A stretch of DNA of 64,000 nucleotides. Origin: Candidatus Saccharimonadota bacterium (GTDB lineage Bacteria; Patescibacteriota; Saccharimonadia; Saccharimonadales; SZUA-47). The DNA lies in the NCBI GenBank assembly GCA_016700315.1, contig CP065013.1, positions 321,449 through 385,448 of the forward strand. Reading direction: 5' to 3'. A program made the position numbers and the translations under genes. Below the pieces are notes generated by a model. That model was not told the DNA's origin and made no database searches. It worked only from the letters and a program-made list of their open reading frames with translations. Below are positions 1-64,000 of the stretch, in pieces (within the stretch, counting starts at the first letter, position 1; every line of letters starts with the position of its first letter).

Positions 1-964
1 ATTTCTGAGTCATACTAGCAATAAGGTCACGCGCTGAATCGTCAACGTCGTGATCGACAACCACAGACCTAAACCACTCAGCTTCCGCCTCACTAACGTT
101 CGGTTTTCCTAAGACACTCAAAAAGTCCTGCTTTTGCTCGGGCGTAAGACGGCTAAGCGTCTCAGCTACTAAATAAGTCATCTTCCCTTCTTTAATATCG
201 CTGGCATCCGAATCGCTAAACAGATCGATTAAATCGTCTTCAACCTGATAAGCTGTACCGGCAAATAGCGAAAACTCTCGAAGCATATGAAGTTTTTCTT
301 CTTCTACAACTCCTGCCATAATTGCACCTAGCCGAAGTGGCATCAAAAAGGAGTAGTAAGCAGTTTTTCGCTCGTTCATTGCCAGCACATTATCTACACT
401 TACTTCGCCACTTAAGGCCTCGAAAAATACATCTTCGATTTGACCGTTTATAGCAACAAGTAAGGACTGCTGCAAATCTCTTGATAAACTATTAATCGTC
501 CGGGTGTCGGTTTCCAGATTATTAAGCTCTAGCTGCGCCAAATGAGCTCCAGCTAGTCCTGCATGAAGCGCTTGAGAATTTCCAAAATGCTTTTTTTCGC
601 CTTTTAGATTTTTTGTCTCAAATACAGACTGCATTACGCGGTGTGCTGTTGGGCCATCACGCCGGGTCAAAGACTCATCAACTATATCGTCCATGATAAG
701 AACATAAGTGTGAATCATTTCGACAACCAACGCCAGCTTATTGGCTAATTGCTTATCGCGTCCACCACACATATCGTAGGCAACCAGCGTCAAAAGCCCG
801 CGTAACCGCTTACCTCCCCGGCGCAACATGTCGCAGTAGACTCCGATTACTTCCTCTGAATAAGTACCATGCTGCTTCGAAAAATCATTAACTAGCTTGT
901 CGCAAAAATCATCTATCTCTTTGTTGATACGATCTTGATAGAGCTTTAGCTGAGTCTCGATCAT
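1..964 (-). CDS. polyprenyl diphosphate synthase family protein; the C-terminus runs off the left window edge
   Basis: Own translation of the minus strand from ATG at 964 gives MIETQLKLYQDRINKEIDDF...GGKRLRGLLTLVAYDMCGG...VVEMIHTYVLIMDDIVDESLTRRDGPTAH. It contains the GKRLR and first Asp-rich (DDIVDE) motifs. It is absent from the ORF track because no stop lies in the window. Confidence 0.8.
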   Translation of the reverse strand, partial: MIETQLKLYQDRINKEIDDFCDKLVNDFSKQHGTYSEEVIGVYCDMLRRGGKRLRGLLTLVAYDMCGGRDKQLANKLALVVEMIHTYVLIMDDIVDESLTRRDGPTAHRVMQSVFETKNLKGEKKHFGNSQALHAGLAGAHLAQLELNNLETDTRTINSLSRDLQQSLLVAINGQIEDVFFEALSGEVSVDNVLAMNERKTAYYSFLMPLRLGAIMAGVVEEEKLHMLREFSLFAGTAYQVEDDLIDLFSDSDASDIKEGKMTYLVAETLSRLTPEQKQDFLSVLGKPNVSEAEAEWFRSVVVDHDVDDSARDLIASMTQK

Positions 965-968
965 TTGC

Positions 969-1538
969 TCATAAACCTAGTTGCTTTACTATTTCGGCGT
1001 AAAAAGTTTCTATATCATCAGTGTAATTATTTACAAAGATATCGCACTTTTCTTTAACAGCCGCCATGTTCAAAGTAGCGCTATCGCCTGAGCTGGACAT
1101 CTCGGCCTTTTCTTCCTCCAAAAACTGCTCATAAGTTTTGTTATCTTCGCTAGTTCTTTGTCGATCAAAAATCCTCTTATATCGTATGGCTGGGTCAGCA
1201 TCTGTCCAAATCATAAATCCGTTTAGTCCATGCACCCTGTCGGCCTCTCCTGGGTTACGCATACTAGCCATAACGAGACCATTGTACTTGCTAGATCCTC
1301 CTTGGGACTCAAAGAAATCGAGAGATTTGTCTACGAGAACTCCTAGGCCTTGCTCCCGCCGCCATTCTGCGCTAATTGTACGTAAAACTTCACGTTCAAT
1401 CGGCAAACCGCGCTTGGCTGCTTCATTTCTGAGCATATCGGTAACCGACACAAACAAAAACTCATTACGTTCGGCCAGTAGCTGGCACAAAGTGTCTTTG
1501 CCGCTGCCGTTAGTCCCCGCTACTCCATATAAAATCAT
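969..1538 (-). CDS. P-loop nucleotide/nucleoside kinase-like protein
   Basis: N-terminal Walker A GVAGTNGSGKDT; 189 aa; size and layout match small NMP/dNMP-kinase-like proteins. Confidence 0.55.
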   Translation of the reverse strand: MILYGVAGTNGSGKDTLCQLLAERNEFLFVSVTDMLRNEAAKRGLPIEREVLRTISAEWRREQGLGVLVDKSLDFFESQGGSSKYNGLVMASMRNPGEADRVHGLNGFMIWTDADPAIRYKRIFDRQRTSEDNKTYEQFLEEEKAEMSSSGDSATLNMAAVKEKCDIFVNNYTDDIETFYAEIVKQLGL

Positions 1539-1561
1539 ATATTTAGATTATAGATAATGAA

Positions 1562-2536
1562 CTAGGTTTTTACGAAGTATTTTATCGCTTTACTGAGCAG
1601 TGCAGTCTGTTTTATGGCAGAATTTATTTCTTGTGCATAAATAGATGCTGGCTTATCTACGCCACCAAAACCTATAGTTTCAACCACCGCACCAGACGGT
1701 AAACCAAGAAGTCGAAGCGCATCGGGATGTTGAAAAGGCACGTACAAATCAGTTGTTACATTGAGTACGTGGCTTCCATTTAAATATTCGGGGCCAATTA
1801 CTTCGTTCATGAAGTGGTAGGTATCTGCAGTGTTAACTCTTTTTGCTCCTTCAATTTGCGGAGCGCTGACAGATAAGACTTGGGTGTCATCACTAAGAGA
1901 ATAAACCCTTACCTTCCATAAATTTTTTGGATCATTGGTATTTCTATTTGAGAAGTCCATCCATCTTTCTGCATGGCCTACTACACCAAATATAGTTTCC
2001 ATAGCTCCATTGAGTAAATCAAACTCCGTTTTTGCTCCAGGTGCATAGTTAGTAGTGTTTGCTTTTTCTGCATCAGACAAGTCTCTTGCTGAGCCCAAAA
2101 GAACTACATGGGGAATATCGAGTTCATGTTTTTCAATCTGTTCCTTCAAATACTGAACTCTCAGTAGATTTGACTGGTCCGCACCGCCAAGTACTGTTGC
2201 AAACTCGTAGGAGTTTCGCGTAGGTTCTGTAGCACGATCCATGCCTAGTTCGTGGGCTAAAGTCATAATTGCCTCAGTTTGCTGTTCAGTCAACTTTACT
2301 GGTGCAACTTCTTGGCGTTCCCTGCCTTTACGAAAGTCCAAAAAATCACTGGTGAATTTTTGTAGGTCTTCTAGACATTCACCTCTATCAGTCAACTGAA
2401 CTCCAAAAGCAGTAGCAACACTGTCAAATCCCTGTGCTTTTTTTATCCTATTAACATATTCAACGGCAGCTGAAGTAGCTGTTTCGTATGTATGAACGCT
2501 TGGTTTATCTATTTGCTGCATTATCATTTTATTCAT
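1562..2536 (-). CDS. hypothetical protein (324 aa)
   Basis: Long ORF in a tight gene array. No motif I can assign with confidence; a DUF218/YdcF-like pattern is only a weak impression. Confidence 0.5.
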   Translation of the reverse strand: MNKMIMQQIDKPSVHTYETATSAAVEYVNRIKKAQGFDSVATAFGVQLTDRGECLEDLQKFTSDFLDFRKGRERQEVAPVKLTEQQTEAIMTLAHELGMDRATEPTRNSYEFATVLGGADQSNLLRVQYLKEQIEKHELDIPHVVLLGSARDLSDAEKANTTNYAPGAKTEFDLLNGAMETIFGVVGHAERWMDFSNRNTNDPKNLWKVRVYSLSDDTQVLSVSAPQIEGAKRVNTADTYHFMNEVIGPEYLNGSHVLNVTTDLYVPFQHPDALRLLGLPSGAVVETIGFGGVDKPASIYAQEINSAIKQTALLSKAIKYFVKT

Positions 2537-2629
2537 TTGTTTAGATGCTTAACTCTACGGCTTATCTAAACTTCGTAAACTATTGTAATAGCCTATTGCT
2601 TTTTTGTAAATTAATAGTATTATTTAGGT

Positions 2630-3025
2630 ATGAGTGACTTACTCCAAGGCAACAAAGCAGAAGTTTACAATGTTTTCAATAGCTTGTACGAGACTGTTGA
2701 CCGGTACGTAATGCATGACTATCCTACGATTCTAGGCAAGGCCCGTGTAACAGTTGGTAGAACGGGGCTGAGATCAATAATTATCGCTTTTCCTGATTCT
2801 GTAGCAGAGATGTCTGAAGACCCAATTACAGGAGAAGGTGAGGTAATTAATGGCACAACGCTTAAACAAGTAGAGAACGGCACCCGACAGGTTACGATCA
2901 ACGGTACAATAACCAAAAAGGTCGATGGCAAACCTACGACTAGGTTCTTCCCTGAGACAAATGAAGACCTCCTCAGAACTCAAGGCTTACTCGAGGCATT
3001 AATAAAATCTGTCCCGTACATATAA
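2630..3025 (+). CDS. hypothetical protein (131 aa)
   Basis: The ORF fills the gap between flanking genes. No recognisable motif. Confidence 0.45.
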   Translation: MSDLLQGNKAEVYNVFNSLYETVDRYVMHDYPTILGKARVTVGRTGLRSIIIAFPDSVAEMSEDPITGEGEVINGTTLKQVENGTRQVTINGTITKKVDGKPTTRFFPETNEDLLRTQGLLEALIKSVPYI

Positions 3026-3029
3026 GTAA

Positions 3030-4139
3030 CTACTTCAAGTAGTCCAGCAGCTTGCGGGCGTCACGGTGTTTGCGTAGTTTGGCTAGGGCTTTTGCTTCAA
3101 TCTGACGGATGCGCTCGCGGGTAACGGCGAACTCTTGCCCTACTTCTTCGAGCGTGTGGCTTTTGCCATCGTCAAGACCGAAGCGTAGGCGAATAATTTT
3201 TTGTTCACGATCAGTTAGACCGCTCAGCAGATCCTTGACGTGTTCTTTGAGTAGCTGATTAGTAGCAGATTCTTCAGGAGTAATGGTGTCTTCGTCTTCG
3301 ATAAAGTCGCCTAGCACTGAATCCTCTTCGTCGTCACGCACACTGGCATCGAGGCTAGAAATATCTTGCTTAATCTTCATGATGTGTTCAACTTTGTCGA
3401 CGTCTAGCTCCATTTCGCGGGCTATTTCTTCGTTGGTAGGCTCGCGGTTAAGCTCCTGCGTCAATCTACGTTGAGTTCTGAGCAACTTATTTATTGTTTC
3501 TACCATGTGTACTGGGATACGAATTGTCCTTGCCTGATCGGCGATTGCGCGTGTAATGGCCTGGCGGATCCACCATGTAGCATAAGTAGAGAATTTAAAA
3601 CCTTTATCTGGATCGAATTTTTCAACAGCACGCAGCAGACCCGTATTGCCTTCTTGGATTAAATCAAGCAGATCAAGTCCTCGTCCGACATAACGCTTAG
3701 CGATCGAAACAACTAGACGCATGTTTGCCTCGGCCATCTTGTCTTTGGCGCGTTTGTCGCCAGCTACGACTTTGCGCGCCAACTCAAGCTCCTGCTCACC
3801 ATTGAGCAGTGGGATCTTACCAATCTCCCTGAGGTAAAGTCGAACCGAATCATCGGCAATGTCATCGAGGTAGGTAGCTTCGTCGATTAAGATTTCTTCA
3901 CCATCCTCGGCAACCCACTCCGTGCTCATAGTTTCAGGGGTTGGCTCTTCAGCACCGGTAACGACTATGTTAGCCTCACTTAGTTCACCGTACAACGCGT
4001 CTAGCAGATCAATATTTTCTGGATCGTCGGGGATAGCGGCAAAGATGTCTTTTTGGTCAATCTTACCGTCTTTTTTGGCCTTGGCTACAAGTTCATCTTT
4101 TTTGGCATTTAGCTTGGCAGCATTGTCTTCTTCAGGCAT
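3030..4139 (-). CDS. rpoD: RNA polymerase sigma factor RpoD (sigma-70)
   Basis: [11 protein letters not shown], region 2 [37 protein letters not shown], and region 4 [28 protein letters not shown]. Confidence 0.95.
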
Positions 4140-4174
4140 TTATACTCCTTTGGTGGGGTGGGTTAATTGGCGAT

Positions 4175-6130
4175 TTATGAGAATCTTTTGACTAGTTCAT
4201 CTAGCGCTTTTGCTTGGTGCAACAGTTCTTCAGTAGGATTTTGATTGAGGCGCTCAACCAAAATTTGTTTTTGAGTTCTGACGTAATCGGCTACGAGTCT
4301 GGACTGAAGCATTTTTGCCTGGGCTTGCAGTTCGCTTTTTTCGGCTCGGCCGTAGGTTTCTTCACCTAGTAATGCTAACATTTTAACATAATCCTGAAGA
4401 GCATGCCAGATAGCCTGCCTACTAGCAGAGCTAGCAGCACCGCTATCTTCTTCGGTGATAGCACGATTTTCAGCTGTGGTACTCGCTTCGCTGTACACTT
4501 GTACAGCTCGTTCCGTTCCTCGCTTAAGAATCGTACTCTCATCCGAACCATGCCCTTCAGGAACCTGACTCGCATGCCAGATAGCCTGCCTACTAGCAGA
4601 GCTAGCAGCACCGCTATCTTCTTCGATAGCACGATTTTCAGCTGTGGTAAGGTTTGAATCCTCCACTGGTTCGTCTGTTTGCAAATAGTTAAATAGTTTT
4701 GCTGCTTGATCATCTTGAAACAAGTCATTGGGTAAATCATAGATCAGCTCACGCATACTCGGATAAAGCAGCATAATGCTCAAAAAATGTTGCACACGCT
4801 TTTCATTCTCCGGCAGGCTGCCTTTGTTGACAGGCCGGTGGTTAGATTTACGAGCTCTTGCACCAGCTTTGTCGTTTTGGAGCTTGCCTTTTAGTGCTTC
4901 GGCGCTGGCACCAATTATGCTAGCAAGCATGCTAACATAGTGCTCTTGTTCAACCTGGTCGTTGAGCTTGCGCACCGTGGCAAGCACTATGTCTGTTAAT
5001 CTTCGTTTACCAACTGCGGATGTAATGTCGAGGCTTGCGCGGTAATGATCAATCAACCAGTCGATGGCATAGCTTTTTTCGTCAATGGCTTTTTGCCACA
5101 GCTTAACATCTTTTCGCACTAACTCATCAGGGTCTTTGCCCTCAGCAATTGTAATAATACTAAGAGTTACGTCGGCCGCCTGAGCTAGCGGTATCGCCCT
5201 TTCGGTAGCTGCTAGGCCAGCTTTGTCGGCATCGAAAGCTAGGCGCACATCTCCTGTAAAGCGTTTTAGTTGCAAAAAATGCTGACTAGTCATAGCAGTT
5301 CCTGCGGTTGCTACTACCTGTTTTACGCCTGCCTGATGGCTGCTGATTACATCTAAATTACCTTCTGCTACCACGACATAGCCACAGTTTCGAATTGCCT
5401 GTTTGGCCTGACTCAAACCGTAAACATGGCGACTTTTATCATAAAGCGGTGTCGCTGGGGTGTTAAGATACTTTGGCCCCATATTATCACCGCCAAACTG
5501 CCTTGCCGTAAAACCAATTACCTGCCCCTGCCCATCCATCAGTGGAACCATAATGCGGCCGCGGAACATGTCTGTTAGTCCAGCACTTCGGCGCGTTGAC
5601 AATCCGCCGCGGCTAAGCTCACTTTCGCTAAAGCCCTTTTTAAGTAAGTACCTTGTAAGACTGTCATCTGTCGGGCTATAACCCAGTTTAAACTCTAGGA
5701 TTGTTTCCTTGCTGAATCCACGTTCAACGCGAACATAATTAAGTGCTGCGTCGTTTTTGGTTAGCTCACGGGTATAAAAATTAGCCGCCAAAGCATGAGC
5801 ATCTAGCAGGCGTTTCTTTAGCCCGGACTCGCCAGCCTTACGCTTATTATCCTCCAACTCAACCCCTGCCTTTCGGGCCAAAAGCTCCAACGCACCTTTA
5901 AAATCTAAGCCCTCAAGCTCCATCACAAAGTCAAACATGCTGCCGCCGCGCCCCGAGCTAAAATCGTGCCAAATTTGCTTTTCGGGACTAACTATAAAAC
6001 TTGGTGTTTTTTCATTAGTGAAGGGACTGAGACCTTTGTAGTTCCTCCCGGACCGCTTGAGCTGAACATACTCACCGACAATATCCTCAATGTTTAGCCG
6101 CGCCTTCACTTCTTCCAGTGCATCTGCCAT
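4175..6130 (-). CDS. dnaG: DNA primase DnaG
   Basis: N-terminal zinc-ribbon region (GLSPFTNEKTPSFIVSPEKQIWHDFSSGRGG) and TOPRIM (VVVAEGNLDVIS...AFDADKAG). The C-terminal region carries an internal duplication. Confidence 0.95.
   Translation of the reverse strand: MADALEEVKARLNIEDIVGEYVQLKRSGRNYKGLSPFTNEKTPSFIVSPEKQIWHDFSSGRGGSMFDFVMELEGLDFKGALELLARKAGVELEDNKRKAGESGLKKRLLDAHALAANFYTRELTKNDAALNYVRVERGFSKETILEFKLGYSPTDDSLTRYLLKKGFSESELSRGGLSTRRSAGLTDMFRGRIMVPLMDGQGQVIGFTARQFGGDNMGPKYLNTPATPLYDKSRHVYGLSQAKQAIRNCGYVVVAEGNLDVISSHQAGVKQVVATAGTAMTSQHFLQLKRFTGDVRLAFDADKAGLAATERAIPLAQAADVTLSIITIAEGKDPDELVRKDVKLWQKAIDEKSYAIDWLIDHYRASLDITSAVGKRRLTDIVLATVRKLNDQVEQEHYVSMLASIIGASAEALKGKLQNDKAGARARKSNHRPVNKGSLPENEKRVQHFLSIMLLYPSMRELIYDLPNDLFQDDQAAKLFNYLQTDEPVEDSNLTTAENRAIEEDSGAASSASRQAIWHASQVPEGHGSDESTILKRGTERAVQVYSEASTTAENRAITEEDSGAASSASRQAIWHALQDYVKMLALLGEETYGRAEKSELQAQAKMLQSRLVADYVRTQKQILVERLNQNPTEELLHQAKALDELVKRFS
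4401..4649. repeat. intragenic direct duplication inside dnaG: two ~80-bp copies 171 bp apart
   Basis: gcatgccagatagcctgcctactagcagagctagcagcaccgctatcttcttcg(gt)gatagcacgattttcagctgtggta occurs at 4401-4481 and 4572-4649. The copies differ only by a 3-bp indel. They encode TTAENRAI(T)EEDSGAASSASRQAIWHA twice. Confidence 0.8.
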
Positions 6131-6217
6131 ATTTATAGCTTACAGTAATTGCAGCCCCTTCGACAGCACAAGCATTTTGCAGTTGATAGATGAGTAACGA
6201 TAGTTAATACTATTAGT

Positions 6218-6802
6218 ATGCAGGAAAATCAGCCCAACAATAATCAGTACGACTTCATCCTCAATTCGGAAAATAAAAAGAAAAAAACTTTTGGCGGCGA
6301 TTCGACCAAAAAAAGAATAATTTTGAGTGTATTGATCGGCGGAGTTTTTTTGGTGCTGGCGATGATAGCGCTGACAATTTTGCGAAACGCTGGTAAAGAA
6401 AAGTTTAACCACGACGCTAAAATTGTACAGCTACAGAATAAGATTATTCAGGCAAGCGAAACAGCTTCACGTACTAGTGACTCGTTAGACACTCGTACCT
6501 TAGCGGCAACTCTTTCAGCTTCTGTGATCAACGATAATGCAGCGTTAATAAGTTACTTAAAAAAGAACGCCCCCAATGATTTCCTAAAAAATGTTCCTAC
6601 TACCGACAAAGATATTGATTCCAAACTCAAAAAAGCCATTAGCGACAACAATTTCGACAATGGATATCTGGAGCTAGTAAATAGCTTCGTAACGGACTAT
6701 ATGAAAGAGCTTAGGTTGTCCAGGGGTGATTCGCCCAGCACTACCAAACTCAAGCTAATTAACAACTCTTTAAACCACATCGAGGTCATAGAGGGACGAT
6801 AA
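6218..6802 (+). CDS. hypothetical membrane-anchored protein (194 aa)
   Basis: One N-terminal TM segment (IILSVLIGGVFLVLAMIALTIL) followed by a soluble domain. Confidence 0.5.
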   Translation: MQENQPNNNQYDFILNSENKKKKTFGGDSTKKRIILSVLIGGVFLVLAMIALTILRNAGKEKFNHDAKIVQLQNKIIQASETASRTSDSLDTRTLAATLSASVINDNAALISYLKKNAPNDFLKNVPTTDKDIDSKLKKAISDNNFDNGYLELVNSFVTDYMKELRLSRGDSPSTTKLKLINNSLNHIEVIEGR

Positions 6803-6880
6803 TTGGTGATTACACTTTAGCCAAATACGAGAAGCGGCGAAAGATGGGGATAAAATTCTAAGCCAGTTCCCAGTCGCTGG

Positions 6881-7146
6881 CCCTTAGCCCCTAGACCCTG
6901 GTCCGTAGGAGGTACGCGGTACGAAGTACGGGGTACTAAGTAGTAAACATGAAATTCTAAATTCTAAATAGTATCAAGTATTACGTATCTTGTATCAAGT
7001 ATGAACTCGCACCTAGAGCCTAACCACTCTAACCTCTAACCTCTAACCTAATCCTAGCTCTTGTCTCTTGTATTTTAACCATAAACTATCAACTATCAAC
7101 TCGTCCCTAGTCCCTAACCGCTCTAACCTCTAACCTAATCCGGTAC
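6881..7146. repeat. compound heptanucleotide tandem-repeat island (about 38 consecutive 7-nt units in one phase)
   Basis: Parsed in 7-nt steps from 6881: cccttag cccctag accctgg tccgtag gaggtac gcggtac gaagtac ggggtac taagtag ... taaattc taaattc ... tatcaag ... tctaacc x3 ... gtctctt ... aactatc x2 ... ccctagt ccctaac ... acctcta x2. No ORF. Lies between convergent genes. Confidence 0.8.
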
Positions 7147-7148
7147 AG

Positions 7149-7487
7149 CTACTTAGCGATAACCAACTGGTAACTATGCAAAATCAAATCTTTGACTTCA
7201 TCCCAGCTGAGCTGCCCCGACAAGACAATCGTATTCCAGTGTTTTTTGTTGAGGTGGTAGCCCGGCATGACAGATTCATATTTTTCACGCAGAACTTCGG
7301 CTAACTTGGGGTCGCACTTCAGGCTAATAGAAATCGGCGATTTACCTTCAGGGATTAATGCAAACATTTTTTCTTCACTACTACCGCGAGCAGGCACCTT
7401 GTAAACTGCCACCTCTTCGCCAAAGGGGTAGTCACGCCGAGCGCCAGCAAAGCTCAACAGATATTCATCGACAGTTTTGTAATCCAT
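7149..7487 (-). CDS. MmcQ/YjbR family DNA-binding protein
   Basis: 112 aa with the family-typical pattern YPFGEEVAVYKV...KMFALI...ISLKCDP...PGYHLNKKHWNTIVL. Confidence 0.7.
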   Translation of the reverse strand: MDYKTVDEYLLSFAGARRDYPFGEEVAVYKVPARGSSEEKMFALIPEGKSPISISLKCDPKLAEVLREKYESVMPGYHLNKKHWNTIVLSGQLSWDEVKDLILHSYQLVIAK

Positions 7488-7535
7488 TGTATTAAGAATA
7501 CATATTTAGTCTGTAGTTATCCAGATAAAAACAGC

Positions 7536-8294
7536 TTAAATTTTTGACCATAATTGATCAAATAATTGCCGCTGCATGTTTGCAGTACCTTCGTCCTCAA
7601 TTACAACACCGTAAGGCGTAAAGTCTTTGGCGATAGAGATTTGAGCAATTTTATTATCGTAGACTATAGTGTAGCTGGAGATAGAAGTACCTTCTTCTGG
7701 CAACCACTTTCTTTCACTGGCTGGTGCTTTATCGCCACCTTCGCCAATGGCGATGACTTTAACAACAATCCCCTCTTCTACTCGTCGGTCGGTGAAATTT
7801 GGGAACTTGCGGTAGATGTAGCTGCGCATGTTTTTTGATGAGTAAACTCTGTAAAGTGGTGTCTTCATTTTTGAGCAGGTGCTAAGCACGTCTTTGAGAA
7901 TTGCCACAACGCCTTCATCATCCTCGAAGTATCGTACTAGAGGTCGGCCTGTTGGCCTGGCTTTTTCGGCCAAAAGTTCAGGAATTAATTCACTAGCTAA
8001 CTGTTGCGTACGCAGCAGTTCCTTACGACGGTCGCGCAAGATATCCAATATTTTTTCTGGCGTCTCGGCGCTAAAATACTCACGCTCACCAGATCTACGA
8101 ACATGCACCAAACCGATGCTTTGCAGTGACTTTATCGCCTCATAAGTTGTGCCGCGGTTAATGCCAGTTTTGTCTGCAACTTTGCGAATTGAAACCGACT
8201 CCATATCAAGCAGGGCCTCATATATAGTGGCTTCGCGTTCGCTCAAACCAACTTGGATAAGTAAATCTAGTGTTTTCATTTTGTCATGATACAT
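7536..8294 (-). CDS. TrmB-family transcriptional regulator
   Basis: N-terminal winged HTH (LSEREATIYEALLDMESVSIRKVADKTGINRGTTYEAIKSLQSIGLV) plus a C-terminal TrmB-like domain. Confidence 0.7.
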   Translation of the reverse strand: MYHDKMKTLDLLIQVGLSEREATIYEALLDMESVSIRKVADKTGINRGTTYEAIKSLQSIGLVHVRRSGEREYFSAETPEKILDILRDRRKELLRTQQLASELIPELLAEKARPTGRPLVRYFEDDEGVVAILKDVLSTCSKMKTPLYRVYSSKNMRSYIYRKFPNFTDRRVEEGIVVKVIAIGEGGDKAPASERKWLPEEGTSISSYTIVYDNKIAQISIAKDFTPYGVVIEDEGTANMQRQLFDQLWSKI

Positions 8295-8397
8295 GATAAA
8301 TAGCCTACTCTTTAGCTATAATTTTGTCAATCATTTGTTGCCATAGAGCATTGTTTAGTAAATATTATTCTGATTTAATGCTACTCGCAAAACTTAA

Positions 8398-8577
8398 ATG
8401 AAAGTAACGTTGATGGAAAAGGACCCGATCCAGGAATACGAAAGGATGCTAGAAGAAAGATACGACGATTTAACAAATGGCCGGGATATGTACGAAAACA
8501 CAAGCCGACTACGATTACAGTTCGATAGTGGCATTTTGCCAAAAGTAGCTTTAGACAAAAACATGACATCTGAATAG
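8398..8577 (+). CDS. possible small charged protein (59 aa), not in the ORF track
   Basis: Own translation: MKVTLMEKDPIQEYERMLEERYDDLTNGRDMYENTSRLRLQFDSGILPKVALDKNMTSE*. It lies in an otherwise empty 380-bp gap. No clear SD. Confidence 0.25.
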   Translation: MKVTLMEKDPIQEYERMLEERYDDLTNGRDMYENTSRLRLQFDSGILPKVALDKNMTSE

Positions 8578-8680
8578 TTTCATAATACAAAAGTGTCAAA
8601 AAATTGTTGCCAAAAAAGTTGAATGTTGGTTTACCCTGCTGTTACGATAGAACCTATTCCACTCTAAATAAATAGGAACC

Positions 8681-9115
8681 ATGACAACAACACTAGAACC
8701 ATCTGCAGAGACAGGCATCAACTACAATAGGCTGAATGGACAGGGTTTAGCAGCCTTTCTAGCAAGATATACACTAGAGTATTTGGGATTCGAGGTTAAT
8801 CCAAGCGATCCAGAAAACCCAACTACCCATCAAGGTAAAGATGATATTGCAACGGGCTTCGTTATAGACATGGCAAGTTCTTTAACTGATAAAGCAGACG
8901 TCATTGCTACTAAAGCCGTCAAACATTCTGGTCAGGTAACGACTTCTGGGCTACCGATACGTCTTGCGGCAGCCAAACAAATTAACGAAGTTGAAGGAAT
9001 AATAAAGGTGCTTGCTAAACAAGTACCTCCTCCTCCCGCAAACGTGCTAGCTGACGCTGTCATACTACACTTCTTGCCCCAAGAAAATGGCGAACCTGCG
9101 GCCATTGCCGCTTAG
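8681..9115 (+). CDS. hypothetical protein (144 aa)
   Basis: ORF only. The 3' end overlaps the convergent orn gene by 4 nt. Confidence 0.45.
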   Translation: MTTTLEPSAETGINYNRLNGQGLAAFLARYTLEYLGFEVNPSDPENPTTHQGKDDIATGFVIDMASSLTDKADVIATKAVKHSGQVTTSGLPIRLAAAKQINEVEGIIKVLAKQVPPPPANVLADAVILHFLPQENGEPAAIAA

Positions 9116-9669
9116 GCGTTCTTGCGGTCGATAATGTCCATATAGTGCTGCAGCTCAGCGATTGAAGCCTGAACATCTTCAAAAGCGCGGTGTACTTCTG
9201 GTTTCTCAAAGTACACGCGGTAGCGGCTCTGCATCATAATCTTGAAGCTGCTCACATCAACCATACGGTAATGTAGTTTAAGCTCCAAGTTTGGCATGCC
9301 AACTTTAATGAAGTTTCGATCATTATGGATAGAGTTGCCAGCCAGAACTGCCGGCTCTTTGCCAAAATGGTGTTCGATCAGCTCAATCAACTCATGCTCG
9401 GCCATCTCAAGAGGCTTGCCTTTGGCTAGATTCTTGATAAAATCGTCTCTGTTATCGGGGTAGTCCTGCCACCAAGTGTTTTTGTTCATCCGATCCAGCA
9501 CCTTAGCTTTTGGTTGTCTGATAATCGCTTCGTAACTAGCTAGGGTTTGTAGCTTCATGTCAGTTACTTCAGCCGCTATTTCCAAAATCACGTCTTGCTC
9601 GGTATCAAGACCCGTCATTTCCAAATCCAACCACAGCAGCTTAGTCGGTTCAAAAGATTTTTTGCTCAT
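9112..9669 (-). CDS. orn: oligoribonuclease (DEDDh 3'-5' exonuclease)
   Basis: LLWLDLEMTGLD (Exo I), ILEIAAEVTD, and GNSIHNDRNFI (Exo III H-x4-D). Confidence 0.85.
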   Translation of the reverse strand: MSKKSFEPTKLLWLDLEMTGLDTEQDVILEIAAEVTDMKLQTLASYEAIIRQPKAKVLDRMNKNTWWQDYPDNRDDFIKNLAKGKPLEMAEHELIELIEHHFGKEPAVLAGNSIHNDRNFIKVGMPNLELKLHYRMVDVSSFKIMMQSRYRVYFEKPEVHRAFEDVQASIAELQHYMDIIDRKNA

Positions 9670-9903
9670 TAGTACGAATTATACATTACTTCTGTTCTCA
9701 ACTGCGCCCCCAACATGTAAGCAACTTCCCAAATTACCATTTACGCCTTAAGACCCCACCGTTTTCACTCCTATAAAATCACAAAAAGACGACATGTTTA
9801 CCACGATCGTGGTTTTTATGTCGTCATTTTTCAAGTCGGCGCGCTAGTCTACGATAGTTCAAGCACGAGTTAAAAAAAGAAACTCAACGTTCACGATTAA
9901 TGC

Positions 9904-9985
9904 TCAGGGTCTGGACCCAACGAATTTTTTTGATTGATATTCAGTCAGATATTCAGGGTCAGACCCTGACATCTGTTATTTTTTG
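9904..9985 (+). repeat. REP-like palindromic element doublet (one degenerate and one canonical copy)
   Basis: The canonical copy is cagggtcagaccctgacatctgttattttttg at 9954-9985. The degenerate copy is cagggtctggacccaacgaattttttt at 9904-9930. Same family as 27414, 45867 and 46609. Confidence 0.7.
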
Positions 9986-10004
9986 CAATATAGAATTTGA
10001 GGCA

Positions 10005-10376
10005 TTAATTACTTTTCCAGTCGATGATTGCTTGAGCTTGTTTCTTGCTTATACCGACTATCAGACGGTTGTACTTAGTAAGGCTAGTTTCAATAACCAA
10101 GACTTTCTCTAGGCGCGGCTTAATAAAACCATGCGGCTTCTTAGCATAGATAAAATCCCAACCTTGTTCTGTCCAATATGAGCCAGCCATCAACAGCCTA
10201 GGCGCATAAGTACCAGGCATACGCACTTCCCATTTACGCCAATCCGAAAATTCCTCAACAAATTCGACAGTTTTGATGGATTTTTTCGGAACAACTACCT
10301 TGGCCTTTAACGCAGCGATTTGCTCACGCCCTTCAAGCACCAATGTTAGTACTTGATTTGTTGTATTAAAATACAT
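10005..10376 (-). CDS. hypothetical protein (123 aa)
   Basis: ORF immediately downstream of msrB on the same strand. No motif assigned. Confidence 0.5.
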   Translation of the reverse strand: MYFNTTNQVLTLVLEGREQIAALKAKVVVPKKSIKTVEFVEEFSDWRKWEVRMPGTYAPRLLMAGSYWTEQGWDFIYAKKPHGFIKPRLEKVLVIETSLTKYNRLIVGISKKQAQAIIDWKSN

Positions 10377-10377
10377 C

Positions 10378-10767
10378 TTAGCCCGCCCTCCCCTTTTTTA
10401 CAAAATCGATACCGGCCGAATTAATACAAAACCTTAGGCCGGTCGGCTGATCTGGTGCATCATTAAAAACATGGCCTTGATGCGCACCACAGCGACCACA
10501 CTTCACCTCAACTCGCTGCATGCCGTGACTTAAATCTTCCGACAAACCCAGGGCCTTGGGGTCGAGTGGCTGATAAAAACTTGGCCAGCCACAGCCAGAA
10601 TCAAATTTTGCACTCGAATCAAACAGCTTGTTGCCACAATTCGCACATGTGTATTGTCCGGATGATTTGTTGTTTAACCACTCACCGCTGAAGGGTGCCT
10701 CAGTCTCAGCTTCAAACAATACTCTCTTCTGATGATCGCTTAAGTTCGGATTAATTTGATCTGCCAT
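10378..10767 (-). CDS. msrB: peptide-methionine (R)-S-oxide reductase MsrB
   Basis: Two CxxC zinc motifs (CANCGNKLF, CGRCGAHQGHVF), GCGWPSF, and RFCINS. Confidence 0.9.
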   Translation of the reverse strand: MADQINPNLSDHQKRVLFEAETEAPFSGEWLNNKSSGQYTCANCGNKLFDSSAKFDSGCGWPSFYQPLDPKALGLSEDLSHGMQRVEVKCGRCGAHQGHVFNDAPDQPTGLRFCINSAGIDFVKKGRAG

Positions 10768-10851
10768 ACTCTAATTCTAAACTGCTTAACTGGTAAATTA
10801 AAAATCCGCTGACGGGCTCACCGTGCAACGGATTTTAAGAGTAACGGTAAT

Positions 10852-11175
10852 TTACTTATCAGACTTTTTGTCGGCTTTGGTTAGACCAGCTTTGTCGACA
10901 ATAAAGTAGACAACAAAAGCAGTTGCCAAAAGCGTAATAACAGCGTTCAAGATGTTACCCCAGCCAAAAACTAACTCTTTACCGCTCCTAGTAATGGTTG
11001 ATGAGATGCCTGATAGGTCAGTTCCGCCTAGGATTAGACCCACCAGCGGACTAATGAAGTTGTCAACGATTGACTTTACAGCGTCGCCAGCTGAAGCACC
11101 GATTGCCAAACCAACTGCTAAGCCTACTACTCCCTGCTCCCGCACAAAGTGCACAAAATTTTTTACCATACTCAT
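10852..11175 (-). CDS. mscL: large-conductance mechanosensitive channel MscL
   Basis: FVREQGVVGLAVGLAIGASAGDAVKSIVDNFISPLVG with a second TM; 107 aa. Confidence 0.85.
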   Translation of the reverse strand: MSMVKNFVHFVREQGVVGLAVGLAIGASAGDAVKSIVDNFISPLVGLILGGTDLSGISSTITRSGKELVFGWGNILNAVITLLATAFVVYFIVDKAGLTKADKKSDK

Positions 11176-11226
11176 ATACTAACCTCCCTTATGTTTATGC
11201 TCAAAATTATATGGTTAGAAAAATTA

Positions 11227-12426
11227 TTATGCAAGTAGTCTTTTGGCAGCGATCATCAAAGCCGCCTCTTTGAGCGAGGCTTTTTGAGATTGGCTTTCGG
11301 CAAAAATCTCTTGAGTAGCGTTTATCATATAGTCTTTTAGCTGTTTATTGACTTTGGGCTCGGCCCATTTTTGGCTCCTTAGGTTCTGTAGCCATTCAAG
11401 ATAACTCACTGTTACGCCACCAGCGTTAGCTAAAATATCCGGAACAACAACTACACCTTTCTTGGTCAGAAGCTCATAAGCCCCCTCACTCACCGGCGCA
11501 TTAGCAAGTTCTAAAATGTACTTTGCTTTAACCGTTGAATAGTTATGCTCATCGACTGCATCACCCAGTGCTGCCAGTACCAGCACATCGACTTCAGCCG
11601 ATATTACATCTTCTACGTCACTGACTTCTGCCATTGAGTAATCTCTGAAGCTGCCCCGTTCCTGCTTGAAAGCAACTAAATCACTTACTGCTAAGCCATC
11701 GGGATCGCTCAAGGTAGCACTAGAATCACTTGCTGAAACTATTTTCCATTCAGGGTGATCTGTCGCAGCAACAAGGGCAAAAAACGAGCCAACATTGCCA
11801 AAACCCTGCACCGCGAAAGTAAGCGGTTTGCCCGCCTCACCAGCCAACCGAAGTAGTTCCGCCATAACTATTACCCCGCCGCGTCCTGTTGCTGCATCAC
11901 GGCCCTCACTACCGCCTTTGGCTAAACTCTTGCCAGTAAATGTAGCATTTGAGGTGTCGCCAGTTATCGCCGCATACTCGTCGGCCATCCAATCGATGAT
12001 TTTTGGGTTAGTATTGACGTCAGGAGCCGGAACATCGACCTCTGGACCTATGTGTGGTGCGAGTTTACGAGCATAGTCTCGGGCAACATCCTCAAGCTCT
12101 TCGTCGCTCAATTCTCGCGGGTTTACACTAACCCCGCCCTTACCGCCTCCTAGCGGTAGCCCGATGGCTGCTGTCTTAAAACTCATCAAAGTTGCTAATG
12201 CCTGAACTTCTTCTTTGTTTACCTCTGGATGAAAACGTATGCCGCCCTTGAAGGGGCCGCGCTTGTTATTGTGCTGAACCCTATAGGCCTTAAACTTTTT
12301 GCCGCTTTTGGTGCCTACTTCGAACTCATGAACCTTTGAAACTGCCAGTAGCTCATTGACTTTTTCTTCTGCCAGACTAAGTTTGGCTCCAACAGTACGA
12401 ATCATTTTTTGAGTGGAAAGCAGCAT
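11227..12426 (-). CDS. Glu/Leu/Phe/Val dehydrogenase family protein (probable glutamate dehydrogenase)
   Basis: KGGIRFHPEVNKEEVQALATLMSFKTAAIGLPLGGGKGG and the Rossmann motif VQGFGNVG. Confidence 0.9.
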   Translation of the reverse strand: MLLSTQKMIRTVGAKLSLAEEKVNELLAVSKVHEFEVGTKSGKKFKAYRVQHNNKRGPFKGGIRFHPEVNKEEVQALATLMSFKTAAIGLPLGGGKGGVSVNPRELSDEELEDVARDYARKLAPHIGPEVDVPAPDVNTNPKIIDWMADEYAAITGDTSNATFTGKSLAKGGSEGRDAATGRGGVIVMAELLRLAGEAGKPLTFAVQGFGNVGSFFALVAATDHPEWKIVSASDSSATLSDPDGLAVSDLVAFKQERGSFRDYSMAEVSDVEDVISAEVDVLVLAALGDAVDEHNYSTVKAKYILELANAPVSEGAYELLTKKGVVVVPDILANAGGVTVSYLEWLQNLRSQKWAEPKVNKQLKDYMINATQEIFAESQSQKASLKEAALMIAAKRLLA

Positions 12427-12465
12427 GCAAATTTCTCCGTTTAATTCTGCTGTTATTGTACGACT

Positions 12466-13977
12466 TTAGTTGGGCTCAGACTGTTGTGTTTTAGACGCTA
12501 GAAAATCATCGGCACGATAGCCAATTATTCGTTTTTTATCCTGGCTCATGCGCTCATTGGCTCGCACCACTACCCGCATATTGGGGTTTTGCATCAGTTG
12601 CTCTTGGTGTTTGTCGATAAATCTTGAGATCAGGCCATCCCAAATGTCGCACCAATCGCCGGCTTCGAAATGACTGCGCGCCAGAATCTGAGGGCTACTA
12701 ACTAGCGGGATTAGCTTGGCCAGCCGACCACCGTCGACACACTGGCTAAAACCATAGACTGTCGGCACTGTCGTCCAATCGTAGCTGTCAATCAGCATTT
12801 CACTAAACCACTGATAGACACGCCTTGGATCAATTTCGCTTACTAACATCGCTACACCTGCAAGATCGCGACGCTCAGCAGCATGAATGTAAGCTCTGTT
12901 ATAGAGTTTTCTGATTAGATCGTCTATGGGTGCTAAACCGGTTGTAGCCGCATACCAATCATTAGTTAAGTCACGGTTATTTTCGAAAACATTGCTAGTC
13001 CTCAAAGTCGTATGCATCGATTCATACAAACCACGCTGGTACTCGCGCCACCCCAGAATCTCTCGGATAAATAATTCTAAGCTAGCTAGCGGTAGCGTAG
13101 ACTGTTCGTGACGATCGATAGCGGCCTTAATAACCTCATTAGGAGTCAAAAGCCCAACGTTTAACATTGGTGAAAGTGCAGCATGAAACAGCCAAGGAGC
13201 CTCTGGCTCCAAAGCTTCGTCATAGCGGCCATAATCTTCAAGTCTGCCTTCAATAAAACTTTTGAGCCAGCCCCTAGCCTCTTCGTGGTTTGTTGGCCAT
13301 GCAAAGTCTGCGGTAGAACCGTAATGTCGGTCAAAATGATCATTAACATAACTAACCGCCTCCCGCACGTAGTCATTGTCGCCGTAAACCGAAAAAGTTG
13401 GCAAACTAAGATTATCAGGTAGACGCTTGCCGCCTTCGAACTCGTGCATCAATTTGCCGCCAACTGGTTTGTAGGCCTTAGTCATCAGCACATTGAAGCG
13501 CTCGCGTTGCCATTGGTAAAATTCAGCAAACTCCGGGGCTTCACCTGCCTGAAATTTGGCCTGAACCTCACTTAGGCTTAAATAAAACATAGGTGTTTGA
13601 AGCCAATCAACTTTTTTGCGCCTCTCGTTTGCACCCGCATTAATTCGTCGCCTTAGTGCGTCGTCGACCACATCAAAAACCATCAAGGTATCAGCTTCTT
13701 CGGCTCGCTCCAGCGCTCCTTCGCTACGTAATAGCCCACCGCACTCAACATACTCGACCTGATACCCTGCCGGCCACAGAACTTCCTGAGCATAACGGCG
13801 CATGCTCGCACGATGTAAGATCAATTTTTGTTTATGAAAATAGGTTTTGTACTGCTCATCATTGCCAAAAAATAATGGATCTTCGATCAAAAGCACCTTA
13901 TCGACGTCGTTCGGTAAATATTCGGCCGCAAACAACTGATGCGGATAAATCAAAAGCACCTTGCTCATTAATACCAC
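12466..13977 (-). CDS. cryptochrome/photolyase-family protein (deoxyribodipyrimidine photolyase-related, COG3046 type)
   Basis: N-terminal LLIYPHQLF...LLIEDPLFFG...FHKQKLILHRASMRRYA pattern; 503 aa. Confidence 0.7.
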   Translation of the reverse strand: MVLMSKVLLIYPHQLFAAEYLPNDVDKVLLIEDPLFFGNDEQYKTYFHKQKLILHRASMRRYAQEVLWPAGYQVEYVECGGLLRSEGALERAEEADTLMVFDVVDDALRRRINAGANERRKKVDWLQTPMFYLSLSEVQAKFQAGEAPEFAEFYQWQRERFNVLMTKAYKPVGGKLMHEFEGGKRLPDNLSLPTFSVYGDNDYVREAVSYVNDHFDRHYGSTADFAWPTNHEEARGWLKSFIEGRLEDYGRYDEALEPEAPWLFHAALSPMLNVGLLTPNEVIKAAIDRHEQSTLPLASLELFIREILGWREYQRGLYESMHTTLRTSNVFENNRDLTNDWYAATTGLAPIDDLIRKLYNRAYIHAAERRDLAGVAMLVSEIDPRRVYQWFSEMLIDSYDWTTVPTVYGFSQCVDGGRLAKLIPLVSSPQILARSHFEAGDWCDIWDGLISRFIDKHQEQLMQNPNMRVVVRANERMSQDKKRIIGYRADDFLASKTQQSEPN

Positions 13978-13999
13978 CCTTCTTTCTGTAGTAATTGTG

Positions 14000-15670
14000 T
14001 CACATTTTTTCGGGAGCGTGAATACCTAAAAGGTCTAGCCCAGCTTTTAGGGTGTCAGCATATCTGCCGACTAGCCAAAGCCTGAGTTCCTCTCGATCAT
14101 CTGAGCCAATAACTCGGTTTTGCTCGTAAAAACGGTTAAATTCTTGCGCTAATTCGTAAAGGTAAGTACAGATATAATGAGGCATAAGCTCGCGAGTTGA
14201 CAGCTCAACTACCTCAGAAAATTCGCCGATTTTTCTGACTAATAGTCTTTCGCCCGGCTGAAGCTTAGAGTTGATAGTTGATAGTTGATAGTTGATAGTT
14301 GATTTGCTTAGGATGCTGCGCGCCCGAGCGTGAGCATATTGGAGATAAGGGCCAGAGTTACCCTCTGTCGCCACCGACTCTAGCGGGTCATAAACAATAT
14401 CGCCGCCGATTCGGCTCTTTGAAAAAGCATACTTAACGGCCGCCAAGACTGTCGACTCATCTGCTTCGGGGCTCGCTTGTCGAGCCGACTGAAGTATGTC
14501 GATGGCACCGACAATATTGCCTTTTCTTGAACTCATTTTTACACCACCCTGTAGCTTCACAACACCGTGAGTCAGATGCAGGGTTCTGCTGGCCGGTTCT
14601 GGGGCAAACTGCTCTATGCTTTTTATGACAACCTGCATGTACTGTGCTTGTTCATTAGCAGTTATGATGATCGATTTATCGAAGTGGTAATCCTGCCACT
14701 TTGTCAGGCTTAGACCAACGTCTTTGGCCTCATAGGTTGGCAAACCTTCTGAGTTGATGAAAACTCGGTTGTGAAGGCCAAACTTTTCTCCTTCAAATAT
14801 CACCGCACCGCCACTTTGCGCATAAACACCCTTTGCCAGCTGCTCTTTGACCGTAGTTAGCCCGAGCGGAGTTACTTCGCTTTCAGGTATAAATCTATCA
14901 AATGCTGAAACTTCTAGCTGCTTGTAAAGTTCCTTGAAATACTCGTAGCTCCATTCGCGACAAAGCCAATAGACCTTAGCGAAATCGGATTCATGATCAC
15001 CCGTTTCGTGAACTGAGTAGATAGCCTTATTGGCTTCGACGATTGCTACTCGAGCCGATTCATCGTCCTCATAAGCATTGTTGCCTTCAACATAGCGCTC
15101 ACCTAGCCATTTTGGTCTTTCAGACCCATCAACTTCGTCAAGTTTGGCTGGTTGGCCGTCAAGCCACCGCATTATCGCCCACATACTCTTGGCTGCGTGC
15201 AGTCCTACATCACCACCGAAGTTAAGCCGAACTACTTCGGCTCCAGCGTACTCAACCATTCTGGCAATAACGTCGCCAACCAAAGTTGTGTACAGATGCC
15301 CGGCATGCAGCGGTTTAAACGGGTTGGGGTCAGAGTACTCAACCAGAACTTTTTGGCCACTATAGGTTTTTACTGCCGAAGCTTTTGTAAGTTCGATAAG
15401 TGCCGCGTCGGTAAGTTTGATATTGATAAATCCTGGCCCCGCTACTTCGGCGCTTAGAATGTCACCGCCAACAAGCTGCTCGCAAATTGACTCAGCGATG
15501 GCTCTAGGGCCGCCTGCAGGCGGGTTTTCTAATTTGCCAGCTAGCTGCAAAGCAACGTTTGTTGAGAAATCACCAAACTTAGCCTCTGGCCTCGTCAAAA
15601 CCACCTCCAAGTCGAAGCCGAACTGGGCCGACACCAACTCCCCAACTTTACTTCTCAAATTCTCAAACAT
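14000..15670 (-). CDS. argS: arginine--tRNA ligase
   Basis: PNPFKPLHAGHL (HIGH), MSSRKG (KMSK-like), and the C-terminal DALR anticodon-binding region. Contains a heptamer-array-encoded insert STINYQLSTINSK. Confidence 0.95.
   Translation of the reverse strand: MFENLRSKVGELVSAQFGFDLEVVLTRPEAKFGDFSTNVALQLAGKLENPPAGGPRAIAESICEQLVGGDILSAEVAGPGFINIKLTDAALIELTKASAVKTYSGQKVLVEYSDPNPFKPLHAGHLYTTLVGDVIARMVEYAGAEVVRLNFGGDVGLHAAKSMWAIMRWLDGQPAKLDEVDGSERPKWLGERYVEGNNAYEDDESARVAIVEANKAIYSVHETGDHESDFAKVYWLCREWSYEYFKELYKQLEVSAFDRFIPESEVTPLGLTTVKEQLAKGVYAQSGGAVIFEGEKFGLHNRVFINSEGLPTYEAKDVGLSLTKWQDYHFDKSIIITANEQAQYMQVVIKSIEQFAPEPASRTLHLTHGVVKLQGGVKMSSRKGNIVGAIDILQSARQASPEADESTVLAAVKYAFSKSRIGGDIVYDPLESVATEGNSGPYLQYAHARARSILSKSTINYQLSTINSKLQPGERLLVRKIGEFSEVVELSTRELMPHYICTYLYELAQEFNRFYEQNRVIGSDDREELRLWLVGRYADTLKAGLDLLGIHAPEKM
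14270..14304. repeat. heptanucleotide tandem array (GTTGATA)x4 plus GTTGATT inside the argS coding sequence
   Basis: gttgatagttgatagttgatagttgatagttgatt was read directly. The reverse-complement unit TATCAAC also occurs in the 6881-7146 island (aactatcaactatcaac). Confidence 0.85.
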
Positions 15671-15717
15671 ATCTAACAGTATACAGCTTAGTGACTACTG
15701 TTAATAGGCTCTCTTAC

Positions 15718-16152
15718 TTAGGCGCCGAGTGGTTGGAGGTTCTGCGAACTGACAATCAGTTTCATCTGAGCGATTTTCCAACGTCCGGCAACTTTTTTGA
15801 AGGTATAGTGGTAAACCCCCTTCATCTGTAAGACGTAGCGTTTGCCGCCGCGGGCTGTGTAATAGCGCGCACTCATGTCACTTTCGGCAATGACTTCTTT
15901 GCGGCCACTTCTCTCAACGCGTATAGCGCCTAATTGATGTTTGGCGCCATAGTACAAATCACGGATCAGCCTTCGCCAGCCGCTCATCATATTCTCAATA
16001 CTACGCATGCTTGGAGCTTCGTGTGTCAGTGCTTCATCGTCGATAAAAGTTTTCTCAGTGAAGTATTGCTCTAACTTCTGCCACTGACCCTGATCTCGAT
16101 ACTCAGTGACCTGTTCGATAAGGTCTTGAATGTGCCTTGCGATCCTGCTCAT
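15718..16152 (-). CDS. SnoaL-like / NTF2-fold protein
   Basis: 144 aa; the pattern resembles NTF2-like small proteins. Weak assignment. Confidence 0.4.
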   Translation of the reverse strand: MSRIARHIQDLIEQVTEYRDQGQWQKLEQYFTEKTFIDDEALTHEAPSMRSIENMMSGWRRLIRDLYYGAKHQLGAIRVERSGRKEVIAESDMSARYYTARGGKRYVLQMKGVYHYTFKKVAGRWKIAQMKLIVSSQNLQPLGA

Positions 16153-16233
16153 ATACTCCTCCTTGTATTCATATTATACTCTAGCTTACTGACATGATTG
16201 TTAGACTGATCACATTTGCTATGCTGATAACAG

Positions 16234-16674
16234 ATGAAAATATTTTACACTTCAAACAAATTGGACAAATCATATGAAGATTTAATCCTAAATTACACCA
16301 AACGGCTTAAAAACAGCTTGGAGCTAGTTCGACTCAAACCCCAACAACAGTTGCCGGAACCAGAAGCCCGCACTAGGGAGTCCCAAGAAGTTATCAAACG
16401 CCTCCCGCCAGATCAAACTGTGGTTGTGTTAGACGAAAATGGTCTAGGTCTTAGCTCGATCGAGTTTGCAAAACTAATATTTAAACTCCCCAAAACTACA
16501 AACTTCGTTATCGGAGGTAGTTACGGAGTGTCCAAAAATTTGATCGATAATGCAACTTACGTTTTACGCTTAAGTGATTTGGTAATGCCGCACCAACTAG
16601 CCTTACTTGTACTAATTGAGCAGCTCTACCGTGCACAAGCCATCAGCACTGGCCACCCTTATCACCATGCTTAA
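16234..16674 (+). CDS. rlmH: 23S rRNA (pseudouridine1915-N3)-methyltransferase RlmH (SPOUT)
   Basis: VVLDENG...FVIGGSYGVS...LSDLVMPHQLALLVLIEQLYRAQAISTGHPYH, the typical C-terminal knot. Confidence 0.85.
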   Translation: MKIFYTSNKLDKSYEDLILNYTKRLKNSLELVRLKPQQQLPEPEARTRESQEVIKRLPPDQTVVVLDENGLGLSSIEFAKLIFKLPKTTNFVIGGSYGVSKNLIDNATYVLRLSDLVMPHQLALLVLIEQLYRAQAISTGHPYHHA

Positions 16675-16731
16675 AGAGCCATGCCTGATTGATAGGACGC
16701 ATTTTGCCCCTTGTTAGCCTAGCGATGAAAA

Positions 16732-17376
16732 TTACTGCGGTAGAATTTCACGAACTACTGGTAGTAAATCTTTGGCGTCGTCGATCAAAATTGTTGGAGC
16801 AGCCGGCTCTAAGCTCTCCCTACCCCCAACCCCCCAGCTGACGCCGATGGATTTTAATCCGGCTTTGTGTGCAGCCTGTATGTCTCTCGGCTCATCGCCA
16901 ACATAAACTGTCTGCGCCTTATCTAGGTGGTGTCTTTTAACAATCTTGTTCAGGGCCCGATCTTTGCCAAATATTGCTCGTTCGTGGACTATAAAGTCAA
17001 ATTCAGGAAAACCGTGACTCTCCAAAAAAGCAGTAACAAGATTCTGGTCGTTGGAAGTTAGCACTCCCAAGCCGTAGCCTTCAGACTTGAGACTCAGTAA
17101 AGACTCTATGACAGAATCATACGGCTCTACCTCTCCCATACGCTGTTTAAGCAGTTTAGGCATAGCCGGCAGCATCCTAGCTAGGGTAAAAACAGATACG
17201 CCTTTAAATTTCATGACTTTTTTGTAGCCAAGTTTTCTTAGACTAGGGATCTCATTTTTGTCCAACGGTTTGGTTTTGAATCGAGGAGCTAAATCGTTAT
17301 TGTAAATATCAAGCGCGACACCAATCGTGTCAGCAAGCGTGCCATCAAAATCAAAGATCACGTGCTTGTCACTCAT
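16732..17376 (-). CDS. HAD-family hydrolase (phosphatase)
   Basis: Motif I VIFDFDGTLADT, motif II LGVLTSN, and motif IV VYVGDEPRDIQAA. Confidence 0.75.
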   Translation of the reverse strand: MSDKHVIFDFDGTLADTIGVALDIYNNDLAPRFKTKPLDKNEIPSLRKLGYKKVMKFKGVSVFTLARMLPAMPKLLKQRMGEVEPYDSVIESLLSLKSEGYGLGVLTSNDQNLVTAFLESHGFPEFDFIVHERAIFGKDRALNKIVKRHHLDKAQTVYVGDEPRDIQAAHKAGLKSIGVSWGVGGRESLEPAAPTILIDDAKDLLPVVREILPQ

Positions 17377-17427
17377 CTAGTAAACTCTCTACCTTCATTC
17401 TATTATTGTAACGCTTTCTGCATTATA

Positions 17428-17457
17428 TTGACGCATTTAAATATATAAATGTATAAT
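17428..17457 (+). promoter_or_regulatory. near-consensus sigma-70 promoter with an embedded inverted repeat (candidate ArsR operator)
   Basis: TTGACG (17428-17433), an 18-nt spacer catttaaatatataaatg (CATTTA-n6-TAAATG inverted repeat), then TATAAT (17452-17457). ATG at 17464 lies 6 nt after the -10 box. Confidence 0.5.
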
Positions 17458-17463
17458 CTGTTT

Positions 17464-17745
17464 ATGGCCGACCAGGATTTAATCAAGATTTTCAAAGCAC
17501 TCAGCGATGAAACTAGGCTAGACATCGTTCGTAAAATCGCCGAGCAATCCTGCGCTAGCAGTTGTGGCTCGATTAGTAGCTGCTCTTCTCTTAGCCAGCC
17601 AGCGATGAGCCATCACTTCAAAAAGCTCGTTGACGCCGGAATTTTGCTCGAAAAAAAATCGGGTATTGAAAAATTTTACGAGCTAAACCACCAACTTTTG
17701 GATTCTATAGGAATTAACGTGAATAAAATCAAGGAGATAAAATGA
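17464..17745 (+). CDS. ArsR/SmtB-family transcriptional regulator
   Basis: IFKALSDETRLDIVRKI...LSQPAMSHHFKKLVDAGIL. The track start 17449 would place the TATAAT box inside the ORF, so the ATG at 17464 is preferred. Confidence 0.75.
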   Translation: MADQDLIKIFKALSDETRLDIVRKIAEQSCASSCGSISSCSSLSQPAMSHHFKKLVDAGILLEKKSGIEKFYELNHQLLDSIGINVNKIKEIK

Positions 17746-18263
17746 GCAAAATATTAGTCTTAGTAGGCAGCGCACGTCAAATGCGAGCGGCCGATAAAGT
17801 TTTAGAGATTGTGAAAAACGAAGCTGTAAAATTGGGTCACGATATATCGGTAGCCGACCAGAAAGAGCTTCAACTACCAATTTTTGATGAGGGATTCAGC
17901 CCTAGCCAACCAGAGTTCGCACCAACGCACGAAGGAGTAGTTAAGCTAACTAGCGAAGTTGGCAGTGCTGATGCTGTTTTAGTCCTAACTCCCGAGTACA
18001 ACCACGGCACTCCAGCAGCCTTAAAGAACATGATCGACTGGGTTTACAAGCAGTGGGAAGGCAAAAAAGTCGGATTTGTTGGTTACGGTTGGGGCGGCGC
18101 TCCGTTTTCACGCAAGCACCTACACGACGTTTTTGCTCAAATTAAATCTGAGGTTGTTACCCCAGAGGCAGAGTTAATTTTCATGCAAAACCTCAATGTA
18201 GACGGTTCAGCCGCCAGCGATGAAGCAAACTCACAAGTTTCAGCAGTTTTAGCTGCGCTTTAA
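17742..18263 (+). CDS. NAD(P)H-dependent FMN reductase-like oxidoreductase
   Basis: ILVLVGSAR...LVLTPEYNHGTPAALKNMIDW. The start overlaps the arsR stop (ATGA). Confidence 0.7.
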   Translation: MSKILVLVGSARQMRAADKVLEIVKNEAVKLGHDISVADQKELQLPIFDEGFSPSQPEFAPTHEGVVKLTSEVGSADAVLVLTPEYNHGTPAALKNMIDWVYKQWEGKKVGFVGYGWGGAPFSRKHLHDVFAQIKSEVVTPEAELIFMQNLNVDGSAASDEANSQVSAVLAAL

Positions 18264-18895
18264 AACTCTGCTGTTTCGCCTGGTGCTAGTGCCGCCATTT
18301 CGCTGCTGACTTCTTCGCAAGCTACCTTTAACCAGCCATAGGTGAAATCAAGACCCCAATCATTCAAAAGACCGTTGTGCATTGGCACGACGGTTTTTGC
18401 TTTAACAGCCTTAATAAACTCCATAGCCTCGGCAGTTTTGAGCCATGGTGCATGTGTCGGCACACCAAGAACTTCTACACTCGCCTCAGGCGGCACAAGA
18501 GAATCACCTGGATAGTAAAACTTATCATTAACCATCAGACCAGTGTTTGCACACGGTACTTTTTGGTAAATAACAGCGTGATCCTGACCAAAAACTTTTA
18601 TGTTAAAGCCAGCGATGTCATACTTGTCGCCAGCTCTTACTACCTGTTTCTTTGCCCCACTTTCATTAAGCTCACTCAAAACTTCTTCACTACCAAGAAT
18701 TACTAGATCAGGGTTCTGGTTATGAATTCTGGCGATATTTTCGGGACTCAGGTGGTCGACGTGAGTATGAGTAACAAACACTGCAACTACCTTGTCTATA
18801 GCTGGTAGCTTACTGAGTACGCCGGGATCAATAACTAGTCTTTGATCGTCCTCTTCCAAAACCACGCAAGAATGTTCATATTTTGTAAGCTTCAT
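18260..18895 (-). CDS. MBL-fold metallo-hydrolase
   Basis: THTHVDH metal-binding motif; 211 aa. Confidence 0.7.
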   Translation of the reverse strand: MKLTKYEHSCVVLEEDDQRLVIDPGVLSKLPAIDKVVAVFVTHTHVDHLSPENIARIHNQNPDLVILGSEEVLSELNESGAKKQVVRAGDKYDIAGFNIKVFGQDHAVIYQKVPCANTGLMVNDKFYYPGDSLVPPEASVEVLGVPTHAPWLKTAEAMEFIKAVKAKTVVPMHNGLLNDWGLDFTYGWLKVACEEVSSEMAALAPGETAEF

Positions 18896-20652
18896 CGGTA
18901 TCCCTCCGCCTGTGTTTCAAACATCTCCTTATATAGTTTACCGTATTCAAGTAGTTCTTCGTGAGAGCCATACTCTGTAATCCTGCCCTGTTCCATGACC
19001 ATGATTTTATCAGCTTTGCGCACAGTGCTAAACCGGTGACTAACAATTAGTGTTGTTTTGCCAGTGTGCTCGGCATAAATATTATTAAAGATTTTGTATT
19101 CAGCCTTGGCGTCTATGGCACTGGTGGGCTCGTCAAGCACTAGGAGGTCACCATTTCTTAGTAACGATCTAGCAACGGCTAACCTCTGAGTTTGTCCTCC
19201 AGAGAAGTTCTTGCCATCTTTAAATGAAGAATCCATTTTGGTTTCTAGCCCGTGCTTAAGTTTGCTTATGAATTCATCGGCACCTGCTAACTGTAAAGCG
19301 TGATTTAACTGCTCATTTGTGTAATGTTCAATGCCAAGAGCAACATTTTCCTCGACGCTCAGATGGCTAAGGATGATAAAATCTTGACTCAAATTACTGA
19401 TTGCTCGATAGTAGCTCTCAATTTCAATATCAGCGATATTTACTCCATTTATTAATATTTCTCCTTCGGTTGGCAAGTAAAGCCTCAGCAGCAGTTTTAG
19501 TAAGGTTGATTTACCAGCACCGTTTTCTCCTACCAAAGCAAGCTTGCTTCCGGGCACAATAATAAACGAGATGTTCTTCAGGGTATCAACTTCGGTGTTG
19601 GGATAGCGGAATGACACGTTCTTGAATTCGATGCTTAGTGGCCGTGCAACTTCTATATTGCCGTTTACTATTTTCGAATTTGCATCAAGGACTTTTTTGA
19701 AATTTTCTAATTCGATAAACCGTGCATCTAGGCTCTCTATTGAATAAGAGATAGAAAAAGCAGCATTGGTCATTTGTTGCAGTAAACCGCGCACGAACAG
19801 AAACCTGTCTAAGCCTATTCGTCCATCAACAAGCGCTCTAAAAAAGGCGTAAGTCGCGCCAATTTCTGTGGCAGGGTCCAGTATGTCTGCCCCCAAACTG
19901 TAAAGGGCCTTTTTTCTGCTCATAGTAAAGTACGTTTTGTCCATTTTTTGCTTGTGTTGTTTCCAGGTCGCAACCAGCTTAGAAAACCCATTGGCTAGGC
20001 GGATTTCTGGCATAGTTTGCGGGTCTACCAGCACCCAGCGCGTGCGATAAGTAATACGCTCTACTGGTGCAGTGTCTCTATATATCTTTTCGGAGTATTT
20101 GTTCATCTTGAGTCTTATGATTACCCCTGGTAAGCTCATAAGTACTATGCCAACAGCCACTATTGGGGAAACTAGCGCAACGGCAGAAAATGAACTGACA
20201 AGGCGTATAATCGATGACCCGATCCAAGTTAGTTCCGATAAAGTTCGTTGCGCACTCGACAAGCCATCAGTCGCGCGGCTAATTTTAGTCAAAAACTCTT
20301 CATCTTCAAACTGTTCTTGGCTTAGCTCGTACATTTTTCTGATAAGTTTGCTATTAAAGTGTAGCTCCATAAGCGCATTATGTTTTTCTTCTATGAGTTT
20401 TTCGATTAGGCTTATAAATTTAATGAAAATCTCTAACGCAAGCCACACCAGTAGCCAGCGGTAGACACCACTAGGGCTGGCACCCTGTAGGGCAACTTTT
20501 GTAATAGCGTTAATTAACTGCGCCGAAATGTAGACGTAAGCTATCGACGAGAAAGCATCGTAAAATGCGTAAAATACTTTCCAAGTAACAAAGAACCTGG
20601 AAACGGACATTTGCTCTTTGAGCATCCACAGTACTAGCCTAAGCCTCTTCAC
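18892..20652 (-). CDS. ABC exporter, fused permease/ATP-binding protein
   Basis: N-terminal 6-TM region; Walker A GENGAGKST, signature FSGGQTQR, and Walker B LLVLDEPTS. Confidence 0.85.
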   Translation of the reverse strand: MKRLRLVLWMLKEQMSVSRFFVTWKVFYAFYDAFSSIAYVYISAQLINAITKVALQGASPSGVYRWLLVWLALEIFIKFISLIEKLIEEKHNALMELHFNSKLIRKMYELSQEQFEDEEFLTKISRATDGLSSAQRTLSELTWIGSSIIRLVSSFSAVALVSPIVAVGIVLMSLPGVIIRLKMNKYSEKIYRDTAPVERITYRTRWVLVDPQTMPEIRLANGFSKLVATWKQHKQKMDKTYFTMSRKKALYSLGADILDPATEIGATYAFFRALVDGRIGLDRFLFVRGLLQQMTNAAFSISYSIESLDARFIELENFKKVLDANSKIVNGNIEVARPLSIEFKNVSFRYPNTEVDTLKNISFIIVPGSKLALVGENGAGKSTLLKLLLRLYLPTEGEILINGVNIADIEIESYYRAISNLSQDFIILSHLSVEENVALGIEHYTNEQLNHALQLAGADEFISKLKHGLETKMDSSFKDGKNFSGGQTQRLAVARSLLRNGDLLVLDEPTSAIDAKAEYKIFNNIYAEHTGKTTLIVSHRFSTVRKADKIMVMEQGRITEYGSHEELLEYGKLYKEMFETQAEGYR

Positions 20653-20735
20653 AAACTAATTTTAATGTAAACTTTGTAGTTATAGCTAATTTAAACGTCT
20701 GCCCGAAAACTAAACCTAGTATAATATTTTAAGCT

Positions 20736-20825
20736 GGAGGGGTCGCCTAGTGGTCTATGGCGCTCGCTTGGAAAGCGAGTTTCGGAGCAATCCGATCGAG
20801 GGTTCAAATCCCTCTCCCTCCGCCA
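20736..20825 (+). tRNA. tRNA-Ser (anticodon GGA), class II, CCA encoded
   Basis: Hand-folded. Acceptor GGAGGGG/TCCCTCC, anticodon stem ctcgc/gcgag with loop ttGGAaa, long variable arm, T-arm gaggg-ttcaaat-ccctc, and G73-CCA. Confidence 0.9.
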
Positions 20826-20860
20826 AACGTGTCGCTTTCAAACCCGGCACAGACGAATCG

Positions 20861-20896
20861 GCCCAGGACCGCCAAGGTCCTGGGCTTGTTCGTTTG
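20861..20896 (+). terminator. hairpin plus T-rich tail downstream of tRNA-Ser(GGA)
   Basis: gcccaggacc-gccaa-ggtcctgggc followed by ttgttcgttt. Confidence 0.45.
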
Positions 20897-21095
20897 AAGA
20901 GAACTCGACGCAGCCCGTCCGATACCTCACCGCGCTCGTGTCCAAAACGCGCATGGCGACTGCATCGGTGCGTTGGTTGGTGAGATGCCTACGAACGCGT
21001 ACCCGTAGCTGCTCGTTTGGTGGACGAGCCCGCAAGAGGTTCGTCCACCACAGGTCGGTTCAGGTCCTTACCCGCGTCCGGGGGAGGTGAGAAAC

Positions 21096-21257
21096 ATGGC
21101 AAAGAACACAGGCAAGGGCTTCCGGCTCGGCGCAGTGAAGTCGCGGTCGCAGACCAAGGGTTCCAGTGGCTTCGTGAAGCGTGACACCAAGACCGGTCGC
21201 TTCCTGGACGTCAAGTCCGACGGCAAGCCGTTCAAGGGCGTCTCGAAGGAGAAGTAG
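21096..21257 (+). CDS. small Lys-rich protein (53 aa) with high-GC codon usage; not in the ORF track
   Basis: Own translation: MAKNTGKGFRLGAVKSRSQTKGSSGFVKRDTKTGRFLDVKSDGKPFKGVSKEK*. SD gggggaggtga lies 5-6 nt upstream. 45 of 52 codons after the ATG end in G/C, and all 11 Lys codons are AAG. Confidence 0.55.
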   Translation: MAKNTGKGFRLGAVKSRSQTKGSSGFVKRDTKTGRFLDVKSDGKPFKGVSKEK

Positions 21258-21343
21258 GCAGGTCTCCCAGCTTCTTCAGTCGGCCGAAGACGTGCGGTGG
21301 ATTCGAAAGCACCTGCAAGACTTCCGCCAAAAAAGGTTTCACT

Positions 21344-21897
21344 CTAAATATATTTTGAAATTTCGCTCTTAAAGTCATCGAAATCCGTATACACAATACC
21401 GTTTATACCTAAGCTTTTCGCTGCCTCGATATTTTTCTCACTATCATCTACAAAAACAATTTCTTCTGGGCTACTTCTAGACTTTTCTATCGCTAATTCA
21501 AATATTTTTTATCGGGTTTCACTAGCCCTAAATCTGAAGAAATCATAACAATGTTAAATTTATGAATTTGTTCGGGGATAACTCTCTCAACTAAGCTTCT
21601 GGGCGCATTTGTTAGCAGGCCAACCTTAAACTCATTTAAATTTTCGTTAATAAACTCGAGAAGCTCAACATTTATTATCGGCGCTTTTCGTACTTCAATC
21701 CATAGTTCCTCCATCGAACGTCCGCTCCTTTCGGAAAGCATCTTTACCAAGCCCGCTTCTGTTAAGTTGCCCAAATCTAGATCGTCTAGCAATCTATATA
21801 GATTATTCCATTCGTGATCAGCAAAGCTATCTTGGATTACTTTTGCAAACACCGGAGATGATAAGACACCAAAAAAATCAAACAAGATAGTTTTCAA
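21344..21897 (-). pseudogene. HAD-family hydrolase interrupted by a frameshift at a homopolymer
   Basis: The track ORF 21493-21897 ends ...GLVKPDKKYLN*. The next frame continues AIEKSRSSPEEIVFVDDSEKNIEAAKSLGINGIVYTDFDDF...* (HAD motif IV). One extra A in the A6 run (T6 at 21505-21510 on +) would restore GLVKPDKKIFELAIEK. Confidence 0.65.
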
Positions 21898-22053
21898 AAA
21901 ATAATTGTACCAACATATACTTTTGAGCTATGTATAAATGTATAAAAACACAACCAGTTTGATAAATAGCTCATAATGTGGTGAAATTTACTTCGAAAAG
22001 TGCTTGTCAAGTCTTGAAACAGAGGTAGCATACCACGTACACTAGACTTAACA

Positions 22054-22923
22054 ATGCCACTAATCCAGCTAAATGAAGTTTCCAAGCTTTACGGCTTCGG
22101 CGACGCTGCTACTATAGCGCTCGACGAAGTCTCTTTGACTATCGAAAAAGGCGAGTTCATCGCAATCATGGGCCCTTCCGGTTCTGGAAAGACAACACTT
22201 ATGAACGTCATAGGGCTACTCGACCGTCCTTCAAGCGGGACTTTTAAGCTAAGCGGTCGCGATGTGGCTAGGCTCAGGCCACAAAAACAAGCTCGTCATC
22301 GCCGCGACCACGTCGGGTTTATTTTTCAGTCCTTCAACTTGCTGCCGCGCCTAAATATCCTCGAGAATGTGGCTCTGCCGCTTGCTTACAAAGGTATGTT
22401 GCAGCGTAGGCGCCTCAAAGCCGCCAGCCAAATGCTGGAGCAAGTTGGGCTAAACGATCGAGAATATTACCTACCGAGCCAGCTTTCAGGCGGTCAGTTG
22501 CAGCGTGCTTCGATAGCCAGAGCTTTGGTCAACAACCCAAGTATCATCATTGCCGACGAGCCAACTGGCAACCTAGACAGCACCGCAACTAGAGTAGTTA
22601 TGGAGCTACTAAGCGAGGTCCACAAGATGGGCAACACTGTGTTAATGGTAACTCACAACCCTGCACTTACCCGCTACGCTAGCCGAGTAATTTACATGCG
22701 AGACGGCCAAGTGGTTTACGATCAAGAATCGGTCATAGGAGAAATCCCCGAAGCCATGCAACGCGCCATGCAAGGCCGTAAGTTCATGACAAAAGAAGAC
22801 AGCGAGCTAGCTGGCGTTTCGGCTATGCTCCAAGAAATGCCCTCTGTTGAAGCACCATCACGCAAATCTATACGTAAAAAACTCAAAACTCCACGCCTCA
22901 AAAAAAGAGGTAGCAAAAAATGA
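22054..22923 (+). CDS. ABC transporter ATP-binding protein (MacB/LolD type)
   Basis: Walker A GPSGSGKTT, signature LSGGQLQR, and Walker B IIIADEPTGNLD. Confidence 0.9.
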   Translation: MPLIQLNEVSKLYGFGDAATIALDEVSLTIEKGEFIAIMGPSGSGKTTLMNVIGLLDRPSSGTFKLSGRDVARLRPQKQARHRRDHVGFIFQSFNLLPRLNILENVALPLAYKGMLQRRRLKAASQMLEQVGLNDREYYLPSQLSGGQLQRASIARALVNNPSIIIADEPTGNLDSTATRVVMELLSEVHKMGNTVLMVTHNPALTRYASRVIYMRDGQVVYDQESVIGEIPEAMQRAMQGRKFMTKEDSELAGVSAMLQEMPSVEAPSRKSIRKKLKTPRLKKRGSKK

Positions 22924-24137
22924 TGCTAAAAGAACACCTCAAAATGGCTTGGAGCTCGATTCGCGGAGCCAAAGCTCGCTCTTTGCTAACCATGTTTGGC
23001 ATTATTATTGGTGTGTCGTCGGTAGTGACTGTCATAAGTTTAGGCGATGGCCTAAAACGGCAAATCTCTGGCCAGGCCGCCAAAATCGGTGGCGAACTGC
23101 GCATAATTCAACCTGTTCAACGCCAACTCACCACTGGCAACATACTCAACCAAACGGTATTGCCAAGCACCACACTGTCAGATAAAGAAGTTGTTAGTGT
23201 TCGCCAAGCCGAAGGGGTAAAATCAGTTTCCCCAGTCGGAGTTGTCAATGGTGCAGTCAGCTACGGTGACAAAACAGACAAAGATATTACAGTTTACGGT
23301 GTTGGCTCAACTTTTGCCGAACTTTTGCAGCAGAAGGTACAATTCGGCGGTTTCTTTAGCGAACGAGAAGCTAGTAGCAATTTTGCCGTTATCGGCCGAG
23401 CCGTGGCCGACCGCTTGTTCGTCGAGCGTGTCCCGACCGGAAAATCTTTTAAGATTGGCTCTCAGGAATTTTTAGTGATCGGCGTCTTCGAGAACAAGAA
23501 TTTCCAAGCCGTGCCTTATTCGATAGACTTCAACAACGCCGTCGTCATACCGAGCGAAACCGCGCGCAAATTACCTGGCGGCTACACGATCTACGAGATC
23601 CTGGCAGGACTTGACGCTAAGAAAGTTAATGCAAGTCGTGCTACAGACAATATTCGAGCTCGTCTTGCACAAAACAGCCCCAACGCCAGCCTGATCGGAG
23701 TTTACAGCCCCAACGAAGCTATCGGTAGCTCCGATTCTGTCTTTCGGCAAGTTACGTGGTTCGTGACCGGAGTTGCACTAATATCCTTAGTTGTCGGCGG
23801 CATTGGCATTATGAACATCATGTTTGCCACTGTTAGCGAACGAACCCGCGAAATCGGCATTCGAAAAGCACTTGGCGCTACCAATCGTCAGATTATGGGA
23901 CAATTTCTAATTGAAGCCGCCATGCTATCACTTCTGGGCTGCTTGCTCGGCATTGTCTTGTCTCTTCTAGTCAACCTCGTCTTAAGAGTTACCACCGATG
24001 TACAGCCAGCTCTCACACCCAGCATCCTCGGTATAGCCGCTCTGGCAGCTCTTTTTACCGGTATTTTATCTGGGATCCTACCCGCAGCCAAAGCCGCTCG
24101 CAAAAAGCCAATCGATGCACTTCGTTACGACCGATAA
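22920..24137 (+). CDS. ABC transporter permease (MacB/FtsX type)
   Basis: N-terminal TM, large periplasmic-type domain, and a C-terminal FtsX 3-TM block (REIGIRKALGAT). The start overlaps the ATPase stop. Confidence 0.85.
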   Translation: MMLKEHLKMAWSSIRGAKARSLLTMFGIIIGVSSVVTVISLGDGLKRQISGQAAKIGGELRIIQPVQRQLTTGNILNQTVLPSTTLSDKEVVSVRQAEGVKSVSPVGVVNGAVSYGDKTDKDITVYGVGSTFAELLQQKVQFGGFFSEREASSNFAVIGRAVADRLFVERVPTGKSFKIGSQEFLVIGVFENKNFQAVPYSIDFNNAVVIPSETARKLPGGYTIYEILAGLDAKKVNASRATDNIRARLAQNSPNASLIGVYSPNEAIGSSDSVFRQVTWFVTGVALISLVVGGIGIMNIMFATVSERTREIGIRKALGATNRQIMGQFLIEAAMLSLLGCLLGIVLSLLVNLVLRVTTDVQPALTPSILGIAALAALFTGILSGILPAAKAARKKPIDALRYDR

Positions 24138-24209
24138 AACAGTAGTAGGTAGATAGTAATAAGCAGTAGGCAAACTCCTAAACCCAAATATAGACTATAA
24201 TTAGTGTAA

Positions 24210-24809
24210 ATGGTCAGAGTTAAAAGTCTCAGATTCTGGAACAACATTCTTAGCACTGTCGTAATTTTGCTTGGGCTCTACATTGCCGGCGCGCCATTCT
24301 TGCCTTTGGCTAAACTGTGGCTCAAACAACGCACCGACAAAACCAGCGGCGTACCCTACAGTGGTCAACTAGCCCAAATCGATAATGTCAAGCGTGCAGA
24401 TCCGCCGAAAGACAATCGTCTAGTTATACCGAGTATTAGCCTAAACGAGCCAATAAACGAAGGCAACAACATTTGGGTTATTCATAATGGCGGCACTTGG
24501 CGTTTACCGAAAAGCGTTGCGCCAACCGAGCAAGGCAATTCGGTGATTGTTGGGCATCGATTTTATGGTAGCAATGGTTCGACTTTTTACAATTTAGACC
24601 GCGTTAAGCTTGGTGAAAAAATGGCTGTCTACTGGCAAGGTAAGGAGTTAATCTACAAAGTTTCGGATATTAAGGTAGTGCCGCCGAGCGCCATTGAAGT
24701 CGAGGCCCCGACCAACGACCGCAGGTTGACGCTTTACACATGCACACCGCTGTGGACGGCCAAAGATAGACTAGTAATAACCGCCCTACCGGAGGAAACC
24801 CAGCAATGA
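24210..24809 (+). CDS. sortase family transpeptidase
   Basis: N-terminal anchor, catalytic His context VIVGHRF, TLxTC motif LTLYTCTP, and a downstream Arg (KDRLVITA). Confidence 0.8.
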   Translation: MVRVKSLRFWNNILSTVVILLGLYIAGAPFLPLAKLWLKQRTDKTSGVPYSGQLAQIDNVKRADPPKDNRLVIPSISLNEPINEGNNIWVIHNGGTWRLPKSVAPTEQGNSVIVGHRFYGSNGSTFYNLDRVKLGEKMAVYWQGKELIYKVSDIKVVPPSAIEVEAPTNDRRLTLYTCTPLWTAKDRLVITALPEETQQ

Positions 24810-24931
24810 AAAGACCGCAAATCAAAGAATATCATCGAACAATTATCCTGCTACTACTCCTTGCAGCTGGTATAATCTTCCTTTGGTGGAGCAACAAGAG
24901 CTACAATTCTAACTTCACGGACAGTTTTTAG
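24806..24931 (+). CDS. possible 41-aa single-TM peptide translationally coupled to the sortase gene; not in the ORF track
   Basis: ATGA overlap with the sortase stop. Own translation: MKRPQIKEYHRTIILLLLLAAGIIFLWWSNKSYNSNFTDSF*. Confidence 0.3.
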   Translation: MKRPQIKEYHRTIILLLLLAAGIIFLWWSNKSYNSNFTDSF

Positions 24932-25619
24932 CTTTTTTAAGAACCGCCCAAAAATTTGTAGCAGTGCCTTTTCTGCCTAATTTCGTAGCCTCTTTATAAA
25001 TAGATTCCAGTTCAACAACCTCAAATATTTTATAGAACTCTCTTAACTCCTGCTCAGAGTAGTCTTTCTGGAACTTCCCATTCTGTGGCCAAACTGTACT
25101 ATTTGGTTCGGGGCCGGGGTACTTTTCAATAAGCTCCTTTTCCCACTCATCGTTTATCGAACAAACATTTACAAGGGCAAACCCTCCAGGTATAAGCGTC
25201 CTGTACATTTCATCGCGGCACTTTTCCCTGCCCTGCATTGTCTCTATATCTATACTAGAGAAAGAATCAATTGCAATTGAGAAGTAGTTATCGGGGAATC
25301 TCCAGACTTTGTCTACTTCTGTTACAAAATAGTTAACGTTATTGGCGACGGATCTTGCTTTTGCCAGTTCTTTACCTACTATTGCTGCAGCTTTAATATA
25401 CTCCAGAGCACAAACTTCGAAGCCTAATCTAGCAAGATACACTGCATTTCTGCCTTTCCCAGCACCAATATCGACAGCCTTACCTTCTAGCTTCACGCCC
25501 CTTTTCTTTAAAAAATCGACAAATTGCACTACCCCGCTAGTAGGCTCGCTATTAGCCATCGTCGGTAAAGTCGATTTCTCAGTGTGCTCTTTTAGCCAGA
25601 TGGCTTTTTGAGTCCTCAT
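24915..25619 (-). CDS. class I SAM-dependent methyltransferase
   Basis: Motif I VDIGAGKGRNAVYLA and the acidic loop LEYI. Confidence 0.75.
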   Translation of the reverse strand: MRTQKAIWLKEHTEKSTLPTMANSEPTSGVVQFVDFLKKRGVKLEGKAVDIGAGKGRNAVYLARLGFEVCALEYIKAAAIVGKELAKARSVANNVNYFVTEVDKVWRFPDNYFSIAIDSFSSIDIETMQGREKCRDEMYRTLIPGGFALVNVCSINDEWEKELIEKYPGPEPNSTVWPQNGKFQKDYSEQELREFYKIFEVVELESIYKEATKLGRKGTATNFWAVLKKAKNCP

Positions 25620-25627
25620 AGAAATCT

Positions 25628-26665
25628 TTAAGACAACTCTTTCTTAAAACGCTCAATGATATCATCGTCGCCCATGTCTATTGGGCTCGTGCCATTTAGG
25701 AGAGCCGTGTAGACACTGACAAAGTCTCCCAAAGTCACCGCCCAGAGCAGTTGCTCGAGTAGTGTCGTGCCCTGCACCTCGACGTGCTGTGGGCTAGGCC
25801 AACGACCACTCAAGAACTTTTCGGTCAGTTCAAAGCGCTTTTTTATCCGATCGTTATCGAAGCTAGAAAGCAAGTAAATGATCTGATATGGTTTCTCGAC
25901 CGGGTGACTGGTCCAACCAGTAAACTCGTTATGGCTGAACTCTGGGAAAGTGTACTCCCATGCAACATTTTTGGCGTTCTCGTTAAAGCCGATTTTCCAC
26001 TTGTGAGCAGCTGGACTTAAGTCTGGCCCGCTGTAGATCACCATAGACTTGCCAGCACACTCCAGCGCAATTTGTTTGGCAAGGTTCTGGTTGGTGGCTA
26101 CGTCGGGGCGCCAGCTGTCGATAGCAGCTTGGACAAAACTAGCTGCCGATTCTAACTCAGACACGGCATTCGAGTTGTTCGTTAAGCCGTATTTTGAAGC
26201 CAAAACTGTCAACGCCTTTAACCCGTTAAACATACCATAGCGCGGCGGCCTGACCTTTGGTAGTTCCAAGAATGGGTAGCCTTTCTCGCGAGCGATCTCA
26301 GCCAACTTACCGCCAGAAGCAATAACCACCACGTATGCGCCTGCCGCCTCAGCTTTTGCGAGAGAAGACAAGGTTTCCTCGGTGTTACCAGATACGCTTG
26401 CCGCAATAAATAGTGTTTTCTCATTAACATAGGCTGGCAGGTCATAGTCCTTCGTAATTTCAAAAGGTACGTTAAAGCCGGGCCAATACCTTGCCACAAT
26501 TGCCCAAAGTGCTGAACCACCCATACCAGCATGAACAACATTTTCAAATCTTCTGTCACATTCACCTAAGTCGTACTTCTGCAGTAACTGCTCAGATTGT
26601 TTGGAGATTACCCCCAAAGCGTCGTAAGTGTCTTTTTGATGAATATACTTCAGATCGTCTAGCAT
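25628..26665 (-). CDS. SIS-domain bifunctional phosphoglucose/phosphomannose isomerase-like protein
   Basis: 345 aa with two SIS-like halves (GMGGSALWA...ASVSGNTEET). GGAGG SD upstream. Confidence 0.65.
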   Translation of the reverse strand: MLDDLKYIHQKDTYDALGVISKQSEQLLQKYDLGECDRRFENVVHAGMGGSALWAIVARYWPGFNVPFEITKDYDLPAYVNEKTLFIAASVSGNTEETLSSLAKAEAAGAYVVVIASGGKLAEIAREKGYPFLELPKVRPPRYGMFNGLKALTVLASKYGLTNNSNAVSELESAASFVQAAIDSWRPDVATNQNLAKQIALECAGKSMVIYSGPDLSPAAHKWKIGFNENAKNVAWEYTFPEFSHNEFTGWTSHPVEKPYQIIYLLSSFDNDRIKKRFELTEKFLSGRWPSPQHVEVQGTTLLEQLLWAVTLGDFVSVYTALLNGTSPIDMGDDDIIERFKKELS

Positions 26666-26695
26666 AAGCTTTTCAGCCTCCTCTTCTTCTGCTAT

Positions 26696-26723
26696 ATTGT
26701 AAATTGAAAATTGAAAATTGAAA
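26696..26723. repeat. heptanucleotide tandem array ATTGTAA plus (ATTGAAA)x3 in a divergent intergenic region
   Basis: attgtaaattgaaaattgaaaattgaaa was read directly. Confidence 0.8.
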
Positions 26724-26753
26724 AATTAGCTTATTAATTACTCGGGGGTGGGG

Positions 26754-27377
26754 ATGTTTCCAGATAATAATCAAACTAGTGCTAGCTCTACGAACGACGT
26801 CGGCGCGCCGACTTTTAGCGGAGCGCCAGCACCACACATGACGCCGGTTGCGACCAATACCAGCCCTTTCGCTACACCTGATCCTGTCAGTAGTGCTAGT
26901 GACAAAACTGCCCCCAGCTTCAGTAGCCCAGCATCTGATGGAGGCTTTAGTACTCCGCAGCCGAGCTCAACTCCAGCGCCAGCACAAGACGCCCCAGCGC
27001 CAGCCGCTGATCTTTTCAGTGATGTTGATGGCCCATCTTTTCTTGATGACGTTGCGGCACCAACTACTGCGCCATCTGTAGGTGCTCAATCTGACGATCA
27101 TCAAGCCGCAAACATCCCAGATGATCTACTAAAAATGAAGCAGGGTGCACTTGAGCAGCTCGAGCCACTAGTCGACAAACTCGACCAGACCCCCGAAGAA
27201 GCCTTCAAAACAACCATGATGATGATCCAAGCAACCGACAATCAGGAACTCCTCCAAAAAGCCTACGAGCAAGCCCAGAAAATTGATGACGAAAAAGTCC
27301 GCGCCCAGGCCCTGCTCGATGTTATAAACGAGATCAACTACTTCTCAAGCCAGAAGCAACCTGCAGCGGACAAATAA
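26754..27377 (+). CDS. hypothetical protein with a Pro/Ala/Ser-rich disordered N-half
   Basis: ORF. ATG at 26754 is preferred over the GTG at 26748. The sequence is low-complexity, then has a helical C-terminus. Confidence 0.45.
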   Translation: MFPDNNQTSASSTNDVGAPTFSGAPAPHMTPVATNTSPFATPDPVSSASDKTAPSFSSPASDGGFSTPQPSSTPAPAQDAPAPAADLFSDVDGPSFLDDVAAPTTAPSVGAQSDDHQAANIPDDLLKMKQGALEQLEPLVDKLDQTPEEAFKTTMMMIQATDNQELLQKAYEQAQKIDDEKVRAQALLDVINEINYFSSQKQPAADK

Positions 27378-27413
27378 TCCGCTGCCCACAAAACAGCCCA
27401 TTTTTACATATAA

Positions 27414-27449
27414 CAAAAAATAACAGATGTCAGGGTCAGACCCTGTTAT
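27414..27449 (-). repeat. REP-like palindromic element (inverted orientation)
   Basis: caaaaaataacagatgtcagggtcagaccctgttat is the reverse complement of the element at 45867. Confidence 0.75.
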
Positions 27450-27522
27450 GTAATATTTTAATATATTGTAAAAGTACCATATTGCGGGCGCTTTTATTCT
27501 TGTGTGGATTTGTCTTTTAGGG

Positions 27523-28095
27523 CTAATTACTTTGTAGGAGTTTTTTGCGGGAGATTAGGTAGCCAGCAGTGGTCGCACCAATAAAAATCGCCACAACGTC
27601 ACCAGGGCCACTGTTTGGTATCTTACCCTCGGTTGGAACATTGGATTGACCTGTTACGGCTTGTGCGCTACTAGCAGCAGCTTTGGCTACAGCCTCTGCA
27701 TCAGCCTTCTTCTTAGCAGCCTCAGCTTCGCTTGCCACTCTTGCAGCTTCGGCCTCTGCAGCCTTTTTAGCAGCTTCAGCGTCAGCGGCAGCTTTTTTGG
27801 CGGCCTGCTCTTCATCGGTTGTCGAAACTCCGCCTTCACTGGACACAACACCGTCAGCTTGATCGGCTTTTTGCTCAACAATTGTAGCTACTTGTTTGGC
27901 GTTGTCATTACCTTTTAGCTTGCGCCATGCCCAGCGGCCGCCAAAAAAGGCGCCCATAATCACAGCGACCGTAACAATCAGACTCAAAAGAGCTAAAGCC
28001 CAGGCGCTAGCCGAGTTATTTGCCCGCTTAGCAGCATAGTACTCCTGTAGTTCTGGTATGTCGGTGTCAGCTCTCTGACGCTTGAAAAATGCCAT
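27523..28095 (-). CDS. hypothetical surface protein with Ala/Lys/Glu repeats and a C-terminal sorting-signal-like tail
   Basis: N-terminal TM, AAKKAAADAEAAKKAAEAEAARVASEAEAAKKKADAEA repeats, and the C-terminus KIPNSGPGDVVAIFIGATTAGYLISRKKLLQSN (motif, hydrophobic stretch, basic tail). Confidence 0.5.
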   Translation of the reverse strand: MAFFKRQRADTDIPELQEYYAAKRANNSASAWALALLSLIVTVAVIMGAFFGGRWAWRKLKGNDNAKQVATIVEQKADQADGVVSSEGGVSTTDEEQAAKKAAADAEAAKKAAEAEAARVASEAEAAKKKADAEAVAKAAASSAQAVTGQSNVPTEGKIPNSGPGDVVAIFIGATTAGYLISRKKLLQSN

Positions 28096-28182
28096 AAGTA
28101 ATACTCCTAATCGCCCACCATTAACGATTTATGTAGCTATTGTACTACAAATTCTACACTTTTGCAAGCAGATTTTAGGGTT

Positions 28183-29823
28183 CTACATCATATCCATGCC
28201 GGCTTGGCCCATAGGGGCAGCTGGTTTTGGCTCTGGTACGTCAACTACAAGCGCGCCCATCGTCATGCTCGTCCCAGCAATCGAAACAGCGTTTTGGATA
28301 GCTTCTTTAGTAACTCTGGTAGGGTCAACCACACCAGCGGCTTTCATATCTACTAATTTGTCGGGGTTGCTGACATCAACACCTTGCCCCGGCTTGGCCT
28401 TACGGACTTGTGGCAGCCACTCGTCAGGGTTGAGCCCAGCGTTTTCAAGAAGGATTCTAAAGGGTTGTTCTAAAGCGCGGAACAAGATACTACCACCGAA
28501 TGACTCTGCTCCTATGCCACTTCCTACAGATGCTGCGGAGATCAGATTGATCAAAGTAACGCCGCCGCCAGGCACAACTCCCTCGGCCATTGCCGCCTTT
28601 ACAGCTGCTACAGCATCATCAACACGGAATTTCTTCTCTTCTATCTCTGTTTCGGTAGCACCGCCAACCTTGATCACAGCCACTTTGCCCGAAAGCGCGG
28701 CCTTCCGTTTATCTAATTGGTCAGTGTCAAAAGTGCTCTTTGAAGCCTTACTCTGTGCTTGTATCTGGGCAATTCTCTCTTTGACGACGCTGGCCTGGCC
28801 GGCGCCCTCGATGATTGTTGTCTCGTCTTTTGTGACAATCACTTTACGAGCCGATCCAATCATCGATAGGTCGGAGTTTTCAAATGTGGCACCCTGCTCT
28901 TCACTGATCACAGTTGCGCCCGTTAAGACAGCTATGTCATTTAAAATGTCCTTGCGGCGATCGCCAAAGCTAGGTGCTTTAACAGCTACTGTGTTGAAAA
29001 CGCCTTTGAGTCTGTTCAAAATCAAGACGCCAAGCGCCTCAGCCTCAACATCTTCGGCTATCAGAACTAGGTCTTTTTTGCCTGCCTGAGCCAGCTTTTC
29101 TAGCAGTGGCACAAGGTCTTGGACATTGCTAATTTTCTTGTCAGTAACGACGACAGCTGGCTTGTTATAGACAGCTTCCATACGTGTTGTGTCTGTGACC
29201 ATATATGGGCTAACGAAGCCTTTGTCAAACGTAAAGCCTTCGACTACTTCGCTTTCTAACTCTAGGCCCTGGCCCTCTTCTACCGTAACAACCCCATCGC
29301 GGCCGACTTTTTCCATAACATCAGCGATCAGTTTGCCAATCTCGGCATCACCTGCACTAATGGTCGCAACCTCGGCCACACGGCCTTTTTTGCCCTCGAT
29401 AGGCTCACTCATTTTTCCTAAACCAGCCAAAACCTCCTGAGCTGCAGACTCAAGACCTTTTCTGAGCTGCATAGGGTTATGCCCAGCCGCAATCAGCTTA
29501 TTGGCTTCGTTCAAAATATGATAGGTCAGCACAGTGACGGTCGTGGTACCGTCGCCAGCGACATCGTTCATCTTGCTTGCTGCTTGTTTGATCAGTTCTG
29601 CACCTACTTTGTAGCCCAGAGTCTCATCATCAACGTCACCGATTTCTACACCTTTGGCAACAGTTACCCCGTCGTGTGTGACGGTCGGACCACCATACGA
29701 TTTGCTGATTACCACGTTACGGCCTTTAGGCCCCATAGTTGTTTTCACTGCGTCATAAAGCAGCTTAGCGCCGCCCAGCACCCTACGGCGAGCATCGTCA
29801 TCGTAAAACACCTTTTTTGCCAT
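28183..29823 (-). CDS. groL: chaperonin GroEL
   Basis: AKKVFYDDDARRRVLGGAKLLYDAVKTTMGPKGRNVV...DGTTTVTVL...C-terminal GMDMM. Confidence 0.97.
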   Translation of the reverse strand: MAKKVFYDDDARRRVLGGAKLLYDAVKTTMGPKGRNVVISKSYGGPTVTHDGVTVAKGVEIGDVDDETLGYKVGAELIKQAASKMNDVAGDGTTTVTVLTYHILNEANKLIAAGHNPMQLRKGLESAAQEVLAGLGKMSEPIEGKKGRVAEVATISAGDAEIGKLIADVMEKVGRDGVVTVEEGQGLELESEVVEGFTFDKGFVSPYMVTDTTRMEAVYNKPAVVVTDKKISNVQDLVPLLEKLAQAGKKDLVLIAEDVEAEALGVLILNRLKGVFNTVAVKAPSFGDRRKDILNDIAVLTGATVISEEQGATFENSDLSMIGSARKVIVTKDETTIIEGAGQASVVKERIAQIQAQSKASKSTFDTDQLDKRKAALSGKVAVIKVGGATETEIEEKKFRVDDAVAAVKAAMAEGVVPGGGVTLINLISAASVGSGIGAESFGGSILFRALEQPFRILLENAGLNPDEWLPQVRKAKPGQGVDVSNPDKLVDMKAAGVVDPTRVTKEAIQNAVSIAGTSMTMGALVVDVPEPKPAAPMGQAGMDMM

Positions 29824-29862
29824 TGTTTCTTCCTTTCGGTTTCAGATTTTTGAATAAAGTCT

Positions 29863-30129
29863 TTAAGCTAGGATCGCGTAAATGTTCTCGGCTTTGACTA
29901 GCAAATAAGTTTTGCCTGCAACTTTTACCTCTGTATTACTATAGCCGCCATAGATGATTCGATCACCCTTTTTGACGTCTGCTACATTCGGCCCGACAGC
30001 TTCTACTTCAGCAGTTTGAGGCTTTTCTTTGGCGGTTTCGGGCAGGTAAAGACCACTTGCCGTTTTACTAACCGCCTCTTCTTGTACAGCCACGACATAG
30101 TCCGCCAGCGGCTTAATAGGTACACTCAT
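29863..30129 (-). CDS. groES: co-chaperonin GroES
   Basis: IKPLADYVVAVQEE...SGLYLPETAKEKPQ...GDRIIY; immediately upstream of groEL. Confidence 0.9.
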   Translation of the reverse strand: MSVPIKPLADYVVAVQEEAVSKTASGLYLPETAKEKPQTAEVEAVGPNVADVKKGDRIIYGGYSNTEVKVAGKTYLLVKAENIYAILA

Positions 30130-30198
30130 TAGTACTCCTCACTAATTAATACTTAAGATGTGATTAACTGATGTAATCTCGCAAATACACACCAGTTT

Positions 30199-30225
30199 CT
30201 AGCACTCACTATACCAGAGTGCCAA
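30199..30225 (-). promoter_or_regulatory. CIRCE-like inverted repeat (HrcA operator) upstream of groES
   Basis: CTAGCACTC-actatacca-GAGTGCCAA versus the consensus TTAGCACTC-N9-GAGTGCTAA. Each half matches 8/9 with the exact 9-nt spacer. It lies ~70 nt upstream of the groES start. Confidence 0.7.
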
Positions 30226-30244
30226 AATCCATGTCAACACACGA

Positions 30245-31009
30245 TTAAAGTTTGGAGAATCGAGCTTTTAAGCTCGTTTTGGCGACCTTCTCAAAAGCGT
30301 CTGTAATTTTTTCGTAATCGACAAAGTCAGATTCTTGATTTACTGATTCTGTATACTCACCTAATACATGTGCGCTGACGAATCCTGCACGATACAGTGG
30401 CTTCCTACCACTAATAAGCCTGCTTAGTAATAACGATGCCCCCAAAAGATATAGATCGTTGGCTCTACCTTTGTGTCCATTTTCTAGTGAAACATTTGGC
30501 TGGGACTTTTCTAGATCAATTGCCACAAACTCGTTTTCAGGACCAAATGCTGCATTCTTAGCTTGAAAGTCTCCGTGCACAACCCCCTTTAAATGCATGC
30601 CCGCTATTCCGTTAACTGCTGTGGAAATAGCAGGTTTAATCGACCTATAAAGTGATCGATCTGCTATATCAACATCTAGGTTTAACTGTCCAACGGTTTG
30701 TAGTCCCCTGTAACGATCTACTGCTAGATATGTTGCATAATTACCTAAATATACCCCATGCAAATTAGGGGTATTAATCCCCAGTTTTACTACGGAATTA
30801 ATTCTTCCGGCCTCATTATAGGCGCGCCGCGTAACCGTATGAGGCTTAACTATAATCTCATTACCGCCTGTAAGTATTCCAGAAAACACCCCATGCCCAG
30901 AAATTAAAGGATCAGGCGTCCAGTATGGGTTTGGGCGGAAGCCAGGAATAACTGTTTTAGCTTCCAGCATATGATGAGAATATTCAGGTGTTTTTGTAAG
31001 TGTTTTCAT
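30245..31009 (-). CDS. protein-kinase-like fold protein (small-molecule or lipid kinase-like)
   Basis: Catalytic-loop-like HLKGVVHGDFQAKNAAF followed by FVAIDLEKS (DFG-equivalent). Confidence 0.5.
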   Translation of the reverse strand: MKTLTKTPEYSHHMLEAKTVIPGFRPNPYWTPDPLISGHGVFSGILTGGNEIIVKPHTVTRRAYNEAGRINSVVKLGINTPNLHGVYLGNYATYLAVDRYRGLQTVGQLNLDVDIADRSLYRSIKPAISTAVNGIAGMHLKGVVHGDFQAKNAAFGPENEFVAIDLEKSQPNVSLENGHKGRANDLYLLGASLLLSRLISGRKPLYRAGFVSAHVLGEYTESVNQESDFVDYEKITDAFEKVAKTSLKARFSKL

Positions 31010-31070
31010 AAAATTTGTAAATCAGGTTACCTAGATCAATTTAGATTATATCACATATTTTATTAATTTA

Positions 31071-31610
31071 CTAGTATTCATCAACGTAGCTTTCTAGAAT
31101 GCGCGGAATCTGTGCCCAGTCTTTTACAATGGTAATCTTATTCTTGCGAATCCTTTTAGGCTCGCTGTCATGCTTAGCAACTAACAGTATCCCACCAACT
31201 ATATCTTCTATCATGTAATCGAGAACATCTATTCTGTCGTCAATGAAGTGTGTGATACCTGTATCCCTAACTATCCCAGCCTTATCTTTCCGCTCAAGAC
31301 AAAAGTGCATATTTTTTGACTTTAGCCCTGTCCGTTCAAAAAAATTATTATGTTTTAGCCACTCTACGGATCGATTTTGAATTCTCGGACCACATTTGGA
31401 AACTAAATGAATTTCTTCCCATTTCATCGATTTATGAAGAAAGCTAATTGTGTCGACTGCACCTGGTATCTCAGGAGTTTTTAAAAAATCAGGGCCAATA
31501 ATAGATTTATTAGGGTTATCTGTATCGGCTCCAATAATTACTCTCCCTATATCAATTCCTAGTTTCCATTTAGGGGTGCTTGGGGGGAATTCTGGATTAT
31601 TATGTAACAT
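31071..31610 (-). CDS. hypothetical protein (possibly HAD-like)
   Basis: ORF. GIDIGRVI and FIDDRIDV give a weak resemblance to HAD motifs I and IV. Confidence 0.4.
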   Translation of the reverse strand: MLHNNPEFPPSTPKWKLGIDIGRVIIGADTDNPNKSIIGPDFLKTPEIPGAVDTISFLHKSMKWEEIHLVSKCGPRIQNRSVEWLKHNNFFERTGLKSKNMHFCLERKDKAGIVRDTGITHFIDDRIDVLDYMIEDIVGGILLVAKHDSEPKRIRKNKITIVKDWAQIPRILESYVDEY

Positions 31611-31689
31611 ATTGTAAATACTATTATAACATCAATTGTAAATAATTCGAGTTTTTTTCGCAGGATCTATTTTGTACTATTATTCATGG

Positions 31690-32556
31690 ATGACCAAAAT
31701 AAACACTAAAGTTCTAATGAGCGGGGCGGAGTTTTTTGACGATGCTCAAGCCATCAACTCATACATGGACGACCACGTACCTGTCGATGTTGCAAAAGCC
31801 GTAGCTGAGCACAACGAGATCATGCGCTGCTTTGCAGAAGCTGGCATAGAAGTAGTCAAAGTCGATCCTCCTAAGGCCTGCCAAGATGGGGTTTACACAG
31901 CCAATTGGGCGCTGGTTATTGGCGGCAAAGCTGTACTGTCAAATCTACCTAATGCCAGAAAAGCCGAAGAGCCTTACGCCCACGCCGAGCTACACAAACT
32001 GAGCTTAAATACAGTTAAACTCCCGCCCGAATTGCGATTCAGTGGTCAGGGCGATGCCCTACCTTGTGGCGACTACGTTTTTGTCGGCAGCCACTACCGC
32101 ACAAGCCCAGAGGTCCACCCAATTCTAGAGAAAGAATTTGGTAAAAAAGTGATTGGTGTCCAGGCCATTCCACAGCTTGACCAGGCTGGCCAGCCTGTTG
32201 TAAACAGCTTTTCGGGATGGCCCGACAGCTACTTTTACGACCTTGATCTGGCAATTGCAGTAATACGACCAAATCTGATAGCTTGGTGCCCGGAAGCGCT
32301 AGTGTCAGAGTCACAAGCCGCGATTAGGGCTATAGAAGGCATAGACAAAATAGAGGTTAGCTTAGAGGAAGCGCTCGGCGCAAGTGCCTGTAACCTCGTT
32401 TCGACTGGCGAGACAGTAATCATGGGGAGTAGAGCGCCAAAACTGAAAGCAGAGCTAGAATCTCGAGGTCTCAAAGTGCTCGCACCTGACATTAGTGAGT
32501 TAATGAAAGGTGGCGGCTTCATCCGCTGCACTAGTTTGACACTAGACAATTTATAA
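31690..32556 (+). CDS. guanidino-group-modifying enzyme superfamily protein (amidinotransferase/DDAH-like)
   Basis: C-terminal catalytic-Cys motif GGGFIRCTSL; ~290 aa. ATG at 31690 is preferred over the TTG at 31672. Confidence 0.65.
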   Translation: MTKINTKVLMSGAEFFDDAQAINSYMDDHVPVDVAKAVAEHNEIMRCFAEAGIEVVKVDPPKACQDGVYTANWALVIGGKAVLSNLPNARKAEEPYAHAELHKLSLNTVKLPPELRFSGQGDALPCGDYVFVGSHYRTSPEVHPILEKEFGKKVIGVQAIPQLDQAGQPVVNSFSGWPDSYFYDLDLAIAVIRPNLIAWCPEALVSESQAAIRAIEGIDKIEVSLEEALGASACNLVSTGETVIMGSRAPKLKAELESRGLKVLAPDISELMKGGGFIRCTSLTLDNL

Positions 32557-32577
32557 GCTTTGTGCTATAGTATAATT

Positions 32578-32907
32578 ATGCACAATCCAGAAAAACCTCA
32601 AAACATTATCCCTCTAGACAGACTTCGCGTAGCCCTTGAAGAATCGCAGACTGGCTCTTACTCTGATCCTGCAACTAAAGAGCAGTTACCTAATAGCCCC
32701 TACAAAGGTGTAGAATTTGCCGACTTCAGTCACCCTGGAACGACTAGCGGTAGACTAGATATTACGGCCAGAATTGCCGCAAGCTACGATAATTCTCGAC
32801 CGCCATCTTCTCCACCTAAAACCCCTGCCTCAAAACTTGGCAAGATCATACAGTTTCCAAAAAGACCTAGCCATACCGACATTCCAGAACCTCCGCAAGC
32901 ATCCTAA
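32578..32907 (+). CDS. hypothetical protein (about 109 aa)
   Basis: ORF only; Pro/Ser-rich. The start is uncertain (TTG 32560 or ATG 32578). Confidence 0.3.
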   Translation: MHNPEKPQNIIPLDRLRVALEESQTGSYSDPATKEQLPNSPYKGVEFADFSHPGTTSGRLDITARIAASYDNSRPPSSPPKTPASKLGKIIQFPKRPSHTDIPEPPQAS

Positions 32908-32982
32908 AGACTAGAAACCAACTACAACTAAAACACTTCAACCTCTAAAGGCGATGCGTGTGATGCAGCGGTTACTCGCCGG

Positions 32983-34302
32983 CTACTTAGGTTTTTCACG
33001 CAAGATCTGCCGAGTTAGGCCTATCTCGTCCCAAGGATGCTCGCCGTCGGCTCGCTCGATGGTTTTCTCATGGCCTTTGCCGAGCAGGATTACTGTGTCG
33101 CCTTTTTTGGCTTGTGACAGAGCAAACTTGATAGCCTCGGTACGATCCAAAATGGTGTAAAGGTCTTTGCCTTCGACTTTGCCTGCCTCGCGTGCTCCTT
33201 CGGCAATCTGCGCCATAATCTGATAACCGTCGACATCGCGGTCGTCCTCTTCTGTCACCACCACAATATCGCTTACCTCGCCAGCTAAGCGCCCCTGAAT
33301 CGCGCGCTTACTTATGTCGCGCCGGCCGGCTGATCCAAACAGGCTAATTAACCTACCCTTCACTACTGGTCGGAGGTCTTTAAAAAGTTTTTCGAAGCTA
33401 TCGGGCGTATGAGCAAAATCAACAATCACATCAAAATCTTGACCTTCGTCGATCCGTGTCATTCGCCCCTCGACACTTTGCAGAGCAGCAATCCCGCGCT
33501 CAATCTGCGACGGCTTTAAGCCCAGACTGGCGCCGACACACACAGCAGCAAGGCTGTTGGCGGTGTTAAAGCTGCCTGGCAAATTACATTTTATGTCCAG
33601 CTTTTGGCCATTTACCTCTGTGTTATAGCTGCAGCCCTTAGGCGTCAGCTTGAGATTTCTTGGCCAAACAATCTTGGGGTCATCAGATTTTTTGAGCGAG
33701 TAGCCAACGACATTTTTGATATCATCGGCAAAATACTGCGCACTCGGATCATCAGCATTGATAACACCAATTCTGCGGCCACCATGATTGCGATTAGCTT
33801 GTTTGAACAGCTTTCGCTTGGCGTCTCGGTAAGCCTTAAAACTGCCATGATAATCCAAATGTTCATGAGTTAGGTTGGTCAAGACAGCGATATCGAAGGG
33901 CACTCCTAAAACTCGGTATTGCGCTAGAGCATGACTTGTGACTTCAAGTACCAGCACTTCCATGCCTTCCCTTCTCATTTTTTCAATTCGGCTAAGCAGC
34001 AGGCCGATTGGCTGGCTGGTCATATGATGAATCTGGGCCTCTAGCTTGTCGTCAACACCATAAGCAACGGTTGTCATAAGACCAGCCTTAATCCCCGACT
34101 CTACCAGCATACGGTGGATCAAAAAACAGGTGCTGGTTTTGCCATTCGTCCCTGTTACACCTATCACTTTTAACCCCTTAGCTGGCCAGCGATGCTTTAT
34201 GCTTTCAGAAAAAGCCACTGCAAAATGTTTGGGCAAAACAGCCTTGTTATATAGCTGGCCTTTCAGCATTTTTTCTGCCACTTGTTTGGCTCGTAAGTTC
34301 AT
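32983..34302 (-). CDS. Mur ligase family protein (MurE-like)
   Basis: ATP-binding GVTGTNGKTST, the central domain and the C-terminal domain (DFAHTPDS). At 439 aa it is shorter than canonical MurE. Confidence 0.8.
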   Translation of the reverse strand: MNLRAKQVAEKMLKGQLYNKAVLPKHFAVAFSESIKHRWPAKGLKVIGVTGTNGKTSTCFLIHRMLVESGIKAGLMTTVAYGVDDKLEAQIHHMTSQPIGLLLSRIEKMRREGMEVLVLEVTSHALAQYRVLGVPFDIAVLTNLTHEHLDYHGSFKAYRDAKRKLFKQANRNHGGRRIGVINADDPSAQYFADDIKNVVGYSLKKSDDPKIVWPRNLKLTPKGCSYNTEVNGQKLDIKCNLPGSFNTANSLAAVCVGASLGLKPSQIERGIAALQSVEGRMTRIDEGQDFDVIVDFAHTPDSFEKLFKDLRPVVKGRLISLFGSAGRRDISKRAIQGRLAGEVSDIVVVTEEDDRDVDGYQIMAQIAEGAREAGKVEGKDLYTILDRTEAIKFALSQAKKGDTVILLGKGHEKTIERADGEHPWDEIGLTRQILREKPK

Positions 34303-34507
34303 TGACTCAATTATATCCCGCAGGTCAGGTATTTAGGAAAATATTCAATAACGATCAGTTCATAAATTTTACTAAAACCGAAGGGCCAGCCAAGATCTAT
34401 CATCCCGTAAGCTACCTCCATACATTAAACACCCCAATCAATCAACCCGACTTCAGTTCATAATTCACAACATAACTCACACTATTTAACACCTCTAAAA
34501 CTCCAAA

Positions 34508-34564
34508 TTCACATTTCCCTCCTCTGTATAAGGACGGACCTTATACAGAGGAGTTGGGCGTGAA
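34508..34564. repeat. long palindromic element, copy A
   Basis: ttcacatttccctcctctgtataagg-acgga-ccttatacagaggagttgggcgtgaa. The perfect core is ctcctctgtataagg/ccttatacagaggag. The flanks (about 34440-34640) are also similar to copy B in inverted orientation. Confidence 0.8.
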
Positions 34565-34703
34565 TTGGGCGGTTTGCTCAAGATTTAGAGTGTTGTGGAG
34601 GTCTGAGTTATGGTTAGATCGCTATATGGCTTTGCCCAACAGGTCTAAGGAGCACCGGCTAGCCTTGGTTCTTACCTCTTATCTCTGCTACCATGTAACA
34701 GAT

Positions 34704-35810
34704 ATGATCGTTTTAGGGATTGAAACCAGTTGCGATGAAACTTCGGTCGGGATTGTCGAGCTTAACGATACAAGCAAAGGGGCGACACTCTATGCCAACG
34801 CCGTGCTTTCAAGCATGGACTTACACACAAAATACGGTGGAGTTGTACCCGAAATAGCTGCCCGTGAACATATCAAAGCTATGCCTATCGTTATCGAAAA
34901 AGCTTTTGAGCAAGCTGGCATGAGTTGGGAAGATATAGATGCTATAGCCGTAACTAACGGCGCCGGGCTTGGCGGATCGTTGCTTGTCGGTGTAATGACT
35001 GCACGAACCCTAGCCATTACCCAGAACAAACCACTATATGCCTGCAACCACGTCGAAGGTCATGTGTACGCTAACTTTTTAACAAGCCAACAGTCAACAG
35101 AAGACAGTCGACAGAAAACTCAACTTAGCAACTACCAGCTACCATCTACCACACCCCAGTTCCCTATCCTTGCACTGATTGTCAGCGGAAATCATACTCA
35201 ACTAGTCCTCTTTAAAGATCACTTTGATTATAGGTTACTCGGCCAAACTCACGATGATGCTATAGGTGAGGCTTTTGATAAATGCGCCAAAATAACTGGT
35301 CTCCCCTACCCTGGTGGCCCGTCGATTGCCGCCAAAGCCAAAGAGGGCGATACTCAAGCCTTCGATCTGCCAAAAGCGAAAATGCCAGGTAAGTACGACT
35401 TCAGCTTCTCTGGCGTAAAAACCGCTACTCTAAGACAGGCTCAGGCCATGTGTGGTGAGGATTTCACCTTTCCGTCTAAGAACCTGCCAGAACGCCTCTC
35501 AGAGCCTCAGAAGGCCAACATTGCTGCCGTGTTCCAACGTGTCGCGATCGAAACCGTGGTCGACAAGACAGCTTTGGCTTACGAAGAGTTCGGTCCCGCT
35601 TCTGTGATCATCGCAGGTGGTGTCGCCGCCAGCACGGAGCTACGCCGCCAACTATCTGAACGTCTGCCGATGGACATAAACTATGCCGATATCAAGCTAT
35701 GCACGGACAATGGAACTATGATTGCCTGCCTTGGGGCATACAAAGCTCTATTAGGCCAACCCAAAGCCGAGCCATACTCTCTAGAAATCAATCCCAACCT
35801 ATCTATGTAA
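34704..35810 (+). CDS. tsaD: tRNA N6-adenosine threonylcarbamoyltransferase TsaD
   Basis: MIVLGIETSCDETSVGIV..., HVEGHV, and GGVAAS. The start is set at ATG 34704 because the track's 50-aa N-terminal extension reads through the palindromic repeat. The stop TAA (35808-35810) overlaps the MITE terminus. Confidence 0.9.
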   Translation: MIVLGIETSCDETSVGIVELNDTSKGATLYANAVLSSMDLHTKYGGVVPEIAAREHIKAMPIVIEKAFEQAGMSWEDIDAIAVTNGAGLGGSLLVGVMTARTLAITQNKPLYACNHVEGHVYANFLTSQQSTEDSRQKTQLSNYQLPSTTPQFPILALIVSGNHTQLVLFKDHFDYRLLGQTHDDAIGEAFDKCAKITGLPYPGGPSIAAKAKEGDTQAFDLPKAKMPGKYDFSFSGVKTATLRQAQAMCGEDFTFPSKNLPERLSEPQKANIAAVFQRVAIETVVDKTALAYEEFGPASVIIAGGVAASTELRRQLSERLPMDINYADIKLCTDNGTMIACLGAYKALLGQPKAEPYSLEINPNLSM

Positions 35811-36102
35811 CCCCAGCTCGACATAAGGCAACCCAAGTAAACAGGAATTACACGTTTGCACCTTTTTGGCGAAAATCTCCGTTCCGTGCTCACCGTACGT
35901 TAAGTACGGCTCGGCTTGCGGTACTCTATTTTCATCCGAAAATGCACTAAACACGTAATTCCTGGTAAATATACATTTGTATCTGTAAATCTAATCACTA
36001 CGGCGTATTTTACGTAACAACAGCTACGTAAGATACGACAGAAAGCAATCTTTACTAGCTAAAATGTATATTTATAGGTGTCGTTATGTCGAGCTGGGGT
36101 TA
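35808..36102. mobile_element. MITE-like element copy 1 (291-bp core between TA dinucleotides)
   Basis: Terminal inverted repeats ACCCCAGCTCGACATAA (35810-35826) and TTATGTCGAGCTGGGGT (36084-36100), with TA on both sides and no ORF. It is homologous to 44152-44320 in opposite orientation. Confidence 0.65.
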
Positions 36103-36568
36103 CGTAGTAAATATAGCAACGTTATGGTCTCTGTATTTGATAGTATTGACGAACTATGATATGCTTATGCTTGTAAAACAAAAATGGTTGTACTGACTGC
36201 AAGCCAATGCGGTTCGCACTTTTGAGACAAAATACAACTTAGACAGGAGCTAACAGATGACTTTCACGTGAAAGTTTATGTTGGTTTTTGTCTTTTTTTG
36301 GTATTTTTACCGTTTTATGGTCACCTTTCATTACCGTAGCCTTCATGTGGTCGTGTGAATACGCTCCCCTCGACCTTCCTGTTCAATGTTCTATGTCATG
36401 GCTGACAAATATTGCCTGCCGGCCTCTCTTGCAACTAAAGTATGCTGGTTTTATATTCAACTCTAAGAAGCTGGGGTTCTCCTCATGACAGGCGTCTCAT
36501 GACTCTTGTCTCGCTTGCTTCTTGCTTATGCTTTATACTTACCACTTTCTACTTTATACTTATTTCAT

Positions 36569-39112
36569 ATGGAGTTACCGAAGGCTTACACACCTTCTGA
36601 CTACGAGTCAGACATTTATGCGCTCTGGGAGAAGAGTGGTGTTTTTGAGCCCACCGAAAAAGGTGAACCATACTGTATGGTTATGCCGCCACCGAATGCG
36701 AATGCTGGCTTACACATTGGCCACTCGCTATTTTTTGCCATCGAAGATGTAATAATCCGCTACCAAAGAGCTCGAGGCAAGTCAGTTTTGTGGCTGCCAG
36801 GAGCCGATCATGCTGGTTTTGAAACACAGGTTGTCTACGAGAAGCACCTAGCAAAAGAGGGTAAGAGTCGTTTTGATCTTACCAGAGAAGAGCTCTACGA
36901 TCAGATATATCAATTTGTAGACGGTAATAAAGAAAGATTTTTCAATATCTTTCGCTCACTAGGTGCTAGCTGCGATTGGAGTAGGTTCACGTTTACCCTA
37001 GATGATAAGATCATAAAAACTGCCTACCAAACATTCAAAAAAATGTGGGATGACGGTTTGATTTACAGAGGTGAAAGATTAGTTAATTATTGCACCGAAC
37101 ATCGCACCGGCTTCGCCGATATTGAGGTAGAATACAAAACTGTTAAGACTCCACTTTACTACATCAAATATGGCCCTTTCACGTTGGCGACAACAAGACC
37201 AGAAACTAAGTTTGGCGACACTGGCGTAGCCGTCCATCCAAACGACGAACGTTACAAGCAGTGGGTTGGCCAGACGGTGACGGTCGAAGGAGTAAACGGG
37301 CCGTTCGAGGTCAGAGTAGTCGCCGATGATTTCGTCGATCCTAACTTCGGTACGGGGGTCGTCAAGATTACACCTGCGCACAGCTTTGACGACTGGGACG
37401 CTGCCCAGCGCCACAACTTGCCACCAGTTCGCGTAATCAACCACGACGGCAAAATGAACCACCACGCCGGCCCGTACGAGGGCATGACGGTTTTAGAAGC
37501 TCGTCAGGCAGTTGCCAAAAAACTAGATGAGATGGGGCTGATTGAGAAAGTTGAAAAAGATTACGAAACCAGGATTGGCCTCTGTTATAAGTGCGGCACG
37601 GTGATAGAGCCAATGCTACTGGACCAGTGGTTCGTTAACATGCGAAAGCTCGCAGAACCAGCAATCGAGGCACTGCAAAAAAACAAGATCAAGTTTTACC
37701 CAAACGCCAAACAGGATCAAACGATTTTGTACTTACAGAACGTCAAAGACTGGAATATCAGTCGGCAGATTGCTTGGGGGATACCAATTCCGGCTTTTCA
37801 GAATATAGACGACCAGGACGATTGGATATTTGACGACAGAGTAGAGCAACACACAATAGAAATTGATGGTAAGGTTTACCGGCGCGATCCCGACGTTTTC
37901 GACACTTGGTTTTCAAGCAGCCAGTGGCCATTTGCAACTCTTGGCTTCCCCGATTCTGATGACTTCAAGAAGTTCTACCCAAATGCGATTATGGAGACAG
38001 GGCAGGACATTCTCTACCAATGGGTGGCACGAATGATCTGTCTGGGGTTATACATCACAGGTGAGATTCCTTTTAAAGACGTTTACCTCCATGGCATGGT
38101 TAGGGCCGAGGATGGGCGTAAAATGAGTAAAAGCCTAGGAAATGTCGTCGATCCAAATAAGTACTTAGCAGAATACGGCTCCGATGCTCTTCGTATGGGT
38201 ATGCTTGCAGGCAGAAGCGCGGGCTACAGTGCTGCTTTTGCTCCGGCAAAAATCACTGCTGGTCGGAACTTCTGTAACAAGCTGTGGAACATAGCCAGAT
38301 TCATTCAAGTCAAAATAGGCGATAACGAAGTCTCTATATCTGCCAAGCCGGAAACTATAGTAGATCATTGGGTGTTGAGTAAACTACAACAATCATATAT
38401 CGAGGTAGGGAAGTTGCTCGATGACTACCGCTTCAGTGAGGCTTATGACCTTGTCTACCATTTAGCCTGGGACAGTGTTGCTGACTGGTATATTGAGGCC
38501 AGCAAGGGGCAGGGAAGTGCCGACATGATGGCTACCGTGCTTCACCACATTTTGATATTAGTGCACCCGTTTGCGCCTTTCGTTAGTGAAACAATCTGGC
38601 AAACCTTAGCTTGGGAAAAGGGTGTTTTAGCCGGTCAGACCTGGGAGAAGTTAGGTAATGCCAACTCCGATGAGGCTGCTAACTTCAATATGATTATTAA
38701 GCTCGTAACAGAGATAAGAGCAATTTCATCGGATCTGAAAATTAAGTCTTTCACGATGTATTACTCCGACGGGGAACTGATCGAAGAAAACGCACCACTG
38801 ATTAAACGGCTAGCCAACCTCACAGATATAAAGAAGGTAGACGATGGCGCTGGTCTATTCTTGAGCTCAACCGAGTACCGCGTCTGGCTAGATATCGACC
38901 ACGCTACTGCCAAGGTATACACCGACACACTGAGTAGCAAAGCCATTGAGCTCAAAAAGTCTATTGCCAACTTGCAGGGCAGACTGGCCAACAAAGCCTA
39001 TCTCGAGCTAGCGCCACGCGAACTGGTCGAACAGACCGAACAGGAGCTAAAAGCCGCTCAGACGCGTCTAGAAACGCTCACGGCCGACCTTGAACGCTTC
39101 GAGAAACTATAA
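36569..39112 (+). CDS. valS: valine--tRNA ligase
   Basis: PPPNANAGLHIGH (HIGH), KMSKSLGN, and a C-terminal coiled coil. The start is set at MELPKAYTPSDYE (36569). Confidence 0.95.
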   Translation: MELPKAYTPSDYESDIYALWEKSGVFEPTEKGEPYCMVMPPPNANAGLHIGHSLFFAIEDVIIRYQRARGKSVLWLPGADHAGFETQVVYEKHLAKEGKSRFDLTREELYDQIYQFVDGNKERFFNIFRSLGASCDWSRFTFTLDDKIIKTAYQTFKKMWDDGLIYRGERLVNYCTEHRTGFADIEVEYKTVKTPLYYIKYGPFTLATTRPETKFGDTGVAVHPNDERYKQWVGQTVTVEGVNGPFEVRVVADDFVDPNFGTGVVKITPAHSFDDWDAAQRHNLPPVRVINHDGKMNHHAGPYEGMTVLEARQAVAKKLDEMGLIEKVEKDYETRIGLCYKCGTVIEPMLLDQWFVNMRKLAEPAIEALQKNKIKFYPNAKQDQTILYLQNVKDWNISRQIAWGIPIPAFQNIDDQDDWIFDDRVEQHTIEIDGKVYRRDPDVFDTWFSSSQWPFATLGFPDSDDFKKFYPNAIMETGQDILYQWVARMICLGLYITGEIPFKDVYLHGMVRAEDGRKMSKSLGNVVDPNKYLAEYGSDALRMGMLAGRSAGYSAAFAPAKITAGRNFCNKLWNIARFIQVKIGDNEVSISAKPETIVDHWVLSKLQQSYIEVGKLLDDYRFSEAYDLVYHLAWDSVADWYIEASKGQGSADMMATVLHHILILVHPFAPFVSETIWQTLAWEKGVLAGQTWEKLGNANSDEAANFNMIIKLVTEIRAISSDLKIKSFTMYYSDGELIEENAPLIKRLANLTDIKKVDDGAGLFLSSTEYRVWLDIDHATAKVYTDTLSSKAIELKKSIANLQGRLANKAYLELAPRELVEQTEQELKAAQTRLETLTADLERFEKL

Positions 39113-39155
39113 GTAAACCCCCAAATTAATCTAAAACACCCATAGCCAACGCTGC

Positions 39156-39212
39156 TTCACATTTCTCTCCTCTGTATAAGGTCCGTCCTTATACAGAGGA
39201 GAGAAATGTGAA
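39156..39212. repeat. long palindromic element, copy B (perfect 26-bp stem)
   Basis: ttcacatttctctcctctgtataagg-tccgt-ccttatacagaggagagaaatgtgaa. The loop is the reverse complement of the copy A loop, so the two copies are inverted. Confidence 0.85.
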
Positions 39213-39364
39213 TTTGATGATTTACAGGTGTTAGTTTTTTGGATTTAGTTGTGATTTTTTTGCGAATTTTTATGAGTAAGCATCGACTCGCTGTAGCGCC
39301 CCAGTGCTGATGGCGAGAAGCAGCCCACTGAGCTTGCTATATTTTACAGGCTTAACATTAAGCT

Positions 39365-40219
39365 CTAGCCGAGGGCGTTTTTGATTCTTTTGATCGACTC
39401 TTCGGGGTAATAATCATCGAACCACATTACCTTCCAGCCGCATTTCTCGGCGGCCATGAGATTGGCGCGCGAATCATCGATAAATAAGATTTCCTCAGGG
39501 AGTACACCTGTTAATCCTTGCGCGATTTCGTATATTTTTGACTCGGGCTTAATAGCGCCGACTTCGGAACTGTCTACCACTGCAGCATAGTCGAGATGTG
39601 GAATCACACCTTTGTCGATCATAATCTGGATAAAACCGGGCATGATGTTGCTTAGTAGGCCAACCTGATAACGTTCAGCCGTCCATTCCAAAAGTTCTTT
39701 CATACCATCAATTGGCTCGATTGCTCCCAGGTAATAGTCAGTCCAGTCTACGCTGCTAACTCCTAATGTTTTGGCAAGAATATCATTAAAATCACTAAGT
39801 TTCATCTCGCCACGACAAACAGCGTCGTTGTAATGCCAGAATAGTGTCTCAATGCGATCATTGGGCACACCCGTTTCCTCTGCTAATACCGAGAAAGCTT
39901 TGTGAAAAAAGCGAACCAAACAACCATTAATATCAAAATAGATAAATTTTAGCGACGACTTCTGTTGCAACGATTTTGCGGCGTGCGGCAAACCCATTAG
40001 CTCGTCTAATGAAACCTTCGTAACTTGGGCGATTCGCTGGATTGTAAAAACAGATGGAGTTTTGATCGCACCACGTTCAATCTTGGCCAATGTTGAATAA
40101 GACAAGTCTGTTGCCTGCGCTAGCTGCTGCTGTGTTAGCCCGGCCGATTGGCGTGCTTGTTGCAAACGTTTTCCAAGACTAACTTCATCAACGGCTTCTG
40201 TATCGCCACCCATATTCAT
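39365..40219 (-). CDS. XRE-family HTH domain fused to a HAD-like hydrolase domain
   Basis: N-terminus LGKRLQQARQSAGLTQQQLAQATDLSYSTLAKIERG. The C-terminal part has IYFDINGCLV (motif I-like), GLLSNIMPG, and LFIDDSRANLMAAE (motif IV). Confidence 0.7.
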   Translation of the reverse strand: MNMGGDTEAVDEVSLGKRLQQARQSAGLTQQQLAQATDLSYSTLAKIERGAIKTPSVFTIQRIAQVTKVSLDELMGLPHAAKSLQQKSSLKFIYFDINGCLVRFFHKAFSVLAEETGVPNDRIETLFWHYNDAVCRGEMKLSDFNDILAKTLGVSSVDWTDYYLGAIEPIDGMKELLEWTAERYQVGLLSNIMPGFIQIMIDKGVIPHLDYAAVVDSSEVGAIKPESKIYEIAQGLTGVLPEEILFIDDSRANLMAAEKCGWKVMWFDDYYPEESIKRIKNALG

Positions 40220-40285
40220 AAGCTTATAGTACCAGTAAATCTGCCTTAAGACTAGTATTAAACGGCTAGCTGCTAACTCTAGGCC

Positions 40286-40456
40286 TTATACAATAAAGCT
40301 CAATACCGTTAACGCCACTACAAAAACCAAAACACCGACAGCACCCCCTGCAGTCAGTGCTGTCTGTTGATTGCCGCCAGTTCTACGAAGTGCTTTAGTG
40401 TAGACCCAAGTACCACTACCGAGTGCTGTTAGAAGGGCTACTAAAGTGTTAGACAT
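40286..40456 (-). CDS. small two-TM membrane protein (56 aa); not in the ORF track
   Basis: Own codon-by-codon translation: MSNTLVALLTALGSGTWVYTKALRRTGGNQQTALTAGGAVGVLVFVVALTVLSFIV*. A strong SD (AAGGAG) lies 9 nt upstream. It lies directly downstream of the HIT gene. Confidence 0.45.
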   Translation of the reverse strand: MSNTLVALLTALGSGTWVYTKALRRTGGNQQTALTAGGAVGVLVFVVALTVLSFIV

Positions 40457-40476
40457 AATAAAATTCTCCTTGCTGT

Positions 40477-40872
40477 TTAAGCGTTCTTAAGTTTTTCGGC
40501 TATTCTGGCTAGTTCATCGTGGTTTGGTTCAGCCTGATCATTGGGCGACTGATATTGCTCATGAGTGTCAAAAGGGAAGAGGTTGGCATGGGCGTGCTCG
40601 ACCTGTAGACCCTCGATCTGTACGGCTATTTTGCGCTTGTCGGGGAAAACTGTACGGAGTTTTTTGGCCACATCCTGAACTGCTTTTGTAAACTGTTGAT
40701 ACTCAAGCGGCGACAGGTCTTCGAAATGAGGAACTTGTTTTTTGGTAATCACTACAACATGCCCAGGCTGAATTGGGTGGATGTCCATGATAGCGATGGC
40801 TCCATCATTTTCGTAAACCTTGTGAGCCGGCAACTCACCCATAATAATCTTGGTAAAAACTGAATCCTGCAT
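40477..40872 (-). CDS. HIT-family (histidine triad) protein
   Basis: Histidine triad VEHAHANLFP and GHVVVITKK. Confidence 0.85.
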   Translation of the reverse strand: MQDSVFTKIIMGELPAHKVYENDGAIAIMDIHPIQPGHVVVITKKQVPHFEDLSPLEYQQFTKAVQDVAKKLRTVFPDKRKIAVQIEGLQVEHAHANLFPFDTHEQYQSPNDQAEPNHDELARIAEKLKNA

Positions 40873-40973
40873 ACCCTTATTATACCTTTAAACACCATCT
40901 ACACTAAATTGGCTCGCATAATTTTAACAGATACGGTAACATATTATAGTAGTTTAGGGCGCGCGACATAACC

Positions 40974-41218
40974 GCGGAGGAGTACCCAAGTGGCTGCTGC
41001 GTGAAACGTAAATTTGTAGACGGTTTGCCGTCCCCTTCAGTTTACGGACACACAGGAGCTACGTGAATAACGTAAGCTTTCAATGCGGAGGAGTACCCAA
41101 GTGGCTGCTGCGTGAAACGTAAATTTGTAGACGGTTTGCCGTCCCCTTCAGTTTACGGACACACAGGAGCTACGTGAATAACGTAAGCTTTCAATGCGGA
41201 GGAGTACCCAAGTGGCTG
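40974..41218 (+). repeat. 111-bp tandem repeat (2.2 copies) whose unit begins with the 5' part of tRNA-Ser(GCT)
   Basis: Units start at 40974, 41085 and 41196, each with gcggaggagtacccaagtggctg. Units 1 and 2 continue with an 88-nt non-tRNA segment, and unit 3 continues into the complete tRNA. Confidence 0.9.
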
Positions 41219-41290
41219 AAGGGGACGGTTTGCTAAATCGTTAGGGGGGCGCAAGTTCCCGCGAGAGTTCGAATCTCTCCTCCTCCGCCA
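41198..41290 (+). tRNA. tRNA-Ser (anticodon GCT), class II, CCA encoded
   Basis: Hand-folded. Acceptor GGAGGAG/CTCCTCC, anticodon stem acggt/atcgt with loop ttGCTaa, long variable arm, T-arm gagag-ttcgaat-ctctc, and G73-CCA. Confidence 0.85.
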
Positions 41291-41504
41291 GAATAAAACT
41301 CTGCTAAAGTGCAATTTAGAATATGTTTATAATCTAAATTAGCACCTGGTGCGGAGTTTTATTCTTTTCCCCAAACAATCGGAATTGTTTGGGGAACTAG
41401 CAATGGCGTGCTGTTTTTCGAGCATTCTAAGTCTATTTTACCTACCGCAGAAGCTTGACCCAATGATAAACGAACCCTTGTGACATTGGTGGTACAATAA
41501 GCTT

Positions 41505-42044
41505 ATGGATAATGATGATAAGACGGGGAACTGGCAGTACCAAACAGACGAAGCGCTACCCGAGCAAGGTACTGATGCAGGGGTAGTACAGCCAATTCAA
41601 TGGTCAGCTTCAGAATATGTCGGGCACGAAAAGTCGTTGGGCTGGTACATAATTTTTGGCAGCGCTTCGTTGATAATCGGAGTTTTGGTTTACGCGCTTA
41701 CCCGTAGCCCGTTTTCGGCTGTGGCGGTTCTGCTAGCCTGCATCTGTTTGGCGGTGTTCGGTGCTAGACAACCTAGTCAAATACCGTACGAGATTGATGC
41801 CAAAGGGGTAAGGGTAGGAAGACGCTTCTTCTCCTACAGTCAATTTAAGTCCTTCTCTCTAGTCCCAGAGGGTGCGATCTACACAATCTGGTTAAGATCA
41901 TTAAAAAAGTACACGCCGACGGTCGCACTGTACTTCGCGCCAGAAGATGCCGACAAGATTATCGACGCACTCGGCCAGTATCTGCCGCACGAGGAACGTG
42001 CCCCCGACGCCATCGACCGAGTCAGCCAACGATTTAGATTTTAG
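41505..42044 (+). CDS. hypothetical membrane protein (179 aa, two TM segments plus a small soluble domain)
   Basis: ORF with the hydrophobic pair YIIFGSASLIIGVLVYAL / AVAVLLACICLAVFG. Confidence 0.5.
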   Translation: MDNDDKTGNWQYQTDEALPEQGTDAGVVQPIQWSASEYVGHEKSLGWYIIFGSASLIIGVLVYALTRSPFSAVAVLLACICLAVFGARQPSQIPYEIDAKGVRVGRRFFSYSQFKSFSLVPEGAIYTIWLRSLKKYTPTVALYFAPEDADKIIDALGQYLPHEERAPDAIDRVSQRFRF

Positions 42045-42118
42045 AGCTTTATTTTTTGATGAATTTGTAATATAATTACCTCTGTTATTGACAGCCTTCA
42101 GCAAGGCATGCAAGATAA

Positions 42119-42195
42119 GCACCCGTAGCTCAGATGGATAGAGCGTCAGTTTGCGGTACTGAAGGTCGTAGGTTCGACTCCTGCCGGGTGTACCA
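42119..42195 (+). tRNA. tRNA-Arg (anticodon GCG), CCA encoded
   Basis: Hand-folded cloverleaf. Acceptor GCACCCG/CGGGTGT (G1-U72), D-arm gctc...gagc, anticodon stem tcagt/actga with loop ttGCGgt, and T-arm gtagg-ttcgact-cctgc. Confidence 0.8.
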
Positions 42196-42349
42196 AATTA
42201 ATAATTCGTACATTGTAAGCACAAGCTACCTGCTAAAAACCTTCAGTTGAAGGGAATAGGTGAGAATTGCCTGTGGCAATTCGCAAGGAAATAAACTCTT
42301 GAAAACTTGTTTTCAAAGAAGTTTTTTCGGGGTCGCCGAAGGTGACCGG

Positions 42350-42367
42350 CTCCTGCCGGGTGTACCA
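42350..42367 (+). repeat. 18-nt direct duplicate of the tRNA-Arg 3' end
   Basis: ctcctgccgggtgtacca occurs at 42178-42195 (tRNA 3' end) and again at 42350-42367, a 172-bp spacing. Confidence 0.85.
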
Positions 42368-42387
42368 GTTTATTAAAGCCCCCTTAT

Positions 42388-42478
42388 GGAAGGGTCGCAT
42401 AGTTGGTCTAGTGCGCTGCACTCGAAATGCAGTATGTCGGAAACGGCATCGAGAGTTCGAATCTCTCCCCTTCCGCCA
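42388..42478 (+). tRNA. tRNA-Ser (anticodon CGA), class II, CCA encoded
   Basis: Acceptor GGAAGGG/CCCTTCC, anticodon stem ctgca/tgcag with loop ctCGAaa, long variable arm, and T-arm gagag-ttcgaat-ctctc. Confidence 0.85.
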
Positions 42479-42491
42479 TATATTTGCCCAT

Positions 42492-42581
42492 GGAGAGGTG
42501 TCCGAGTGGTTTAAGGAAACGGTCTTGAAAACCGTCGTGCCGGCAACGGTACCGAGAGTTCGAATCTCTCCCTCTCCGCCA
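42492..42581 (+). tRNA. tRNA-Ser (anticodon TGA), class II, CCA encoded
   Basis: ggagaggtgtccgagtggtttaaggaaacggtcttgaaaaccgt... gives anticodon loop ctTGAaa, a long variable arm, and T-arm gagag-ttcgaat-ctctc. Confidence 0.9.
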
Positions 42582-42589
42582 AGGAGGGA

Positions 42590-42625
42590 AGCTCACATCT
42601 TCAGATGTGGGCTTTTCTTCTTTAT
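42590..42625 (+). terminator. rho-independent terminator after the tRNA cluster
   Basis: agctcacatc-ttca-gatgtgggct followed by tttcttctttat. Confidence 0.6.
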
Positions 42626-42712
42626 AAAGAAGAGAAATTTGAACATAAAGAGTTCGCTAATTAGTCTTATTACCGAGATATATCTCGGCTAATAGATTAA
42701 TTAGGTAGATTC

Positions 42713-42730
42713 ATCTCTCCCTCTCCGCCA
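42713..42730 (+). repeat. 18-nt direct duplicate of the tRNA-Ser(TGA) 3' end
   Basis: atctctccctctccgcca occurs at 42564-42581 (tRNA 3' end) and again at 42713-42730, a 149-bp spacing. Confidence 0.85.
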
Positions 42731-42922
42731 GCCCTGACTTTTGCATTTTTTGGATTTCTACCCGCGCCCAATTTCTTTCTGAATTAGAAAAAAGTCAGGT
42801 CTATCGGGTCGGCTGCCCAAAAGGACAGAAACGACGTTGTGTGCCTTAAGTATAAGCGCTTTGCGTTTGATTTTTATAGCATTTTATGCTAGTATTATAT
42901 ATGCAAAGTTCAAAACAAAAAT

Positions 42923-44095
42923 ATGCCAGAAAAAGCCCCGTTTAACCCCCACCAATCGTCTCATGACAGCTCTGACCTGGGTGGTGCTGTAGACCCATCA
43001 ATTTTGAGCGGTAACGCCCCTTTGCAGATACGCTTCAACACTTTCGCAGAAGCTAGAACGACCCCAAGACCTTTCTCTGACGAGTTTATTGACACTTTTA
43101 CCGATACTCCTACAGCGATTAACGGTATCAAGAGTTATCTTGACGACGTAAAGCCAACCTACAGAGATAAAGAGGTCATAGGCGACTCAGACCGCATCGC
43201 CGAGCTGTATATTAAAACAACGGAAATGATAGCCCGTAATTTGCGCGTAAAGGTAGACCAGGGTAAAGCTGGTGTAACCGCAGAGCAAATCCAAAGAGAT
43301 GGCGAGGCGACACTCCAAAGACTATGGGGATACAGAGTTAATGTACCAGAGGGGCTGAAACGCCATCATATTAGCGCAACAAACCCGCAGGCAACAAATA
43401 AAGACAAGTTTTTAGATGACGAAACAATATCAGGATTAGAGTATAGGGGTTTCGATTTTAATCGCCCGGGCGTACGCGCCAACTTCCATATTCAGCGTCA
43501 AAACTTTACAACATTTATTATGGCCTATTCCGACGGTCGCGTGCAGGAAAAAATGGCCGGCACGAGCACGATTTTAGACAAAAGAATATACCTAAATCCC
43601 GATATGGAAGCTACGCCAAGACTGTTTGAGCAATTGCTTCAGGCAGCCAACCAAGCAGGTATACCTATACAACTAAAGATGGTTCAACGAGCAACGGAGG
43701 CACTAAACGCACACCTTAAAGCCGCTAAAGGCGATGAAGTAGGGTTGCGCGGCGATGGAATTGTGGTATATACAGACGGCGAACACGCTGATGATACTTT
43801 AGCTATGGTGCTTGCTTTGGCACAGGACAACTCAGACGCTTTTAGGGGCCGTCCTCATAGTCGCACGCCTCAGAATGTTGCCGAAGGTATTGGTATAGCT
43901 GACGAACCAATTCAAGAGCCTGGTATTTCACTAACTTCTCATAGAACAGAGGTGTTGAAGAGTGTTGCCGGACAAGTTGCAGCGTCAGGGAAAAAGGGCG
44001 ACGAAGCGCATGCTATGTTCCGCCATTTATGGCAAAACACGGCGGTAGCCAACGGTATTGACCCCAACAATCTTGCCTTTAACATAGCTACATAA
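42923..44095 (+). CDS. hypothetical protein (390 aa), orphan on a repeat-bounded islet
   Basis: Long ORF. The pattern KRIYLNPDMEATPRLFEQLL...IQLKMV...GDGIVVYTD only weakly reminds me of HopA1/lyase-like families and is not verifiable here. Confidence 0.55.
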   Translation: MPEKAPFNPHQSSHDSSDLGGAVDPSILSGNAPLQIRFNTFAEARTTPRPFSDEFIDTFTDTPTAINGIKSYLDDVKPTYRDKEVIGDSDRIAELYIKTTEMIARNLRVKVDQGKAGVTAEQIQRDGEATLQRLWGYRVNVPEGLKRHHISATNPQATNKDKFLDDETISGLEYRGFDFNRPGVRANFHIQRQNFTTFIMAYSDGRVQEKMAGTSTILDKRIYLNPDMEATPRLFEQLLQAANQAGIPIQLKMVQRATEALNAHLKAAKGDEVGLRGDGIVVYTDGEHADDTLAMVLALAQDNSDAFRGRPHSRTPQNVAEGIGIADEPIQEPGISLTSHRTEVLKSVAGQVAASGKKGDEAHAMFRHLWQNTAVANGIDPNNLAFNIAT

Positions 44096-44151
44096 TAATA
44101 ACCGACAGTTCTTTATATAGAAGGGTGTTTTGCACAATTGAGTTCGCTGAC

Positions 44152-44320
44152 TAACCCCAGCTCGACATAAGCAACACCTGTTAATGGTTGTTTTAAGTAG
44201 TAAAGATTGCTTTATCTTATGTTTTTCGTAGCTGTCTGTTACCAAAAATATTAGACAAAGATAATATTCACAGTAATAAACAGGCATCAATCTGGGTTGT
44301 CTTATGTCGAGCCGGGGTTA
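44152..44320. mobile_element. MITE-like element copy 2 (165-bp core between TA dinucleotides)
   Basis: TA-ACCCCAGCTCGACATAAG...CTTATGTCGAGCCGGGGT-TA. Internal blocks (tagtaaagattgcttt, cgtagctgt.tgttac) match the reverse complement of copy 1. It interrupts a ~70-bp sequence that has an uninterrupted paralogue at 42617-42688. Confidence 0.65.
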
Positions 44321-44380
44321 ACTAGTCTTATTACCAAGATTTATCTCTCTGTCTCAAGGCAAGATGCTAATTTTATGGAT

Positions 44381-45058
44381 TTACCTGGTTTTTTGAGAAA
44401 AGACTGCGGCGTTAACGTGGCGGACGCCAGAGGCGCGCAGGGCTCGAGCTGCTTCTCTGATTGTCGAGCCGGTGGTATAAACATCATCAACTATTAATAC
44501 ATCTTGGCCGACGACGTATCGCGGCTTAGTAACATAGATTTTACCAATCAGTTGTTTGCGGCGCTCATCGGCTTTTGTGCCTACCTGAGCCTTTTGATCC
44601 AGACGAGCCAAAACAGGCTCATAAACCGCACCAAGTAAGCAGGCAAGTTCCTTGGCTATCATCTGGCTGTGGTCAAAGCCACGGCTACGGACGTGTTTGG
44701 TAATCGTCGGACAGGGGATAATAAGCGTCTGAGGTTTCATATAAGGCAGGGTCTCTGCAAGACTTTTGGCCATCTGGCGAGCCGCCTGGCGTTTGCCGCC
44801 AAACTTGAGAGCTTTTACAAGCTTTTTGGAGACCGAACTGTAGTCTGAAGCAACCCATATGTGCGCAACAGGAAATTCCTTTTTTGCAGCGTCACACAGG
44901 CTATAGCTGGTGCTTAGCTTTAGACAGTGTGCGCAACGACTCGGTGGTGGCACTACAAACTCCAAACGGCATGCCTCACAGACAATATCGCCTTCGTCAC
45001 CACACCCAACACAGTCATTCGGAGCTACGAACGATAATAATTTATCTAAAACCCTCAT
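44381..45058 (-). CDS. comFC: ComF-family protein (double zinc ribbon plus phosphoribosyltransferase domain)
   Basis: CVGCGDEGDIVCEACRLEF...CAHC and the PRTase motif VLIVDDVYTTGSTI. Confidence 0.8.
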   Translation of the reverse strand: MRVLDKLLSFVAPNDCVGCGDEGDIVCEACRLEFVVPPPSRCAHCLKLSTSYSLCDAAKKEFPVAHIWVASDYSSVSKKLVKALKFGGKRQAARQMAKSLAETLPYMKPQTLIIPCPTITKHVRSRGFDHSQMIAKELACLLGAVYEPVLARLDQKAQVGTKADERRKQLIGKIYVTKPRYVVGQDVLIVDDVYTTGSTIREAARALRASGVRHVNAAVFSQKTR

Positions 45059-45273
45059 GGTATTAACTCCCTTAAAAGCTAGTGTTGTGATTTTTGCGTT
45101 GTAAATTTAGTATGTCGGTTGCGCTCGGTTTAAGCCTTAAGCTATACTGGGATTAACACAAAAAGGCAAACATCAGCGCTTATCTAACACCCGACAAGGT
45201 GGATACTTGGGATTATACAGATTGACAGCGCTTTAACCATGAGCAAGAACTAATTTAGCCATAAGGAGGGAAA

Positions 45274-45765
45274 ATGGCCCGCAAAAATCGTGATGACGAC
45301 TTATTAATGGAAGATGAGCTAACGGCTGCGTTTTTGGGTGATGACCCAATGATGGACGATCAGTCAGCCAGTAATGACCCAACAAGTAGCCCGCAAGTTA
45401 GCGACAGCCCGGCAGATGACTGGGATGAAGAAGAGACGGTACCTGGCCAGCTAGCTGTTGATGTTTTTGAAACACGTGAGAAACTAGTCGTCAAAGCTCG
45501 CACAGCAGGTGTTAATAAGAACGATCTAGATGTTTCTATCGCCGACAATACTTTGAGCATTCGTGGCACACTTAGTGACGGTACAGAAGAAAGCGTTGAG
45601 AACTATTTTGTTCAAGAATGTTACTGGGGAGAATTCAGCCGCAGCATAGCACTTCCAGTACCCGTCAAAGAAGATGAGATTGAAGCCGTGCTCAAAGACG
45701 GCGTGTTGACCATTAGCTTTACTAAAGTGAAGCAAGATACCGTGAAGAAGATCCAGGTTTTGTAA
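45274..45765 (+). CDS. Hsp20/alpha-crystallin family small heat-shock protein
   Basis: GQLAVDVFETREKLVVKARTAGVNKNDLDVSIADNTLSIRG...FSRSIALPVPV...LKDGVLTISF. AAGGAGGG SD upstream. Confidence 0.85.
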   Translation: MARKNRDDDLLMEDELTAAFLGDDPMMDDQSASNDPTSSPQVSDSPADDWDEEETVPGQLAVDVFETREKLVVKARTAGVNKNDLDVSIADNTLSIRGTLSDGTEESVENYFVQECYWGEFSRSIALPVPVKEDEIEAVLKDGVLTISFTKVKQDTVKKIQVL

Positions 45766-45788
45766 AACAAACACACGGAACAAAAAAA

Positions 45789-45816
45789 TCGCTCCTCGAA
45801 AGAGGGGCGATTTTTT
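45789..45816 (+). terminator. rho-independent terminator after hsp20
   Basis: tcgctcctc-gaaa-gaggggcga followed by tttttt, with an A-run upstream (potentially bidirectional). Confidence 0.65.
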
Positions 45817-45866
45817 GACACATCATTACCTACATACCGTTTTTTACAATATTACTATAATACTTA

Positions 45867-45902
45867 ATAACAGGGTCAGACCCTGACATCTGTTATTTTT
45901 TG
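45867..45902 (+). repeat. REP-like palindromic element flanking the Y1 transposase gene (left)
   Basis: ataacagggtcagaccctgacatctgttattttttg, with inverted repeats CAGGGTC/GACCCTG and ATAACAG/CTGTTAT. Confidence 0.8.
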
Positions 45903-45934
45903 TTATATACAAAGTATAGTATATTTAAGTAGGA

Positions 45935-46558
45935 ATGCCTGGTAAAAATTCTCGTAAAATTTATTCGTCCGAACACTACTATCATGTCTATAACCGTGGT
46001 GTTGGTAAGCAAATTATTTTTCATGACAGCTTTGATAAATCCCATTTCTTACACATAATTAAGCGCCACCTAGACCCAACGGATAAGTCCACTAGGTCTG
46101 ATAAGCTTCCTTACCGCAAGTTTAACGACGACATTGAATTACTCAGTTACTGTCTGATGGGTAACCATTTTCATCTTTTGCTTTACGTCAAAGGCAGGGC
46201 AGAGAATCTACCGATATTCATACAGTCGGTTATGACAGCCTACACAATGCACTATAACAAGCGCTACAAGAGAGTAGGGAGCTTATTTCAGGGAGTATAT
46301 AAGGCGAGTATGATACTTGATGAATCGTACTTGTTACATATAACAAGATACATACACCTTAACCCTAGAAATTATCAAAACTACTTTTATTCGAGTTTGA
46401 GATATTACCTAGATGGCTCTATCTGCCCTAAATGGCTGAACCCAAAACGCATACTAGAGATGTTCGAGAAGGAAGAATATAAAATATTCGTCGAGGATAG
46501 ATTATCTTACGAAGAATCATTGCCGATACTTAAGAAGTTTGAACTTGCCCATCCTTAG
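45935..46558 (+). CDS. IS200/IS605-type Y1 (HUH) transposase-like protein, RAYT-like
   Basis: YHVYNRG, the HUH motif GNHFHLLL, YNKRYKRVGSLFQGVYK, and the catalytic-Tyr helix ITRYIHLNP. It is a single gene flanked by inverted REP-like elements. Confidence 0.8.
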   Translation: MPGKNSRKIYSSEHYYHVYNRGVGKQIIFHDSFDKSHFLHIIKRHLDPTDKSTRSDKLPYRKFNDDIELLSYCLMGNHFHLLLYVKGRAENLPIFIQSVMTAYTMHYNKRYKRVGSLFQGVYKASMILDESYLLHITRYIHLNPRNYQNYFYSSLRYYLDGSICPKWLNPKRILEMFEKEEYKIFVEDRLSYEESLPILKKFELAHP

Positions 46559-46608
46559 CCCTTAGACTAACCATAAATTTCTCGCGCAATGCCACAAAAC
46601 CTATATTG

Positions 46609-46644
46609 CAAAAAATAACAGATGTCAGGGTCTGACCCTGTTAT
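46609..46644 (-). repeat. REP-like palindromic element flanking the Y1 transposase gene (right, inverted)
   Basis: caaaaaataacagatgtcagggtctgaccctgttat is the reverse complement of the left copy with one central change. Confidence 0.8.
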
Positions 46645-46676
46645 TAAAGAACTTACTGGATTGTCAAATTTGGAGG

Positions 46677-47087
46677 CTAGCTAATGGTGGTGGTAATACG
46701 GCCGAGGACGAATTTGACTATAAACTGCGACAGCGCGACTACTACTAGGCCAATTATGGCGTAGAGAATGGTGTTCTTGGCGCTGGTGACGTTGCCTGAA
46801 TCGCCCCCGCTGGTGATATATTTGAAGCCAGCAATTATGATCATGATTACTGCTACAACACCAACAACTAGTGAAAACATATTGATCACAAAAGTAATTG
46901 TTTCGTTAATTTTGACATTAGCCTCTCCGCTCGTGGCATCACAAGTTGTGCCTGCGCCAACTTCCAAGTTCGCACCTTCGCATAGCTTATTTTGGATGTC
47001 TGGTGCCGCTATAACTGGTGCAGCAATCAATCCTGTAATTAGTACCGTTGATAAAGCTAGTGACATTCGCTTAAATATATTTTTCAT
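46677..47087 (-). CDS. T4SS pilin-like protein (TrbC/VirB2-type two-TM hairpin), paralogue 1
   Basis: MKNIFKRMSLALSTVLITGLIAAPVIAAP signal, Cys pair LCEGANLEVGAGTTCD, and core VVAVIMIIIAGFKYITSGGDSGNVTSAKNTILYAIIGLVVVAL. The start is set at the internal ATG 47087. Confidence 0.6.
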   Translation of the reverse strand: MKNIFKRMSLALSTVLITGLIAAPVIAAPDIQNKLCEGANLEVGAGTTCDATSGEANVKINETITFVINMFSLVVGVVAVIMIIIAGFKYITSGGDSGNVTSAKNTILYAIIGLVVVALSQFIVKFVLGRITTTIS

Positions 47088-47175
47088 CCTTACCGTCCTT
47101 TGTCGAAAGTTAATGAGTTTGTTTATACAGATAGTATAGCGCCTTGGTCTAAATCCATAAAGCAAGAATCGCTCT

Positions 47176-47207
47176 TACAAAAACCCTCGGACTCAGCCCG
47201 AGGGTTT
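47176..47207 (-). terminator. hairpin plus T-run (minus strand) between pilin paralogues 2 and 1
   Basis: On the minus strand, aaaccctcgg-gctgagt-ccgagggttt is followed by ttgtaag; on the + strand an A-run precedes the stem. Confidence 0.55.
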
Positions 47208-47228
47208 AATTAAAGTAGTTGCGTGGCT

Positions 47229-47678
47229 TTAATTGTTGCTTGTAGTGCTGCTGGCTTTGCCGAGTACGAACTTAACAATAAACTGGGCCAATGCTACAAC
47301 TACTAAACCAATAGCAGCGTAGACTATGGTGTTCTTGGCGCTAGTAACTTTGCCAGAGTCGCCGCCACTGGTAATGTATTTGAAACCAGCAAAAATTATC
47401 ATGATAACTGCTACGACACCAACTACTACAGAGAACAGGTTAATTACAAAAGTAATTGTCTTGTTGACTGCAGTATTGCTCTCAGACTCTAGAGCGGCTT
47501 CGTCTGCACAGTTAGTGTTATCACCGATTTGGAGGTTGGCCCCCTCACAAAGTTTTTGCTTTATGGCTGGCGTTTCTTGAGCGTGAACCGCAACTGGGCT
47601 AAGCACTGGTGCTGCAAAAGACGCTAACAGTAACGCCGAGCTGAAAAATGTTGATATTTTGCTGATTAGTTTTTTCAT
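47229..47678 (-). CDS. T4SS pilin-like protein, paralogue 2
   Basis: Signal peptide ...AVHAQE, LCEGANLQIGDNTNCAD, and core AGFKYITSGGDSGKVTSAKNTIVYAAIGLVVVALAQFIVKFVLG. Confidence 0.6.
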   Translation of the reverse strand: MKKLISKISTFFSSALLLASFAAPVLSPVAVHAQETPAIKQKLCEGANLQIGDNTNCADEAALESESNTAVNKTITFVINLFSVVVGVVAVIMIIFAGFKYITSGGDSGKVTSAKNTIVYAAIGLVVVALAQFIVKFVLGKASSTTSNN

Positions 47679-47736
47679 AATTTTTCCTTATTTATTAATC
47701 TTATTTATAGCAGTTCAAATATTATTAGGCAATAGG

Positions 47737-48204
47737 CTAGCGTATTGTAGCCCCCCCGCCACCACCACCGCCCGATGCTGCATCTCCAGTAGCAGTTGCT
47801 TTCGCTAATACAAATCGCACAATTACCTGAGCAAGTGCTGCTATTACTAGGCCAATTAATGCATAGACGATGGTGTTCTTGGCGCTGGTTACCTTGCCTG
47901 AATCACCACCACTAGTGATATACTTGAAACCGCCAAAAAGCACCATAATGACGGCTACTACTCCAACCAAAATAGATAAGATATTTATTACTGAGCTAAT
48001 CGTACTGGAGACACCTTTATTGTTTGAGTCAGCATCGCCACAGGCACTCCCGCCCGTCGGGTCGAGCTCGATACCTGAGCATAATCCTTCCTGAATGCCT
48101 TGAGCCTGCGCTTGCCCGACTACGTTAAATGGTATGGTCGCAAAAGCTAATAGAGCTACCCCTAGGTACGTTTTTTTGATAATTCTTGCCAGCATTTTGA
48201 TCAT
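47737..48204 (-). CDS. T4SS pilin-like protein, paralogue 3
   Basis: The start is set at ATG 48204, preceded by AAGGAG. LCSGIELDPTGGSACGD, core GGFKYITSGGDSGKVTSAKNTIVYALIGLVIAALAQ, and a Gly-rich tail GGGGGGGATIR. Confidence 0.6.
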   Translation of the reverse strand: MIKMLARIIKKTYLGVALLAFATIPFNVVGQAQAQGIQEGLCSGIELDPTGGSACGDADSNNKGVSSTISSVINILSILVGVVAVIMVLFGGFKYITSGGDSGKVTSAKNTIVYALIGLVIAALAQVIVRFVLAKATATGDAASGGGGGGGATIR

Positions 48205-48214
48205 TTTCTCCTTC

Positions 48215-48694
48215 TTATCTACAAAGCTCAGCTGTACTTGCACCACCAGCTGCGCTGTTAACGCTTACTTTTCTACCATCGGGGCAGGTAATTGTCTGAA
48301 CCGATGACCCGCCGCCAGTTGCACCACTTTTATTTAGTACGAAGCGGACGATTGACTGAGCAAGAGCTACTACTATCAGCCCAACCAGTGCGTACAGGAT
48401 AGTATTTTTGGCAGATTTTACAGCGTTGCCATCTCCTTGAGAGGTAACATATTTTAGACCACCTATGATTATCATGACTACCGAAATAATACCCACAATA
48501 ATCGAGAGCAGATTGATGACCCTTTTGATGGTCGTGCTGATGCCCGGGTCTTCTGCGGTTTCACTGCAGCCACCGAGTCCTTCACAAACTGCGTCACTAG
48601 CTGCGCTAGCTTGAACAGCCACTGGAGCCAAAGTTACACCAATGGCAAACAGGCTGCTAAAGCCCAAGATGAGCATTTTTAGTCTTTGTTTCAT
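48215..48694 (-). CDS. T4SS pilin-like protein, paralogue 4
   Basis: Signal ...AVQASA, VCEGLGGCSE, core GGLKYVTSQGDGNAVKSAKNTILYALVGLIVVALAQ, and a C-terminal tail with a second Cys pair (TCPDG...ELCR). Confidence 0.6.
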   Translation of the reverse strand: MKQRLKMLILGFSSLFAIGVTLAPVAVQASAASDAVCEGLGGCSETAEDPGISTTIKRVINLLSIIVGIISVVMIIIGGLKYVTSQGDGNAVKSAKNTILYALVGLIVVALAQSIVRFVLNKSGATGGGSSVQTITCPDGRKVSVNSAAGGASTAELCR

Positions 48695-49083
48695 TATTTA
48701 ATTGTCCTTTCTACAAAGAATTGTACTATAGCTTTGGCCAAAATCGCGATCAATACGCCAACTAGGGCAGCGATAATAGTGTCGCGACCGCCAGAAAAAC
48801 CCTTGGGGTCTCCTTGAGAAGTAATCATCTTTATTCCGCCATAAATTATCATTACTACTGCGGCGACACCTACAACATAGAGTACGAGGTTAGCGGCTTT
48901 AACAATGATACCCTCAGGCCCCGAGACGGGATTACTTGTACTTTGCCTATCGTTGCATACCGTACTGTCTGAAACACCATTACAGGCGCTATCTAAAGGA
49001 TCAAAAGCAGCAACCTTTACACTCAGGCTCGTTGCTGCCAAAATTCCGATCATGATGTACATAAGCAGTGCGAGCTTTCTCAT
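48694..49083 (-). CDS. T4SS pilin-like protein, paralogue 5
   Basis: Signal, ACNGVSDSTVCND, and core GGIKMITSQGDPKGFSGGRDTIIAALVGVLIAILAKA. The stop overlaps the paralogue 4 start (TAATG). Confidence 0.55.
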   Translation of the reverse strand: MRKLALLMYIMIGILAATSLSVKVAAFDPLDSACNGVSDSTVCNDRQSTSNPVSGPEGIIVKAANLVLYVVGVAAVVMIIYGGIKMITSQGDPKGFSGGRDTIIAALVGVLIAILAKAIVQFFVERTIK

Positions 49084-49085
49084 AT

Positions 49086-49394
49086 CTAGCTAATCCTTCC
49101 TACTACGAACCTGACTATGGAGAATGCTAGAGCTATGATCAGCAAGCCGATTGAGGCATATATAATGGTATTCTTGGCCTTGCTGGTAGATTGTGGATTG
49201 CCCTCGCTTAAAGTATAGCGTAGTCCAGCAATGACAATTATCAAAAACGCTATGGCTCCAGCAATCGCAAGTACCAGCTGTAGAGCATCTGTCAAGGTAC
49301 TGCCAGACCCAACTCTAGTATCTAGGCTAGCCTTCGGTATTTCCAGCTCATCTGGATTGATAGCTTGTGCCAAAAGTTTAATAGCCACTAGCAT
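49086..49394 (-). CDS. T4SS pilin-like protein, paralogue 6
   Basis: Core AGLRYTLSEGNPQSTSKAKNTIIYASIGLLIIALAFSIVRFVVG. ATG 49394 is preferred over the TTG at 49421 given in the track. The N-terminal leader is short. Confidence 0.5.
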   Translation of the reverse strand: MLVAIKLLAQAINPDELEIPKASLDTRVGSGSTLTDALQLVLAIAGAIAFLIIVIAGLRYTLSEGNPQSTSKAKNTIIYASIGLLIIALAFSIVRFVVGRIS

Positions 49395-49395
49395 A

Positions 49396-50031
49396 TTAGC
49401 CCCCAAACCTATTACCCACAAAACTTACGATACCTACAGATATTAAGACCAAGACCAGTCCAATTAGAGAGTTGATAATCGTCGACTTGGCGTTTTTGGC
49501 AGATTCTGGCTCACCTTGGCTAGTAATATACTTAACGCCACCAATGACGATGAACACTACTGCCACAAGACCGGCGAGCCTAATCATAATGTCCAAAACG
49601 GCAATGCCTATTGGCAAGAAGTCCTTACTCGCTTTTAGATTAAAGCTACATTTGCCGTCTTCATCAAGTGTGCCTCTGAGGTATTTGTACCAGGTTGGGA
49701 TGCCCAAAACCGTTTGACGGCCCGCATTACAACTACTATCTGTAACGGACGTTGGAGCCGAAGGTTGTTGGATTGAACTACAACTGACCTTGTTGAACGG
49801 CGTATCACCGTTAGCGACCCTTTGGAGAAAACAGGAGCCATTGTCTACTTCGGCAATAAACTCGTTAGGACATTCAACTTTTGTTATCTTGCCGTTATCG
49901 TTCTGGTAACAGCCAGCCGTAGCGGCCTGAGCTGGTGCAGCAGCCAACATTATTAGCCAAAAAGCCTGCAAACTAACCACACTTGCAGCAACTAATCTGG
50001 CTAAAAGAAACTTTTTTGTGTTTTGCTTCAT
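49396..50031 (-). CDS. T4SS pilin-like protein with an enlarged Cys-rich ectodomain, paralogue 7
   Basis: Signal ...AAPAQAA, a ~110-aa region with 7 Cys, then GGVKYITSQGEPESAKNAKSTIINSLIGLVLVLISV. Confidence 0.55.
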   Translation of the reverse strand: MKQNTKKFLLARLVAASVVSLQAFWLIMLAAAPAQAATAGCYQNDNGKITKVECPNEFIAEVDNGSCFLQRVANGDTPFNKVSCSSIQQPSAPTSVTDSSCNAGRQTVLGIPTWYKYLRGTLDEDGKCSFNLKASKDFLPIGIAVLDIMIRLAGLVAVVFIVIGGVKYITSQGEPESAKNAKSTIINSLIGLVLVLISVGIVSFVGNRFGG

Positions 50032-50086
50032 TATGGTTTTATTTTGTCATTAATGTTTATTTTTAACAAGTTACTTGTGCTTTTGA

Positions 50087-50608
50087 TTAGGGGAACAGGC
50101 CTCCTGGAATTAGCCAGTTCAAAATGGCGTACATAAAGATGTATAGCAAAAGCGCCACCAAGGTCATGATTATCCTGTTTTTGGCAGCCGTCACAATCCC
50201 GGCGTTAGCACGAGCCGTCATATACTGGTAGCCAGCCCAGATGAGCGAGAAAGTTATCGCAATACCTGCAACTGCACTCAGAAAGTTAATCCCATTCTTT
50301 AGATACACTAGCATCTGACAGGGCTTAGAGGGGTCGTTGATATTATCACACTCGGTATCAATTTTTGTCGCAGCTGTTTTGTCGGTATAGCCTTTTGTGC
50401 CACAAGCTTTTGCATAATCAGCAGTCGTAAATATAGCCCCCGTTCTCTTAGCCGTAACTTTGGAGCCATCATTGCATACTATCTCTATTTCGAAAGGGTC
50501 CACTGCTGCATTAACAACGTTTTTCTTAAGTGCTATACCAAACAACCCCAGTAGTGCTATCAAAGCAGACGAAAAATATATTTTAGACTTTTTTGTCATT
50601 AAGTACAT
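50087..50608 (-). CDS. T4SS pilin-like protein, most divergent paralogue 8
   Basis: Signal/anchor, a Cys-containing ~85-aa region, then AGYQYMTARANAGIVTAAKNRIIMTLVALLLYIF. Same two-TM layout. Confidence 0.5.
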   Translation of the reverse strand: MYLMTKKSKIYFSSALIALLGLFGIALKKNVVNAAVDPFEIEIVCNDGSKVTAKRTGAIFTTADYAKACGTKGYTDKTAATKIDTECDNINDPSKPCQMLVYLKNGINFLSAVAGIAITFSLIWAGYQYMTARANAGIVTAAKNRIIMTLVALLLYIFMYAILNWLIPGGLFP

Positions 50609-50718
50609 TTTGTCACACGATACAAACTAAGACAAACGACCGCAGTAATTTACCGCATTATAGAACCTTTATAAGGTGTCCTTTTAACTAGAACTCTGGT
50701 ATATTTGTTGTATAAGTT

Positions 50719-53700
50719 ATGGTTAGAAATAAGTTATCGAGTATCTACCCACTGGTCGTATTTATAATACTTCTTTTGGCTAGTTCGATGCAGAGTATAT
50801 TGCTAGGCAATAGCCAAGCATTTGCTGCAACAAACCCAAAGGTACCTTGTACGACCTTCAGTAACGACAAGATTGTAGGAGATACTAAACTTGATTGGGT
50901 TGACAGGGCACATATCAGAGCCGTGATCGGTGGTGATGTAACGAATACCTTATTTTTCGAGGATGTAAACATCGATGACCAGGTAGACCAGTTCGAGGTT
51001 ATGAACTACGATGGCTGTTTTGGTCGGGTTAATCTTCCTGACCGTACCGGGCTTGTTTCTAACAAAGACAGCACTGCTATTCTTGATCTCGATTTTAAGG
51101 ATAACAACGACTCATCCTCGCAAAACACAGATCCTGGAAAAGTGAGCATTATCGTTGGATCAAGACAGAATTCTAAAATCCTTTACAGGTATACTGACAG
51201 CTCGCATATAACGTACGTTGCGAACGGGAAAGCAGATGGTGATCAGGTTGGGTGGGACGGTACGTTCACGCAAAGTACGTCAAACCCAAATTTGTTTTTG
51301 CAAGACAGAGATACAGCGGAAACCTGTCGTGATAGAATTTCTGTCCAGCCAGATGGTAGAGTAATATTTTACGCACTTTCTAAAGATGGGAGCGTCCCGT
51401 CGCCTCCTGATGCGCATGACCCGTCTTGTAAGGTTGGATATGTCAATAACAACATTACCCCTCCGGTAAGGTCCGATGGCTCTTTGGACACGACTGCATC
51501 GAGCATACCAATTGCTCCAGTGGATAATGGTAGTTCGTATGCTGGACTAGCCCCTTTACCAGGAGGAGTAGGTGATGCCTCTGCAACTGAGCCCTCTTGC
51601 GAAAGCGAGGGGGGGTCTTTTAGTTGGCTGATGTGTCCAGCGCTTGAGCTAGTTAGCGGCATTTTGAATTTTATCGACAGTCAACTAAATAGCCTGCTTA
51701 ACCTCCCAGATAGTTACTACAAGTGCCAACCTGATGGTTCTGGCTGTACCGTAAAAAATGCTTGGAGCCGCATGAGGAATCTAGCTTACATAATCTTGAT
51801 TCCGGTAATGCTAGTGATGGTAATAAGTACGGCACTAGGGTTTAAATTTGTAGATGCTTACACGGTCAAGCGAGCTATGCCTAGACTTCTGGCAGCAGTT
51901 ATATTTATTAGTCTTTCTTTGCCGATAGTCACAATTATGGCTGATATTGCAAATGGTGTCGGCAAAGGCATCATGGGGCTTATCTTGGGAGCCGTTACTG
52001 GCGATAACGCTAACAATATCACACTGGCCTCTCTTTTTGACCCAGGCTTAGGCGGTGACGGTTTATTGGCTGTAGGTATTGGAGGGGGAGGTTTACTTGT
52101 TGCCGGTCTAGCAGCAAGCACTATGGCAATAGGGTTGATAGGAGTTGTTTTGTTATTTGGTCTTTCGGCAGTTGCCTCAATAATCGTGCTGTTCTTTGTG
52201 ATGGCACTAAGACAAATGATTTTAGTTACTTTAATGATTCTTTCGCCTCTAGCAATATTAAGCTGGATATTCCCAGGCAACGACAAGTTGTGGAAAATTT
52301 GGAAAGAATCTTTTACTAAACTTCTGATGCTATACCCTATAGTGATGTTGCTAATCGCCTCCGGCAAGGCTTTTGCGTTCATTGTTGATGGTGTTTCTGA
52401 AAGCTCTTTCTTGAACCGCATTTTAGTATTAGTTGCATATATCGCTCCGTATTTCTTAATTAAAGGGACTTTTAAGTTGGCGGGCAGTACATTTGGCAAT
52501 CTAGCTGGGATGGTCAACGATCGCAGTAAAGGCTTTTTTGATAGGAATCGTAAAATGCGCTCTAAGCTTCTCGGCAACACAGCCTCTAAAGGCTGGAAGT
52601 CAATGAGAAACAATAAATTCCTCCCCGGCGGAGAAGGACATAATTTTTCTGAAAGACTCAATCACAGACTGGGCAGGCTAGCAAACATGGACGCCGCATT
52701 TGATGGAGGTATTAGAAAAGCACTCAATAAAGACTACAGGGCCAGCCAGATCGATGCAAGAGAGACCGAAAACAAGGCACACGAAATGGCCGAAATACTA
52801 AAAAAAGCAGGCCCACATATGAAACTTGACGACTTTTCGGGTCTCGCCTCAGCAGTTTCTGGCGAACTTTCCACCGAGGACCTCCGTGACCGCTTCCTCA
52901 AGATTTGGGGTGAAGGCAAGGTGAAAGGTTGGGAAAATCTAGTTGAATTCGAGATGCAAGACGGCAAATTCGTACTCGATGACAAAGGCAATAAAGTAGT
53001 AGCGAGAGACAAGCGAGGTATAGCAATAGCCAGTGCCCAAGGTAACCAGAGACTTACGAGCACTCTCGATAAAATATCTAGCATTCACCACGAAAAAGGA
53101 TCTACGGAAGCGATTCGGGAGGCTCTCGTTCAGGCTGAAACATTTGGAACAGATACTAAAGCACTTGACGAGTATGTTGCTTACTTCGATGCTCAGAAGC
53201 GTAAATACGACGAACAATCCCTTGAGATGGCCTATGTTCAAGCAGCTAACGAGGGTGGCACATACTATTCCAACGAAGAACACCTGCTAAGGGCTGCGGA
53301 AAAATCTACAAGGGGCAACTCCTCCTTACGGGCGCATATGGCAGCGACCCAGAGAGGTGTAGCAGTAAATGCTGGTAGAGCGGACTTGGGTGGAGGTGCC
53401 TTCGGAAGAACCTTTGCCCGTATGGCCGAGATTAGCGAACTTGATAGAGAAATACGCGAGACAGAGATAGAAGGTAACAGGAAGCTAAAAGCCGCCGTTG
53501 AGAGCGGAAACGAAGAGCAAATCAAGACAGTCAGAAACGAGAATGATAGAAAGATCAGGGAGCTACGAACAAGAAAGGACGAGAGAGCATTTAATTACGC
53601 AGATCATATGTATGAAAATTCTCCAGCATCAATCGCGCTCCATCATCAGATGAAAACCGGTTCAATGGGACTAAACTATATATCAACACTCATGAGAAGA

Positions 53701-54171
53701 CTTGACCAATCAAGGCAGGCAACAGTAGGCAAACGCGAAGATTCAATAGAATGGCAAAACTATGCTACCGAACTGGCCTTTGTGAAATCACTGCATGAAA
53801 CTGCTAGGAGCACTAAGCCAGAGCTAGCAAAACTATTAGGAAGAGCTCTTCAGACAAAGCTAACTCCGATAGATTACACTGCTACTGTCTATGACGAAAA
53901 AGTAGGTTTACCACCCCTAGACGGCACGCCAGCCAAAACAATTAGGGTGCCCAGGACGGAGCAGCGTCAAGCCTCTACTGTGCTTGAGCAGATGGCCTAC
54001 GTTGGCAGCGTGCCCGTTTTAGCTAAAACTATGGAAGCGATGCATATGGAGTATAACAGTACGATTCAGGCAGAGCTAAGAGGGCAGGCAGCAGCAGAAG
54101 AAATGGCCAGAAGAGGACAGCCCCCTGGTGGCACCCTAAACCAACAGCCTGGTGGCCCCAAACCTTTTTAG
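50719..54171 (+). CDS. VirB6/TrbL-like polytopic membrane protein with large N- and C-terminal extensions (1150 aa)
   Basis: Signal peptide and a ~320-aa extracytoplasmic region, then a ~250-aa block of 6 or more TM helices (aa ~350-600). A ~550-aa charged C-terminal region follows. It is divergent from the pilin operon. Confidence 0.6.
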   Translation: MVRNKLSSIYPLVVFIILLLASSMQSILLGNSQAFAATNPKVPCTTFSNDKIVGDTKLDWVDRAHIRAVIGGDVTNTLFFEDVNIDDQVDQFEVMNYDGCFGRVNLPDRTGLVSNKDSTAILDLDFKDNNDSSSQNTDPGKVSIIVGSRQNSKILYRYTDSSHITYVANGKADGDQVGWDGTFTQSTSNPNLFLQDRDTAETCRDRISVQPDGRVIFYALSKDGSVPSPPDAHDPSCKVGYVNNNITPPVRSDGSLDTTASSIPIAPVDNGSSYAGLAPLPGGVGDASATEPSCESEGGSFSWLMCPALELVSGILNFIDSQLNSLLNLPDSYYKCQPDGSGCTVKNAWSRMRNLAYIILIPVMLVMVISTALGFKFVDAYTVKRAMPRLLAAVIFISLSLPIVTIMADIANGVGKGIMGLILGAVTGDNANNITLASLFDPGLGGDGLLAVGIGGGGLLVAGLAASTMAIGLIGVVLLFGLSAVASIIVLFFVMALRQMILVTLMILSPLAILSWIFPGNDKLWKIWKESFTKLLMLYPIVMLLIASGKAFAFIVDGVSESSFLNRILVLVAYIAPYFLIKGTFKLAGSTFGNLAGMVNDRSKGFFDRNRKMRSKLLGNTASKGWKSMRNNKFLPGGEGHNFSERLNHRLGRLANMDAAFDGGIRKALNKDYRASQIDARETENKAHEMAEILKKAGPHMKLDDFSGLASAVSGELSTEDLRDRFLKIWGEGKVKGWENLVEFEMQDGKFVLDDKGNKVVARDKRGIAIASAQGNQRLTSTLDKISSIHHEKGSTEAIREALVQAETFGTDTKALDEYVAYFDAQKRKYDEQSLEMAYVQAANEGGTYYSNEEHLLRAAEKSTRGNSSLRAHMAATQRGVAVNAGRADLGGGAFGRTFARMAEISELDREIRETEIEGNRKLKAAVESGNEEQIKTVRNENDRKIRELRTRKDERAFNYADHMYENSPASIALHHQMKTGSMGLNYISTLMRRLDQSRQATVGKREDSIEWQNYATELAFVKSLHETARSTKPELAKLLGRALQTKLTPIDYTATVYDEKVGLPPLDGTPAKTIRVPRTEQRQASTVLEQMAYVGSVPVLAKTMEAMHMEYNSTIQAELRGQAAAEEMARRGQPPGGTLNQQPGGPKPF

Positions 54172-54191
54172 GAAATCGACTTTTGTAGTAA

Positions 54192-54974
54192 TTATATGAG
54201 AGATCTTATGTAATGGTCTTGAGACGGGTGCCCTGTATGGGTACTAACCTGAACCTTACCTTCATGATTTATAAGAGCTCTCAAAGCATACTTTTTGTCA
54301 GGGTAAAGTCTCGTGCCATACTGCAAAAAGACAGTAGATTGACTATCTCCACCATCTGACTGGTCAATAAAGCGATGTTTCTTATATGCGCGCAAGGCCT
54401 GCAATAATATATAGTCTGAAAAACTGAGCATGTTTTCTCCCTCAACTGCCCCATACATGTCTTCAAAATTAAACTTCATTTTTTGGGCGTTAGGCACAAT
54501 CTTATTTTCACCTGAATTCTTTGTTAGTTTGTGGCCAACAACTGTGCCGTTATCGATATTCTGACCTCCTGTACTACGCTTATTCAACAATTCGTTAGGG
54601 AAATAATCAAGAATATCTATACCCTCTAATGAAATTATCCCACCTATGTGTCTAAAAGCATTGTTGACTCGTTTAACTAAATCAATTGGCCCAAAACCAT
54701 CAACGAAGTTTATGGCTACTACTGGCTCAATACGCGTATACTTGTCTGCCTTGCTCGAAAATAGATCGTGAATCTGAGTTAGAATCTTCATGTAGTTTCG
54801 CTCTCGTTCTGCGGGGGGCATAAGTCCCGCTATAGTATAAACATTAACTATATTTCTTGCTTCGTCTGCAGGTTCTAATATGCCCGGGAAGGATTTCGGG
54901 TATCCAGCTTTATGCTGTGGTGGTAGCTTAGTTTCAGGGGTCAGAACTTTGCTTAGAACTATAGGGTTAGACAT
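54192..54974 (-). CDS. hypothetical protein (260 aa), opposite strand inside the T4SS locus
   Basis: ORF only. No TM, signal peptide or motif recognised. Confidence 0.5.
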   Translation of the reverse strand: MSNPIVLSKVLTPETKLPPQHKAGYPKSFPGILEPADEARNIVNVYTIAGLMPPAERERNYMKILTQIHDLFSSKADKYTRIEPVVAINFVDGFGPIDLVKRVNNAFRHIGGIISLEGIDILDYFPNELLNKRSTGGQNIDNGTVVGHKLTKNSGENKIVPNAQKMKFNFEDMYGAVEGENMLSFSDYILLQALRAYKKHRFIDQSDGGDSQSTVFLQYGTRLYPDKKYALRALINHEGKVQVSTHTGHPSQDHYIRSLI

Positions 54975-55097
54975 GATGATATTTTAGCATGAATGGTAAT
55001 ATTGTCAATATTAGTGTACGAGTTGATTCTTGCGTGCACTCGTCTACACCTCACTAGAACCTTGTGTCTCTTGCCATACGCCTTGTACAATTAGCTT

Positions 55098-56378
55098 ATG
55101 GCTACTTATAAGGTGATCCAGGATATTGAGGCTGAGGATAAGTTAGTTGGCCCGCTGAGTTTGAAGCAATTTATCTTTGCCTTGATAGCAATTTTCCTTG
55201 GATTTTTGATATTTAAGTTGGCAATCGCGGAAGTCTTGGGCCTACTGCGTTGGCTATTTATAACTCTGCTGTTGCCGCCAACCTTACTTTTTGCGGTGCT
55301 GGCAGCTCCAATTGGTGGCGACCAATCGACCGAATTATGGCTATTAGCTAGGATAAGATTTATGCTAAAACCTCGAAAGCGGATATGGAACCAGGCTGGG
55401 CCAAAACAGCTGGTCACTATAACCGCACCAAAAAAGCTTGAAAGACGGCTTACAAAAAACTTTAGCCAAGACGAAGCCAGAAGCCGGCTAGGAGCTTTGG
55501 CTAATGTTATGGACAGCCGCGGCTGGGCAGTTAAGAACGTAAATGTTAATCTAAATGTAATGCAGAATGACGGTTATACCAGTGAAGATGACGACAGGCT
55601 GACTCCCGCCCTAGCAGTACCACAACAGGTGGAAATGGCCGACATATCTGCTGCCGACGACATCCTTGATGAATCAAACAACTCTACTGCGCAACATTTT
55701 GACGAACTGATCGATGAGAGTGAGCGGGAGCACCGCGATTTGCTACAAGAACAAATTGACCGCGCTCGATATGAAAAGCAGACAACCTCGTTGCCAGAGC
55801 CAAACGTACCAGAATCTGTCAACATGTGGTTCGAGGGTAAGGGCAGACAGCCAAACGTCGATCAAGGAACTAGCGAAAGGGTGGCAGTACCAAATGCACA
55901 CCCTAAAGAAGAAGAGACCTTAGAGTATGCGGATTTGCCCGACGTAAATTATGTGCATGGTGGTGGTGGCCAAACTATCACCCCAGGTACGGCAAGCGTT
56001 AGCTCTATAGCCGCAGCCGGTTCGACCTCTACAACAAACGATGCCGCTGACCCCTCTAGTCTCGACGAAAAGGAACTGCTAGAGAAGGTCCGGCAGAAGC
56101 AAACGCAATCGTCGCAAGCTAACACCTTCGGACATTTGAAACGACTTAAGCCATTACAGGGGAGCGGGGGTGACAGGGAGCAGAAAGAAGGGAACGAGGA
56201 ACGAGAAGTAGGTGACGGTGAGGAGCAAGATAAGCAAAAGCAGGATAGCCCCAAAAGCCCCAACCCTGTTATAATTAACATGTCCAAAGACAACGACAAA
56301 ACAGTGTCCACACTGGCACGCCAGGCCCGTGAAAATAAAACAGGCGACGGCGAAGTTGTTTTCCATATTGATCATTAG
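55098..56378 (+). CDS. PrgI/VirB3-like membrane protein with a long acidic, disordered C-terminal extension
   Basis: N-terminus YKVIQDIEAEDKLVGPLSLKQFIFALIAIFLGFLIF plus a second TM pair matches the PrgI-family opening pattern. The C-terminal ~300 aa are low-complexity. Confidence 0.5.
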   Translation: MATYKVIQDIEAEDKLVGPLSLKQFIFALIAIFLGFLIFKLAIAEVLGLLRWLFITLLLPPTLLFAVLAAPIGGDQSTELWLLARIRFMLKPRKRIWNQAGPKQLVTITAPKKLERRLTKNFSQDEARSRLGALANVMDSRGWAVKNVNVNLNVMQNDGYTSEDDDRLTPALAVPQQVEMADISAADDILDESNNSTAQHFDELIDESEREHRDLLQEQIDRARYEKQTTSLPEPNVPESVNMWFEGKGRQPNVDQGTSERVAVPNAHPKEEETLEYADLPDVNYVHGGGGQTITPGTASVSSIAAAGSTSTTNDAADPSSLDEKELLEKVRQKQTQSSQANTFGHLKRLKPLQGSGGDREQKEGNEEREVGDGEEQDKQKQDSPKSPNPVIINMSKDNDKTVSTLARQARENKTGDGEVVFHIDH

Positions 56379-56401
56379 TAAAGGGGTGCGAGCGTTTTTG
56401 A

Positions 56402-57211
56402 ATGAATCCTAATAATTTTCGAACTGGTTCAGGAGCTAGCAACCAAGCCAATGTGATTGGCCCACAACAGTCAACAGCAAAAAATAACTCGAATAGCACC
56501 CAGAACACACTTCAAATTGCCGAAATTCGCGATGGAATTGTGATTATGAACGATGGCACTTACCGAGCGGTCTTAATGTGTAAGAGCATTAACTTCGATC
56601 TAATGAGTACCCAGGAACGCGAAGGCGTAGAGTACGCCTATCAAGGCTTTCTGAACTCGCTTTACTACCCGATTCAGATTTTCATCCGTAGCCAAAAAGT
56701 TGACTTAAGACCGTATCTAGAGAAGATGCAAAAAATACGCAGCGAGCATGACAACATGCTTTTGGCGCTCATGATGGAGGACTACATTTCCTACATGGCA
56801 TCTCTGGCCGACCAAGTTAATATCATGGATAAAAAGTTCTACGTGGTAGTACCCTTTATACCAACCGTTGACGCTCAGGCCATTGTCCAAGGTAGCAAGA
56901 ACTTTTTGAGTGGGCTATCTAGTACTTTCAACAAAAAAGAAAGCCATGTCACCATCAACGAAGCAGAGTTGCAAAAAGCCAAGGATGAGCTGAAAAACCG
57001 CGTCCAATCCGTCATGCAAGGTCTGATGCAATGTTCTGTGCAGAGTCTCCCGCTCGATACTCAAGAGCTAATAGAGCTTTTCTACGACTTTTATAACCCA
57101 GACACCGCTACAAGACAGCAGATAAAAAACTTTGATGATCTGAGCGTGCCTGTGATCACTAAAGGCCAGGGTCAAGCACCGCAACCGCAGTTGAATAGGA
57201 CTTTGCAGTAA
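56402..57211 (+). CDS. protein resembling the N-terminal domain of Gram-positive VirB4-type ATPases (269 aa)
   Basis: LQIAEIRDGIVIMNDGTYRAVLMCKSINFDLMSTQEREGVEYAYQGFLNSLYYPIQIFIRSQKVDL matches the opening domain pattern of Tn916 Orf16 / PrgJ-type VirB4 as I recall it. Its stop overlaps the start of the four-helix-bundle gene (TAATG). Confidence 0.45.
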   Translation: MNPNNFRTGSGASNQANVIGPQQSTAKNNSNSTQNTLQIAEIRDGIVIMNDGTYRAVLMCKSINFDLMSTQEREGVEYAYQGFLNSLYYPIQIFIRSQKVDLRPYLEKMQKIRSEHDNMLLALMMEDYISYMASLADQVNIMDKKFYVVVPFIPTVDAQAIVQGSKNFLSGLSSTFNKKESHVTINEAELQKAKDELKNRVQSVMQGLMQCSVQSLPLDTQELIELFYDFYNPDTATRQQIKNFDDLSVPVITKGQGQAPQPQLNRTLQ

Positions 57212-57669
57212 TGAACGAGGAACGAGGAACGAGGAACGAGGAGAATAACATAATTTCTTCCGTTTCGATTATCGGGAACGAGGAACGAGGAACGAGGAAC
57301 GACAGCAAGATTAAAACTTTCTTTGATTTGGATGCCTGGCAGGAGTCTCATAATCTGTGCCTGCTTTCCTACAAATTAACAAAAAGTTTTCCAAATGAGG
57401 AATTGTACGGCCTAACAAGCCAACTTAGACGAGCAGCGGTGTCCGTTACATCAAATATTGCTGAAGGATTTTCAAGAGAAAGCTACTCTTATAAATGTCA
57501 TTTTTATACTATGGCTCACACGTCTATATCTGAACTAATTTCGCAAGCATACTTAGCAAAAGATCTGACGTATATTAAGCCAGATGAGTTTGATTCATAT
57601 TATGAGCTAGCCCAAAAAGCTTATAAAATTCTTGGCGGCCTGATAAAAGCAACTAAGGAGCGAAAATGA
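57211..57669 (+). CDS. four-helix-bundle protein (23S rRNA intervening-sequence protein / Avd family)
   Basis: Hallmark LDAWQESHNLCLLSYKLTKSFPNEELYGLTSQLRRAAVSVTSNIAEGFSR...ELISQAYLAKDLTYI. The first ~30 codons are encoded by the heptamer arrays (NEERGTRNEE...NEERGTRND). Confidence 0.8.
   Translation: MNEERGTRNEENNIISSVSIIGNEERGTRNDSKIKTFFDLDAWQESHNLCLLSYKLTKSFPNEELYGLTSQLRRAAVSVTSNIAEGFSRESYSYKCHFYTMAHTSISELISQAYLAKDLTYIKPDEFDSYYELAQKAYKILGGLIKATKERK
57213..57303 (+). repeat. two in-phase heptamer arrays, (GAACGAG)x4 and (GAACGAG)x3 plus GAACGAC, at the left end of the four-helix-bundle cassette
   Basis: The arrays are at 57213-57240 and 57276-57303. Their offset is 63 nt, which is 9 x 7. 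Confidence 0.85.
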
Positions 57670-57710
57670 GCCTACGCAAACAAGAAATTATTTTTCCTAG
57701 CATTTTATCG

Positions 57711-57738
57711 TCGTTCATCGTTCATCGTTCATCGTTCT
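57711..57738 (-). repeat. heptamer array (TCGTTCA)x3 plus TCGTTCT at the right end of the cassette
   Basis: tcgttcatcgttcatcgttcatcgttct. The reverse complement is (TGAACGA)n, so the GAACGA core is inverted relative to the left arrays. Confidence 0.85.
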
Positions 57739-57766
57739 GCATTACAAAACCCAAGGGGGTTTTGTA

Positions 57767-59698
57767 ATGTTTGGACGAAAGAAACAACAGCAGCTTGACC
57801 CAATTGCTCTAGCACAAGCCCAACGCGACAGAGAACAAGCCGAGGTCGCGGCGGCTTTCCAAAAAGGTATCACCGAGCTTCGAGACTTTATTGCTCCTGC
57901 CAGCCTAGAGTTCAAGTCTAGCAGTGTCCAAATTGGGACTAGATTAGCAAGAACATACTACGTTTACGGCTACCCCCGTAGTCTATACACTGGCTGGATG
58001 AGTGGCATGGTCAACATTGACGAGGTAATAGATTTATCCATCTATGTTTACCCTGTTGAGAGCCAGGTAGTGATGGAGAACTTGCGCAAAAAGGTCACCC
58101 AGCTTGAAGCCGGCCTAATGATCGATGCCGACAAGGGACGCGTGCGCGACCCTGCAAAACAGGCAGCAATCCAAGACGCTGAAGAAATGCGCGATAAGCT
58201 TCAGGTTGGCGAAGAGAAGTTCTTCCGACTAGGCTTCTACTTCACAATCTATGCTCGAGATGACGAGGAGCTAGAATTTGTCGCACATAAAGTTGAAAGC
58301 CTGCTTGGCCAGCAGCTTGTCTACAGCAAACCTTCTAGTGCACAGCAAGAGCAGGGGCTAAATTCCGTTGCTCCACAGTTTGTAGACCAGCTGCAAATAC
58401 GACGAAACATGAGCACCGGCGCCATAAGCACTTCCTTCCCTTTTACTAGCGCCGATTTGACCCAAGATAACGGTATACTTTACGGCATCAATATGCACAA
58501 CTCCGGCCTAGTGATATTTGATCGATTCTCGCTCGAAAACAGCAACTCGGTTGTCTTTGCAAAGTCTGGAGCTGGCAAAAGCTTCACCGTAAAGCTTGAG
58601 GCGCTGCGTAGTATGATGTTTGGTACTGAGATATTTATAATTGACCCAGAGAATGAATACCAGCGGATGTGTGAAGCCGTCGGCGGCGCCTATGTTCGCT
58701 TAAGCTTGAGCTCTTCAACCCGTATCAATCCGTTTGACCTACCGAGAGTCATAGACGCCGAAGACGGTGACAACCCCCTGCGTTCAAACCTCATTACGCT
58801 ACACGGTCTGCTGCGTTTGATGATGGGTGGCGCCCAAGCTCAGATGGCTGCCAGCCAAGGAGCGCAAGGCTCTGTCATGATGCCGGCTCTAGCACCAAGT
58901 GAAGAGGCCGACCTCGATGCTGCACTTATTGAAACCTACGCCAAGGCGGGCATCACCAACGACCCGCTAACGCACGGCTCTATGCCTCCTACAATCTCAG
59001 ATCTATATGAAACACTGCTTCACATGGGTGGCAACGGCCCGCAGCTAGCCCAACGCTTGCGTAAATACACCAGCGGAACCTTTGCTGGTATTTTTAGCCA
59101 GCAAAGCAACATCGATATCAACAATGCTATGGTCGTTTTTAACATTCGTGATCTTGAGGATGAGCTCCGCCCAGTCGCCATGTATATAGTTCTAAACTTC
59201 ATTTGGAACAAAACAAAAACCGACAAAAAACGGCGCATCTTGATCGTTGACGAAGCTTGGCAGCTGATGAAATATGAGGATTCAGCCAGTTTCTTGTTTA
59301 GCCTGGCCAAACGAGCTCGTAAATACAACCTTGGTATCACCACCATTACTCAGGACGTGGAAGATTTTATGGGCTCTCGTATGGGGCGGGCAATCGTTGC
59401 TAACGCCAGCATGCAGATTTTGCTCAAGCAATCGCCGTCAGCCGTTGATGTTTTGAGTGACGTTTTTAAGCTTACCAGCGAGGAAAAGAAACGTCTCAGC
59501 CAGTTCCCGGTAGGACAAGGCCTCTTCTTTGCTGGCCAAAATCACGTTCATATACAAATCGCCGCAAGCCCAACCGAACAAAGTCTCATCACCACCAATC
59601 CTGGCGACAACAGAACACAGCAGATCCAATTTTATGGCCAGGCTCAGGGTGATGTGAGCTTGGAAACGGCCAGCTCAGGGAGTGTGGAGCTAAGGTAA
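57767..59698 (+). CDS. virB4: VirB4-family type IV secretion ATPase (central and ATPase domains)
   Basis: FIAPASLEFKSSSVQIGTRLARTYYVYGYPRSLYTGWMSGMV, Walker A FAKSGAGKSF, Walker B RILIVDEAW, and GITTITQDVEDF. Confidence 0.85.
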   Translation: MFGRKKQQQLDPIALAQAQRDREQAEVAAAFQKGITELRDFIAPASLEFKSSSVQIGTRLARTYYVYGYPRSLYTGWMSGMVNIDEVIDLSIYVYPVESQVVMENLRKKVTQLEAGLMIDADKGRVRDPAKQAAIQDAEEMRDKLQVGEEKFFRLGFYFTIYARDDEELEFVAHKVESLLGQQLVYSKPSSAQQEQGLNSVAPQFVDQLQIRRNMSTGAISTSFPFTSADLTQDNGILYGINMHNSGLVIFDRFSLENSNSVVFAKSGAGKSFTVKLEALRSMMFGTEIFIIDPENEYQRMCEAVGGAYVRLSLSSSTRINPFDLPRVIDAEDGDNPLRSNLITLHGLLRLMMGGAQAQMAASQGAQGSVMMPALAPSEEADLDAALIETYAKAGITNDPLTHGSMPPTISDLYETLLHMGGNGPQLAQRLRKYTSGTFAGIFSQQSNIDINNAMVVFNIRDLEDELRPVAMYIVLNFIWNKTKTDKKRRILIVDEAWQLMKYEDSASFLFSLAKRARKYNLGITTITQDVEDFMGSRMGRAIVANASMQILLKQSPSAVDVLSDVFKLTSEEKKRLSQFPVGQGLFFAGQNHVHIQIAASPTEQSLITTNPGDNRTQQIQFYGQAQGDVSLETASSGSVELR

Positions 59699-59701
59699 AT
59701 C

Positions 59702-62700
59702 ATGTCACCCCAACGATTGATCGACCCAGAAATAGACCCAAGCTGGTACAACGAAAGTGATGAGGCTGAGGCAACTCGCTTGGCCGAGCTTGACGCGCTG
59801 CAGGCTAGCTGGGATGCGGATAATGCCGAATACGACGAGGGCAATCCTCGTAACAAAGCCGAGCCAAGCGAAGATGAAGAAGATGACGACATTGAATCGT
59901 CAGAGCAAAACGCTGATACTGACGACGGCCAAACAACTGCCGACACAGCAGCCACAGACAACGAAGCTAGTAATAACCCAGAAATCCCGTACTCGGACAG
60001 CCCTAAGAAAAAAAGTATCATGTCAAAGCAACGAGCTGCGGTTGCCGCAGGTATTACTGCTGGCATAGCAAGCATCGTTATTGGGATTGTCATGCTATTG
60101 CCGCAGTTAATAGTTAATAACCTGCGTGAGTGGATTTTCCAAAAAACTGGGAAAATTCAAAGTAGCCAAGCTTTAAAGTATTCAAGACCACTACGTTTGA
60201 AAATGAGCGACGTATTCAATCGTGACGGTAGACGCGGTAAAAAAATAATAACGGAAATGAGCAAAAGAGGCTTCATTTTTAAATATGACTCCAAAGGAAA
60301 TATTGCGGAAATAATCGATCAAAGCGGTAATTCCGTAAAGGGAACGGCAATCGCTGGTACCATTGAGAAACACCTTGACGATGCACACCCGATAAAAAAT
60401 ATTGTATCAAAAAACTGGAAAACTAAAGGAATGAACGCCTTCTATACGAGGTTTGGCGTTAGTAGGGCATCCCCGGTTGAAGTTAAGGACGCGGCCGACT
60501 TACAAAATGTCGAGAAGACTATTAATAAGAATATCTCTAGAGGCGTCTTGCAAGGTGAGGCATCTGAGAATGTCATAAACAGCGCGCCCGTCGATGAAAA
60601 CGGAAATCCTGTGCAAGAATCGCCAGAGCAAATTAAGGCAAGGCAAGCGGCTCAGGCCGACGCAGCACAATTCGCTAAAGACAGTGGGCTAACAGGTCCC
60701 ATAAAAAGCGCTGCTCTAGATGGTGAGAATCTAGATAATTCAGCTATACCTTTGGCTAAAGCAATAGACGGCATAGAGTCTGCACCAACTAAAGAGGCGC
60801 TAGACGCAGTTAAAAACACTGTTGAATCTGGAAGTGTTTTAGGATTTTTGAAAAGCCTAACTTTGACTGGTACGGTGGATAAGTTTTGCACGGCACGCAA
60901 CCGACTAAATGGGGCCTCAATCGCTGGCAGAATAGTTAGGTCACTATCCTTAATCAGATATTCCTCCCTGTTCGTAGGAGCGGCAGACGGCGTAAGGACT
61001 GGGAAGTCCAACGCTAAGCTAGTAAAAGAGATGATGAAGCGGGTCATGGGGCGCGACAAAAACAATCGGCCATTTGGCGATTCTGAAGGTCTAAAAAGAG
61101 CTTTACTAAATAAATTTAGCAGAAGCCGCAACGACTCAACTAAGTCAAAAGTTAGTACAGATGGTGATCTGGGTGGAGTATTTGGTGTTCTCCAAAGCAA
61201 ATTCAACAATATTCCTGGATGCTCTATAGCCCAAAACCCTTTCGCTCAGATACTGGAGCCAGTCGCGCAGGTTGCCATTGCGGCCTTTACTGGTGGCGCC
61301 GGGGAAGCAGGAGTTCAAGCAGGGATCCAGGCGTCTAAAGAAGCGGTGGTTCTATACTTTAGGAATTTTTTACAGAATGTTATGACAAAACAGTTCGCAG
61401 TAAAGTTCTTAGCTTCAACCATAGCCAGTATTGGCATAAGCGAGATTATGTCACTAGTGCAGCTTTACGCAGAGAAAACAATGTATTTTAATTTTACTGG
61501 CCAGGAGCGAGGCGGGTCATTGGCAGACATAAATTTTGCTGGTGGAGGGGCCGCAAATAAAATGCGTTGGTTACAGGCTGGTTATGTGCCCGCAACTCCC
61601 GAACAGTATTCCCAGATCGAGACTGCATATCTAAACGAAAACGCACAAGATTTTAAAAAACTAGGATTCTTCCAAAGAATCTTCGATAGCGGCAATGAGA
61701 AATCCTTAGCCTACCAACTAGCTGCTAGAACTGTAATTAATACACCTGGTGGGACCGAGGGCCTGGCTATTTTACCAAGTAATCTTTTCAGAATGGCTAC
61801 GACTACGCTTAGAGCAGAACCTCTCGCCAACCTGGCATCAAATCTGGTCGGCGGTAAAGCCTACGCTGCTGCTGAGAATAGTGACAGTATTAGTTTTCTG
61901 GATTACAAAATAAGCAATCGAGATATACACCTGGCAACTGATCAAGCCGGTAACAATCTAGTCGTGATGAGAGATGACATTCGCTCGATACTAGAAGACC
62001 CTATTGCTAATCAGGACTTCTTGCTTAGTAATCAAAATGGGGGGCCCTACATCGATTCTGTTGGCTTTAAGCCAATTGGCGACTTCGCGGAACATGTAAA
62101 AAACTGCGTTACTAACCCAAATATAATTAGTGCGCTTGAGGCTCACGACCCGAGTGATCCTTCCCCAAAAACCGACTGTCTAGCCAACAGCCCACTAACC
62201 CAGAGGTTTAAGGCACACTTGGCCTGGCTGGACGCCCAAGACAGTTTCGACGCGGAGATCATACCCGAAGACATTGATACCGGTGCAGGCCCCTCTTTAG
62301 GCGGCAACTCGACTATTGTCGATTGTTCTGCGGCACGAGGTAACGGCAAAATAGTCTGTGCAGCGCAAGCATACAGTGGCATCCCTTACGCCCATGCCCG
62401 ACCAGGCTACGAAAACGCTTTAAGGGGTGGGGGCAATGCCGAGGCGTGGCTAGCGAAAAATAATAATGACCTAAACTTTATCCGCACAAATGCTTTCGTC
62501 GAATGTAGCGGCTTCGCCAACCTATCACTATGGATAGCCTACCAGTACAAGACTAAGAATGGTTGCTCTAAAGACTACGCTATGGGTACCGACCCAAATG
62601 TAACACCAGTTCTCTCGCCAGCAGCAGTAAGGGGCGGGCAAAAACTCTCAACCAGCATGCTTCAAGCTGGGGACTTCTTAACCATAAGTGAGAGCTGTAA

Positions 62701-62911
62701 CACTTCGGGCTCTCCAGGACATGTTGGCATATTCGTGAAAGACAACGGGAATGGCACATTTACTACTCTGGAGTCGTCTGGTGCAACAAATAGTGCTGGC
62801 AAAAAAGAGTCTGGGTTCTACATTCATCCTCTAAGTAAGTTGGGGGGTACTGGTGCTCACGACTATAAGTACGCCGGTCGATACATTGGGCCTGGTTCGG
62901 GGCCGCCATGA
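59702..62911 (+). CDS. T4SS-associated membrane-anchored cell-wall hydrolase (C-terminal NlpC/P60 domain), 1069 aa
   Basis: Acidic N-terminus, one TM (AAGITAGIASIVIGIVMLL), and a large ectodomain. The C-terminus carries the Cys motif FVECSGFANLSLW and His motif PGHVGIFV. Confidence 0.7.
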   Translation: MSPQRLIDPEIDPSWYNESDEAEATRLAELDALQASWDADNAEYDEGNPRNKAEPSEDEEDDDIESSEQNADTDDGQTTADTAATDNEASNNPEIPYSDSPKKKSIMSKQRAAVAAGITAGIASIVIGIVMLLPQLIVNNLREWIFQKTGKIQSSQALKYSRPLRLKMSDVFNRDGRRGKKIITEMSKRGFIFKYDSKGNIAEIIDQSGNSVKGTAIAGTIEKHLDDAHPIKNIVSKNWKTKGMNAFYTRFGVSRASPVEVKDAADLQNVEKTINKNISRGVLQGEASENVINSAPVDENGNPVQESPEQIKARQAAQADAAQFAKDSGLTGPIKSAALDGENLDNSAIPLAKAIDGIESAPTKEALDAVKNTVESGSVLGFLKSLTLTGTVDKFCTARNRLNGASIAGRIVRSLSLIRYSSLFVGAADGVRTGKSNAKLVKEMMKRVMGRDKNNRPFGDSEGLKRALLNKFSRSRNDSTKSKVSTDGDLGGVFGVLQSKFNNIPGCSIAQNPFAQILEPVAQVAIAAFTGGAGEAGVQAGIQASKEAVVLYFRNFLQNVMTKQFAVKFLASTIASIGISEIMSLVQLYAEKTMYFNFTGQERGGSLADINFAGGGAANKMRWLQAGYVPATPEQYSQIETAYLNENAQDFKKLGFFQRIFDSGNEKSLAYQLAARTVINTPGGTEGLAILPSNLFRMATTTLRAEPLANLASNLVGGKAYAAAENSDSISFLDYKISNRDIHLATDQAGNNLVVMRDDIRSILEDPIANQDFLLSNQNGGPYIDSVGFKPIGDFAEHVKNCVTNPNIISALEAHDPSDPSPKTDCLANSPLTQRFKAHLAWLDAQDSFDAEIIPEDIDTGAGPSLGGNSTIVDCSAARGNGKIVCAAQAYSGIPYAHARPGYENALRGGGNAEAWLAKNNNDLNFIRTNAFVECSGFANLSLWIAYQYKTKNGCSKDYAMGTDPNVTPVLSPAAVRGGQKLSTSMLQAGDFLTISESCNTSGSPGHVGIFVKDNGNGTFTTLESSGATNSAGKKESGFYIHPLSKLGGTGAHDYKYAGRYIGPGSGPP

Positions 62912-63468
62912 TGAGCAGAAAAAAAATACTTTCCCTACTAATATTGGTTCCTGCGGTTGCTTGTTTGGGAGTGTTTATTGTCAAGAAGTCAAGCACCGGT
63001 GAGGTTGTTTTTCAAGTTGACGATAATGTTTCAGGTTTTGTTCTTGATAATCACCTATATGATAAAAACAACAAAAATTTTAAGCTAGAAAAGGGTCTTC
63101 ATACCGTTAAAGCAGTTGGCCCCTTGGTCTCGGCTACACAGCAAACTTTTGAGGTTAGGCCCTTCAAAAAACAGACTGTTGAGTTAAGGTCAAAGTCGCT
63201 TGAAGCGTCAGAACTAGCCAAAGAGCTTTTCGGGGCATCGGACATATTTACTATCGGTTCAGTAAAGATGACCAGTGACAAAAGTTGGCTAATTATAAGT
63301 GTTGTCATAAAAGACGGAGAGGGTGACGGAGATACCTTTATATACAACTTTAATGGACAAGGTTGGGAAGAGTATGCAAGTGGAACTAATTTCGATTTAG
63401 ATGGAGTAAGCGACGAGTCTTTACCTAGAGAGGTTTCAGACATTATCCAAGGGAGACAAAACCAATGA
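62908..63468 (+). CDS. hypothetical membrane-anchored protein (186 aa)
   Basis: N-terminal TM ILSLLILVPAVACLGVFIV. The start overlaps the upstream stop (ATGA). Confidence 0.45.
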   Translation: MMSRKKILSLLILVPAVACLGVFIVKKSSTGEVVFQVDDNVSGFVLDNHLYDKNNKNFKLEKGLHTVKAVGPLVSATQQTFEVRPFKKQTVELRSKSLEASELAKELFGASDIFTIGSVKMTSDKSWLIISVVIKDGEGDGDTFIYNFNGQGWEEYASGTNFDLDGVSDESLPREVSDIIQGRQNQ

Positions 63469-64000
63469 GAATTTTAGCAAGGAGACTCTTGGCGCTGGCG
63501 ATTGGCATAGCAGTAGTAATATCTTATGCTGCACCGGAGACAGCGCTGGCAATCCAAAGCGAAAACGACCCGCCTTGTACCGAAAAAAGACTGAGGGATC
63601 TGGGGGTATTAATCGTGAATTGTAATGGTAATATTACTTGCTCAAGTAGCACCGGGGCAATTGTGCCTACTGGCGGTGGTACGGGAGGTGCACTATATAT
63701 GATTGGCGACTCGATAACCGAGGGTTCTGTAAATGAGCTAAGGGTCGCTTTTAATGGTCGGGGCTTTACCCCAATAATAAACGGTAAAGCCAGTCGCCGT
63801 CTCAGCACAGGCAGTAGCGAGCTAGACGGTCAATCAGTGCTTGAGAAGGACCTGCAAGATCCCCAAATCCAAAATGCAAGCGTAGTTGTCGTGGAGTTAG
63901 GTACGAACAGTGGGCTAACAACAGGATCAGTTGAAAAAGCTATCGCGTCGATCAAAGCTAGTGCTACGAAGGCTAAAATCTTTTGGGTAAACCTAGGTGT
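63465..64000 (+). CDS. secreted SGNH/GDSL-family hydrolase; the C-terminus runs off the right window edge
   Basis: Own translation from ATG 63465 gives MRILARRLLALAIGIAVVISYAAPETALA... with block I YMIGDSITEG. The start overlaps the upstream stop. It is absent from the ORF track because it has no stop in the window. Confidence 0.65.
   Translation, partial: MRILARRLLALAIGIAVVISYAAPETALAIQSENDPPCTEKRLRDLGVLIVNCNGNITCSSSTGAIVPTGGGTGGALYMIGDSITEGSVNELRVAFNGRGFTPIINGKASRRLSTGSSELDGQSVLEKDLQDPQIQNASVVVVELGTNSGLTTGSVEKAIASIKASATKAKIFWVNLG

Follow-up and report, generated by a model that had tools for sequence, protein, structure and literature searches.

Within a 64,000-nt stretch of contig CP065013.1 from a Candidatus Saccharimonadota bacterium (hereafter, the window), tRNA-Arg(GCG), tRNA-Ser(CGA) and tRNA-Ser(TGA) form a cluster that had been proposed in a first-pass annotation and was placed here by ARAGORN and Rfam (Table 1). 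The same annotation reported that the last 18 nt of two of these tRNAs recur downstream, and both duplications proved real. The tRNA-Arg 18-mer (CTCCTGCCGGGTGTACCA) occurs exactly twice, with no further match in the window at up to two mismatches and none in 100 shuffles; the tRNA-Ser(TGA) 18-mer (ATCTCTCCCTCTCCGCCA) also occurs exactly twice, its only other near matches (two mismatches) being the 3' ends of two other Ser tRNAs, and shuffles yielded a mean of 0.01 matches. A chance origin of both pairs was ruled out by these shuffle controls (roughly zero expected). The enclosed segments, put at about 130-155 bp by the annotation, measure 154 nt (42196-42349) and 131 nt, and neither contains an ORF. 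Since tRNA-Ser(CGA) lies 20 nt past the distal Arg copy, the Arg module is located within a tRNA operon, which has no terminator before 42590.

Table 1. Features of the tRNA cluster and its modules (window coordinates).
Feature	Position	Strand	Basis or remark
111-nt unit, two tandem copies preceding tRNA-Ser(GCT)	40974-41195	+	
tRNA-Ser(GCT), intact	41198-41290	+	3' side empty relative to L098
tRNA-Arg(GCG), intact	42119-42195	+	ARAGORN; Rfam tRNA model, 63 bits; proximal repeat at 42178-42195 (3'-terminal 18 nt)
Arg module, left part	42196-42257	+	Sequence; without terminator
Structured core, 90 nt, three hairpins	42258-42347	+	Covariance model R1
Core P1	42264-42271 with 42275-42282		
Core P2, long hairpin	~42288-42328		
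Core P3	42331-42337 with 42341-42347		GGTCGCC pairs with GGTGACC; conserved G.U pair inside
Distal tRNA-Arg copy, positions 57-76 (T-loop to CCA)	42348-42367	+	19/20 match; exact 18-mer at 42350-42367
tRNA-Ser(CGA)	42388-42478	+	ARAGORN and Rfam; without self-copy
tRNA-Ser(TGA), intact	42492-42581	+	ARAGORN and Rfam; proximal repeat at 42564-42581 (3'-terminal 18 nt)
Ser(TGA)-linked module, family 3	42582-42712	+	Sequence; inverted repeat; RNA fold
GGAGGGA	42583-42589		Antisense to acceptor 3' strand
Terminator hairpin, then T-run	42590-42613		
Second hairpin TTTCTTCTTT/AAAGAAGAGAAA			Family 3 module, after the terminator hairpin
Inverted T-arm remnant GAGAAATTTGAAC	~42632-42644		
Direct copy AGAGTTCG	42649-42656		
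Palindrome, 48 nt	42657-42704		
GTAGATTC	42705-42712		
Distal tRNA-Ser(TGA) copy, positions 59-76	42713-42730	+	18/18 match

In both modules the upstream tRNA is complete and functional, and the downstream unit consists of a copy of the T-stem 5' strand, a hairpin-rich insert and the tRNA sequence from the T-loop to CCA. The left part of the Arg module contains a hairpin (CCTTCAgttGAAGG, 42240-42253) in which a sense copy of the tRNA variable loop, GAAGG, pairs with its own antisense; it is homologous to a hairpin in the Arg element of the related locus L086 and is followed by (A)TAGG, the copy of the T-stem 5' strand. The Arg insert interrupts the T-loop, with one T-stem strand on either side, and belongs to a family of 90-nt, three-hairpin cores that is widespread in Saccharibacteria. 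Covariance model R1 scored it at 104 bits on the plus strand against 26 on the minus strand, and it is the only core copy in the 64-kb window. The distal Arg copy, which differs from the tRNA at one of 20 positions here, matches at 20/20 in L009 and L010 (21 counting a C shared with the core end). Rfam 15 (40000-44000, E up to 10) returned nothing over 42196-42367 or 42622-42730 beyond weak chance hits over the terminator at 42551-42622.

The Ser(TGA) module follows the architecture of the Arg module, except that a 48-nt palindrome unrelated to the core serves as the hairpin insert, and the RNA fold of this module reaches -58.3 kcal/mol (z = -7.2). The left part of this family (family 3) is also found after tRNA-Ser(GCT) in L098 and, truncated, in L103, so that the window and L098 carry the family at different tRNAs, Ser(TGA) and Ser(GCT) respectively, with the cognate repeat in either case. 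Upstream of tRNA-Ser(GCT) in the window, the 5'-end repeat mentioned in the first-pass annotation was confirmed as a 111-nt unit present twice in tandem. Each unit opens with 23 nt that reproduce the start of the tRNA (positions -2 to 21, identical to the 23 nt beginning at 41196) and continues with an 88-nt hairpin-rich insert that includes CCGTCCCCTTCAG, a 13-nt exact antisense to nt 19-31 of this tRNA. The unit varies in copy number, with two in the window and one in L009 and L010, which are otherwise ~98% identical, and it is also present in L098. This tandem is a mirror-image, 5'-side version of the same phenomenon. The scar suggested at tRNA-Ser(GGA) was retained in part: its 61% GC block is real, but no second copy of that tRNA end lies in the window. 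Recombination scars at four of the five tRNAs are accordingly reduced to self-copies at three, with the GC block alone at Ser(GGA).

Comparison of the locus with relatives revealed both empty and filled sites. The gap between tRNA-Arg and tRNA-Ser(CGA) is 39 nt in L011, hence the Arg site is empty there, and TTAAAGCCCC, which follows the distal Arg copy in the window, resembles TAAAAGCCCC, found directly after tRNA-Arg in L011. At tRNA-Ser(GCT), the 3' site is empty in the window and filled in L098. These empty sites uphold the view that the repeats are insertion boundaries, but not the integrase footprint to which it had been tied (see below).

A structured core family beside Saccharibacteria tRNA genes

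Covariance model R1 located the core in 72 sources, almost all of them Saccharibacteria, with 78 copies on the modelled strand (>59 bits). A motif scan recovered 77 stretches, 68 of which come from Saccharibacteria or Patescibacteria MAGs. More than 60 genomes carry cores, which adjoin at least 17 tRNA species. The predicted fold is borne out by covariation: 21 of the 33 core pairs show changes on both sides, paired alignment cells amount to 98.1%, a share that drops to 83.2% after shuffling and does not exceed 47% once partners are shifted by 1-3 columns, and compensatory cells number 262 as opposed to 63 in shuffles. The unpaired nucleotides of the core are strongly conserved, which suggests a function, as an RNA or as a protein-binding site, that the insertion mechanism proposed below leaves unexplained.

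The core is always found inside a partial copy of the neighbouring tRNA, in one of two configurations: an intact tRNA followed by the core and a T-loop-to-CCA copy, or the 5' part of a tRNA followed by the core and the intact tRNA. By a stringent count, 28 cores are followed by at least 14/20 nt of the end of the upstream tRNA (14 anticodons) and 13 further cores follow the 5' part of the tRNA that lies downstream of them (7 anticodons); exact 20/20 copies of a tRNA end were present at 17 loci, and the 5'-side duplications with a core span 25, 37 or 53 nt. Core junctions replace TTC, AGC or G(CC) in a common GG..C context, with microhomology of 1-3 nt. An automated assessment of T-stem closure around the core gave a mean of 3.86 of 5 pairs, weakly above the permuted mean of 3.37 (maximum 3.63), which we take as a hint only because the registration of the core start was wrong in several loci.

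A survey of 115 tRNAs found a copy of the 3' end downstream of 32 and a copy of the 5' end upstream of 22, each with 0 in the wrong-direction control; these frequencies are biased upward since the loci were retrieved via the core motif. The modules form a discrete size class of ~105-250 nt, and the distances between copies range from 125 to 273 nt, with a few tandem second copies near 400 nt and none between 410 and 3300 nt (median available flank, 3.5 kb). Such discrete distances speak against remnants of deleted islands, and of the two origins put forward in the first-pass annotation, miniature integrative elements fit better. In 30 of 36 spacers, the 3' third of the tRNA was detected as an inverted copy scoring above all 50 shuffles, while the control, the inverse complement of the 5' 33 nt of the tRNA, remained at shuffle level; in the Arg module of the window this inverted copy is no longer detectable. 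Among the surveyed loci, exact 3' copies longer than 21 nt were not seen, and a partial tRNA copy without an insert was never found. The terminators after the intact tRNA and after its copy are unrelated in most loci, although the 20-mer is identical; in L023 and L041 the repeat runs past CCA to the end of the terminator. A metagenome search with the pattern of the Ser(CGA)-Ser(TGA) junction returned six tRNA clusters with other gene orders, none of them with duplications of this kind, and one chance match.

Two different cores stand in tandem in L087 with three identical 20-mers, and L036 also carries a tandem core pair. Cores that are 92-95% identical occur at different tRNAs, both within one genome and between genomes, and core similarity does not cluster clearly by tRNA type or by genome, a pattern in which frequent retargeting and the exchange of cores by gene conversion look alike. 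The flanks of the Lys(TTT) elements carry derived changes common to five genomes, and those of the two L087 elements have changes in common; the distribution may therefore be largely vertical, with core exchange by gene conversion and true retargeting rare. Because no near-identical genome pair differing by a core element alone was recovered, recent core movement is read from the distribution rather than directly seen.

Neither phage nor plasmid records yielded a match to the core by blastn, and the single match in IMG/VR is a chance one inside a high-GC coding region. Full-text literature searches, incomplete in coverage, returned no description of the modules, and the 90-nt core family seems to be undescribed. 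An integrase, resolvase or reverse transcriptase was absent from the 41 scanned ORFs of the window (among them all those of at least 200 aa except 28082-29089 on the plus strand, which overlaps the chaperonin gene). No cognate autonomous element with the same att or ends was found in the window, the 72 related sources, IMG/VR or the phage and plasmid collections. A Y1 transposase gene located 3.2 kb away is a recent insertion relative to L009; a link with it was rejected, as neither the ends of its element nor its target hairpin resemble the core or the tRNA modules.

Origin of the modules

It is very probable that the 18-mer pairs bracket miniature, non-coding and non-autonomous insertion modules at the T-loop position of a duplicated tRNA 3' end. 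As to how they arose, we tentatively propose a mechanism in which a non-autonomous element enters tRNA loops and survives with the tRNA end duplicated, this duplication being the reason why it is tolerated; we regard the explanation overall as about evenly poised between right and wrong. In the order of events that we infer, a structured element would enter the tRNA gene at an exposed loop, usually the T-loop and sometimes the anticodon loop or a site just past the D-arm, and replace 1-3 nt between GG and C. Survivors would be found only where the interrupted tRNA segment had been duplicated out to the end of the gene, creating the direct repeat, because one intact tRNA then remains. The short inverted target copies left beside the insert would point to fold-back or template-switching synthesis and not to conservative site-specific recombination, and the folded strand could be either RNA or single-stranded DNA. 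The repeat would subsequently offer homology for tandem amplification, loss and the stacking of further elements, and ordinary homologous recombination in these naturally competent bacteria might spread the modules between relatives. Repeats of 18-21 nt represent marginal homology for RecA. Any enzyme involved would have to act in trans, as the element encodes no recombinase. The unrelated terminators would follow more readily if a ready-made element arrived with a tRNA end and a terminator of its own than if the duplication were local.

The alternative that survives best, although we consider it rather unlikely, is that chimeric cDNAs are made by a reverse transcriptase switching templates between a core RNA and the tRNA, or a fragment of it cleaved within a loop, hairpin self-priming giving the inverted segments, and are then integrated at the tRNA gene by homology. 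It would account for the RNA landmarks at which the repeats end. One boundary falls in the T-loop (56/57 or 58/59), in the anticodon loop (past position 37) or in the D-arm. The other coincides with the terminus of the mature tRNA, either CCA or position +1 (deviation 0-2 nt), except that in L023 and L041 it reaches the transcript end, where the terminator stops. The antisense copies are joined to sense copies via loops of 2-7 nt, as expected from snap-back second-strand synthesis; the junction microhomology fits equally, as does a core that folds in tRNA-sense orientation and includes a conserved G.U pair. However, selection for an intact tRNA alone would likewise end repeats at gene ends, the window contains no reverse transcriptase, and the inverted arm without a core is not predicted by simple hairpin cDNA synthesis. 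Whether CCA is present in the copy is uninformative here, as CCA is genomically encoded in all of these tRNAs.

Quite unlikely, in our judgement, is the idea that the core is itself an active RNA, either a small ribozyme or a guide-bearing scaffold. Such an RNA would target tRNA loops via the adjacent antisense copy of the T-arm and variable region, insert at the RNA level by a reaction resembling reverse splicing or ligation and become fixed in the genome by reverse transcription and recombination; otherwise, a chimera of core and tRNA fragment might act as a decoy or regulator of tRNA-directed enzymes.

A similarly low probability is assigned to local replication errors, in which snap-back or template switching at the hairpins of terminators and tRNA arms would create rearrangements of the tandem-inversion-duplication type, the inserts being resident small RNA genes or hairpin elements either caught in these dispensable fragments or inserted into them secondarily. 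The order of tRNA 3' part, terminator hairpin, inverted copy and direct copy is the signature of such rearrangements, the duplicated block of L023 and L041 takes in the whole terminator, one scaffold is common to different insert families, and flank lineages are inherited while cores differ. Three observations stay unexplained in this way: every partial copy comes with an insert, a single conserved 90-nt sequence recurs at so many tRNAs and genomes, and the 5'-side configuration has only ~10 nt of inverted sequence.

The integrase footprint favoured by the first-pass annotation, i.e., attL/attR of an element with a tyrosine or serine integrase that has lost its interior or of a mini-element moved in trans by an integrase encoded elsewhere, appears improbable. 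In its favour, the modules share with the T-loop class of tRNA integration sites a direct repeat from the T-loop to CCA, the tRNA is reconstituted, arrays look like accretion in that the newest element lies closest to the tRNA, and unrelated terminators would be expected of an element bringing its own tRNA end. Against this, neither the modules and their surroundings nor the scanned ORFs contain an integrase gene or fragment, the core is absent from the viral, phage and plasmid collections, and the narrow size class differs from what random deletion would leave behind. The geometry is also wrong: a contiguous core site would comprise two inverted binding sites around an overlap of 6-8 nt (7 nt for a tyrosine recombinase), whereas the T-stem strands are split by the 90-nt core or the 48-nt palindrome. 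Furthermore, a fixed crossover predicts neither 5'-side repeats of three lengths with the same core nor insertion at three loops, and near-identical cores at different tRNAs are likewise at odds with it.

Decay of extra complete tRNA copies, with the 18-mers as their last recognisable parts, is very improbable: similarity with indels does extend upstream of the 18-mers (GAAGGT before the Arg copy, AGATTC before the Ser copy), but only positions ~44-53 and 57-76 are present, split by a conserved foreign element at dozens of loci with no trace of tRNA 5' halves, the polarity is strict, the sizes are discrete, and the empty sites of relatives show compact tRNA spacing with no additional gene. A tRNA intron was rejected as well, since ARAGORN, run with its intron option, left the fragments unjoined and each interrupted copy has an intact one next to it; excision of the core would not restore the tRNA loop because 1-3 nt are missing.

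Relation to known systems and implications

The modules combine traits of several known systems. Islands integrated at tRNA genes include a T-loop sublocation (Williams-type). In islands, prophages and tycheposons (bioRxiv 10.1101/2020.12.28.424599), a direct repeat starting in the T-loop likewise brackets the insert and leaves the tRNA intact, and stacked insertions and partial tRNAs litter streamlined genomes. In contrast, the modules described here are 105-250 nt rather than kilobases long, carry no integrase, cargo or trace of either, have the insert inside the T-arm, include inverted target copies and show 5'-side duplications nearly as often as 3'-side ones. CIMEs, att-flanked non-autonomous integrative elements from the Streptococcus ICE literature, resemble them in being repeat-flanked, lacking recombination genes and forming arrays; a CIME, however, has an identifiable autonomous partner with the same att sites and an integrase, and no such partner was found here, and the repeats of the modules vary in length and position with the loop.

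Elements of the MITE, REP and IS200/IS605 type are also small, hairpin-rich, non-coding, multi-copy and mobilised in trans, and a Y1 transposase is encoded nearby. The Ser(TGA) insert, a palindrome with short flanking repeats, is similar to palindrome-associated elements. Hairpins and the GG..C context would suit a MITE-type element, while the single core in 64 kb and the length of the target-derived repeats would be unusual for one. Insertion of IS200/IS605 elements takes place 3' of a fixed tetra- or pentanucleotide and causes no duplication, and these elements are not known to carry target-derived sense/antisense segments or repeats of 18-58 nt. The Mauriceville and Varkud retroplasmids of Neurospora mitochondria are kilobase-sized, encode a reverse transcriptase and form tRNA-hybrid cDNAs; they share the fusion of a tRNA 3' end including CCA to the element and integration at tRNA genes via that homology, by homologous recombination in the retroplasmids, whereas our elements are ~150 nt long with no reverse transcriptase known. 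Bacterial group I introns and non-canonical archaeal introns (bulge-helix-bulge type) of tRNAs likewise place a structured insert in a loop, be it in the anticodon, T or D region, with a stem of the tRNA closing it, but 90 nt is far below group I size, no Rfam intron matched and an intact copy always lies beside the module. Tandem inversion duplications of Salmonella, which arise by snap-back at quasi-palindromes, are large, unstable and without a dedicated element; they have the same order of copy, inverted copy and copy with junctions at hairpins. Finally, minimal mobile elements of Neisseria also spread by host recombination and conserved flanks, but they lie between conserved protein-coding genes and cause no target duplication.

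Logan unitigs ending inside these tRNAs suggest that the modules break short-read assemblies at tRNA genes, and software for island detection could be misled by them where any repeat of a tRNA end is taken for an integrase att site. If our interpretation is correct, a very small module, parasitic or domesticated, accompanies at least a quarter of the tRNA genes in the Saccharibacteria loci sampled, each one assembled from parts of that tRNA and a conserved structured element, and a new, strongly covarying structured RNA or DNA family would be added to a lineage whose non-coding repertoire is little known. Essential single-copy genes would be open to harmless insertion because the element leaves a rebuilt gene behind. 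The target-derived sense and antisense segments, the mirror configurations and the lack of any enzyme gene in the element may be signs of insertion by template switching or via RNA in bacteria, and if the active-RNA reading were true, the modules would constitute a new class of bacterial tRNA-targeted retro-element.

Duplicated tRNA ends in the window

We confirmed that the terminal 18 nt of tRNA-Arg(GCG) and tRNA-Ser(TGA) each have an exact second copy downstream, the segments between the repeat pairs being 154 and 131 nt long, respectively. On both strands, neither 18-mer had a further match except the related ends of the other Ser tRNAs, and shuffled windows gave about 0 matches, which rules out a chance origin. 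The 5' repeat reported at tRNA-Ser(GCT) was also borne out, as two tandem 111-nt units that each start with the first 23 nt of this tRNA; each unit further contains a 13-nt exact antisense (CCGTCCCCTTCAG) to nt 19-31 of the tRNA. The GC-rich block directly 3' of tRNA-Ser(GGA) was present (~61% GC vs 45% for the genome), but the end of this tRNA had no second copy in the whole window, so that the block differs in kind from the other scars; it may be foreign DNA, and it holds a small ORF starting MAKNTGKGFRLGAVKSRSQTKG. The gene content of the window (ValRS, a ComF-like protein, HSP20 and a type IV secretion cluster with multiple pilins) is indicative of Saccharibacteria (CPR), the name also given to the related loci that were retrieved. 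An insertion of ~740 nt with an IS200-like Y1 transposase ORF, bounded by the inverted repeats ACATCTGTTATTTTTTG and CAAAAAATAACAGATGT, was missing from the otherwise ~98% identical contig L009 of a relative; its site is a REP-like hairpin, CAGGGTC(A/T)GACCCTG, duplicated on either side.

Coordinates of the tRNA-linked and neighbouring features in the window
Feature	Positions
GC-rich block 3' of tRNA-Ser(GGA)	20826-21260
Small ORF in the GC-rich block	21096-21257
Two 111-nt units at tRNA-Ser(GCT)	40974-41195
tRNA-Arg(GCG)	42119-42195
Segment between the tRNA-Arg repeats	42196-42349
90-nt core	42258-42347
Second copy of tRNA-Arg end	42350-42367
tRNA-Ser(CGA)	42388-42478
tRNA-Ser(TGA)	42492-42581
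Segment between the tRNA-Ser(TGA) repeats	42582-42712
Second copy of tRNA-Ser(TGA) end	42713-42730
Y1 transposase insertion	45886-46625
Y1 transposase ORF	45935-46558
Flanking REP-like hairpins	45871-45885, 46626-46640

A structured core in two mirror-image configurations

Of the non-coding insertions (modules), that at tRNA-Arg carries a member of an element family with a conserved fold, constantly fused to pieces of the neighbouring tRNA. When one genome per species was scanned with a 23-base motif taken from the shared region, 77 stretches were returned; 68 came from MAGs of Saccharibacteria or Patescibacteria, and nine were isolated matches in unrelated, mostly high-GC taxa. Alignment of 62 non-identical copies gave a core of 90 nt, in which three hairpins are linked by invariant nucleotides. 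Of the alignment cells, 98.1% were paired; column shuffling lowered this value to 83.2%, and sliding the partners by 1-3 columns to no more than 47%. Both sides had changed in 21 of 33 pairs, and compensatory cells numbered 262 vs 63 in shuffles. The third hairpin was held constant by the search motif and is therefore invariable in the aligned set; in variants recovered subsequently, it is preserved by G-C to C-G exchanges, and its G.U pair persists. On the modelled strand, a covariance model detected 78 copies scoring over 59 bits, from 72 sources, with exactly one copy in the window; the reverse strand reached at most 27 bits. The core had no match in Rfam or in phage and plasmid collections, and its single IMG/VR hit was due to chance.

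The modules combine sense and antisense pieces derived from their target, with microhomology at the junctions. In configuration A, the intact tRNA is followed by, usually, a terminator, the 3' third of the tRNA in inverted and diverged form, a short loop, the variable loop and T-stem 5' strand repeated in direct orientation, the core (standing where the T-loop TTC would be), tRNA positions 57-76 (a 20-mer exact in 17 configuration-A loci) and a second terminator. The inverted copy beat all 50 shuffles in 30 of 36 configuration-A spacers. Configuration B starts with the native promoter and a tRNA copy running from position 1 to a loop, where it stops after the D-arm (about nt 25), at nt 37 or at nt 53; the core, 7-9 further nt of the tRNA, the short inverse complement of these nt, a spacer of ~25-45 nt and the intact tRNA follow. 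The core replaces 1-3 nt (TTC, AGC or G/GCC) between GG and C. A stringent automatic count assigned 28 copies at 14 anticodons to configuration A and 13 copies at seven anticodons to B; most of those left unassigned are located at the edge of a locus or have a degraded copy.

Within configuration A, the Arg module of the window is older and partly eroded, lacking a terminator and having just a remnant hairpin (CCTTCAgttGAAGG) and (A)TAGG ahead of the core; its inverted 3'-third copy is decayed and its distal copy matches at 19 of 20 positions. This module lies inside the Arg-Ser-Ser operon and is probably transcribed together with the tRNAs, because no terminator occurs before 42590. The Ser(TGA) module is built on the same scaffold, with an antisense piece of the acceptor, a terminator, the remnant of an inverted T-arm and direct AGAGTTCG; it carries a 48-nt palindrome as its insert (family 3) and ends with tRNA positions 59-76. 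The Arg module folded better than its own shuffles (z = -3.5), and the fold of the Ser(TGA) module gave z = -7.2.

Filled, empty and stacked sites in relatives

Both filled and empty states were found in relatives, and copy number changes between near-identical genomes. Contigs L009 and L010, in which a neighbouring protein is 96% identical to that of the window, keep both 3' duplications, with the Arg copy exact across 21 nt, and have one 111-nt unit upstream of tRNA-Ser(GCT), compared to two in the window (region compared in L009, 4479-5000). In the more distant L011, the Arg and Ser(TGA) sites are both empty, since 39 nt separate tRNA-Arg from tRNA-Ser(CGA) and tRNA-Ser(TGA) lacks a copy. 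Downstream of tRNA-Ser(GGA) in L011, an exact 20-nt duplicate of the end of this tRNA appears after ~160 nt; the ~95 nt ahead of the duplicate show homology to the right portion of the window Arg segment, with compensatory hairpin changes between the two. A module after tRNA-Ser(GCT) in L098 (truncated in L103) has a left half matching the Ser(TGA) module of the window and closes with 18 nt copied from the end of tRNA-Ser(GCT), followed by a terminator. This terminator is orthologous to the one directly 3' of tRNA-Ser(GCT) in the window, which is thus in the empty state on that side.

Modules also stack in tandem. Contig L012 has two successive end copies after tRNA-Arg and one after tRNA-Ser(TGA), with different inserts between them. 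Two different cores, each with its own terminator, stand behind tRNA-Lys(CTT) in L087:3144-3612, with flank mutations common to both and the 20-mer in three identical copies, and L036:2800-3174 holds a tandem pair of a unit of tRNA-Pro(GGG) 5' half, core and hairpin with a period of 174 nt. At tRNA-Pro(TGG), the interrupted 5' copies of L028 and L084 share a derived anticodon loop (gTCTAGGGa; intact tRNA gTTTGGGa), which suggests old shared ancestry, while that of L060 equals the intact tRNA across 53 nt, suggestive of gene conversion.

Among 115 tRNAs at loci retrieved by the core motif, a sample thereby biased toward core-bearing loci, 32 had an exact copy of their own 3' end (at least 14 nt, within 400 nt downstream) and 22 a copy of their own 5' end within 400 nt upstream; opposite-direction controls gave 0 and 0. 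The exact core motif was missing from about one third of the cases, in which the core was variant or truncated or the hairpin insert was unrelated to it; recurrent non-core inserts were one containing CGCAGATGCTTGCATCGAG and family 3. Copy distances were discrete: 3' copies end 125-273 nt past the tRNA, second copies in tandem occur in a few cases at ~400 nt, and none was found between 410 and 3300 nt.

Eight identical short Logan unitigs (L001-L008) represent the species of the window. Seven begin at 41215-41261, just past the repeated 5' part of tRNA-Ser(GCT), and L002 at 41189, while seven of the eight end within tRNA-Arg (~42146-42164); therefore, tRNA-linked repeats or paralogs break short-read assemblies.

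Origin of the modules

Cores that are 92-95% identical stand at different tRNAs, within one genome and between genomes, and module flanks, e.g. at tRNA-Lys(TTT), have derived changes common to several genomes. Either retargeting is frequent or cores are exchanged between scaffolds by recombination. Our best reading, which as a whole has roughly even chances of being correct, is that a non-autonomous structured element enters tRNA loops and would survive only if a duplication of the interrupted tRNA segment extends to the end of the gene. Insertion would proceed via fold-back or template-switching synthesis and not by conservative site-specific recombination; the repeat would later offer homology for amplification, loss, stacking and spread through host recombination.

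An RNA-mediated origin, supported by the position of repeat boundaries at loops and at mature or terminated RNA ends, is a less probable alternative, at perhaps one chance in five. The homologue of the DUF5673 gene that precedes tRNA-Arg in the window is, in one relative, adjacent to a gene of the 2'-5' RNA ligase family (L102:675-1166), a neighbour that may be relevant if modules arise at the RNA level. Replication errors of the tandem-inversion-duplication type, with inserts captured secondarily, are improbable, and an integrase acting in trans slightly more so. The first-pass annotation had read the 18-mer pairs as integrase attL/attR footprints; such a classical site is unlikely because no integrase, resolvase or reverse transcriptase was found among 41 scanned window ORFs (including all of at least 200 aa bar one overlapping ORF), the insert divides the would-be core site, and one and the same core carries 5'-side repeats of three different lengths. 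Deleted-island remnants, one of the two options it gave, are ruled out by the discrete sizes and the absence of gene debris. A tRNA intron was rejected, as excision would leave the loop incomplete and there is always an intact copy alongside. Simple tRNA decay is very improbable: the modules have no 5' half and hold a foreign conserved element instead, and their strict polarity and the compact empty sites in relatives also contradict a decayed whole gene.

The closest known systems are tRNA-integrated islands with partial-tRNA repeats, including tycheposon arrays (bioRxiv 10.1101/2020.12.28.424599), along with cis-mobilizable mini-elements, MITE-/REP-like hairpin elements, retroplasmid-tRNA hybrid integration and tandem inversion duplications. 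The modules share their repeat logic; however, they differ in size, in having no encoded or linked recombinase that we found, in the insert inside the T-arm, in the mirror-image 5' configuration, in the built-in inverted target copies and in the conserved, covarying core. No published description of them was found in a literature search of incomplete coverage. The invariant unpaired nucleotides of the core point to a function, as an RNA or as a protein-binding site, for which none of the models accounts.

What the first reader, a model, noticed from the sequence alone, without database searches (positions are those of the whole stretch)
50719..64000. Gram-positive-type T4SS core combined with pilins, with no relaxase or coupling protein visible
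The + strand module encodes:
- a VirB6-like polytopic protein;
- a PrgI/VirB3-like protein;
- a VirB4 ATPase (Walker A GAGKS, Walker B IVDEAW);
- a 1069-aa membrane-anchored NlpC/P60 hydrolase, the functional VirB1/PrgK/CwlT analogue;
- a small anchored protein;
- a secreted SGNH hydrolase.

That component set is characteristic of monoderm conjugation machines, which normally lack VirB2-type pilins, yet eight pilin-like genes sit divergently next to it. Inside the window I see no relaxase, VirD4/TcpA-type coupling ATPase, oriT-like repeat or integrase attached to the module. The locus could therefore serve something other than classical conjugation, such as DNA or protein exchange with a host cell or adhesion. 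The cluster continues past the right edge, so absence cannot be concluded.
Basis: partly seen in the sequence, partly recalled or inferred. Interest (0 to 1): 0.7.

Follow-up and report, generated by a model that had tools for sequence, protein, structure and literature searches.

The report
Saccharibacterial chromosomal type IV secretion system
This is the chromosomal, pilus-encoding, relaxase-less type IV secretion system that all Saccharibacteria (tiny bacteria living on other bacteria) carry next to their replication genes; it has been described in papers since 2023, so the locus is real and well read but not new.

Summary
Window 46677-64000 encodes eight VirB2-like pilins (PF18895) lying divergently to an extended VirB6-like protein, PrgI/VirB3, a split VirB4 (TrsD plus ATPase), a 1069-aa anchored protein ending in an NlpC/P60 domain, a small anchored protein and an SGNH-lysozyme.

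The right-edge question is answered. Contigs 98.6% identical to the window continue with the rest of the SGNH-lysozyme, a 486-aa protein, then recF, dnaN and dnaA on the other strand. No relaxase, coupling ATPase or integrase lies there, in the window, or in 40/40 related species.

The genome is a Candidatus Saccharimonadales chromosome. This combination (Gram-positive-type core, pilin array, no relaxase or coupling protein, next to dnaA) is already published (PMC10633639, PMC12102498, PMC12857230), where it is essential for epibiotic growth and its substrate is unknown.

What may be new is strain-level mosaicism. The engine genes are 96-99% identical between strains. The VirB6 ectodomain has at least four unrelated alleles. 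The protein after VirB4 carries interchangeable C-terminal enzyme domains.

Verdict: already known; moderate-low interest.

The parts
46677..47087 (-). pilin 1 (VirB2-like; the likely ATG start gives 136 aa; the mechanical ORF extends to 47165)
   Evidence: PF18895 T4SS_pilin 4.9e-13. NF045849 2e-7. The 136-aa form is the one called in relatives.
47229..47678 (-). pilin 2 (149 aa)
   Evidence: PF18895 3e-14 and TrbC 4e-6. The protein is identical in many metagenome contigs.
47737..48204 (-). pilin 3 (155 aa from the likely ATG)
   Evidence: PF18895 1.1e-13.
48215..48694 (-). pilin 4 (159 aa)
   Evidence: PF18895 1.6e-12.
48694..49083 (-). pilin 5 (129 aa)
   Evidence: PF18895 2.8e-8.
49086..49394 (-). 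pilin 6 (102 aa from the ATG used in relatives)
   Evidence: PF18895 8.4e-13. Called as 102 aa in L002 and L101-106.
49396..50031 (-). pilin 7 (211 aa, with a long Cys-rich N-terminal extension)
   Evidence: PF18895 1.9e-11.
50087..50608 (-). pilin 8 (173 aa), divergent, with a strain-variable N-terminal half
   Evidence: PF18895 is only 3.5e-3. The C-terminal hairpin is homologous to the other pilins. Identity between strain alleles is 44-58%.
50363..51586 (.). hypervariable cassette: the 5' part of pilin 8, the divergent promoter region, and the first ~290 codons of virB6 (ectodomain)
   Evidence: No DNA similarity to L002 or to the 98.6%-identical L093 across exactly this stretch. At least 4 unrelated ectodomain alleles occur among 7 same-species contigs.
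50719..54171 (+). extended VirB6/TrbL-like polytopic protein (1150 aa): signal peptide, ~290-aa ectodomain, ~7 TM core, ~570-aa C-terminal domain
   Evidence: TM prediction. AF2 model plus Foldseek: the six best PDB hits are all TrwI/VirB6. Precomputed PF19590 in 36/51 homologues. PF04610 weak in 5/40 family members. Present in 40/40 full-flank loci.
54192..54974 (-). accessory 260-aa ORF of unknown function, in the variable slot between virB6 and prgI
   Evidence: No Pfam or NCBIfam hit. The best sigma70-like promoter of the region lies at 55008-54981. Present only in the window-type strains; other strains and species have nothing or unrelated genes here.
55098..56378 (+). PrgI/VirB3-like protein (426 aa) with TM helices at residues 25-69 and a long acidic tail
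   Evidence: PF12666 3e-10, 40.9 bits against a cutoff of 27. Present in 40/40 loci.
56402..57211 (+). TrsD (269 aa), the detached N-terminal domain of VirB4
   Evidence: NF045971 profile positions 2-104 (1.6e-6) and NF041427 TrsD 2e-5, both far below their curated cutoffs (325 and 200 bits). PF26593 TraC-like in relatives. Present in 40/40 loci at a median 68% identity.
57211..57735 (+). inserted four-helix-bundle (23S_rRNA_IVP) gene cassette bounded by inverted tandem heptamers; not a T4SS part
   Evidence: PF05635 9e-34 and TIGR02436 1e-32. Absent from L002. Repeats found. Long-range stem in the RNA fold.
57767..59698 (+). VirB4 ATPase (643 aa), MPF_FATA / CD1110 type
   Evidence: NF045971 1e-105, 354.6 bits against a cutoff of 325, profile positions 179-732. 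PF19044 1e-26. 79-86% identity (best segment) in the 80 best loci kept, out of 583 confirmed relatives among GTDB species genomes.
59702..62911 (+). anchored 1069-aa protein: acidic N-tail, one TM (residues 122-138), a conserved ~750-aa module, and a C-terminal NlpC/P60 domain (residues ~850-1069)
   Evidence: TM. N-module found in 80 of the loci held, almost always directly after virB4. C-domain profile against PDB: NlpC/P60 at 5e-7, with Cys and His invariant.
62908..63468 (+). 186-aa N-terminally anchored protein of unknown fold
   Evidence: TM at residues 9-25. No family hit. 22% identical to the L002 counterpart.
63465..64000 (+). 5' part of a secreted SGNH-like plus phage-tail-lysozyme protein (434 aa in near-identical contigs)
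   Evidence: PF13472 3e-4, weak. Full-length L094 copy: Phage_lysozyme2 7e-29 and phi29 gp13 4e-9.

Best explanation
The locus is the core-chromosomal, non-conjugative type IV secretion system of Saccharibacteria (Patescibacteria). It derives from the monoderm MPF_FATA conjugation machinery.

Shown here:
- The gene set: eight VirB2-like pilins, an extended VirB6, PrgI/VirB3, a split VirB4 (TrsD plus ATPase), an anchored protein with an NlpC/P60 end, and an SGNH-lysozyme.
- Its fixed position between housekeeping genes and recF-dnaN-dnaA.
- The lack of any relaxase, coupling ATPase or integrase in or beside it.
- Purifying selection on the engine genes.

Inferred mechanism: VirB4 with TrsD, docked on PrgI and the VirB6 channel, powers assembly of a pilin-based tube or conduit through the epibiont's own wall. 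The anchored and secreted peptidoglycan hydrolases open that wall, and possibly the host's wall, at the contact site. The conduit then carries macromolecules between epibiont and host bacterium. Whether that means effectors going out or host material coming in is unknown. The strain-variable VirB6 ectodomain and the swappable enzyme domains are the parts most likely to face the host and set host specificity.
For: Component identities.

Taxon: all the best VirB4 relatives are Saccharimonadales/Saccharibacteria MAGs (79-86% identity in the 80 best loci), and 583 candidate stretches were confirmed as relatives.

Synteny: 40/40 full-flank loci have VirB6, PrgI, TrsD and VirB4 on one strand and recF and dnaN on the other, 9-10 kb downstream.

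Right edge: L093-L095 are 98.6% identical to window 51587-64000. They continue with the 434-aa lysozyme protein, a 486-aa protein, recF, an IVP gene, dnaN and dnaA.

No conjugation genes:
- 100 ORFs lying between virB4 and recF (beyond the first gene after virB4), taken from the 40 species loci plus L002, are dominated by wall hydrolases: Phage_lysozyme2 28, M23 7, GDSL 7, NlpC/P60 5, CHAP 4, glucosaminidase 4, amidases and SLT.
- No T4CP or relaxase family appears among them.
- The rest of the window is housekeeping: rpoD, dnaG, argS, groEL, valS, a Mur ligase, tsaD.
- GC content is unremarkable.

Selection: compared with L002, VirB4 shows 16 nucleotide differences, all synonymous. Pilins 2-7 show 34 synonymous against 9 nonsynonymous codon changes.

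Literature:
- The same architecture, with essentiality by Tn-seq in Southlakia epibionticum (SEML1_0006-0019), is in PMC10633639.
- A phylum-wide survey reporting TrsD, PrgI, VirB6, VirB2 arrays of 2-11 genes, rarity of relaxases and proximity to dnaA is in PMC12102498.
- A review is in PMC12857230.
Against: - The function, the substrate and even the existence of a pilus have not been demonstrated in any Patescibacterium (PMC11665869).
- The VirB6 assignment rests on weak fold and profile signals: Foldseek E 0.1-0.6, and no hit in the current Pfam copy.
- No VirB8-like component was identified here.
- A coupling ATPase encoded elsewhere in the genome cannot be excluded from a 64-kb window. The 2025 survey found VirD4 homologues in many Patescibacteria, far from virB4.
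- Whether the hydrolases act on the host's wall rather than the cell's own wall is pure inference.
Confidence: 0.85

Rival explanations
1. An ordinary conjugative module (ICE or integrated plasmid) whose relaxase, coupling protein and integrase lie outside the window.
For: - The VirB4 belongs to a family named for conjugative transposons (CD1110).
- A tRNA cluster lies ~4 kb upstream, at 41198-42581.
- An IS200-like HUH transposase flanked by hairpins abuts the pilin array.
Against: - The downstream DNA in 98.6%-identical contigs ends in recF-dnaN-dnaA.
- The position is identical in 40/40 species.
- No integrase, relaxase or T4CP domain was found in the window or in 100 downstream ORFs of relatives.
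- The left flank is conserved housekeeping in all strains, and the Y1 transposase is an insertion polymorphism, present in only 2 of 6 strains that cover the site.
- There is no compositional anomaly.
Confidence: 0.03
2. A ComB-like DNA-uptake (competence) or nucleic-acid import machine: the T4SS imports host DNA or RNA as a nucleotide source.
For: - It lacks a relaxase and T4CP, like H. pylori ComB (knowledge of that system).
- Patescibacteria cannot make nucleotides.
- Import has been proposed in PMC11665869.
- Host RNA feeding with T4SS-like tubes has been proposed in bioRxiv 10.64898/2026.06.21.733656.
- 3/42 post-virB4 proteins carry an endonuclease/exonuclease/phosphatase domain.
Against: - Natural transformation in S. 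epibionticum depends on ComEC and type IV pili. Its loss is tolerated, while loss of the T4SS is not (PMC10633639 and PMC12857230).
- Nothing in the window (no nuclease or DNA-binding component) points to nucleic-acid handling.
- The direction of transport is untested.
Confidence: 0.25
3. An adhesion-only organelle: the pilins and the VirB6 ectodomain mediate attachment to the host, with no translocation through the channel.
For: - There are eight pilins.
- The VirB6 ectodomain is hypervariable, as expected for a receptor-binding part.
- Some VirB6 homologues carry Ig-like or adhesin-type domains (SdrD_B, fn3_3).
Against: - A full energised channel set (VirB4, TrsD, PrgI, VirB6) is conserved under strong purifying selection.
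- Saccharibacteria already use type IV pili and dedicated adhesins for attachment (PMC10633639).
- A battery of wall hydrolases is hard to explain by adhesion alone.
Confidence: 0.1
4. A decaying remnant of an anciently integrated conjugative element, with no current function.
For: The conjugation-specific genes have been lost. VirB4 is split in two, and a selfish cassette sits between the halves.
Against: - All ORFs are intact.
- VirB4 is 79-86% identical (best segment) in the 80 best related loci.
- Between-strain substitutions are all synonymous.
- The split TrsD/VirB4 arrangement is itself conserved in 40/40 species.
- The orthologous cluster is essential in S. epibionticum (PMC10633639).
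Confidence: 0.01

Closest known systems
T4SS of Southlakia epibionticum ML1 (SEML1_0006-0019) and the Patescibacteria-clade T4SS defined by Quinonero-Coronel et al. 2025
   Same: - A monoderm-type core (VirB4, TrsD, PrgI/VirB3, VirB6) with peptidase and lysozyme genes directly after virB4.
- An array of divergent VirB2-like pilins.
- No relaxase or coupling protein in the cluster.
- A chromosomal position beside dnaA/dnaN, in the class Saccharimonadia.
   Different: - There are eight pilins here, against six reported for ML1.
- This strain carries an extra four-helix-bundle cassette between trsD and virB4, and an antisense accessory gene between virB6 and prgI.
- Sequence similarity to the ML1 proteins was not measured, because that genome was not available to the tools.
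- Essentiality is known only for ML1.
MPF_FATA conjugation systems of Firmicutes (CTn2/CD1110 of C. difficile, Tn916/ICEBs1, pCF10 Prg, pGO1 Trs)
   Same: - VirB4 passes the curated CD1110-family cutoff.
- It has a TrsD-like N-domain protein as in pGO1, a PrgI-type VirB3, and a membrane-anchored NlpC/P60/CHAP hydrolase like PrgK, CwlT or Tn916 Orf14.
- There is no outer-membrane core.
   Different: - No relaxase, T4CP, oriT, integrase or replicon.
- Pilins are present.
- The VirB6 carries a large ectodomain and a C-terminal domain.
- It sits at a fixed core-chromosome location.
Mycoplasma ICE transfer module (Mbov_0395 pilin-like protein, Mbov_0397 VirB4)
   Same: All eight pilins have this pilin-like family as their best (for most, their only) NCBIfam match (E 9e-9 to 8e-3). 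VirB4 also matches Mbov_0397 (259 bits). Both belong to genome-reduced monoderm lineages.
   Different: - All these hits are below the curated cutoffs (40 and 590 bits).
- Mycoplasma ICEs are mobile, carry a DDE transposase and a T4CP, and lack wall hydrolases.
Diderm VirB/D4 (MPF_T) systems with VirB2 paralogue arrays (Bartonella, Anaplasma) and extended VirB6 (Rickettsiales)
   Same: - TrbC/VirB2-type pilins occur in tandem divergent copies.
- The VirB6 has large hydrophilic extensions.
- The system has a host-interaction role rather than a conjugative one.
   Different: - No VirB7, VirB9, VirB10 or VirB11 was detected.
- The envelope is monoderm.
- The target cell is a bacterium.

Membership tests
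Patescibacteria-clade T4SS (Wang 2023; Quinonero-Coronel 2025) | VirB4 of MPF_FATA ancestry | tested here: met
   NF045971 CD1110 family: 354.6 bits against a cutoff of 325. No phylogeny was run.
Patescibacteria-clade T4SS (Wang 2023; Quinonero-Coronel 2025) | TrsD (VirB4 N-domain-like) gene next to virB4 | tested here: met
   In ORF 56402-57211, residues 34-136 match NF045971 profile positions 2-104, and NF041427 TrsD scores 2e-5; both scores are far below the curated cutoffs, so the assignment also rests on position. Present in 40/40 loci.
Patescibacteria-clade T4SS (Wang 2023; Quinonero-Coronel 2025) | PrgI/VirB3 homologue | tested here: met
   PF12666: 40.9 bits against a cutoff of 27.
Patescibacteria-clade T4SS (Wang 2023; Quinonero-Coronel 2025) | VirB6 homologue near virB4 | tested here: inconclusive
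   - The topology fits.
- The six best Foldseek PDB hits are TrwI/VirB6, but at E 0.1-0.6.
- PF19590 is precomputed in 36/51 homologues, yet was not reproduced by the current Pfam scan.
- A profile search against PDB found nothing.
Patescibacteria-clade T4SS (Wang 2023; Quinonero-Coronel 2025) | Array of divergent VirB2-like pilins (PF18895/PF04956) beside the cluster | tested here: met
   Eight genes, seven of them above the PF18895 cutoff. Pairwise identity: mean 32%, range 14-65%.
Patescibacteria-clade T4SS (Wang 2023; Quinonero-Coronel 2025) | No relaxase and no coupling ATPase in the cluster | tested here: met
   Window ORFs. DNA beyond the edge, read from 98.6%-identical contigs. Relatives. 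The rest of the genome was not testable.
Patescibacteria-clade T4SS (Wang 2023; Quinonero-Coronel 2025) | Chromosomal location close to dnaA/dnaN | tested here: met
   L094 has recF, dnaN and dnaA 2.7-6.8 kb past the window end. recF and dnaN are present in 40/40 loci.
Patescibacteria-clade T4SS (Wang 2023; Quinonero-Coronel 2025) | Required for epibiotic growth | not testable with these tools
   Known only from Tn-seq in S. epibionticum (PMC10633639).
Classical conjugative MPF_FATA element (ICE or plasmid) | Relaxase (MOB) with oriT | tested here: not met
   No relaxase family in the window, in the extension or in relatives. The only HUH protein is an IS200-like transposase that is an insertion polymorphism.
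Classical conjugative MPF_FATA element (ICE or plasmid) | VirD4/TcpA coupling ATPase | tested here: not met
   None within the window or within 10 kb downstream. The remainder of the genome was not examined.
Classical conjugative MPF_FATA element (ICE or plasmid) | Integrase/excisionase or replicon; variable genomic location | tested here: not met
   No integrase was found. The location is the same in 40/40 species.
Diderm VirB/D4-type (MPF_T) T4SS | Outer-membrane core VirB7/VirB9/VirB10 and VirB11 ATPase | tested here: not met
   No such Pfam or NCBIfam hits in any ORF of the cluster.
NlpC/P60 papain-like peptidoglycan peptidases (C-terminal domain of the 1069-aa protein) | Catalytic Cys...His in the conserved NlpC/P60 core | tested here: met
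   The Cys (DCSG) and His (GHV) are invariant in 13 homologues. The profile hits NlpC/P60 structures at 5e-7 to 5e-3, aligned over both motifs. As a single sequence it scores only CHAP 7e-4, below cutoff.

The most novel reading that the evidence does not exclude
Within one Saccharimonadales species the T4SS is a fixed engine carrying exchangeable host-facing modules.

- Strains share identical or near-identical VirB4, TrsD, PrgI and pilins 1-7.
- Those same strains carry at least four mutually unrelated N-terminal ectodomains on VirB6. These swap together with the 5' half of the adjacent pilin-8 gene, as a 1.2-kb cassette at 50363-51586.
- The ectodomains reassort independently of two alleles of the VirB6 C-domain.
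- Across species, the protein encoded directly after virB4 keeps a ~750-aa scaffold but ends in different enzymes: VanY, M23, NlpC/P60-CHAP, M14, a beta-lactamase-like domain, alginate lyase, an EEP nuclease/phosphatase or a tyrosine phosphatase.

If these modules are host-range determinants (receptor binding plus enzymes matched to the host's envelope chemistry), the system would resemble a phage tail or a polymorphic-toxin delivery device more than a conjugation pore. I did not find this mosaicism described in the papers I read.
Probability: 0.4. Interest if true: 0.6.

Novelty: already known. Interest (0 to 1): 0.3.

Why it matters
The Patescibacterial T4SS is one of the few machines known to be essential for the epibiotic lifestyle of a huge, mostly uncultured bacterial radiation, and its substrate and direction of transport are still unknown. 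This window adds no new kind of system.

It does provide a clean, complete example from an environmental Saccharimonadales. It also provides population-level evidence about which parts are frozen (ATPase, PrgI, TrsD, most pilins) and which are swapped (the VirB6 ectodomain, the hydrolase 'warheads', the slot between virB6 and prgI). That tells experimenters where to look for host-specificity determinants.

Tried and rejected
- Exact-protein look-up of the 186-aa ORF found nothing.
- An exact 40-mer from the window end found nothing in JGI metagenomes.
- A protein search with the partial SGNH gave only relatives at 44% identity or less. The right edge was finally reached through P0052, a 99% homologue of the 1069-aa protein.
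- The search for homologous proteins with the C-terminal 220 aa returned nothing. The domain family was built from fetched loci with jackhmmer instead.
- Single-sequence PDB searches with the 1150-aa and 1069-aa proteins found nothing.
- A profile of the VirB6 family against PDB gave only noise.
- A profile of the post-virB4 family hit PDB only through the VanY-type C-domains of other members, so the conserved ~750-aa scaffold remains unassigned.
- The pilin AF2 model from the eight paralogues was of low confidence (pLDDT 62), and its fold search returned generic helical hairpins, so it is uninformative.
- I considered the IS200-like HUH protein at 45935-46558, with its flanking hairpins, as a non-canonical relaxase plus oriT. 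I rejected this because it is present in only some strains of the species.
- I considered the four-helix-bundle gene as a DGR Avd. I rejected this as a working idea because no reverse transcriptase is in the window, the Avd model scores only 18 bits against a cutoff of 80, and the variation seen is whole-cassette replacement rather than A-specific mutagenesis.
- Rfam found only five tRNAs.

Full report
**1. What is in the sequence**

ORF listing and translation show a divergent pair of gene blocks meeting at 50609-50718.

On the minus strand lie eight small genes (46677-50608).
- Each has a signal-peptide-like N-terminus and two C-terminal hydrophobic helices around a KY(I/V)TS.GD...AKN motif.
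- Seven pass the Pfam gathering score for PF18895 T4SS_pilin (E 3e-14 to 3e-8). Several also touch PF04956 TrbC/VirB2. The eighth, next to virB6, is weak (3.5e-3) but homologous over the hairpin.
- Pairwise identity averages 32% (range 14-65%). This matches the 'divergent VirB2 arrays' reported for this phylum.

On the plus strand:
- **50719-54171, 1150 aa.** Signal peptide, a ~290-aa ectodomain, about seven TM helices (residues 358-581) and a ~570-aa C-terminal domain.
- **54192-54974, minus strand.** A 260-aa ORF with no family.
- **55098-56378.** PrgI (PF12666, above cutoff).
- **56402-57211.** A 269-aa TrsD-like protein.
- **57211-57669.** A four-helix-bundle '23S rRNA IVS protein'.
- **57767-59698.** VirB4.
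- **59702-62911.** A 1069-aa single-pass protein.
- **62908-63468.** A 186-aa anchored protein.
- **63465 to the window end.** The start of a secreted SGNH-like protein.

**2.

*VirB4.* It exceeds the curated cutoff of NCBIfam NF045971, 'VirB4-like conjugal transfer ATPase, CD1110 family' (354.6 against 325 bits), but covers only profile positions 179-732. The 269-aa protein upstream matches positions 2-104 of the same profile, and also NF041427 TrsD, though both of those scores are far below the curated cutoffs. The ATPase therefore appears to be split into TrsD plus VirB4, as described for pGO1 and for Patescibacteria (PMC12102498).

*VirB6.* The evidence is indirect.
- No Pfam or NCBIfam hit for the window protein.
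- PF04610 TrbL hits only 5/40 family members, weakly.
- A family profile found nothing in PDB.
- 36 of 51 database homologues carry a precomputed PF19590 TrbL_3 hit.
- An AlphaFold model of the TM core, built on those homologues (pLDDT 78.8), has TrwI/VirB6 chains of the R388 T4SS as its six best PDB matches (prob 0.72-0.91, E 0.1-0.6, TM up to 0.45).

I accept 'VirB6-like' as probable on these signals, on topology and on invariant position (40/40 loci).

*NlpC/P60.* The call holds for residues ~850-1069 of the 1069-aa protein.
- Alone, the domain gives only CHAP 7e-4.
- An alignment of 13 homologous domains from related loci has an invariant Cys (DCSG) and His (GHV).
- As a profile it hits NlpC/P60 structures: 6b8c at 5e-7, then Spr/MepS, CwlO and the Tn916-like CTn-Orf16/17 hydrolases.

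*SGNH.* The call is weak (3e-4). Near-identical contigs show the full protein is 434 aa, with a C-terminal phage-tail lysozyme domain (PF18013 7e-29; phi29 gp13 4e-9).

**3. What lies beyond the right edge, and the context**

The 1069-aa protein has a 99% homologue (P0052). Its contigs L093-L095 align to window 51587-64000 at 98.55% identity over 12.4 kb. They continue in this order:
- the rest of the 434-aa SGNH-lysozyme;
- a 486-aa protein with no family;
- then, on the opposite strand, recF (354 aa), another four-helix-bundle gene, dnaN, a 79-aa ORF and dnaA.

A scan of GTDB species genomes with VirB4 gave 583 confirmed relatives. The best 80 are 79-86% identical (best segment), and nearly all are titled Candidatus Saccharimonadales or Saccharibacteria.

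In all 40 loci with full 10-kb flanks:
- VirB6, PrgI, TrsD and VirB4 lie on one strand, and recF and dnaN on the other, 9-10 kb downstream.
- The 4.7-8.7 kb between virB4 and recF holds one ~800-1700-aa protein plus 2-5 further ORFs.

Pfam scans of 100 of those further ORFs found cell-wall enzymes:

| Family | Members |
|---|---|
| Phage_lysozyme2 | 28 |
| Peptidase_M23 | 7 |
| GDSL | 7 |
| Peptidase_C39_2 | 5 |
| NlpC/P60 | 5 |
| glucosaminidase | 4 |
| CHAP | 4 |
| GH3 | 3 |

Amidase_2/3, M15_4, VanY and SLT also occurred. No coupling-protein, relaxase or integrase family appeared.

The remaining 46 kb of the window is housekeeping: rpoD, dnaG, argS, a glutamate dehydrogenase, groEL, PGI, a Mur ligase, tsaD, valS, ABC transporters, sortase and five tRNAs. 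GC content is even. Small ORFs read by eye include no recombinase. The left flank (Hsp20, a phosphoribosyltransferase, a HopA1-like protein, HIT, valS) is the same in every strain recovered.

This is not an ICE.

**4. It is a known system**

- Wang et al. 2023 (PMC10633639) describe the Southlakia epibionticum T4SS (SEML1_0006-0019). [quoted passage not shown] It is essential in Tn-seq.
- Quinonero-Coronel et al. 2025 (PMC12102498) survey the phylum. They report a monophyletic VirB4 clade sister to MPF_FATA, TrsD as the commonest partner, PrgI and VirB6, VirB2 arrays of 2-11 genes that are especially abundant in Saccharimonadia, relaxases in only ~100 genomes, VirD4 homologues usually far from virB4, and frequent proximity to dnaA/dnaN.
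- The 2025 FEMS review (PMC12857230) presents it as a new T4SS subtype.
- A PNAS perspective calls its role 'completely unknown' (PMC11665869).

The window is one more instance of this system.

**5. How it most likely works**

*Shown:* the parts list, their order, the absence of DNA-processing genes, the core-genome status, and purifying selection. Against L002, VirB4 has 16 nucleotide differences, all synonymous, and pilins 2-7 have 34 synonymous against 9 nonsynonymous codon changes.

*Inferred from established T4SS biology:*
- VirB4, with its detached N-domain TrsD, docks on PrgI/VirB3 and the VirB6 channel in the membrane.
- It drives extraction and polymerisation of the VirB2-like pilins.
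- The anchored NlpC/P60 protein and the secreted SGNH-lysozyme cut peptidoglycan so that the structure can cross the wall.
- The conduit connects the epibiont to its host bacterium.

The direction and the cargo are not known. I rate effector export and import of host macromolecules as roughly comparable. Classical conjugation, a pure adhesion role and a decaying remnant are all unlikely (see the rival explanations).

**6. What may go beyond the literature**

*(a) Mosaicism between strains.* Compared with L002, whose VirB4 protein is identical, the DNA is 96-99% identical over the pilins, prgI, trsD and virB4. Even at blastn sensitivity, no similarity is found in four stretches:
- 50363-51575;
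- 52543-55064;
- 57202-57766;
- 59971-64000.

*(b) VirB6 alleles.* Seven same-species contigs were found through the identical pilin-2 protein. Among them:
- the VirB6 N-terminal ectodomain, up to a conserved CES.GG motif, has four mutually unrelated alleles (20-24% global identity, which is noise);
- the TM core has two alleles (84-85% against 99-100%);
- the C-domain has two alleles (18-19% against 95-100%);
- the ectodomain reassorts independently of the other two;
- the neighbouring pilin 8 changes with the ectodomain.

*(c) The gene after virB4.* In 80 of the loci held it encodes a protein sharing a ~750-aa N-terminal module with the window's 1069-aa protein (jackhmmer). The 90-950-aa C-terminal extension differs. 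Pfam finds the following among 42 members:

| C-terminal domain | Members of 42 |
|---|---|
| VanY | 13 |
| Exo_endo_phos | 3 |
| M23 | 2 |
| alginate lyase | 1 |
| Y_phosphatase3 | 1 |
| CHAP | 1 |
| beta-lactamase2 | 1 |
| M14 | 1 |

The VanY domains map to the C-terminus. The window's own protein is itself a chimera: its N- and C-ends resemble L002, and its middle resembles L085. The NlpC/P60 domain also appears on second-position genes in other species.

*(d) The slot between virB6 and prgI.* It is empty in about half of the species and holds unrelated genes in the rest.

This pattern of frozen engine and swapped surface and enzyme modules is what one expects of host-range determinants. 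That reading is an inference, and I did not find the pattern described in the papers I read.

**7. Side observations**

- The four-helix-bundle cassette between trsD and virB4 is present in some strains only.
- It is bracketed by (GAACGAG)n and its inverted complement. These pair in the predicted RNA fold (z = -3.8).
- It is followed by a perfect 13-14-bp hairpin that buries the virB4 ribosome-binding site and start codon.
- All eight pilins give sub-threshold hits to the Mycoplasma ICE 'pilin-like' family NF045849. Pilin-like proteins may therefore not be foreign to the MPF_FATA lineage. PMC12102498 does not mention mycoplasmas.

**8. Verdict**

Novelty: already known. Interest is moderate-low for the finding as stated. 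The strain-level cassette structure is the part worth following up.

Noticed in passing
window 57211-57769: A four-helix-bundle / 23S_rRNA_IVP gene (PF05635 9e-34) sits exactly between the two halves of the split VirB4 (trsD and virB4). It is flanked by tandem heptamers (GAACGAG)x4 at 57213-57240 and 57276-57302, and by their inverted complement at 57708-57735. It is present in some strains and absent in others. The predicted RNA forms a long-range stem, followed by a perfect 13-14-bp hairpin (57740-57769) that covers the virB4 RBS and AUG. A second IVP gene lies between recF and dnaN in relatives.
   Followed up: partly
window 50363-51586: A 1.2-kb stretch covers the 5' part of pilin 8, the divergent promoter region and the VirB6 ectodomain. 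It has no DNA similarity even to a contig that is 98.6% identical on both sides. At least four unrelated ectodomain alleles occur in one species.
   Followed up: yes
window 42923-44095 (+): A 390-aa protein matches the HopA1 effector family (PF17914 2.2e-8, above cutoff), which is named after a Pseudomonas syringae type III effector. It lies about 2.6 kb from the pilin array and is conserved at this position in all strains recovered. It is a possible secreted effector candidate.
   Followed up: partly
window 45875-46636: An IS200-like Y1 (HUH) transposase gene (45935-46558) is bracketed by complementary palindromic hairpins, GTCAGACCCTGAC at 45875-45887 and GTCAGGGTCTGAC at 46624-46636. It abuts the last pilin gene. 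It is an insertion polymorphism, present in the window and L102 and absent in L101 and L103-L105.
   Followed up: yes
window 54192-55008 (-): A 260-aa ORF with no detectable family runs antisense inside the T4SS operon. Directly upstream is the best sigma70-like promoter of the region (TTGACA-16-TGnTAAAAT, 55008-54981). It occupies a slot that is empty or filled with unrelated genes in other strains and species.
   Followed up: partly
window 46677-50608: All eight pilins have the Mycoplasma ICE family NF045849 ('Mbov_0395 pilin-like conjugal transfer protein') as their best, and for most their only, NCBIfam match (E 9e-9 to 8e-3, below the 40-bit cutoff). VirB4 also matches the Mycoplasma ICE ATPase Mbov_0397 (259 bits, cutoff 590). 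This is a possible evolutionary link that the 2025 survey does not discuss.
   Followed up: partly
window ~35000-37000: The GC skew changes sign and gene orientation switches from mostly minus to mostly plus near 36 kb (the cumulative-skew minimum). That would be origin-like. Yet dnaA lies about 5-6 kb beyond the right end of the window, and the T4SS genes point towards it.
   Followed up: no
L096 1570-3064: In another metagenome, the gene for an identical pilin-7 protein is preceded by an IS1595-family DDE transposase instead of pilin 8 and virB6. Many contigs of this species break at the pilin 8/virB6 junction.
   Followed up: no
L002 3810-6806 and window 50719-54171: The precomputed annotation lists PF19590 TrbL_3 for VirB6 homologues, unmarked for L002. 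A fresh hmmscan against the current Pfam copy finds no family at E<=0.01 for the same proteins. This is a library-version discrepancy.
   Followed up: partly
window 41198-42581: A cluster of four tRNA genes (Ser-GCT, Arg-GCG, Ser-CGA, Ser-TGA) lies upstream of the HopA1-like gene. No integrase or repeat suggests an island boundary.
   Followed up: partly

Follow-up and report, generated by a model that had tools for sequence, protein, structure and literature searches.

A probable intervening-sequence-type cassette with inverted heptamer arrays at the native stop/start junction of a two-protein VirB4 in a Saccharibacterium

The stretch of DNA analysed here (64,000 nucleotides, hereafter the window) contains a Saccharibacterium chromosomal type IV secretion locus in which VirB4 is natively encoded as two proteins, and the junction of their genes is occupied by a small cassette of the kind known as intervening sequences (IVS) in rRNA. 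Four ORFs follow one another in series on the + strand, which also carries all features described below. These are ORF1 (56402-57211; 269 aa), encoding a stand-alone TraC-like or VirB4 N-terminal-domain protein, the cassette ORF (57211-57669; 152 aa), a relay ORF (57666-57767; 33 aa, MSLRKQEIIFPSILSSFIVHRSSFCITKPKGVL) and ORF3 (57767-59698; 643 aa), which encodes a VirB4-type ATPase identified by profile and PDB matches. We consider it moderately probable that an IVS-type cassette has settled in a native, coupled VirB4 junction and that expression of the ATPase is restored through a relay of ORFs. There are no rRNA genes in the 64-kb window, the cassette lying between two protein-coding genes, and a simple consensus scan revealed neither a promoter-like site on the + strand of the cassette nor a terminator-like site on either strand. 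A group I or II intron or an intein was rejected, since no Rfam family matches the cassette region at e-values up to 1 and the reading frame of the cassette ORF differs from that of ORF1 and ORF3.

Residues 34-136 of ORF1 align with positions 2-104 of the NCBIfam profile NF045971 (e-value: 1.6e-6), and further matches were obtained with NF045975, VirB4_plasma, TrsD (NF041427) and TraC, while ORF3 covers positions 179-732 of NF045971 (Bitscore: 354.6, cut-off: 325; e-value: 1e-105) and matches PDB entry 4AG5 (1.4e-50). A sequence-profile search of the PDB found no relative of ORF1; the best fourteen PDB matches of its AlphaFold model, which is of low confidence (pLDDT 57), are all TrwK/VirB4 chains (Foldseek). 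An earlier note on this DNA had delimited both ORFs, had recognised ORF1 as a VirB4 N-terminal-type protein and had proposed a tiling check, all of which stands, ORF1 covering the N-terminal part and ORF3 the ATPase part of VirB4. Its central proposal, that the cassette had split a formerly single virB4 in the interdomain linker, does not. The tiling of full-length VirB4 profiles by ORF1 and ORF3 in one common frame speaks for such a split, but relatives that lack the cassette still encode the two ORFs separately, typically with a TAATG, TGATG or ATGA overlap, which is the very observation that the note had named in advance as counting against its reading. Furthermore, no fused protein was found among the best 120 homologues of ORF1 (all 254-373 aa, with PF26593 recorded on all) or its best 150 cluster representatives (50% clustering, down to 34% identity; all 110-478 aa), and stand-alone TrsD-type N-terminal proteins constitute a recognised family (NF041427). 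The stop codon of ORF1 lies at most 5 nt from the ATPase start, mostly overlapping it, in 56 of the 77 Saccharibacteria species loci. As the ORF1 homologues are all stand-alone and the junctions are this tight, the division of virB4 is considered ancestral, and its disruption by the cassette is very improbable. Judging from these sequence comparisons, the cassette landed in a pre-existing intercistronic junction and did not split virB4; in annotation, the two-protein form of VirB4 in Saccharibacteria is to be treated as the native state rather than as a broken gene.

The inserted unit, put at about 530 bp in the earlier note, is a 555-nt insertion at the stop/start junction, and the empty sites which that note suggested seeking in related type IV secretion loci exist. 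The junction is empty in the closest relatives, L005 and L006 (ORF1 88% and ATPase 95% identical), and a second pair comprises the empty locus L010 and the filled locus L019, whose common tract of 99-100% identity indicates recombination. In the ATPase tree the filled loci are scattered, and their nearest neighbours are mostly empty. The cassette was found in fourteen independent contigs and is therefore no assembly artefact, with the identical protein always encoded at the same locus (14/14); sister contigs carry an allelic ATGA overlap in place of TAATG at the boundary of ORF1 and the cassette ORF. At this one junction, cassettes of three divergent lineages are found, and as BLASTP detects no similarity between the cassette proteins of the window and of L060, though both belong to PF05635, they are too divergent for a recent common origin. 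Related cassettes occur upstream of atpG (L105), between RNR genes, between cas6 and cas4, and in rRNA. The sequence GTAATG is present at both cassette ends (57208-57213 and 57764-57769), but it is identical to the stop/start motif, and at the other filled sites ATG alone is common to both ends. There is thus no clear target-site duplication. Of the other features of a transposon or MITE, terminal inverted repeats are present, but no transposase was found and the 64-kb window holds no second copy. At the DNA level, the cassette could spread by homologous recombination of its flanks, without any activity encoded by the element.

The cassette protein belongs to a four-helix-bundle family related to the Avd accessory protein of diversity-generating retroelements, as the earlier note had supposed. 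It matches PF05635 (Bitscore: 116.3, cut-off: 33.8; e-value: 9e-34), TIGR02436 (Bitscore: 112.5, cut-off: 24; e-value: 1e-32) and XCC0516 (PDB 2GSC; 3.5e-20), residues 39-142 forming the four-helix-bundle core; by homology to the latter structure it is probably a pentamer of such bundles. In the GLTSQLRRAAVSVTSNIAEG stretch, R73/R74, S78, N82 and E85 are invariant in 21 homologues. A family motif, GxxRxxxSxxxNxxE, is quoted in the part of PMC3936711 considered here; the nearest glycine of the cassette protein, G67, lies six residues before R73 rather than the three of the quoted motif, so that both the position and the spacing of the glycine differ. Typical homologues are 122-144 aa in length and lack the N-terminal extension, which here consists of 31 codons made up of the heptamer arrays themselves.

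These arrays lie where the earlier note had placed them, as do the TAATG overlap (57209-57213; TAA at 57209-57211, ATG at 57211-57213) and the roughly thirty array-derived codons that it had remarked upon. Left array 1, (GAACGAG)x4, occupies 57213-57240 and left array 2, (GAACGAG)x3 followed by GAACGAC, 57276-57303; the second begins 63 nt (9 x 7) 3' of the first and thus shares its phase and reading frame. The right array, GTCGTTCA-(TCGTTCA)x2-TCGTTC (57710-57737), is the inverted complement of the left ones, with one G/A mismatch per heptamer unit. Left array 1 and the right array are contained in a longer inverted repeat that runs beyond the cassette into the flanks, its 44-nt arms (57202-57245, taking in the last codons of ORF1, and 57705-57748) being 77% complementary; arms of 28 nt are 89% complementary. 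With at most two mismatches allowed, the window contains 11 matches to the array pattern, where shuffled sequence would give 0.28, and array 1 is paired with the right array in the predicted centroid RNA fold (fold energy z-score: -3.24). Mismatches between paired arms comprise 37 G.U and 67 A.C, and as G.U is not in excess over A.C, the arms do not support selection for a sense-strand RNA stem; a role at the DNA level or in protein binding is equally possible. A search for further four-helix-bundle genes flanked by such arrays, also advocated in the note, was productive: inverted heptamer arrays of about four units, with the consensus GAATNAN, accompany the gene family across phyla, and 74 of 80 such genes carry them. 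The unit core GAAT-N-A-N is conserved on both arms, which speaks for recognition of a specific sequence rather than for pairing alone.

The cassette appears to be arranged so that ribosomes can traverse it and reach the downstream gene. The ATG of the relay ORF overlaps the cassette stop (ATGA), and its frame passes through the right array and the terminal hairpin to a TAA that runs into the ATPase ATG as TAATG; the same arrangement was found in L019, L020, L060, L092 and L105. An unbroken chain of overlapping or nearly abutting ORFs is present in all eighteen inserts of at least 79 nt at the ORF1/ATPase junction, which comprise five cassettes and thirteen ORF-less inserts of 79-166 nt, as well as in two short spacers of 27 and 34 nt. 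When the interiors of the short inserts were shuffled, the chain was retained in 4-35% of trials each, giving a product over the thirteen inserts of ~3e-10, and shuffled cassettes retained it in 0-2 of 500 trials. The relay frame is free of stop codons over 2151 nt, whereas the two remaining frames contain 55 and 45. The terminal hairpin (57740-57769) has 13 perfect pairs, between 57740-57752 and 57757-57769, and the loop AAGG; it includes a Shine-Dalgarno-like AAGGGGG (57753-57759), and the ATPase ATG (57767-57769) forms part of its 3' arm. All 13 pairs are kept in the cassettes of the window, L019 and L020, which are 62-67% identical, and five pairs have changed on both sides. Predicted folds of the start region are stronger in filled than in empty sites (medians: -12.35 versus -6.5 kcal/mol; p=1e-4), and on these energy predictions the hairpin may sequester the ATPase start codon. 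The exit module of relay ORF, Shine-Dalgarno hairpin and ATG recurs in the related cassette upstream of atpG (L105). The relay is not general to the cassette family: among 80 metagenomic cassettes, tight coupling to both neighbouring genes was seen in only 7, and L127, of a distant lineage at the same junction, has no relay.

We propose that VirB4 is natively composed of a TraC-like N-terminal protein and an ATPase whose genes would be translationally coupled through overlapping stop and start codons. The AGGA within the end of ORF1 (57197-57200), recognised by comparing the window with the empty site of L005 (AATAGGACTTTGCAATGATG), is a putative Shine-Dalgarno-like signal of the host; it lies 10 nt 5' of the cassette ATG here and, where the junction is empty, precedes the start of the ATPase gene. 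The cassette, whose ATG overlaps the ORF1 stop downstream of this AGGA, would thus capture the host initiation site. Ribosomes terminating on ORF1 would reinitiate on the cassette ORF at TAATG, and those completing the latter would reinitiate on the 33-codon relay ORF at ATGA. Translation of the relay would cross the right array and melt the hairpin holding the ATPase start codon, and the TAA/ATG overlap at its end would pass the ribosome on to the ATPase gene. Three consecutive reinitiation steps might be inefficient. The inverted arrays could also close the cassette into a long stem, of the type that is an RNase III substrate in rRNA IVS.

This last property leads to another reading, in which RNase III cuts the array stem and thereby releases ORF1 and the ATPase gene on separate mRNA pieces, the latter piece starting near the Shine-Dalgarno hairpin, and the small ORFs are by-products. 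The anatomy is that of the Coxiella IVS, which is cut by RNase III in its repeat stem; the long inverted repeat is in place, the predicted fold pairs the arrays, and the ATPase has its own Shine-Dalgarno-like sequence 3' of the right array. However, the stem is weakened by one mismatch per heptamer, G.U is not enriched among the arm mismatches, and a start codon inside a hairpin would hinder independent initiation. The relay frame is moreover open at 18/18 loci despite differing insert sequences, which would not be expected from processing alone. Cleavage would be compatible with the relay; as the explanation of the locus we hold it unlikely.

Still less likely is a non-mobile, locally evolved intercistronic regulator, its protein a vertically inherited and often lost accessory or regulator of the type IV secretion system. 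The single copy in the window, the filling of the same junction in many species and the ORF-less inserts, which could be regulatory stems, agree with this, but the divergence of the three lineages at the junction, the related cassettes in unrelated junctions (atpG, RNR, cas6/cas4) and rRNA, and the mostly empty nearest neighbours of filled sites do not. The homology of Avd to PF05635 proteins and a weak match to NF033474 (e-value: 0.0028) might suggest that the cassette is what is left of a diversity-generating retroelement, its protein being the Avd. That match scores 18 bits where this Avd model requires 80, the same cassette recurs flanked by host operon genes only, and no reverse transcriptase-family match was found in ORF1, ORF3 or 20 large ORFs elsewhere in the window, as the earlier note had also concluded; this origin is scarcely tenable. 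An IVS-type and presumably selfish cassette, with the ATPase reached through the ORF relay, accordingly remains our preferred reading.

The S23p/four-helix-bundle family is large, widespread and related to Avd, and has no known function, while rRNA intervening sequences have been puzzling for more than 30 years. The present locus shows that an element of the IVS kind also occurs in mRNA, where it occupies the meeting point of a stop and a start codon. Its clean empty and filled alleles and three independent lineages make it possible to test how specific insertion is, how the RNA is processed and whether the protein binds its own heptamer arrays. Through the overlapping-ORF relay, an insertion in a coupled gene pair could easily remain without harm, and such relays can be searched for elsewhere. 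More tentatively, it is possible that S23p genes with heptamer arrays, ORF-bearing rRNA IVS, many STRR/GGGAATC-type pairs and the ORF-less inserts form one unrecognised class, which would colonise conserved RNA helices and intercistronic junctions, have 4-5 heptamers per end recognised by a pentameric protein, and survive in coupled operons through a carried translational relay of overlapping ORFs and a start-codon hairpin.

Among known systems, the TrsD/TrsE split VirB4 of Gram-positive conjugative plasmids likewise has a small separate N-terminal protein just 5' of the ATPase (NF041427); its sequence similarity to the Saccharibacteria pair is only distant, and the likeness concerns the split and not the cassette. 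Rickettsia palindromic elements and Neisseria Correia elements, the latter being RNase III substrates, are small inverted repeats that persist since host frames or operon expression stay intact. Neither is known to carry a four-helix-bundle gene, heptamer arrays or an overlapping relay-ORF chain. Avd shares a homologous four-helix-bundle fold with the cassette protein and assembles as a pentamer into an RNA-binding barrel of positive charge. Unlike Avd systems, the cassette has inverted heptamer arrays at its flanks, has no reverse transcriptase match in the ORFs scanned and falls short of the Avd-specific model.

Heptamer repeats have been described as the STRR of cyanobacteria, the GGGAATC repeats of Xanthomonas, including 70-75 inverted pairs, and the TAACTGA repeats of Beggiatoaceae (PMC4692102, PMC4679880). 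As far as the passages covered extend, they resemble the cassette arrays in their period of 7, about four units, intergenic positions within operons, inverted pairs and length variation among close relatives. The unit GAACGAG is a different variant, and in those passages no four-helix-bundle gene is associated with the arrays, an association seen here for 74/80 genes. Genes annotated as 23S_rRNA_IVP have been reported within cas operons, e.g. between cmr3 and cmr2 (Zhang and Ye 2013, PMC3936711), and in Anabaena sp. 90 a gene of this family lies between cas6 and cas4. In the passage covered, such genes were read as having a possible CRISPR-associated function, with no mention of flanking repeats or coupling.

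The closest counterparts are the ORF-bearing 23S rRNA IVS of Coxiella burnetii and Leptospira, which share with the cassette a PF05635 protein, 5' heptamers, a terminal inverted repeat around the ORF, a size of ~430-560 nt and a sporadic distribution suggesting horizontal spread. The Coxiella IVS combines an S23p ORF and two to three tandem GACAGAT heptamers, variable in copy number, with a terminal inverted repeat of 28 bp, and RNase III cleaves it in vitro (PMC4990558). Excision by RNase III without religation, which further characterises rRNA IVS, is putative for the cassette. Furthermore, the rRNA IVS sits in a 23S or 16S rRNA helix, while the cassette is placed at the mRNA stop/start junction of two protein genes and, unlike its rRNA counterparts, is linked to the upstream gene by TAATG and to the downstream gene by a relay ORF and a start-codon hairpin.

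The VirB4 homologue of this locus is encoded in two parts, namely a TraC-like protein corresponding to the VirB4 N-terminal region (ORF1; 56402-57211) and a VirB4 ATPase (ORF3; 57767-59698), between which lies an ORF (57211-57669) coding for a 152 amino acid four-helix-bundle protein, a clear member of the PF05635/TIGR02436 family. The three ORFs, the TAATG overlap and the heptamer arrays described in an earlier note on this sequence were all located where it had placed them, and its proposal that ORF1 and ORF3 together tile a VirB4 protein was upheld by profile matches of both and fold matches of ORF1. ORF3 was identified as the VirB4 ATPase by profile and PDB sequence matches, while ORF1 is matched by several VirB4-family profiles at their N-terminal positions, and also by that of the stand-alone TrsD family. 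A PDB search with a sequence profile of ORF1 homologues returned chance-level matches only, and a fold search was hence performed, in which all 14 best PDB matches of the ORF1 AlphaFold model, itself poor (pLDDT 57), were TrwK/VirB4 chains.

The insertion of a cassette at this position, as proposed in the same note, stands, but the accompanying claim that it split virB4 does not, since relatives lacking the cassette keep ORF1 and the ATPase as two genes. The closest relative of the window (loci L005/L006; ORF1 88% and ATPase 95% identical) contains ...AATAGGACTTTGCAATGATGTTTGGG... where the window carries the cassette, while the junction is likewise empty in locus L010 and filled in its near relative, L019, so that the empty sites that the note had suggested looking for do exist. 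All 77 evaluable Saccharibacteria species loci (80 fetched) encode ORF1 and the ATPase separately, with 5 nt or less between the ORF1 stop and the ATPase start in 56 of these, and a one-base overlap of the TAATG/TGATG type is the commonest arrangement among all loci examined. The 120 best ORF1 homologues are all 254-373 amino acids long, and the 150 best representatives of 50%-identity clusters, down to 34% identity, all fall between 110 and 478 amino acids, with none of those 150 reaching the length of a fused VirB4. The native state of ORF1 and the ATPase is a putative translationally coupled gene pair.

This junction has been occupied repeatedly. Fourteen independent metagenomic contigs carry the identical cassette at this locus, and an assembly artefact can thus be rejected. 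The same junction is occupied in loci L019 and L020 by cassettes with proteins only 62-67% identical, and in L060 and L092 by a PF05635 member without BLASTP similarity to the protein of the window. Yet another cassette (L127, 1420-1950), with GAATNNN arrays, no relay ORF and an untranslated spacer of ~100 nt before the ATPase, is found at the TraC-like/VirB4 junction of a distant lineage of the candidate phyla (36% identity in ORF1 and 47% in the ATPase). In 13 further species the junction holds inserts of 79-166 nt without a cassette ORF, most of which are bounded by inverted 7-nt repeat arrays whose unit sequence varies by species. Filled sites are scattered across a tree of the ATPase, where most of their nearest neighbours are empty. 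The flanks of L019 and L010 are about 87% identical (77-95%), with an embedded tract of 99-100% identity ~800-1500 nt into the ATPase gene, which indicates a probable recent recombination between the cassette-bearing and cassette-free lineages. Among population variants of the window locus, the right array (57710-57737) shows concerted change: its three A residues at position seven have all become G in L014, and one has in L018. Comparison of loci L011-L018 with window positions 57201-57211 reveals three alleles, restricted to the last ORF1 codons at the left junction, while the remainder of the cassette is almost invariant. No second copy of the cassette protein was detected in the 64-kb window by tblastn, no transposase was found, and there is no convincing target-site duplication, the candidate being indistinguishable from the SD-stop-ATG module that both junctions require. 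The element is an S23p cassette of the type known from rRNA intervening sequences (IVS), sitting in a stop/start junction that was already there, VirB4 being natively split.

A 33-codon relay ORF (57666-57767), absent from the earlier note, connects the cassette to the ATPase: its ATG overlaps the cassette stop (ATGA) and its TAA overlaps the ATPase ATG (TAATG), such that ORF1, the cassette ORF, the relay ORF and the ATPase form a chain with an overlap at every joint. An unbroken chain is present in all 18 inserts of at least 79 nt at the junction, with one small ORF spanning from the ORF1 stop to the ATPase start in the ORF-less inserts. When insert interiors were shuffled with the ends fixed, the chain was kept in 4-35% of trials for each short insert and in 0-2 of 500 trials for cassettes, and the relay frame contains no stop codons over 2151 nt, against 55 and 45 in the other two frames. 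The first 31 codons of the cassette protein, an extension encoded by the left arrays, are absent from most homologues (122-144 amino acids), and this extension likely serves to place the start codon onto the ORF1 stop, 10 nt downstream of AGGA; in empty sites, the same AGGA precedes the start codon of the ATPase. The element terminates in a 3′ hairpin (57740-57769) whose loop is SD-like and whose 3′ arm includes the ATPase start codon. All 13 of its pairs are kept in three related cassettes, with five pairs changing on both sides, one of these changes accompanying the switch of the relay stop from TAA to TGA. Folding of the start region is stronger in filled than in empty sites (median -12.35 vs -6.5 kcal/mol; p = 1e-4). 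Simple scans of both strands of the cassette for terminator-like sites, and of its + strand for promoter-like sites, found none.

The same exit module recurs before an unrelated gene. In L105 (490-945), and in the same arrangement in L106, a related cassette with GAACGAC-type arrays lies between an upstream ORF and a gene which, from its N-terminal sequence (MASTQQIKARIKSVKNTKQITK), we take to be atpG, and it ends in an ATGA overlap, a 21 amino acid relay ORF and a hairpin whose loop contains GGAG, directly before the atpG ATG. Termination-reinitiation coupling along the ORF chain would be the simplest reading of this architecture, whereby translation of the relay ORF would open the hairpin and bring ribosomes to the ATPase start, maintaining co-expression of both VirB4 halves. 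A conserved translational relay is likely the reason that the cassette is tolerated. Tight coupling on both sides was observed in only 7/80 metagenomic cassettes and is lacking in L127; the relay belongs to cassettes at coupled junctions rather than to the family as a whole, for which it was rejected as a general property. Many GAATTAT-type arrays furthermore carry TGA or TAA in every frame, and read-through is therefore not possible in these.

The left heptamer arrays (57213-57240 and 57276-57303) start 63 nt apart and thus share a 7-nt phase and reading frame, and the array motif, allowing up to two mismatches, has 11 occurrences in the window, where 0.28 would be expected by chance. The sole other exact GAACGAGGAACGAG in the window (56192-56205) lies in the Glu-rich tail of a PrgI-like ORF (GNEEREVG) and is probably coincidental coding sequence. 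Among 80 metagenomic loci that code for proteins related to that of the cassette, examined for the generality of the arrays, a period-7 array is present within 160 nt upstream of the core in 74, downstream in 62 and on both sides in 57, while arrays of period 7, 14 or 21 number 212 in 26 kb of flanks, compared to 115 in the remaining 173 kb. The consensus unit of the left arrays is G-A-A-T-N-A-N, that of the right arrays is the reverse complement thereof, and the modal copy number is four on both sides. Plasmids of other phyla carry four-helix-bundle genes in the same arrangement with other units, including GGGAGTA/CCCTACT in Nostoc, between ribonucleotide reductase genes, and GGGTGTA/CTACACC in Calothrix and GGTTYAA/AAACCTT in Riemerella, flanking the four-helix-bundle gene. 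In plasmid pANA02 of Anabaena sp. 90 (L103, 835-1120), the spacer separating cas6 from a four-helix-bundle gene is occupied by ~40 tandem GGTGACA/GGGAACA heptamers, with cas4 next after that gene. In two species, second four-helix-bundle cassettes, both on the - strand, are located upstream of the T4SS locus in L042 (2879-3211) and at the orthologous position in L092 (393-734), with differing inverted heptamer arrays (GAGTCCN-type and GAGAGGT-type). The latter is preceded (~810-900, - strand) by the truncated start of another four-helix-bundle ORF (MATNSFKDLFVWQKSSH, then a stop) with its own AGCTNAT arrays, which suggests a possible nested insertion or replacement. In predicted folds the right array of the window pairs with either left array. 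Mismatches in arm pairing, tallied as a test for selection on the sense RNA, show no enrichment of G.U (37) over A.C (67), possibly through composition bias, and the arrays may thus matter as DNA or protein-binding sites rather than as an RNA stem. As a conjecture, the GAAT core conserved at both ends and a mode of four units would fit recognition by the cassette protein as a putative pentamer.

Heptamer arrays are not confined to the cassette, and period 7 or 14 accounts for 18/33 tandem-repeat rows in the window. The TsaD ORF (34554-35810) includes ~72 nt of heptamers on the + strand (35088-35160; CAACAGT CAACAGA AGACAGT CGACAGA ... CAACTAC CAGCTAC CATCTAC), translated in frame to TSQQSTEDSRQKTQLSNYQLPSTT, which lies between the HxEGH motif and the SG(N)HT motif, and the Pfam TsaD match is broken into two stretches; this looks like an in-frame insertion of heptamer arrays in a housekeeping gene. 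A perfect (AGTTGAT)x5 array on the - strand (14269-14303) is read in frame as STINYQLSTIN in the ArgRS ORF (14000-15670), close to where the match to the DALR anticodon-binding domain begins. Six arrays (6905-7136; GTACGAG-like, AAATTCT, AGTATCA, CTCTAAC twice, and AACTATC) fill a 350-nt spacer between convergent genes, with GTACGAG and CTCTAAC partly complementary, and may represent an ORF-less element of the same kind. Further arrays are a TTATACT-like x5 directly upstream of the likely true ValRS start (36526-36561; ATG 36570) and (ATTGAAA)x4 between divergent genes (26696-26724). A perfect tandem duplication of a 111-nt unit (40974-41218; 2.2 copies), which starts like the 5′ half of a tRNA-Ser, runs into the real tRNA-Ser(gct) (41198-41290). 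Adjoining a tRNA gene cluster, a 390 amino acid ORF (42923-44095) has an above-cut-off Pfam match to the HopA1 effector family (PF17914; 2.2e-8), which is unexpected in a Saccharibacterium.

Other classes of element were considered for the cassette. An intron or another described RNA family was rejected, as 57100-57850 matches no Rfam family at E-values up to 1, and a diversity-generating retroelement, since no reverse transcriptase was found among the 20 other large ORFs scanned in the window, which include ordinary housekeeping genes; an intein was likewise rejected. Neither the cassette protein nor ORF1 had a match in PADLOC. A literature search mostly outside subscription journals yielded no paper that connects heptamer arrays with both four-helix-bundle genes and relay ORFs. 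The literature thus covered holds the pieces, namely IVS anatomy, heptamer repeats and PF05635 genes in operons, and not their combination. Passages of one study describe heptamer repeats as over-represented in Xanthomonas and Nostoc, with 70-75 inverted heptamer pairs, mostly of four units, in Xanthomonas, and draw no connection to a four-helix-bundle gene (PMC4692102). PF05635 genes have been reported within rRNA insertions of candidate-phyla bacteria (PMC11270868) and, in part of a further study, between cas genes (PMC3936711). In the 23S rRNA IVS of Coxiella burnetii, a 28-bp terminal inverted repeat borders the S23p ORF, GACAGAT tandem heptamers of strain-dependent copy number lie ahead of the start codon, and RNase III cuts within the stem in vitro (PMC4990558). 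With its S23p ORF, terminal inverted repeat and heptamers, this IVS has the same anatomy as the cassette in the window.
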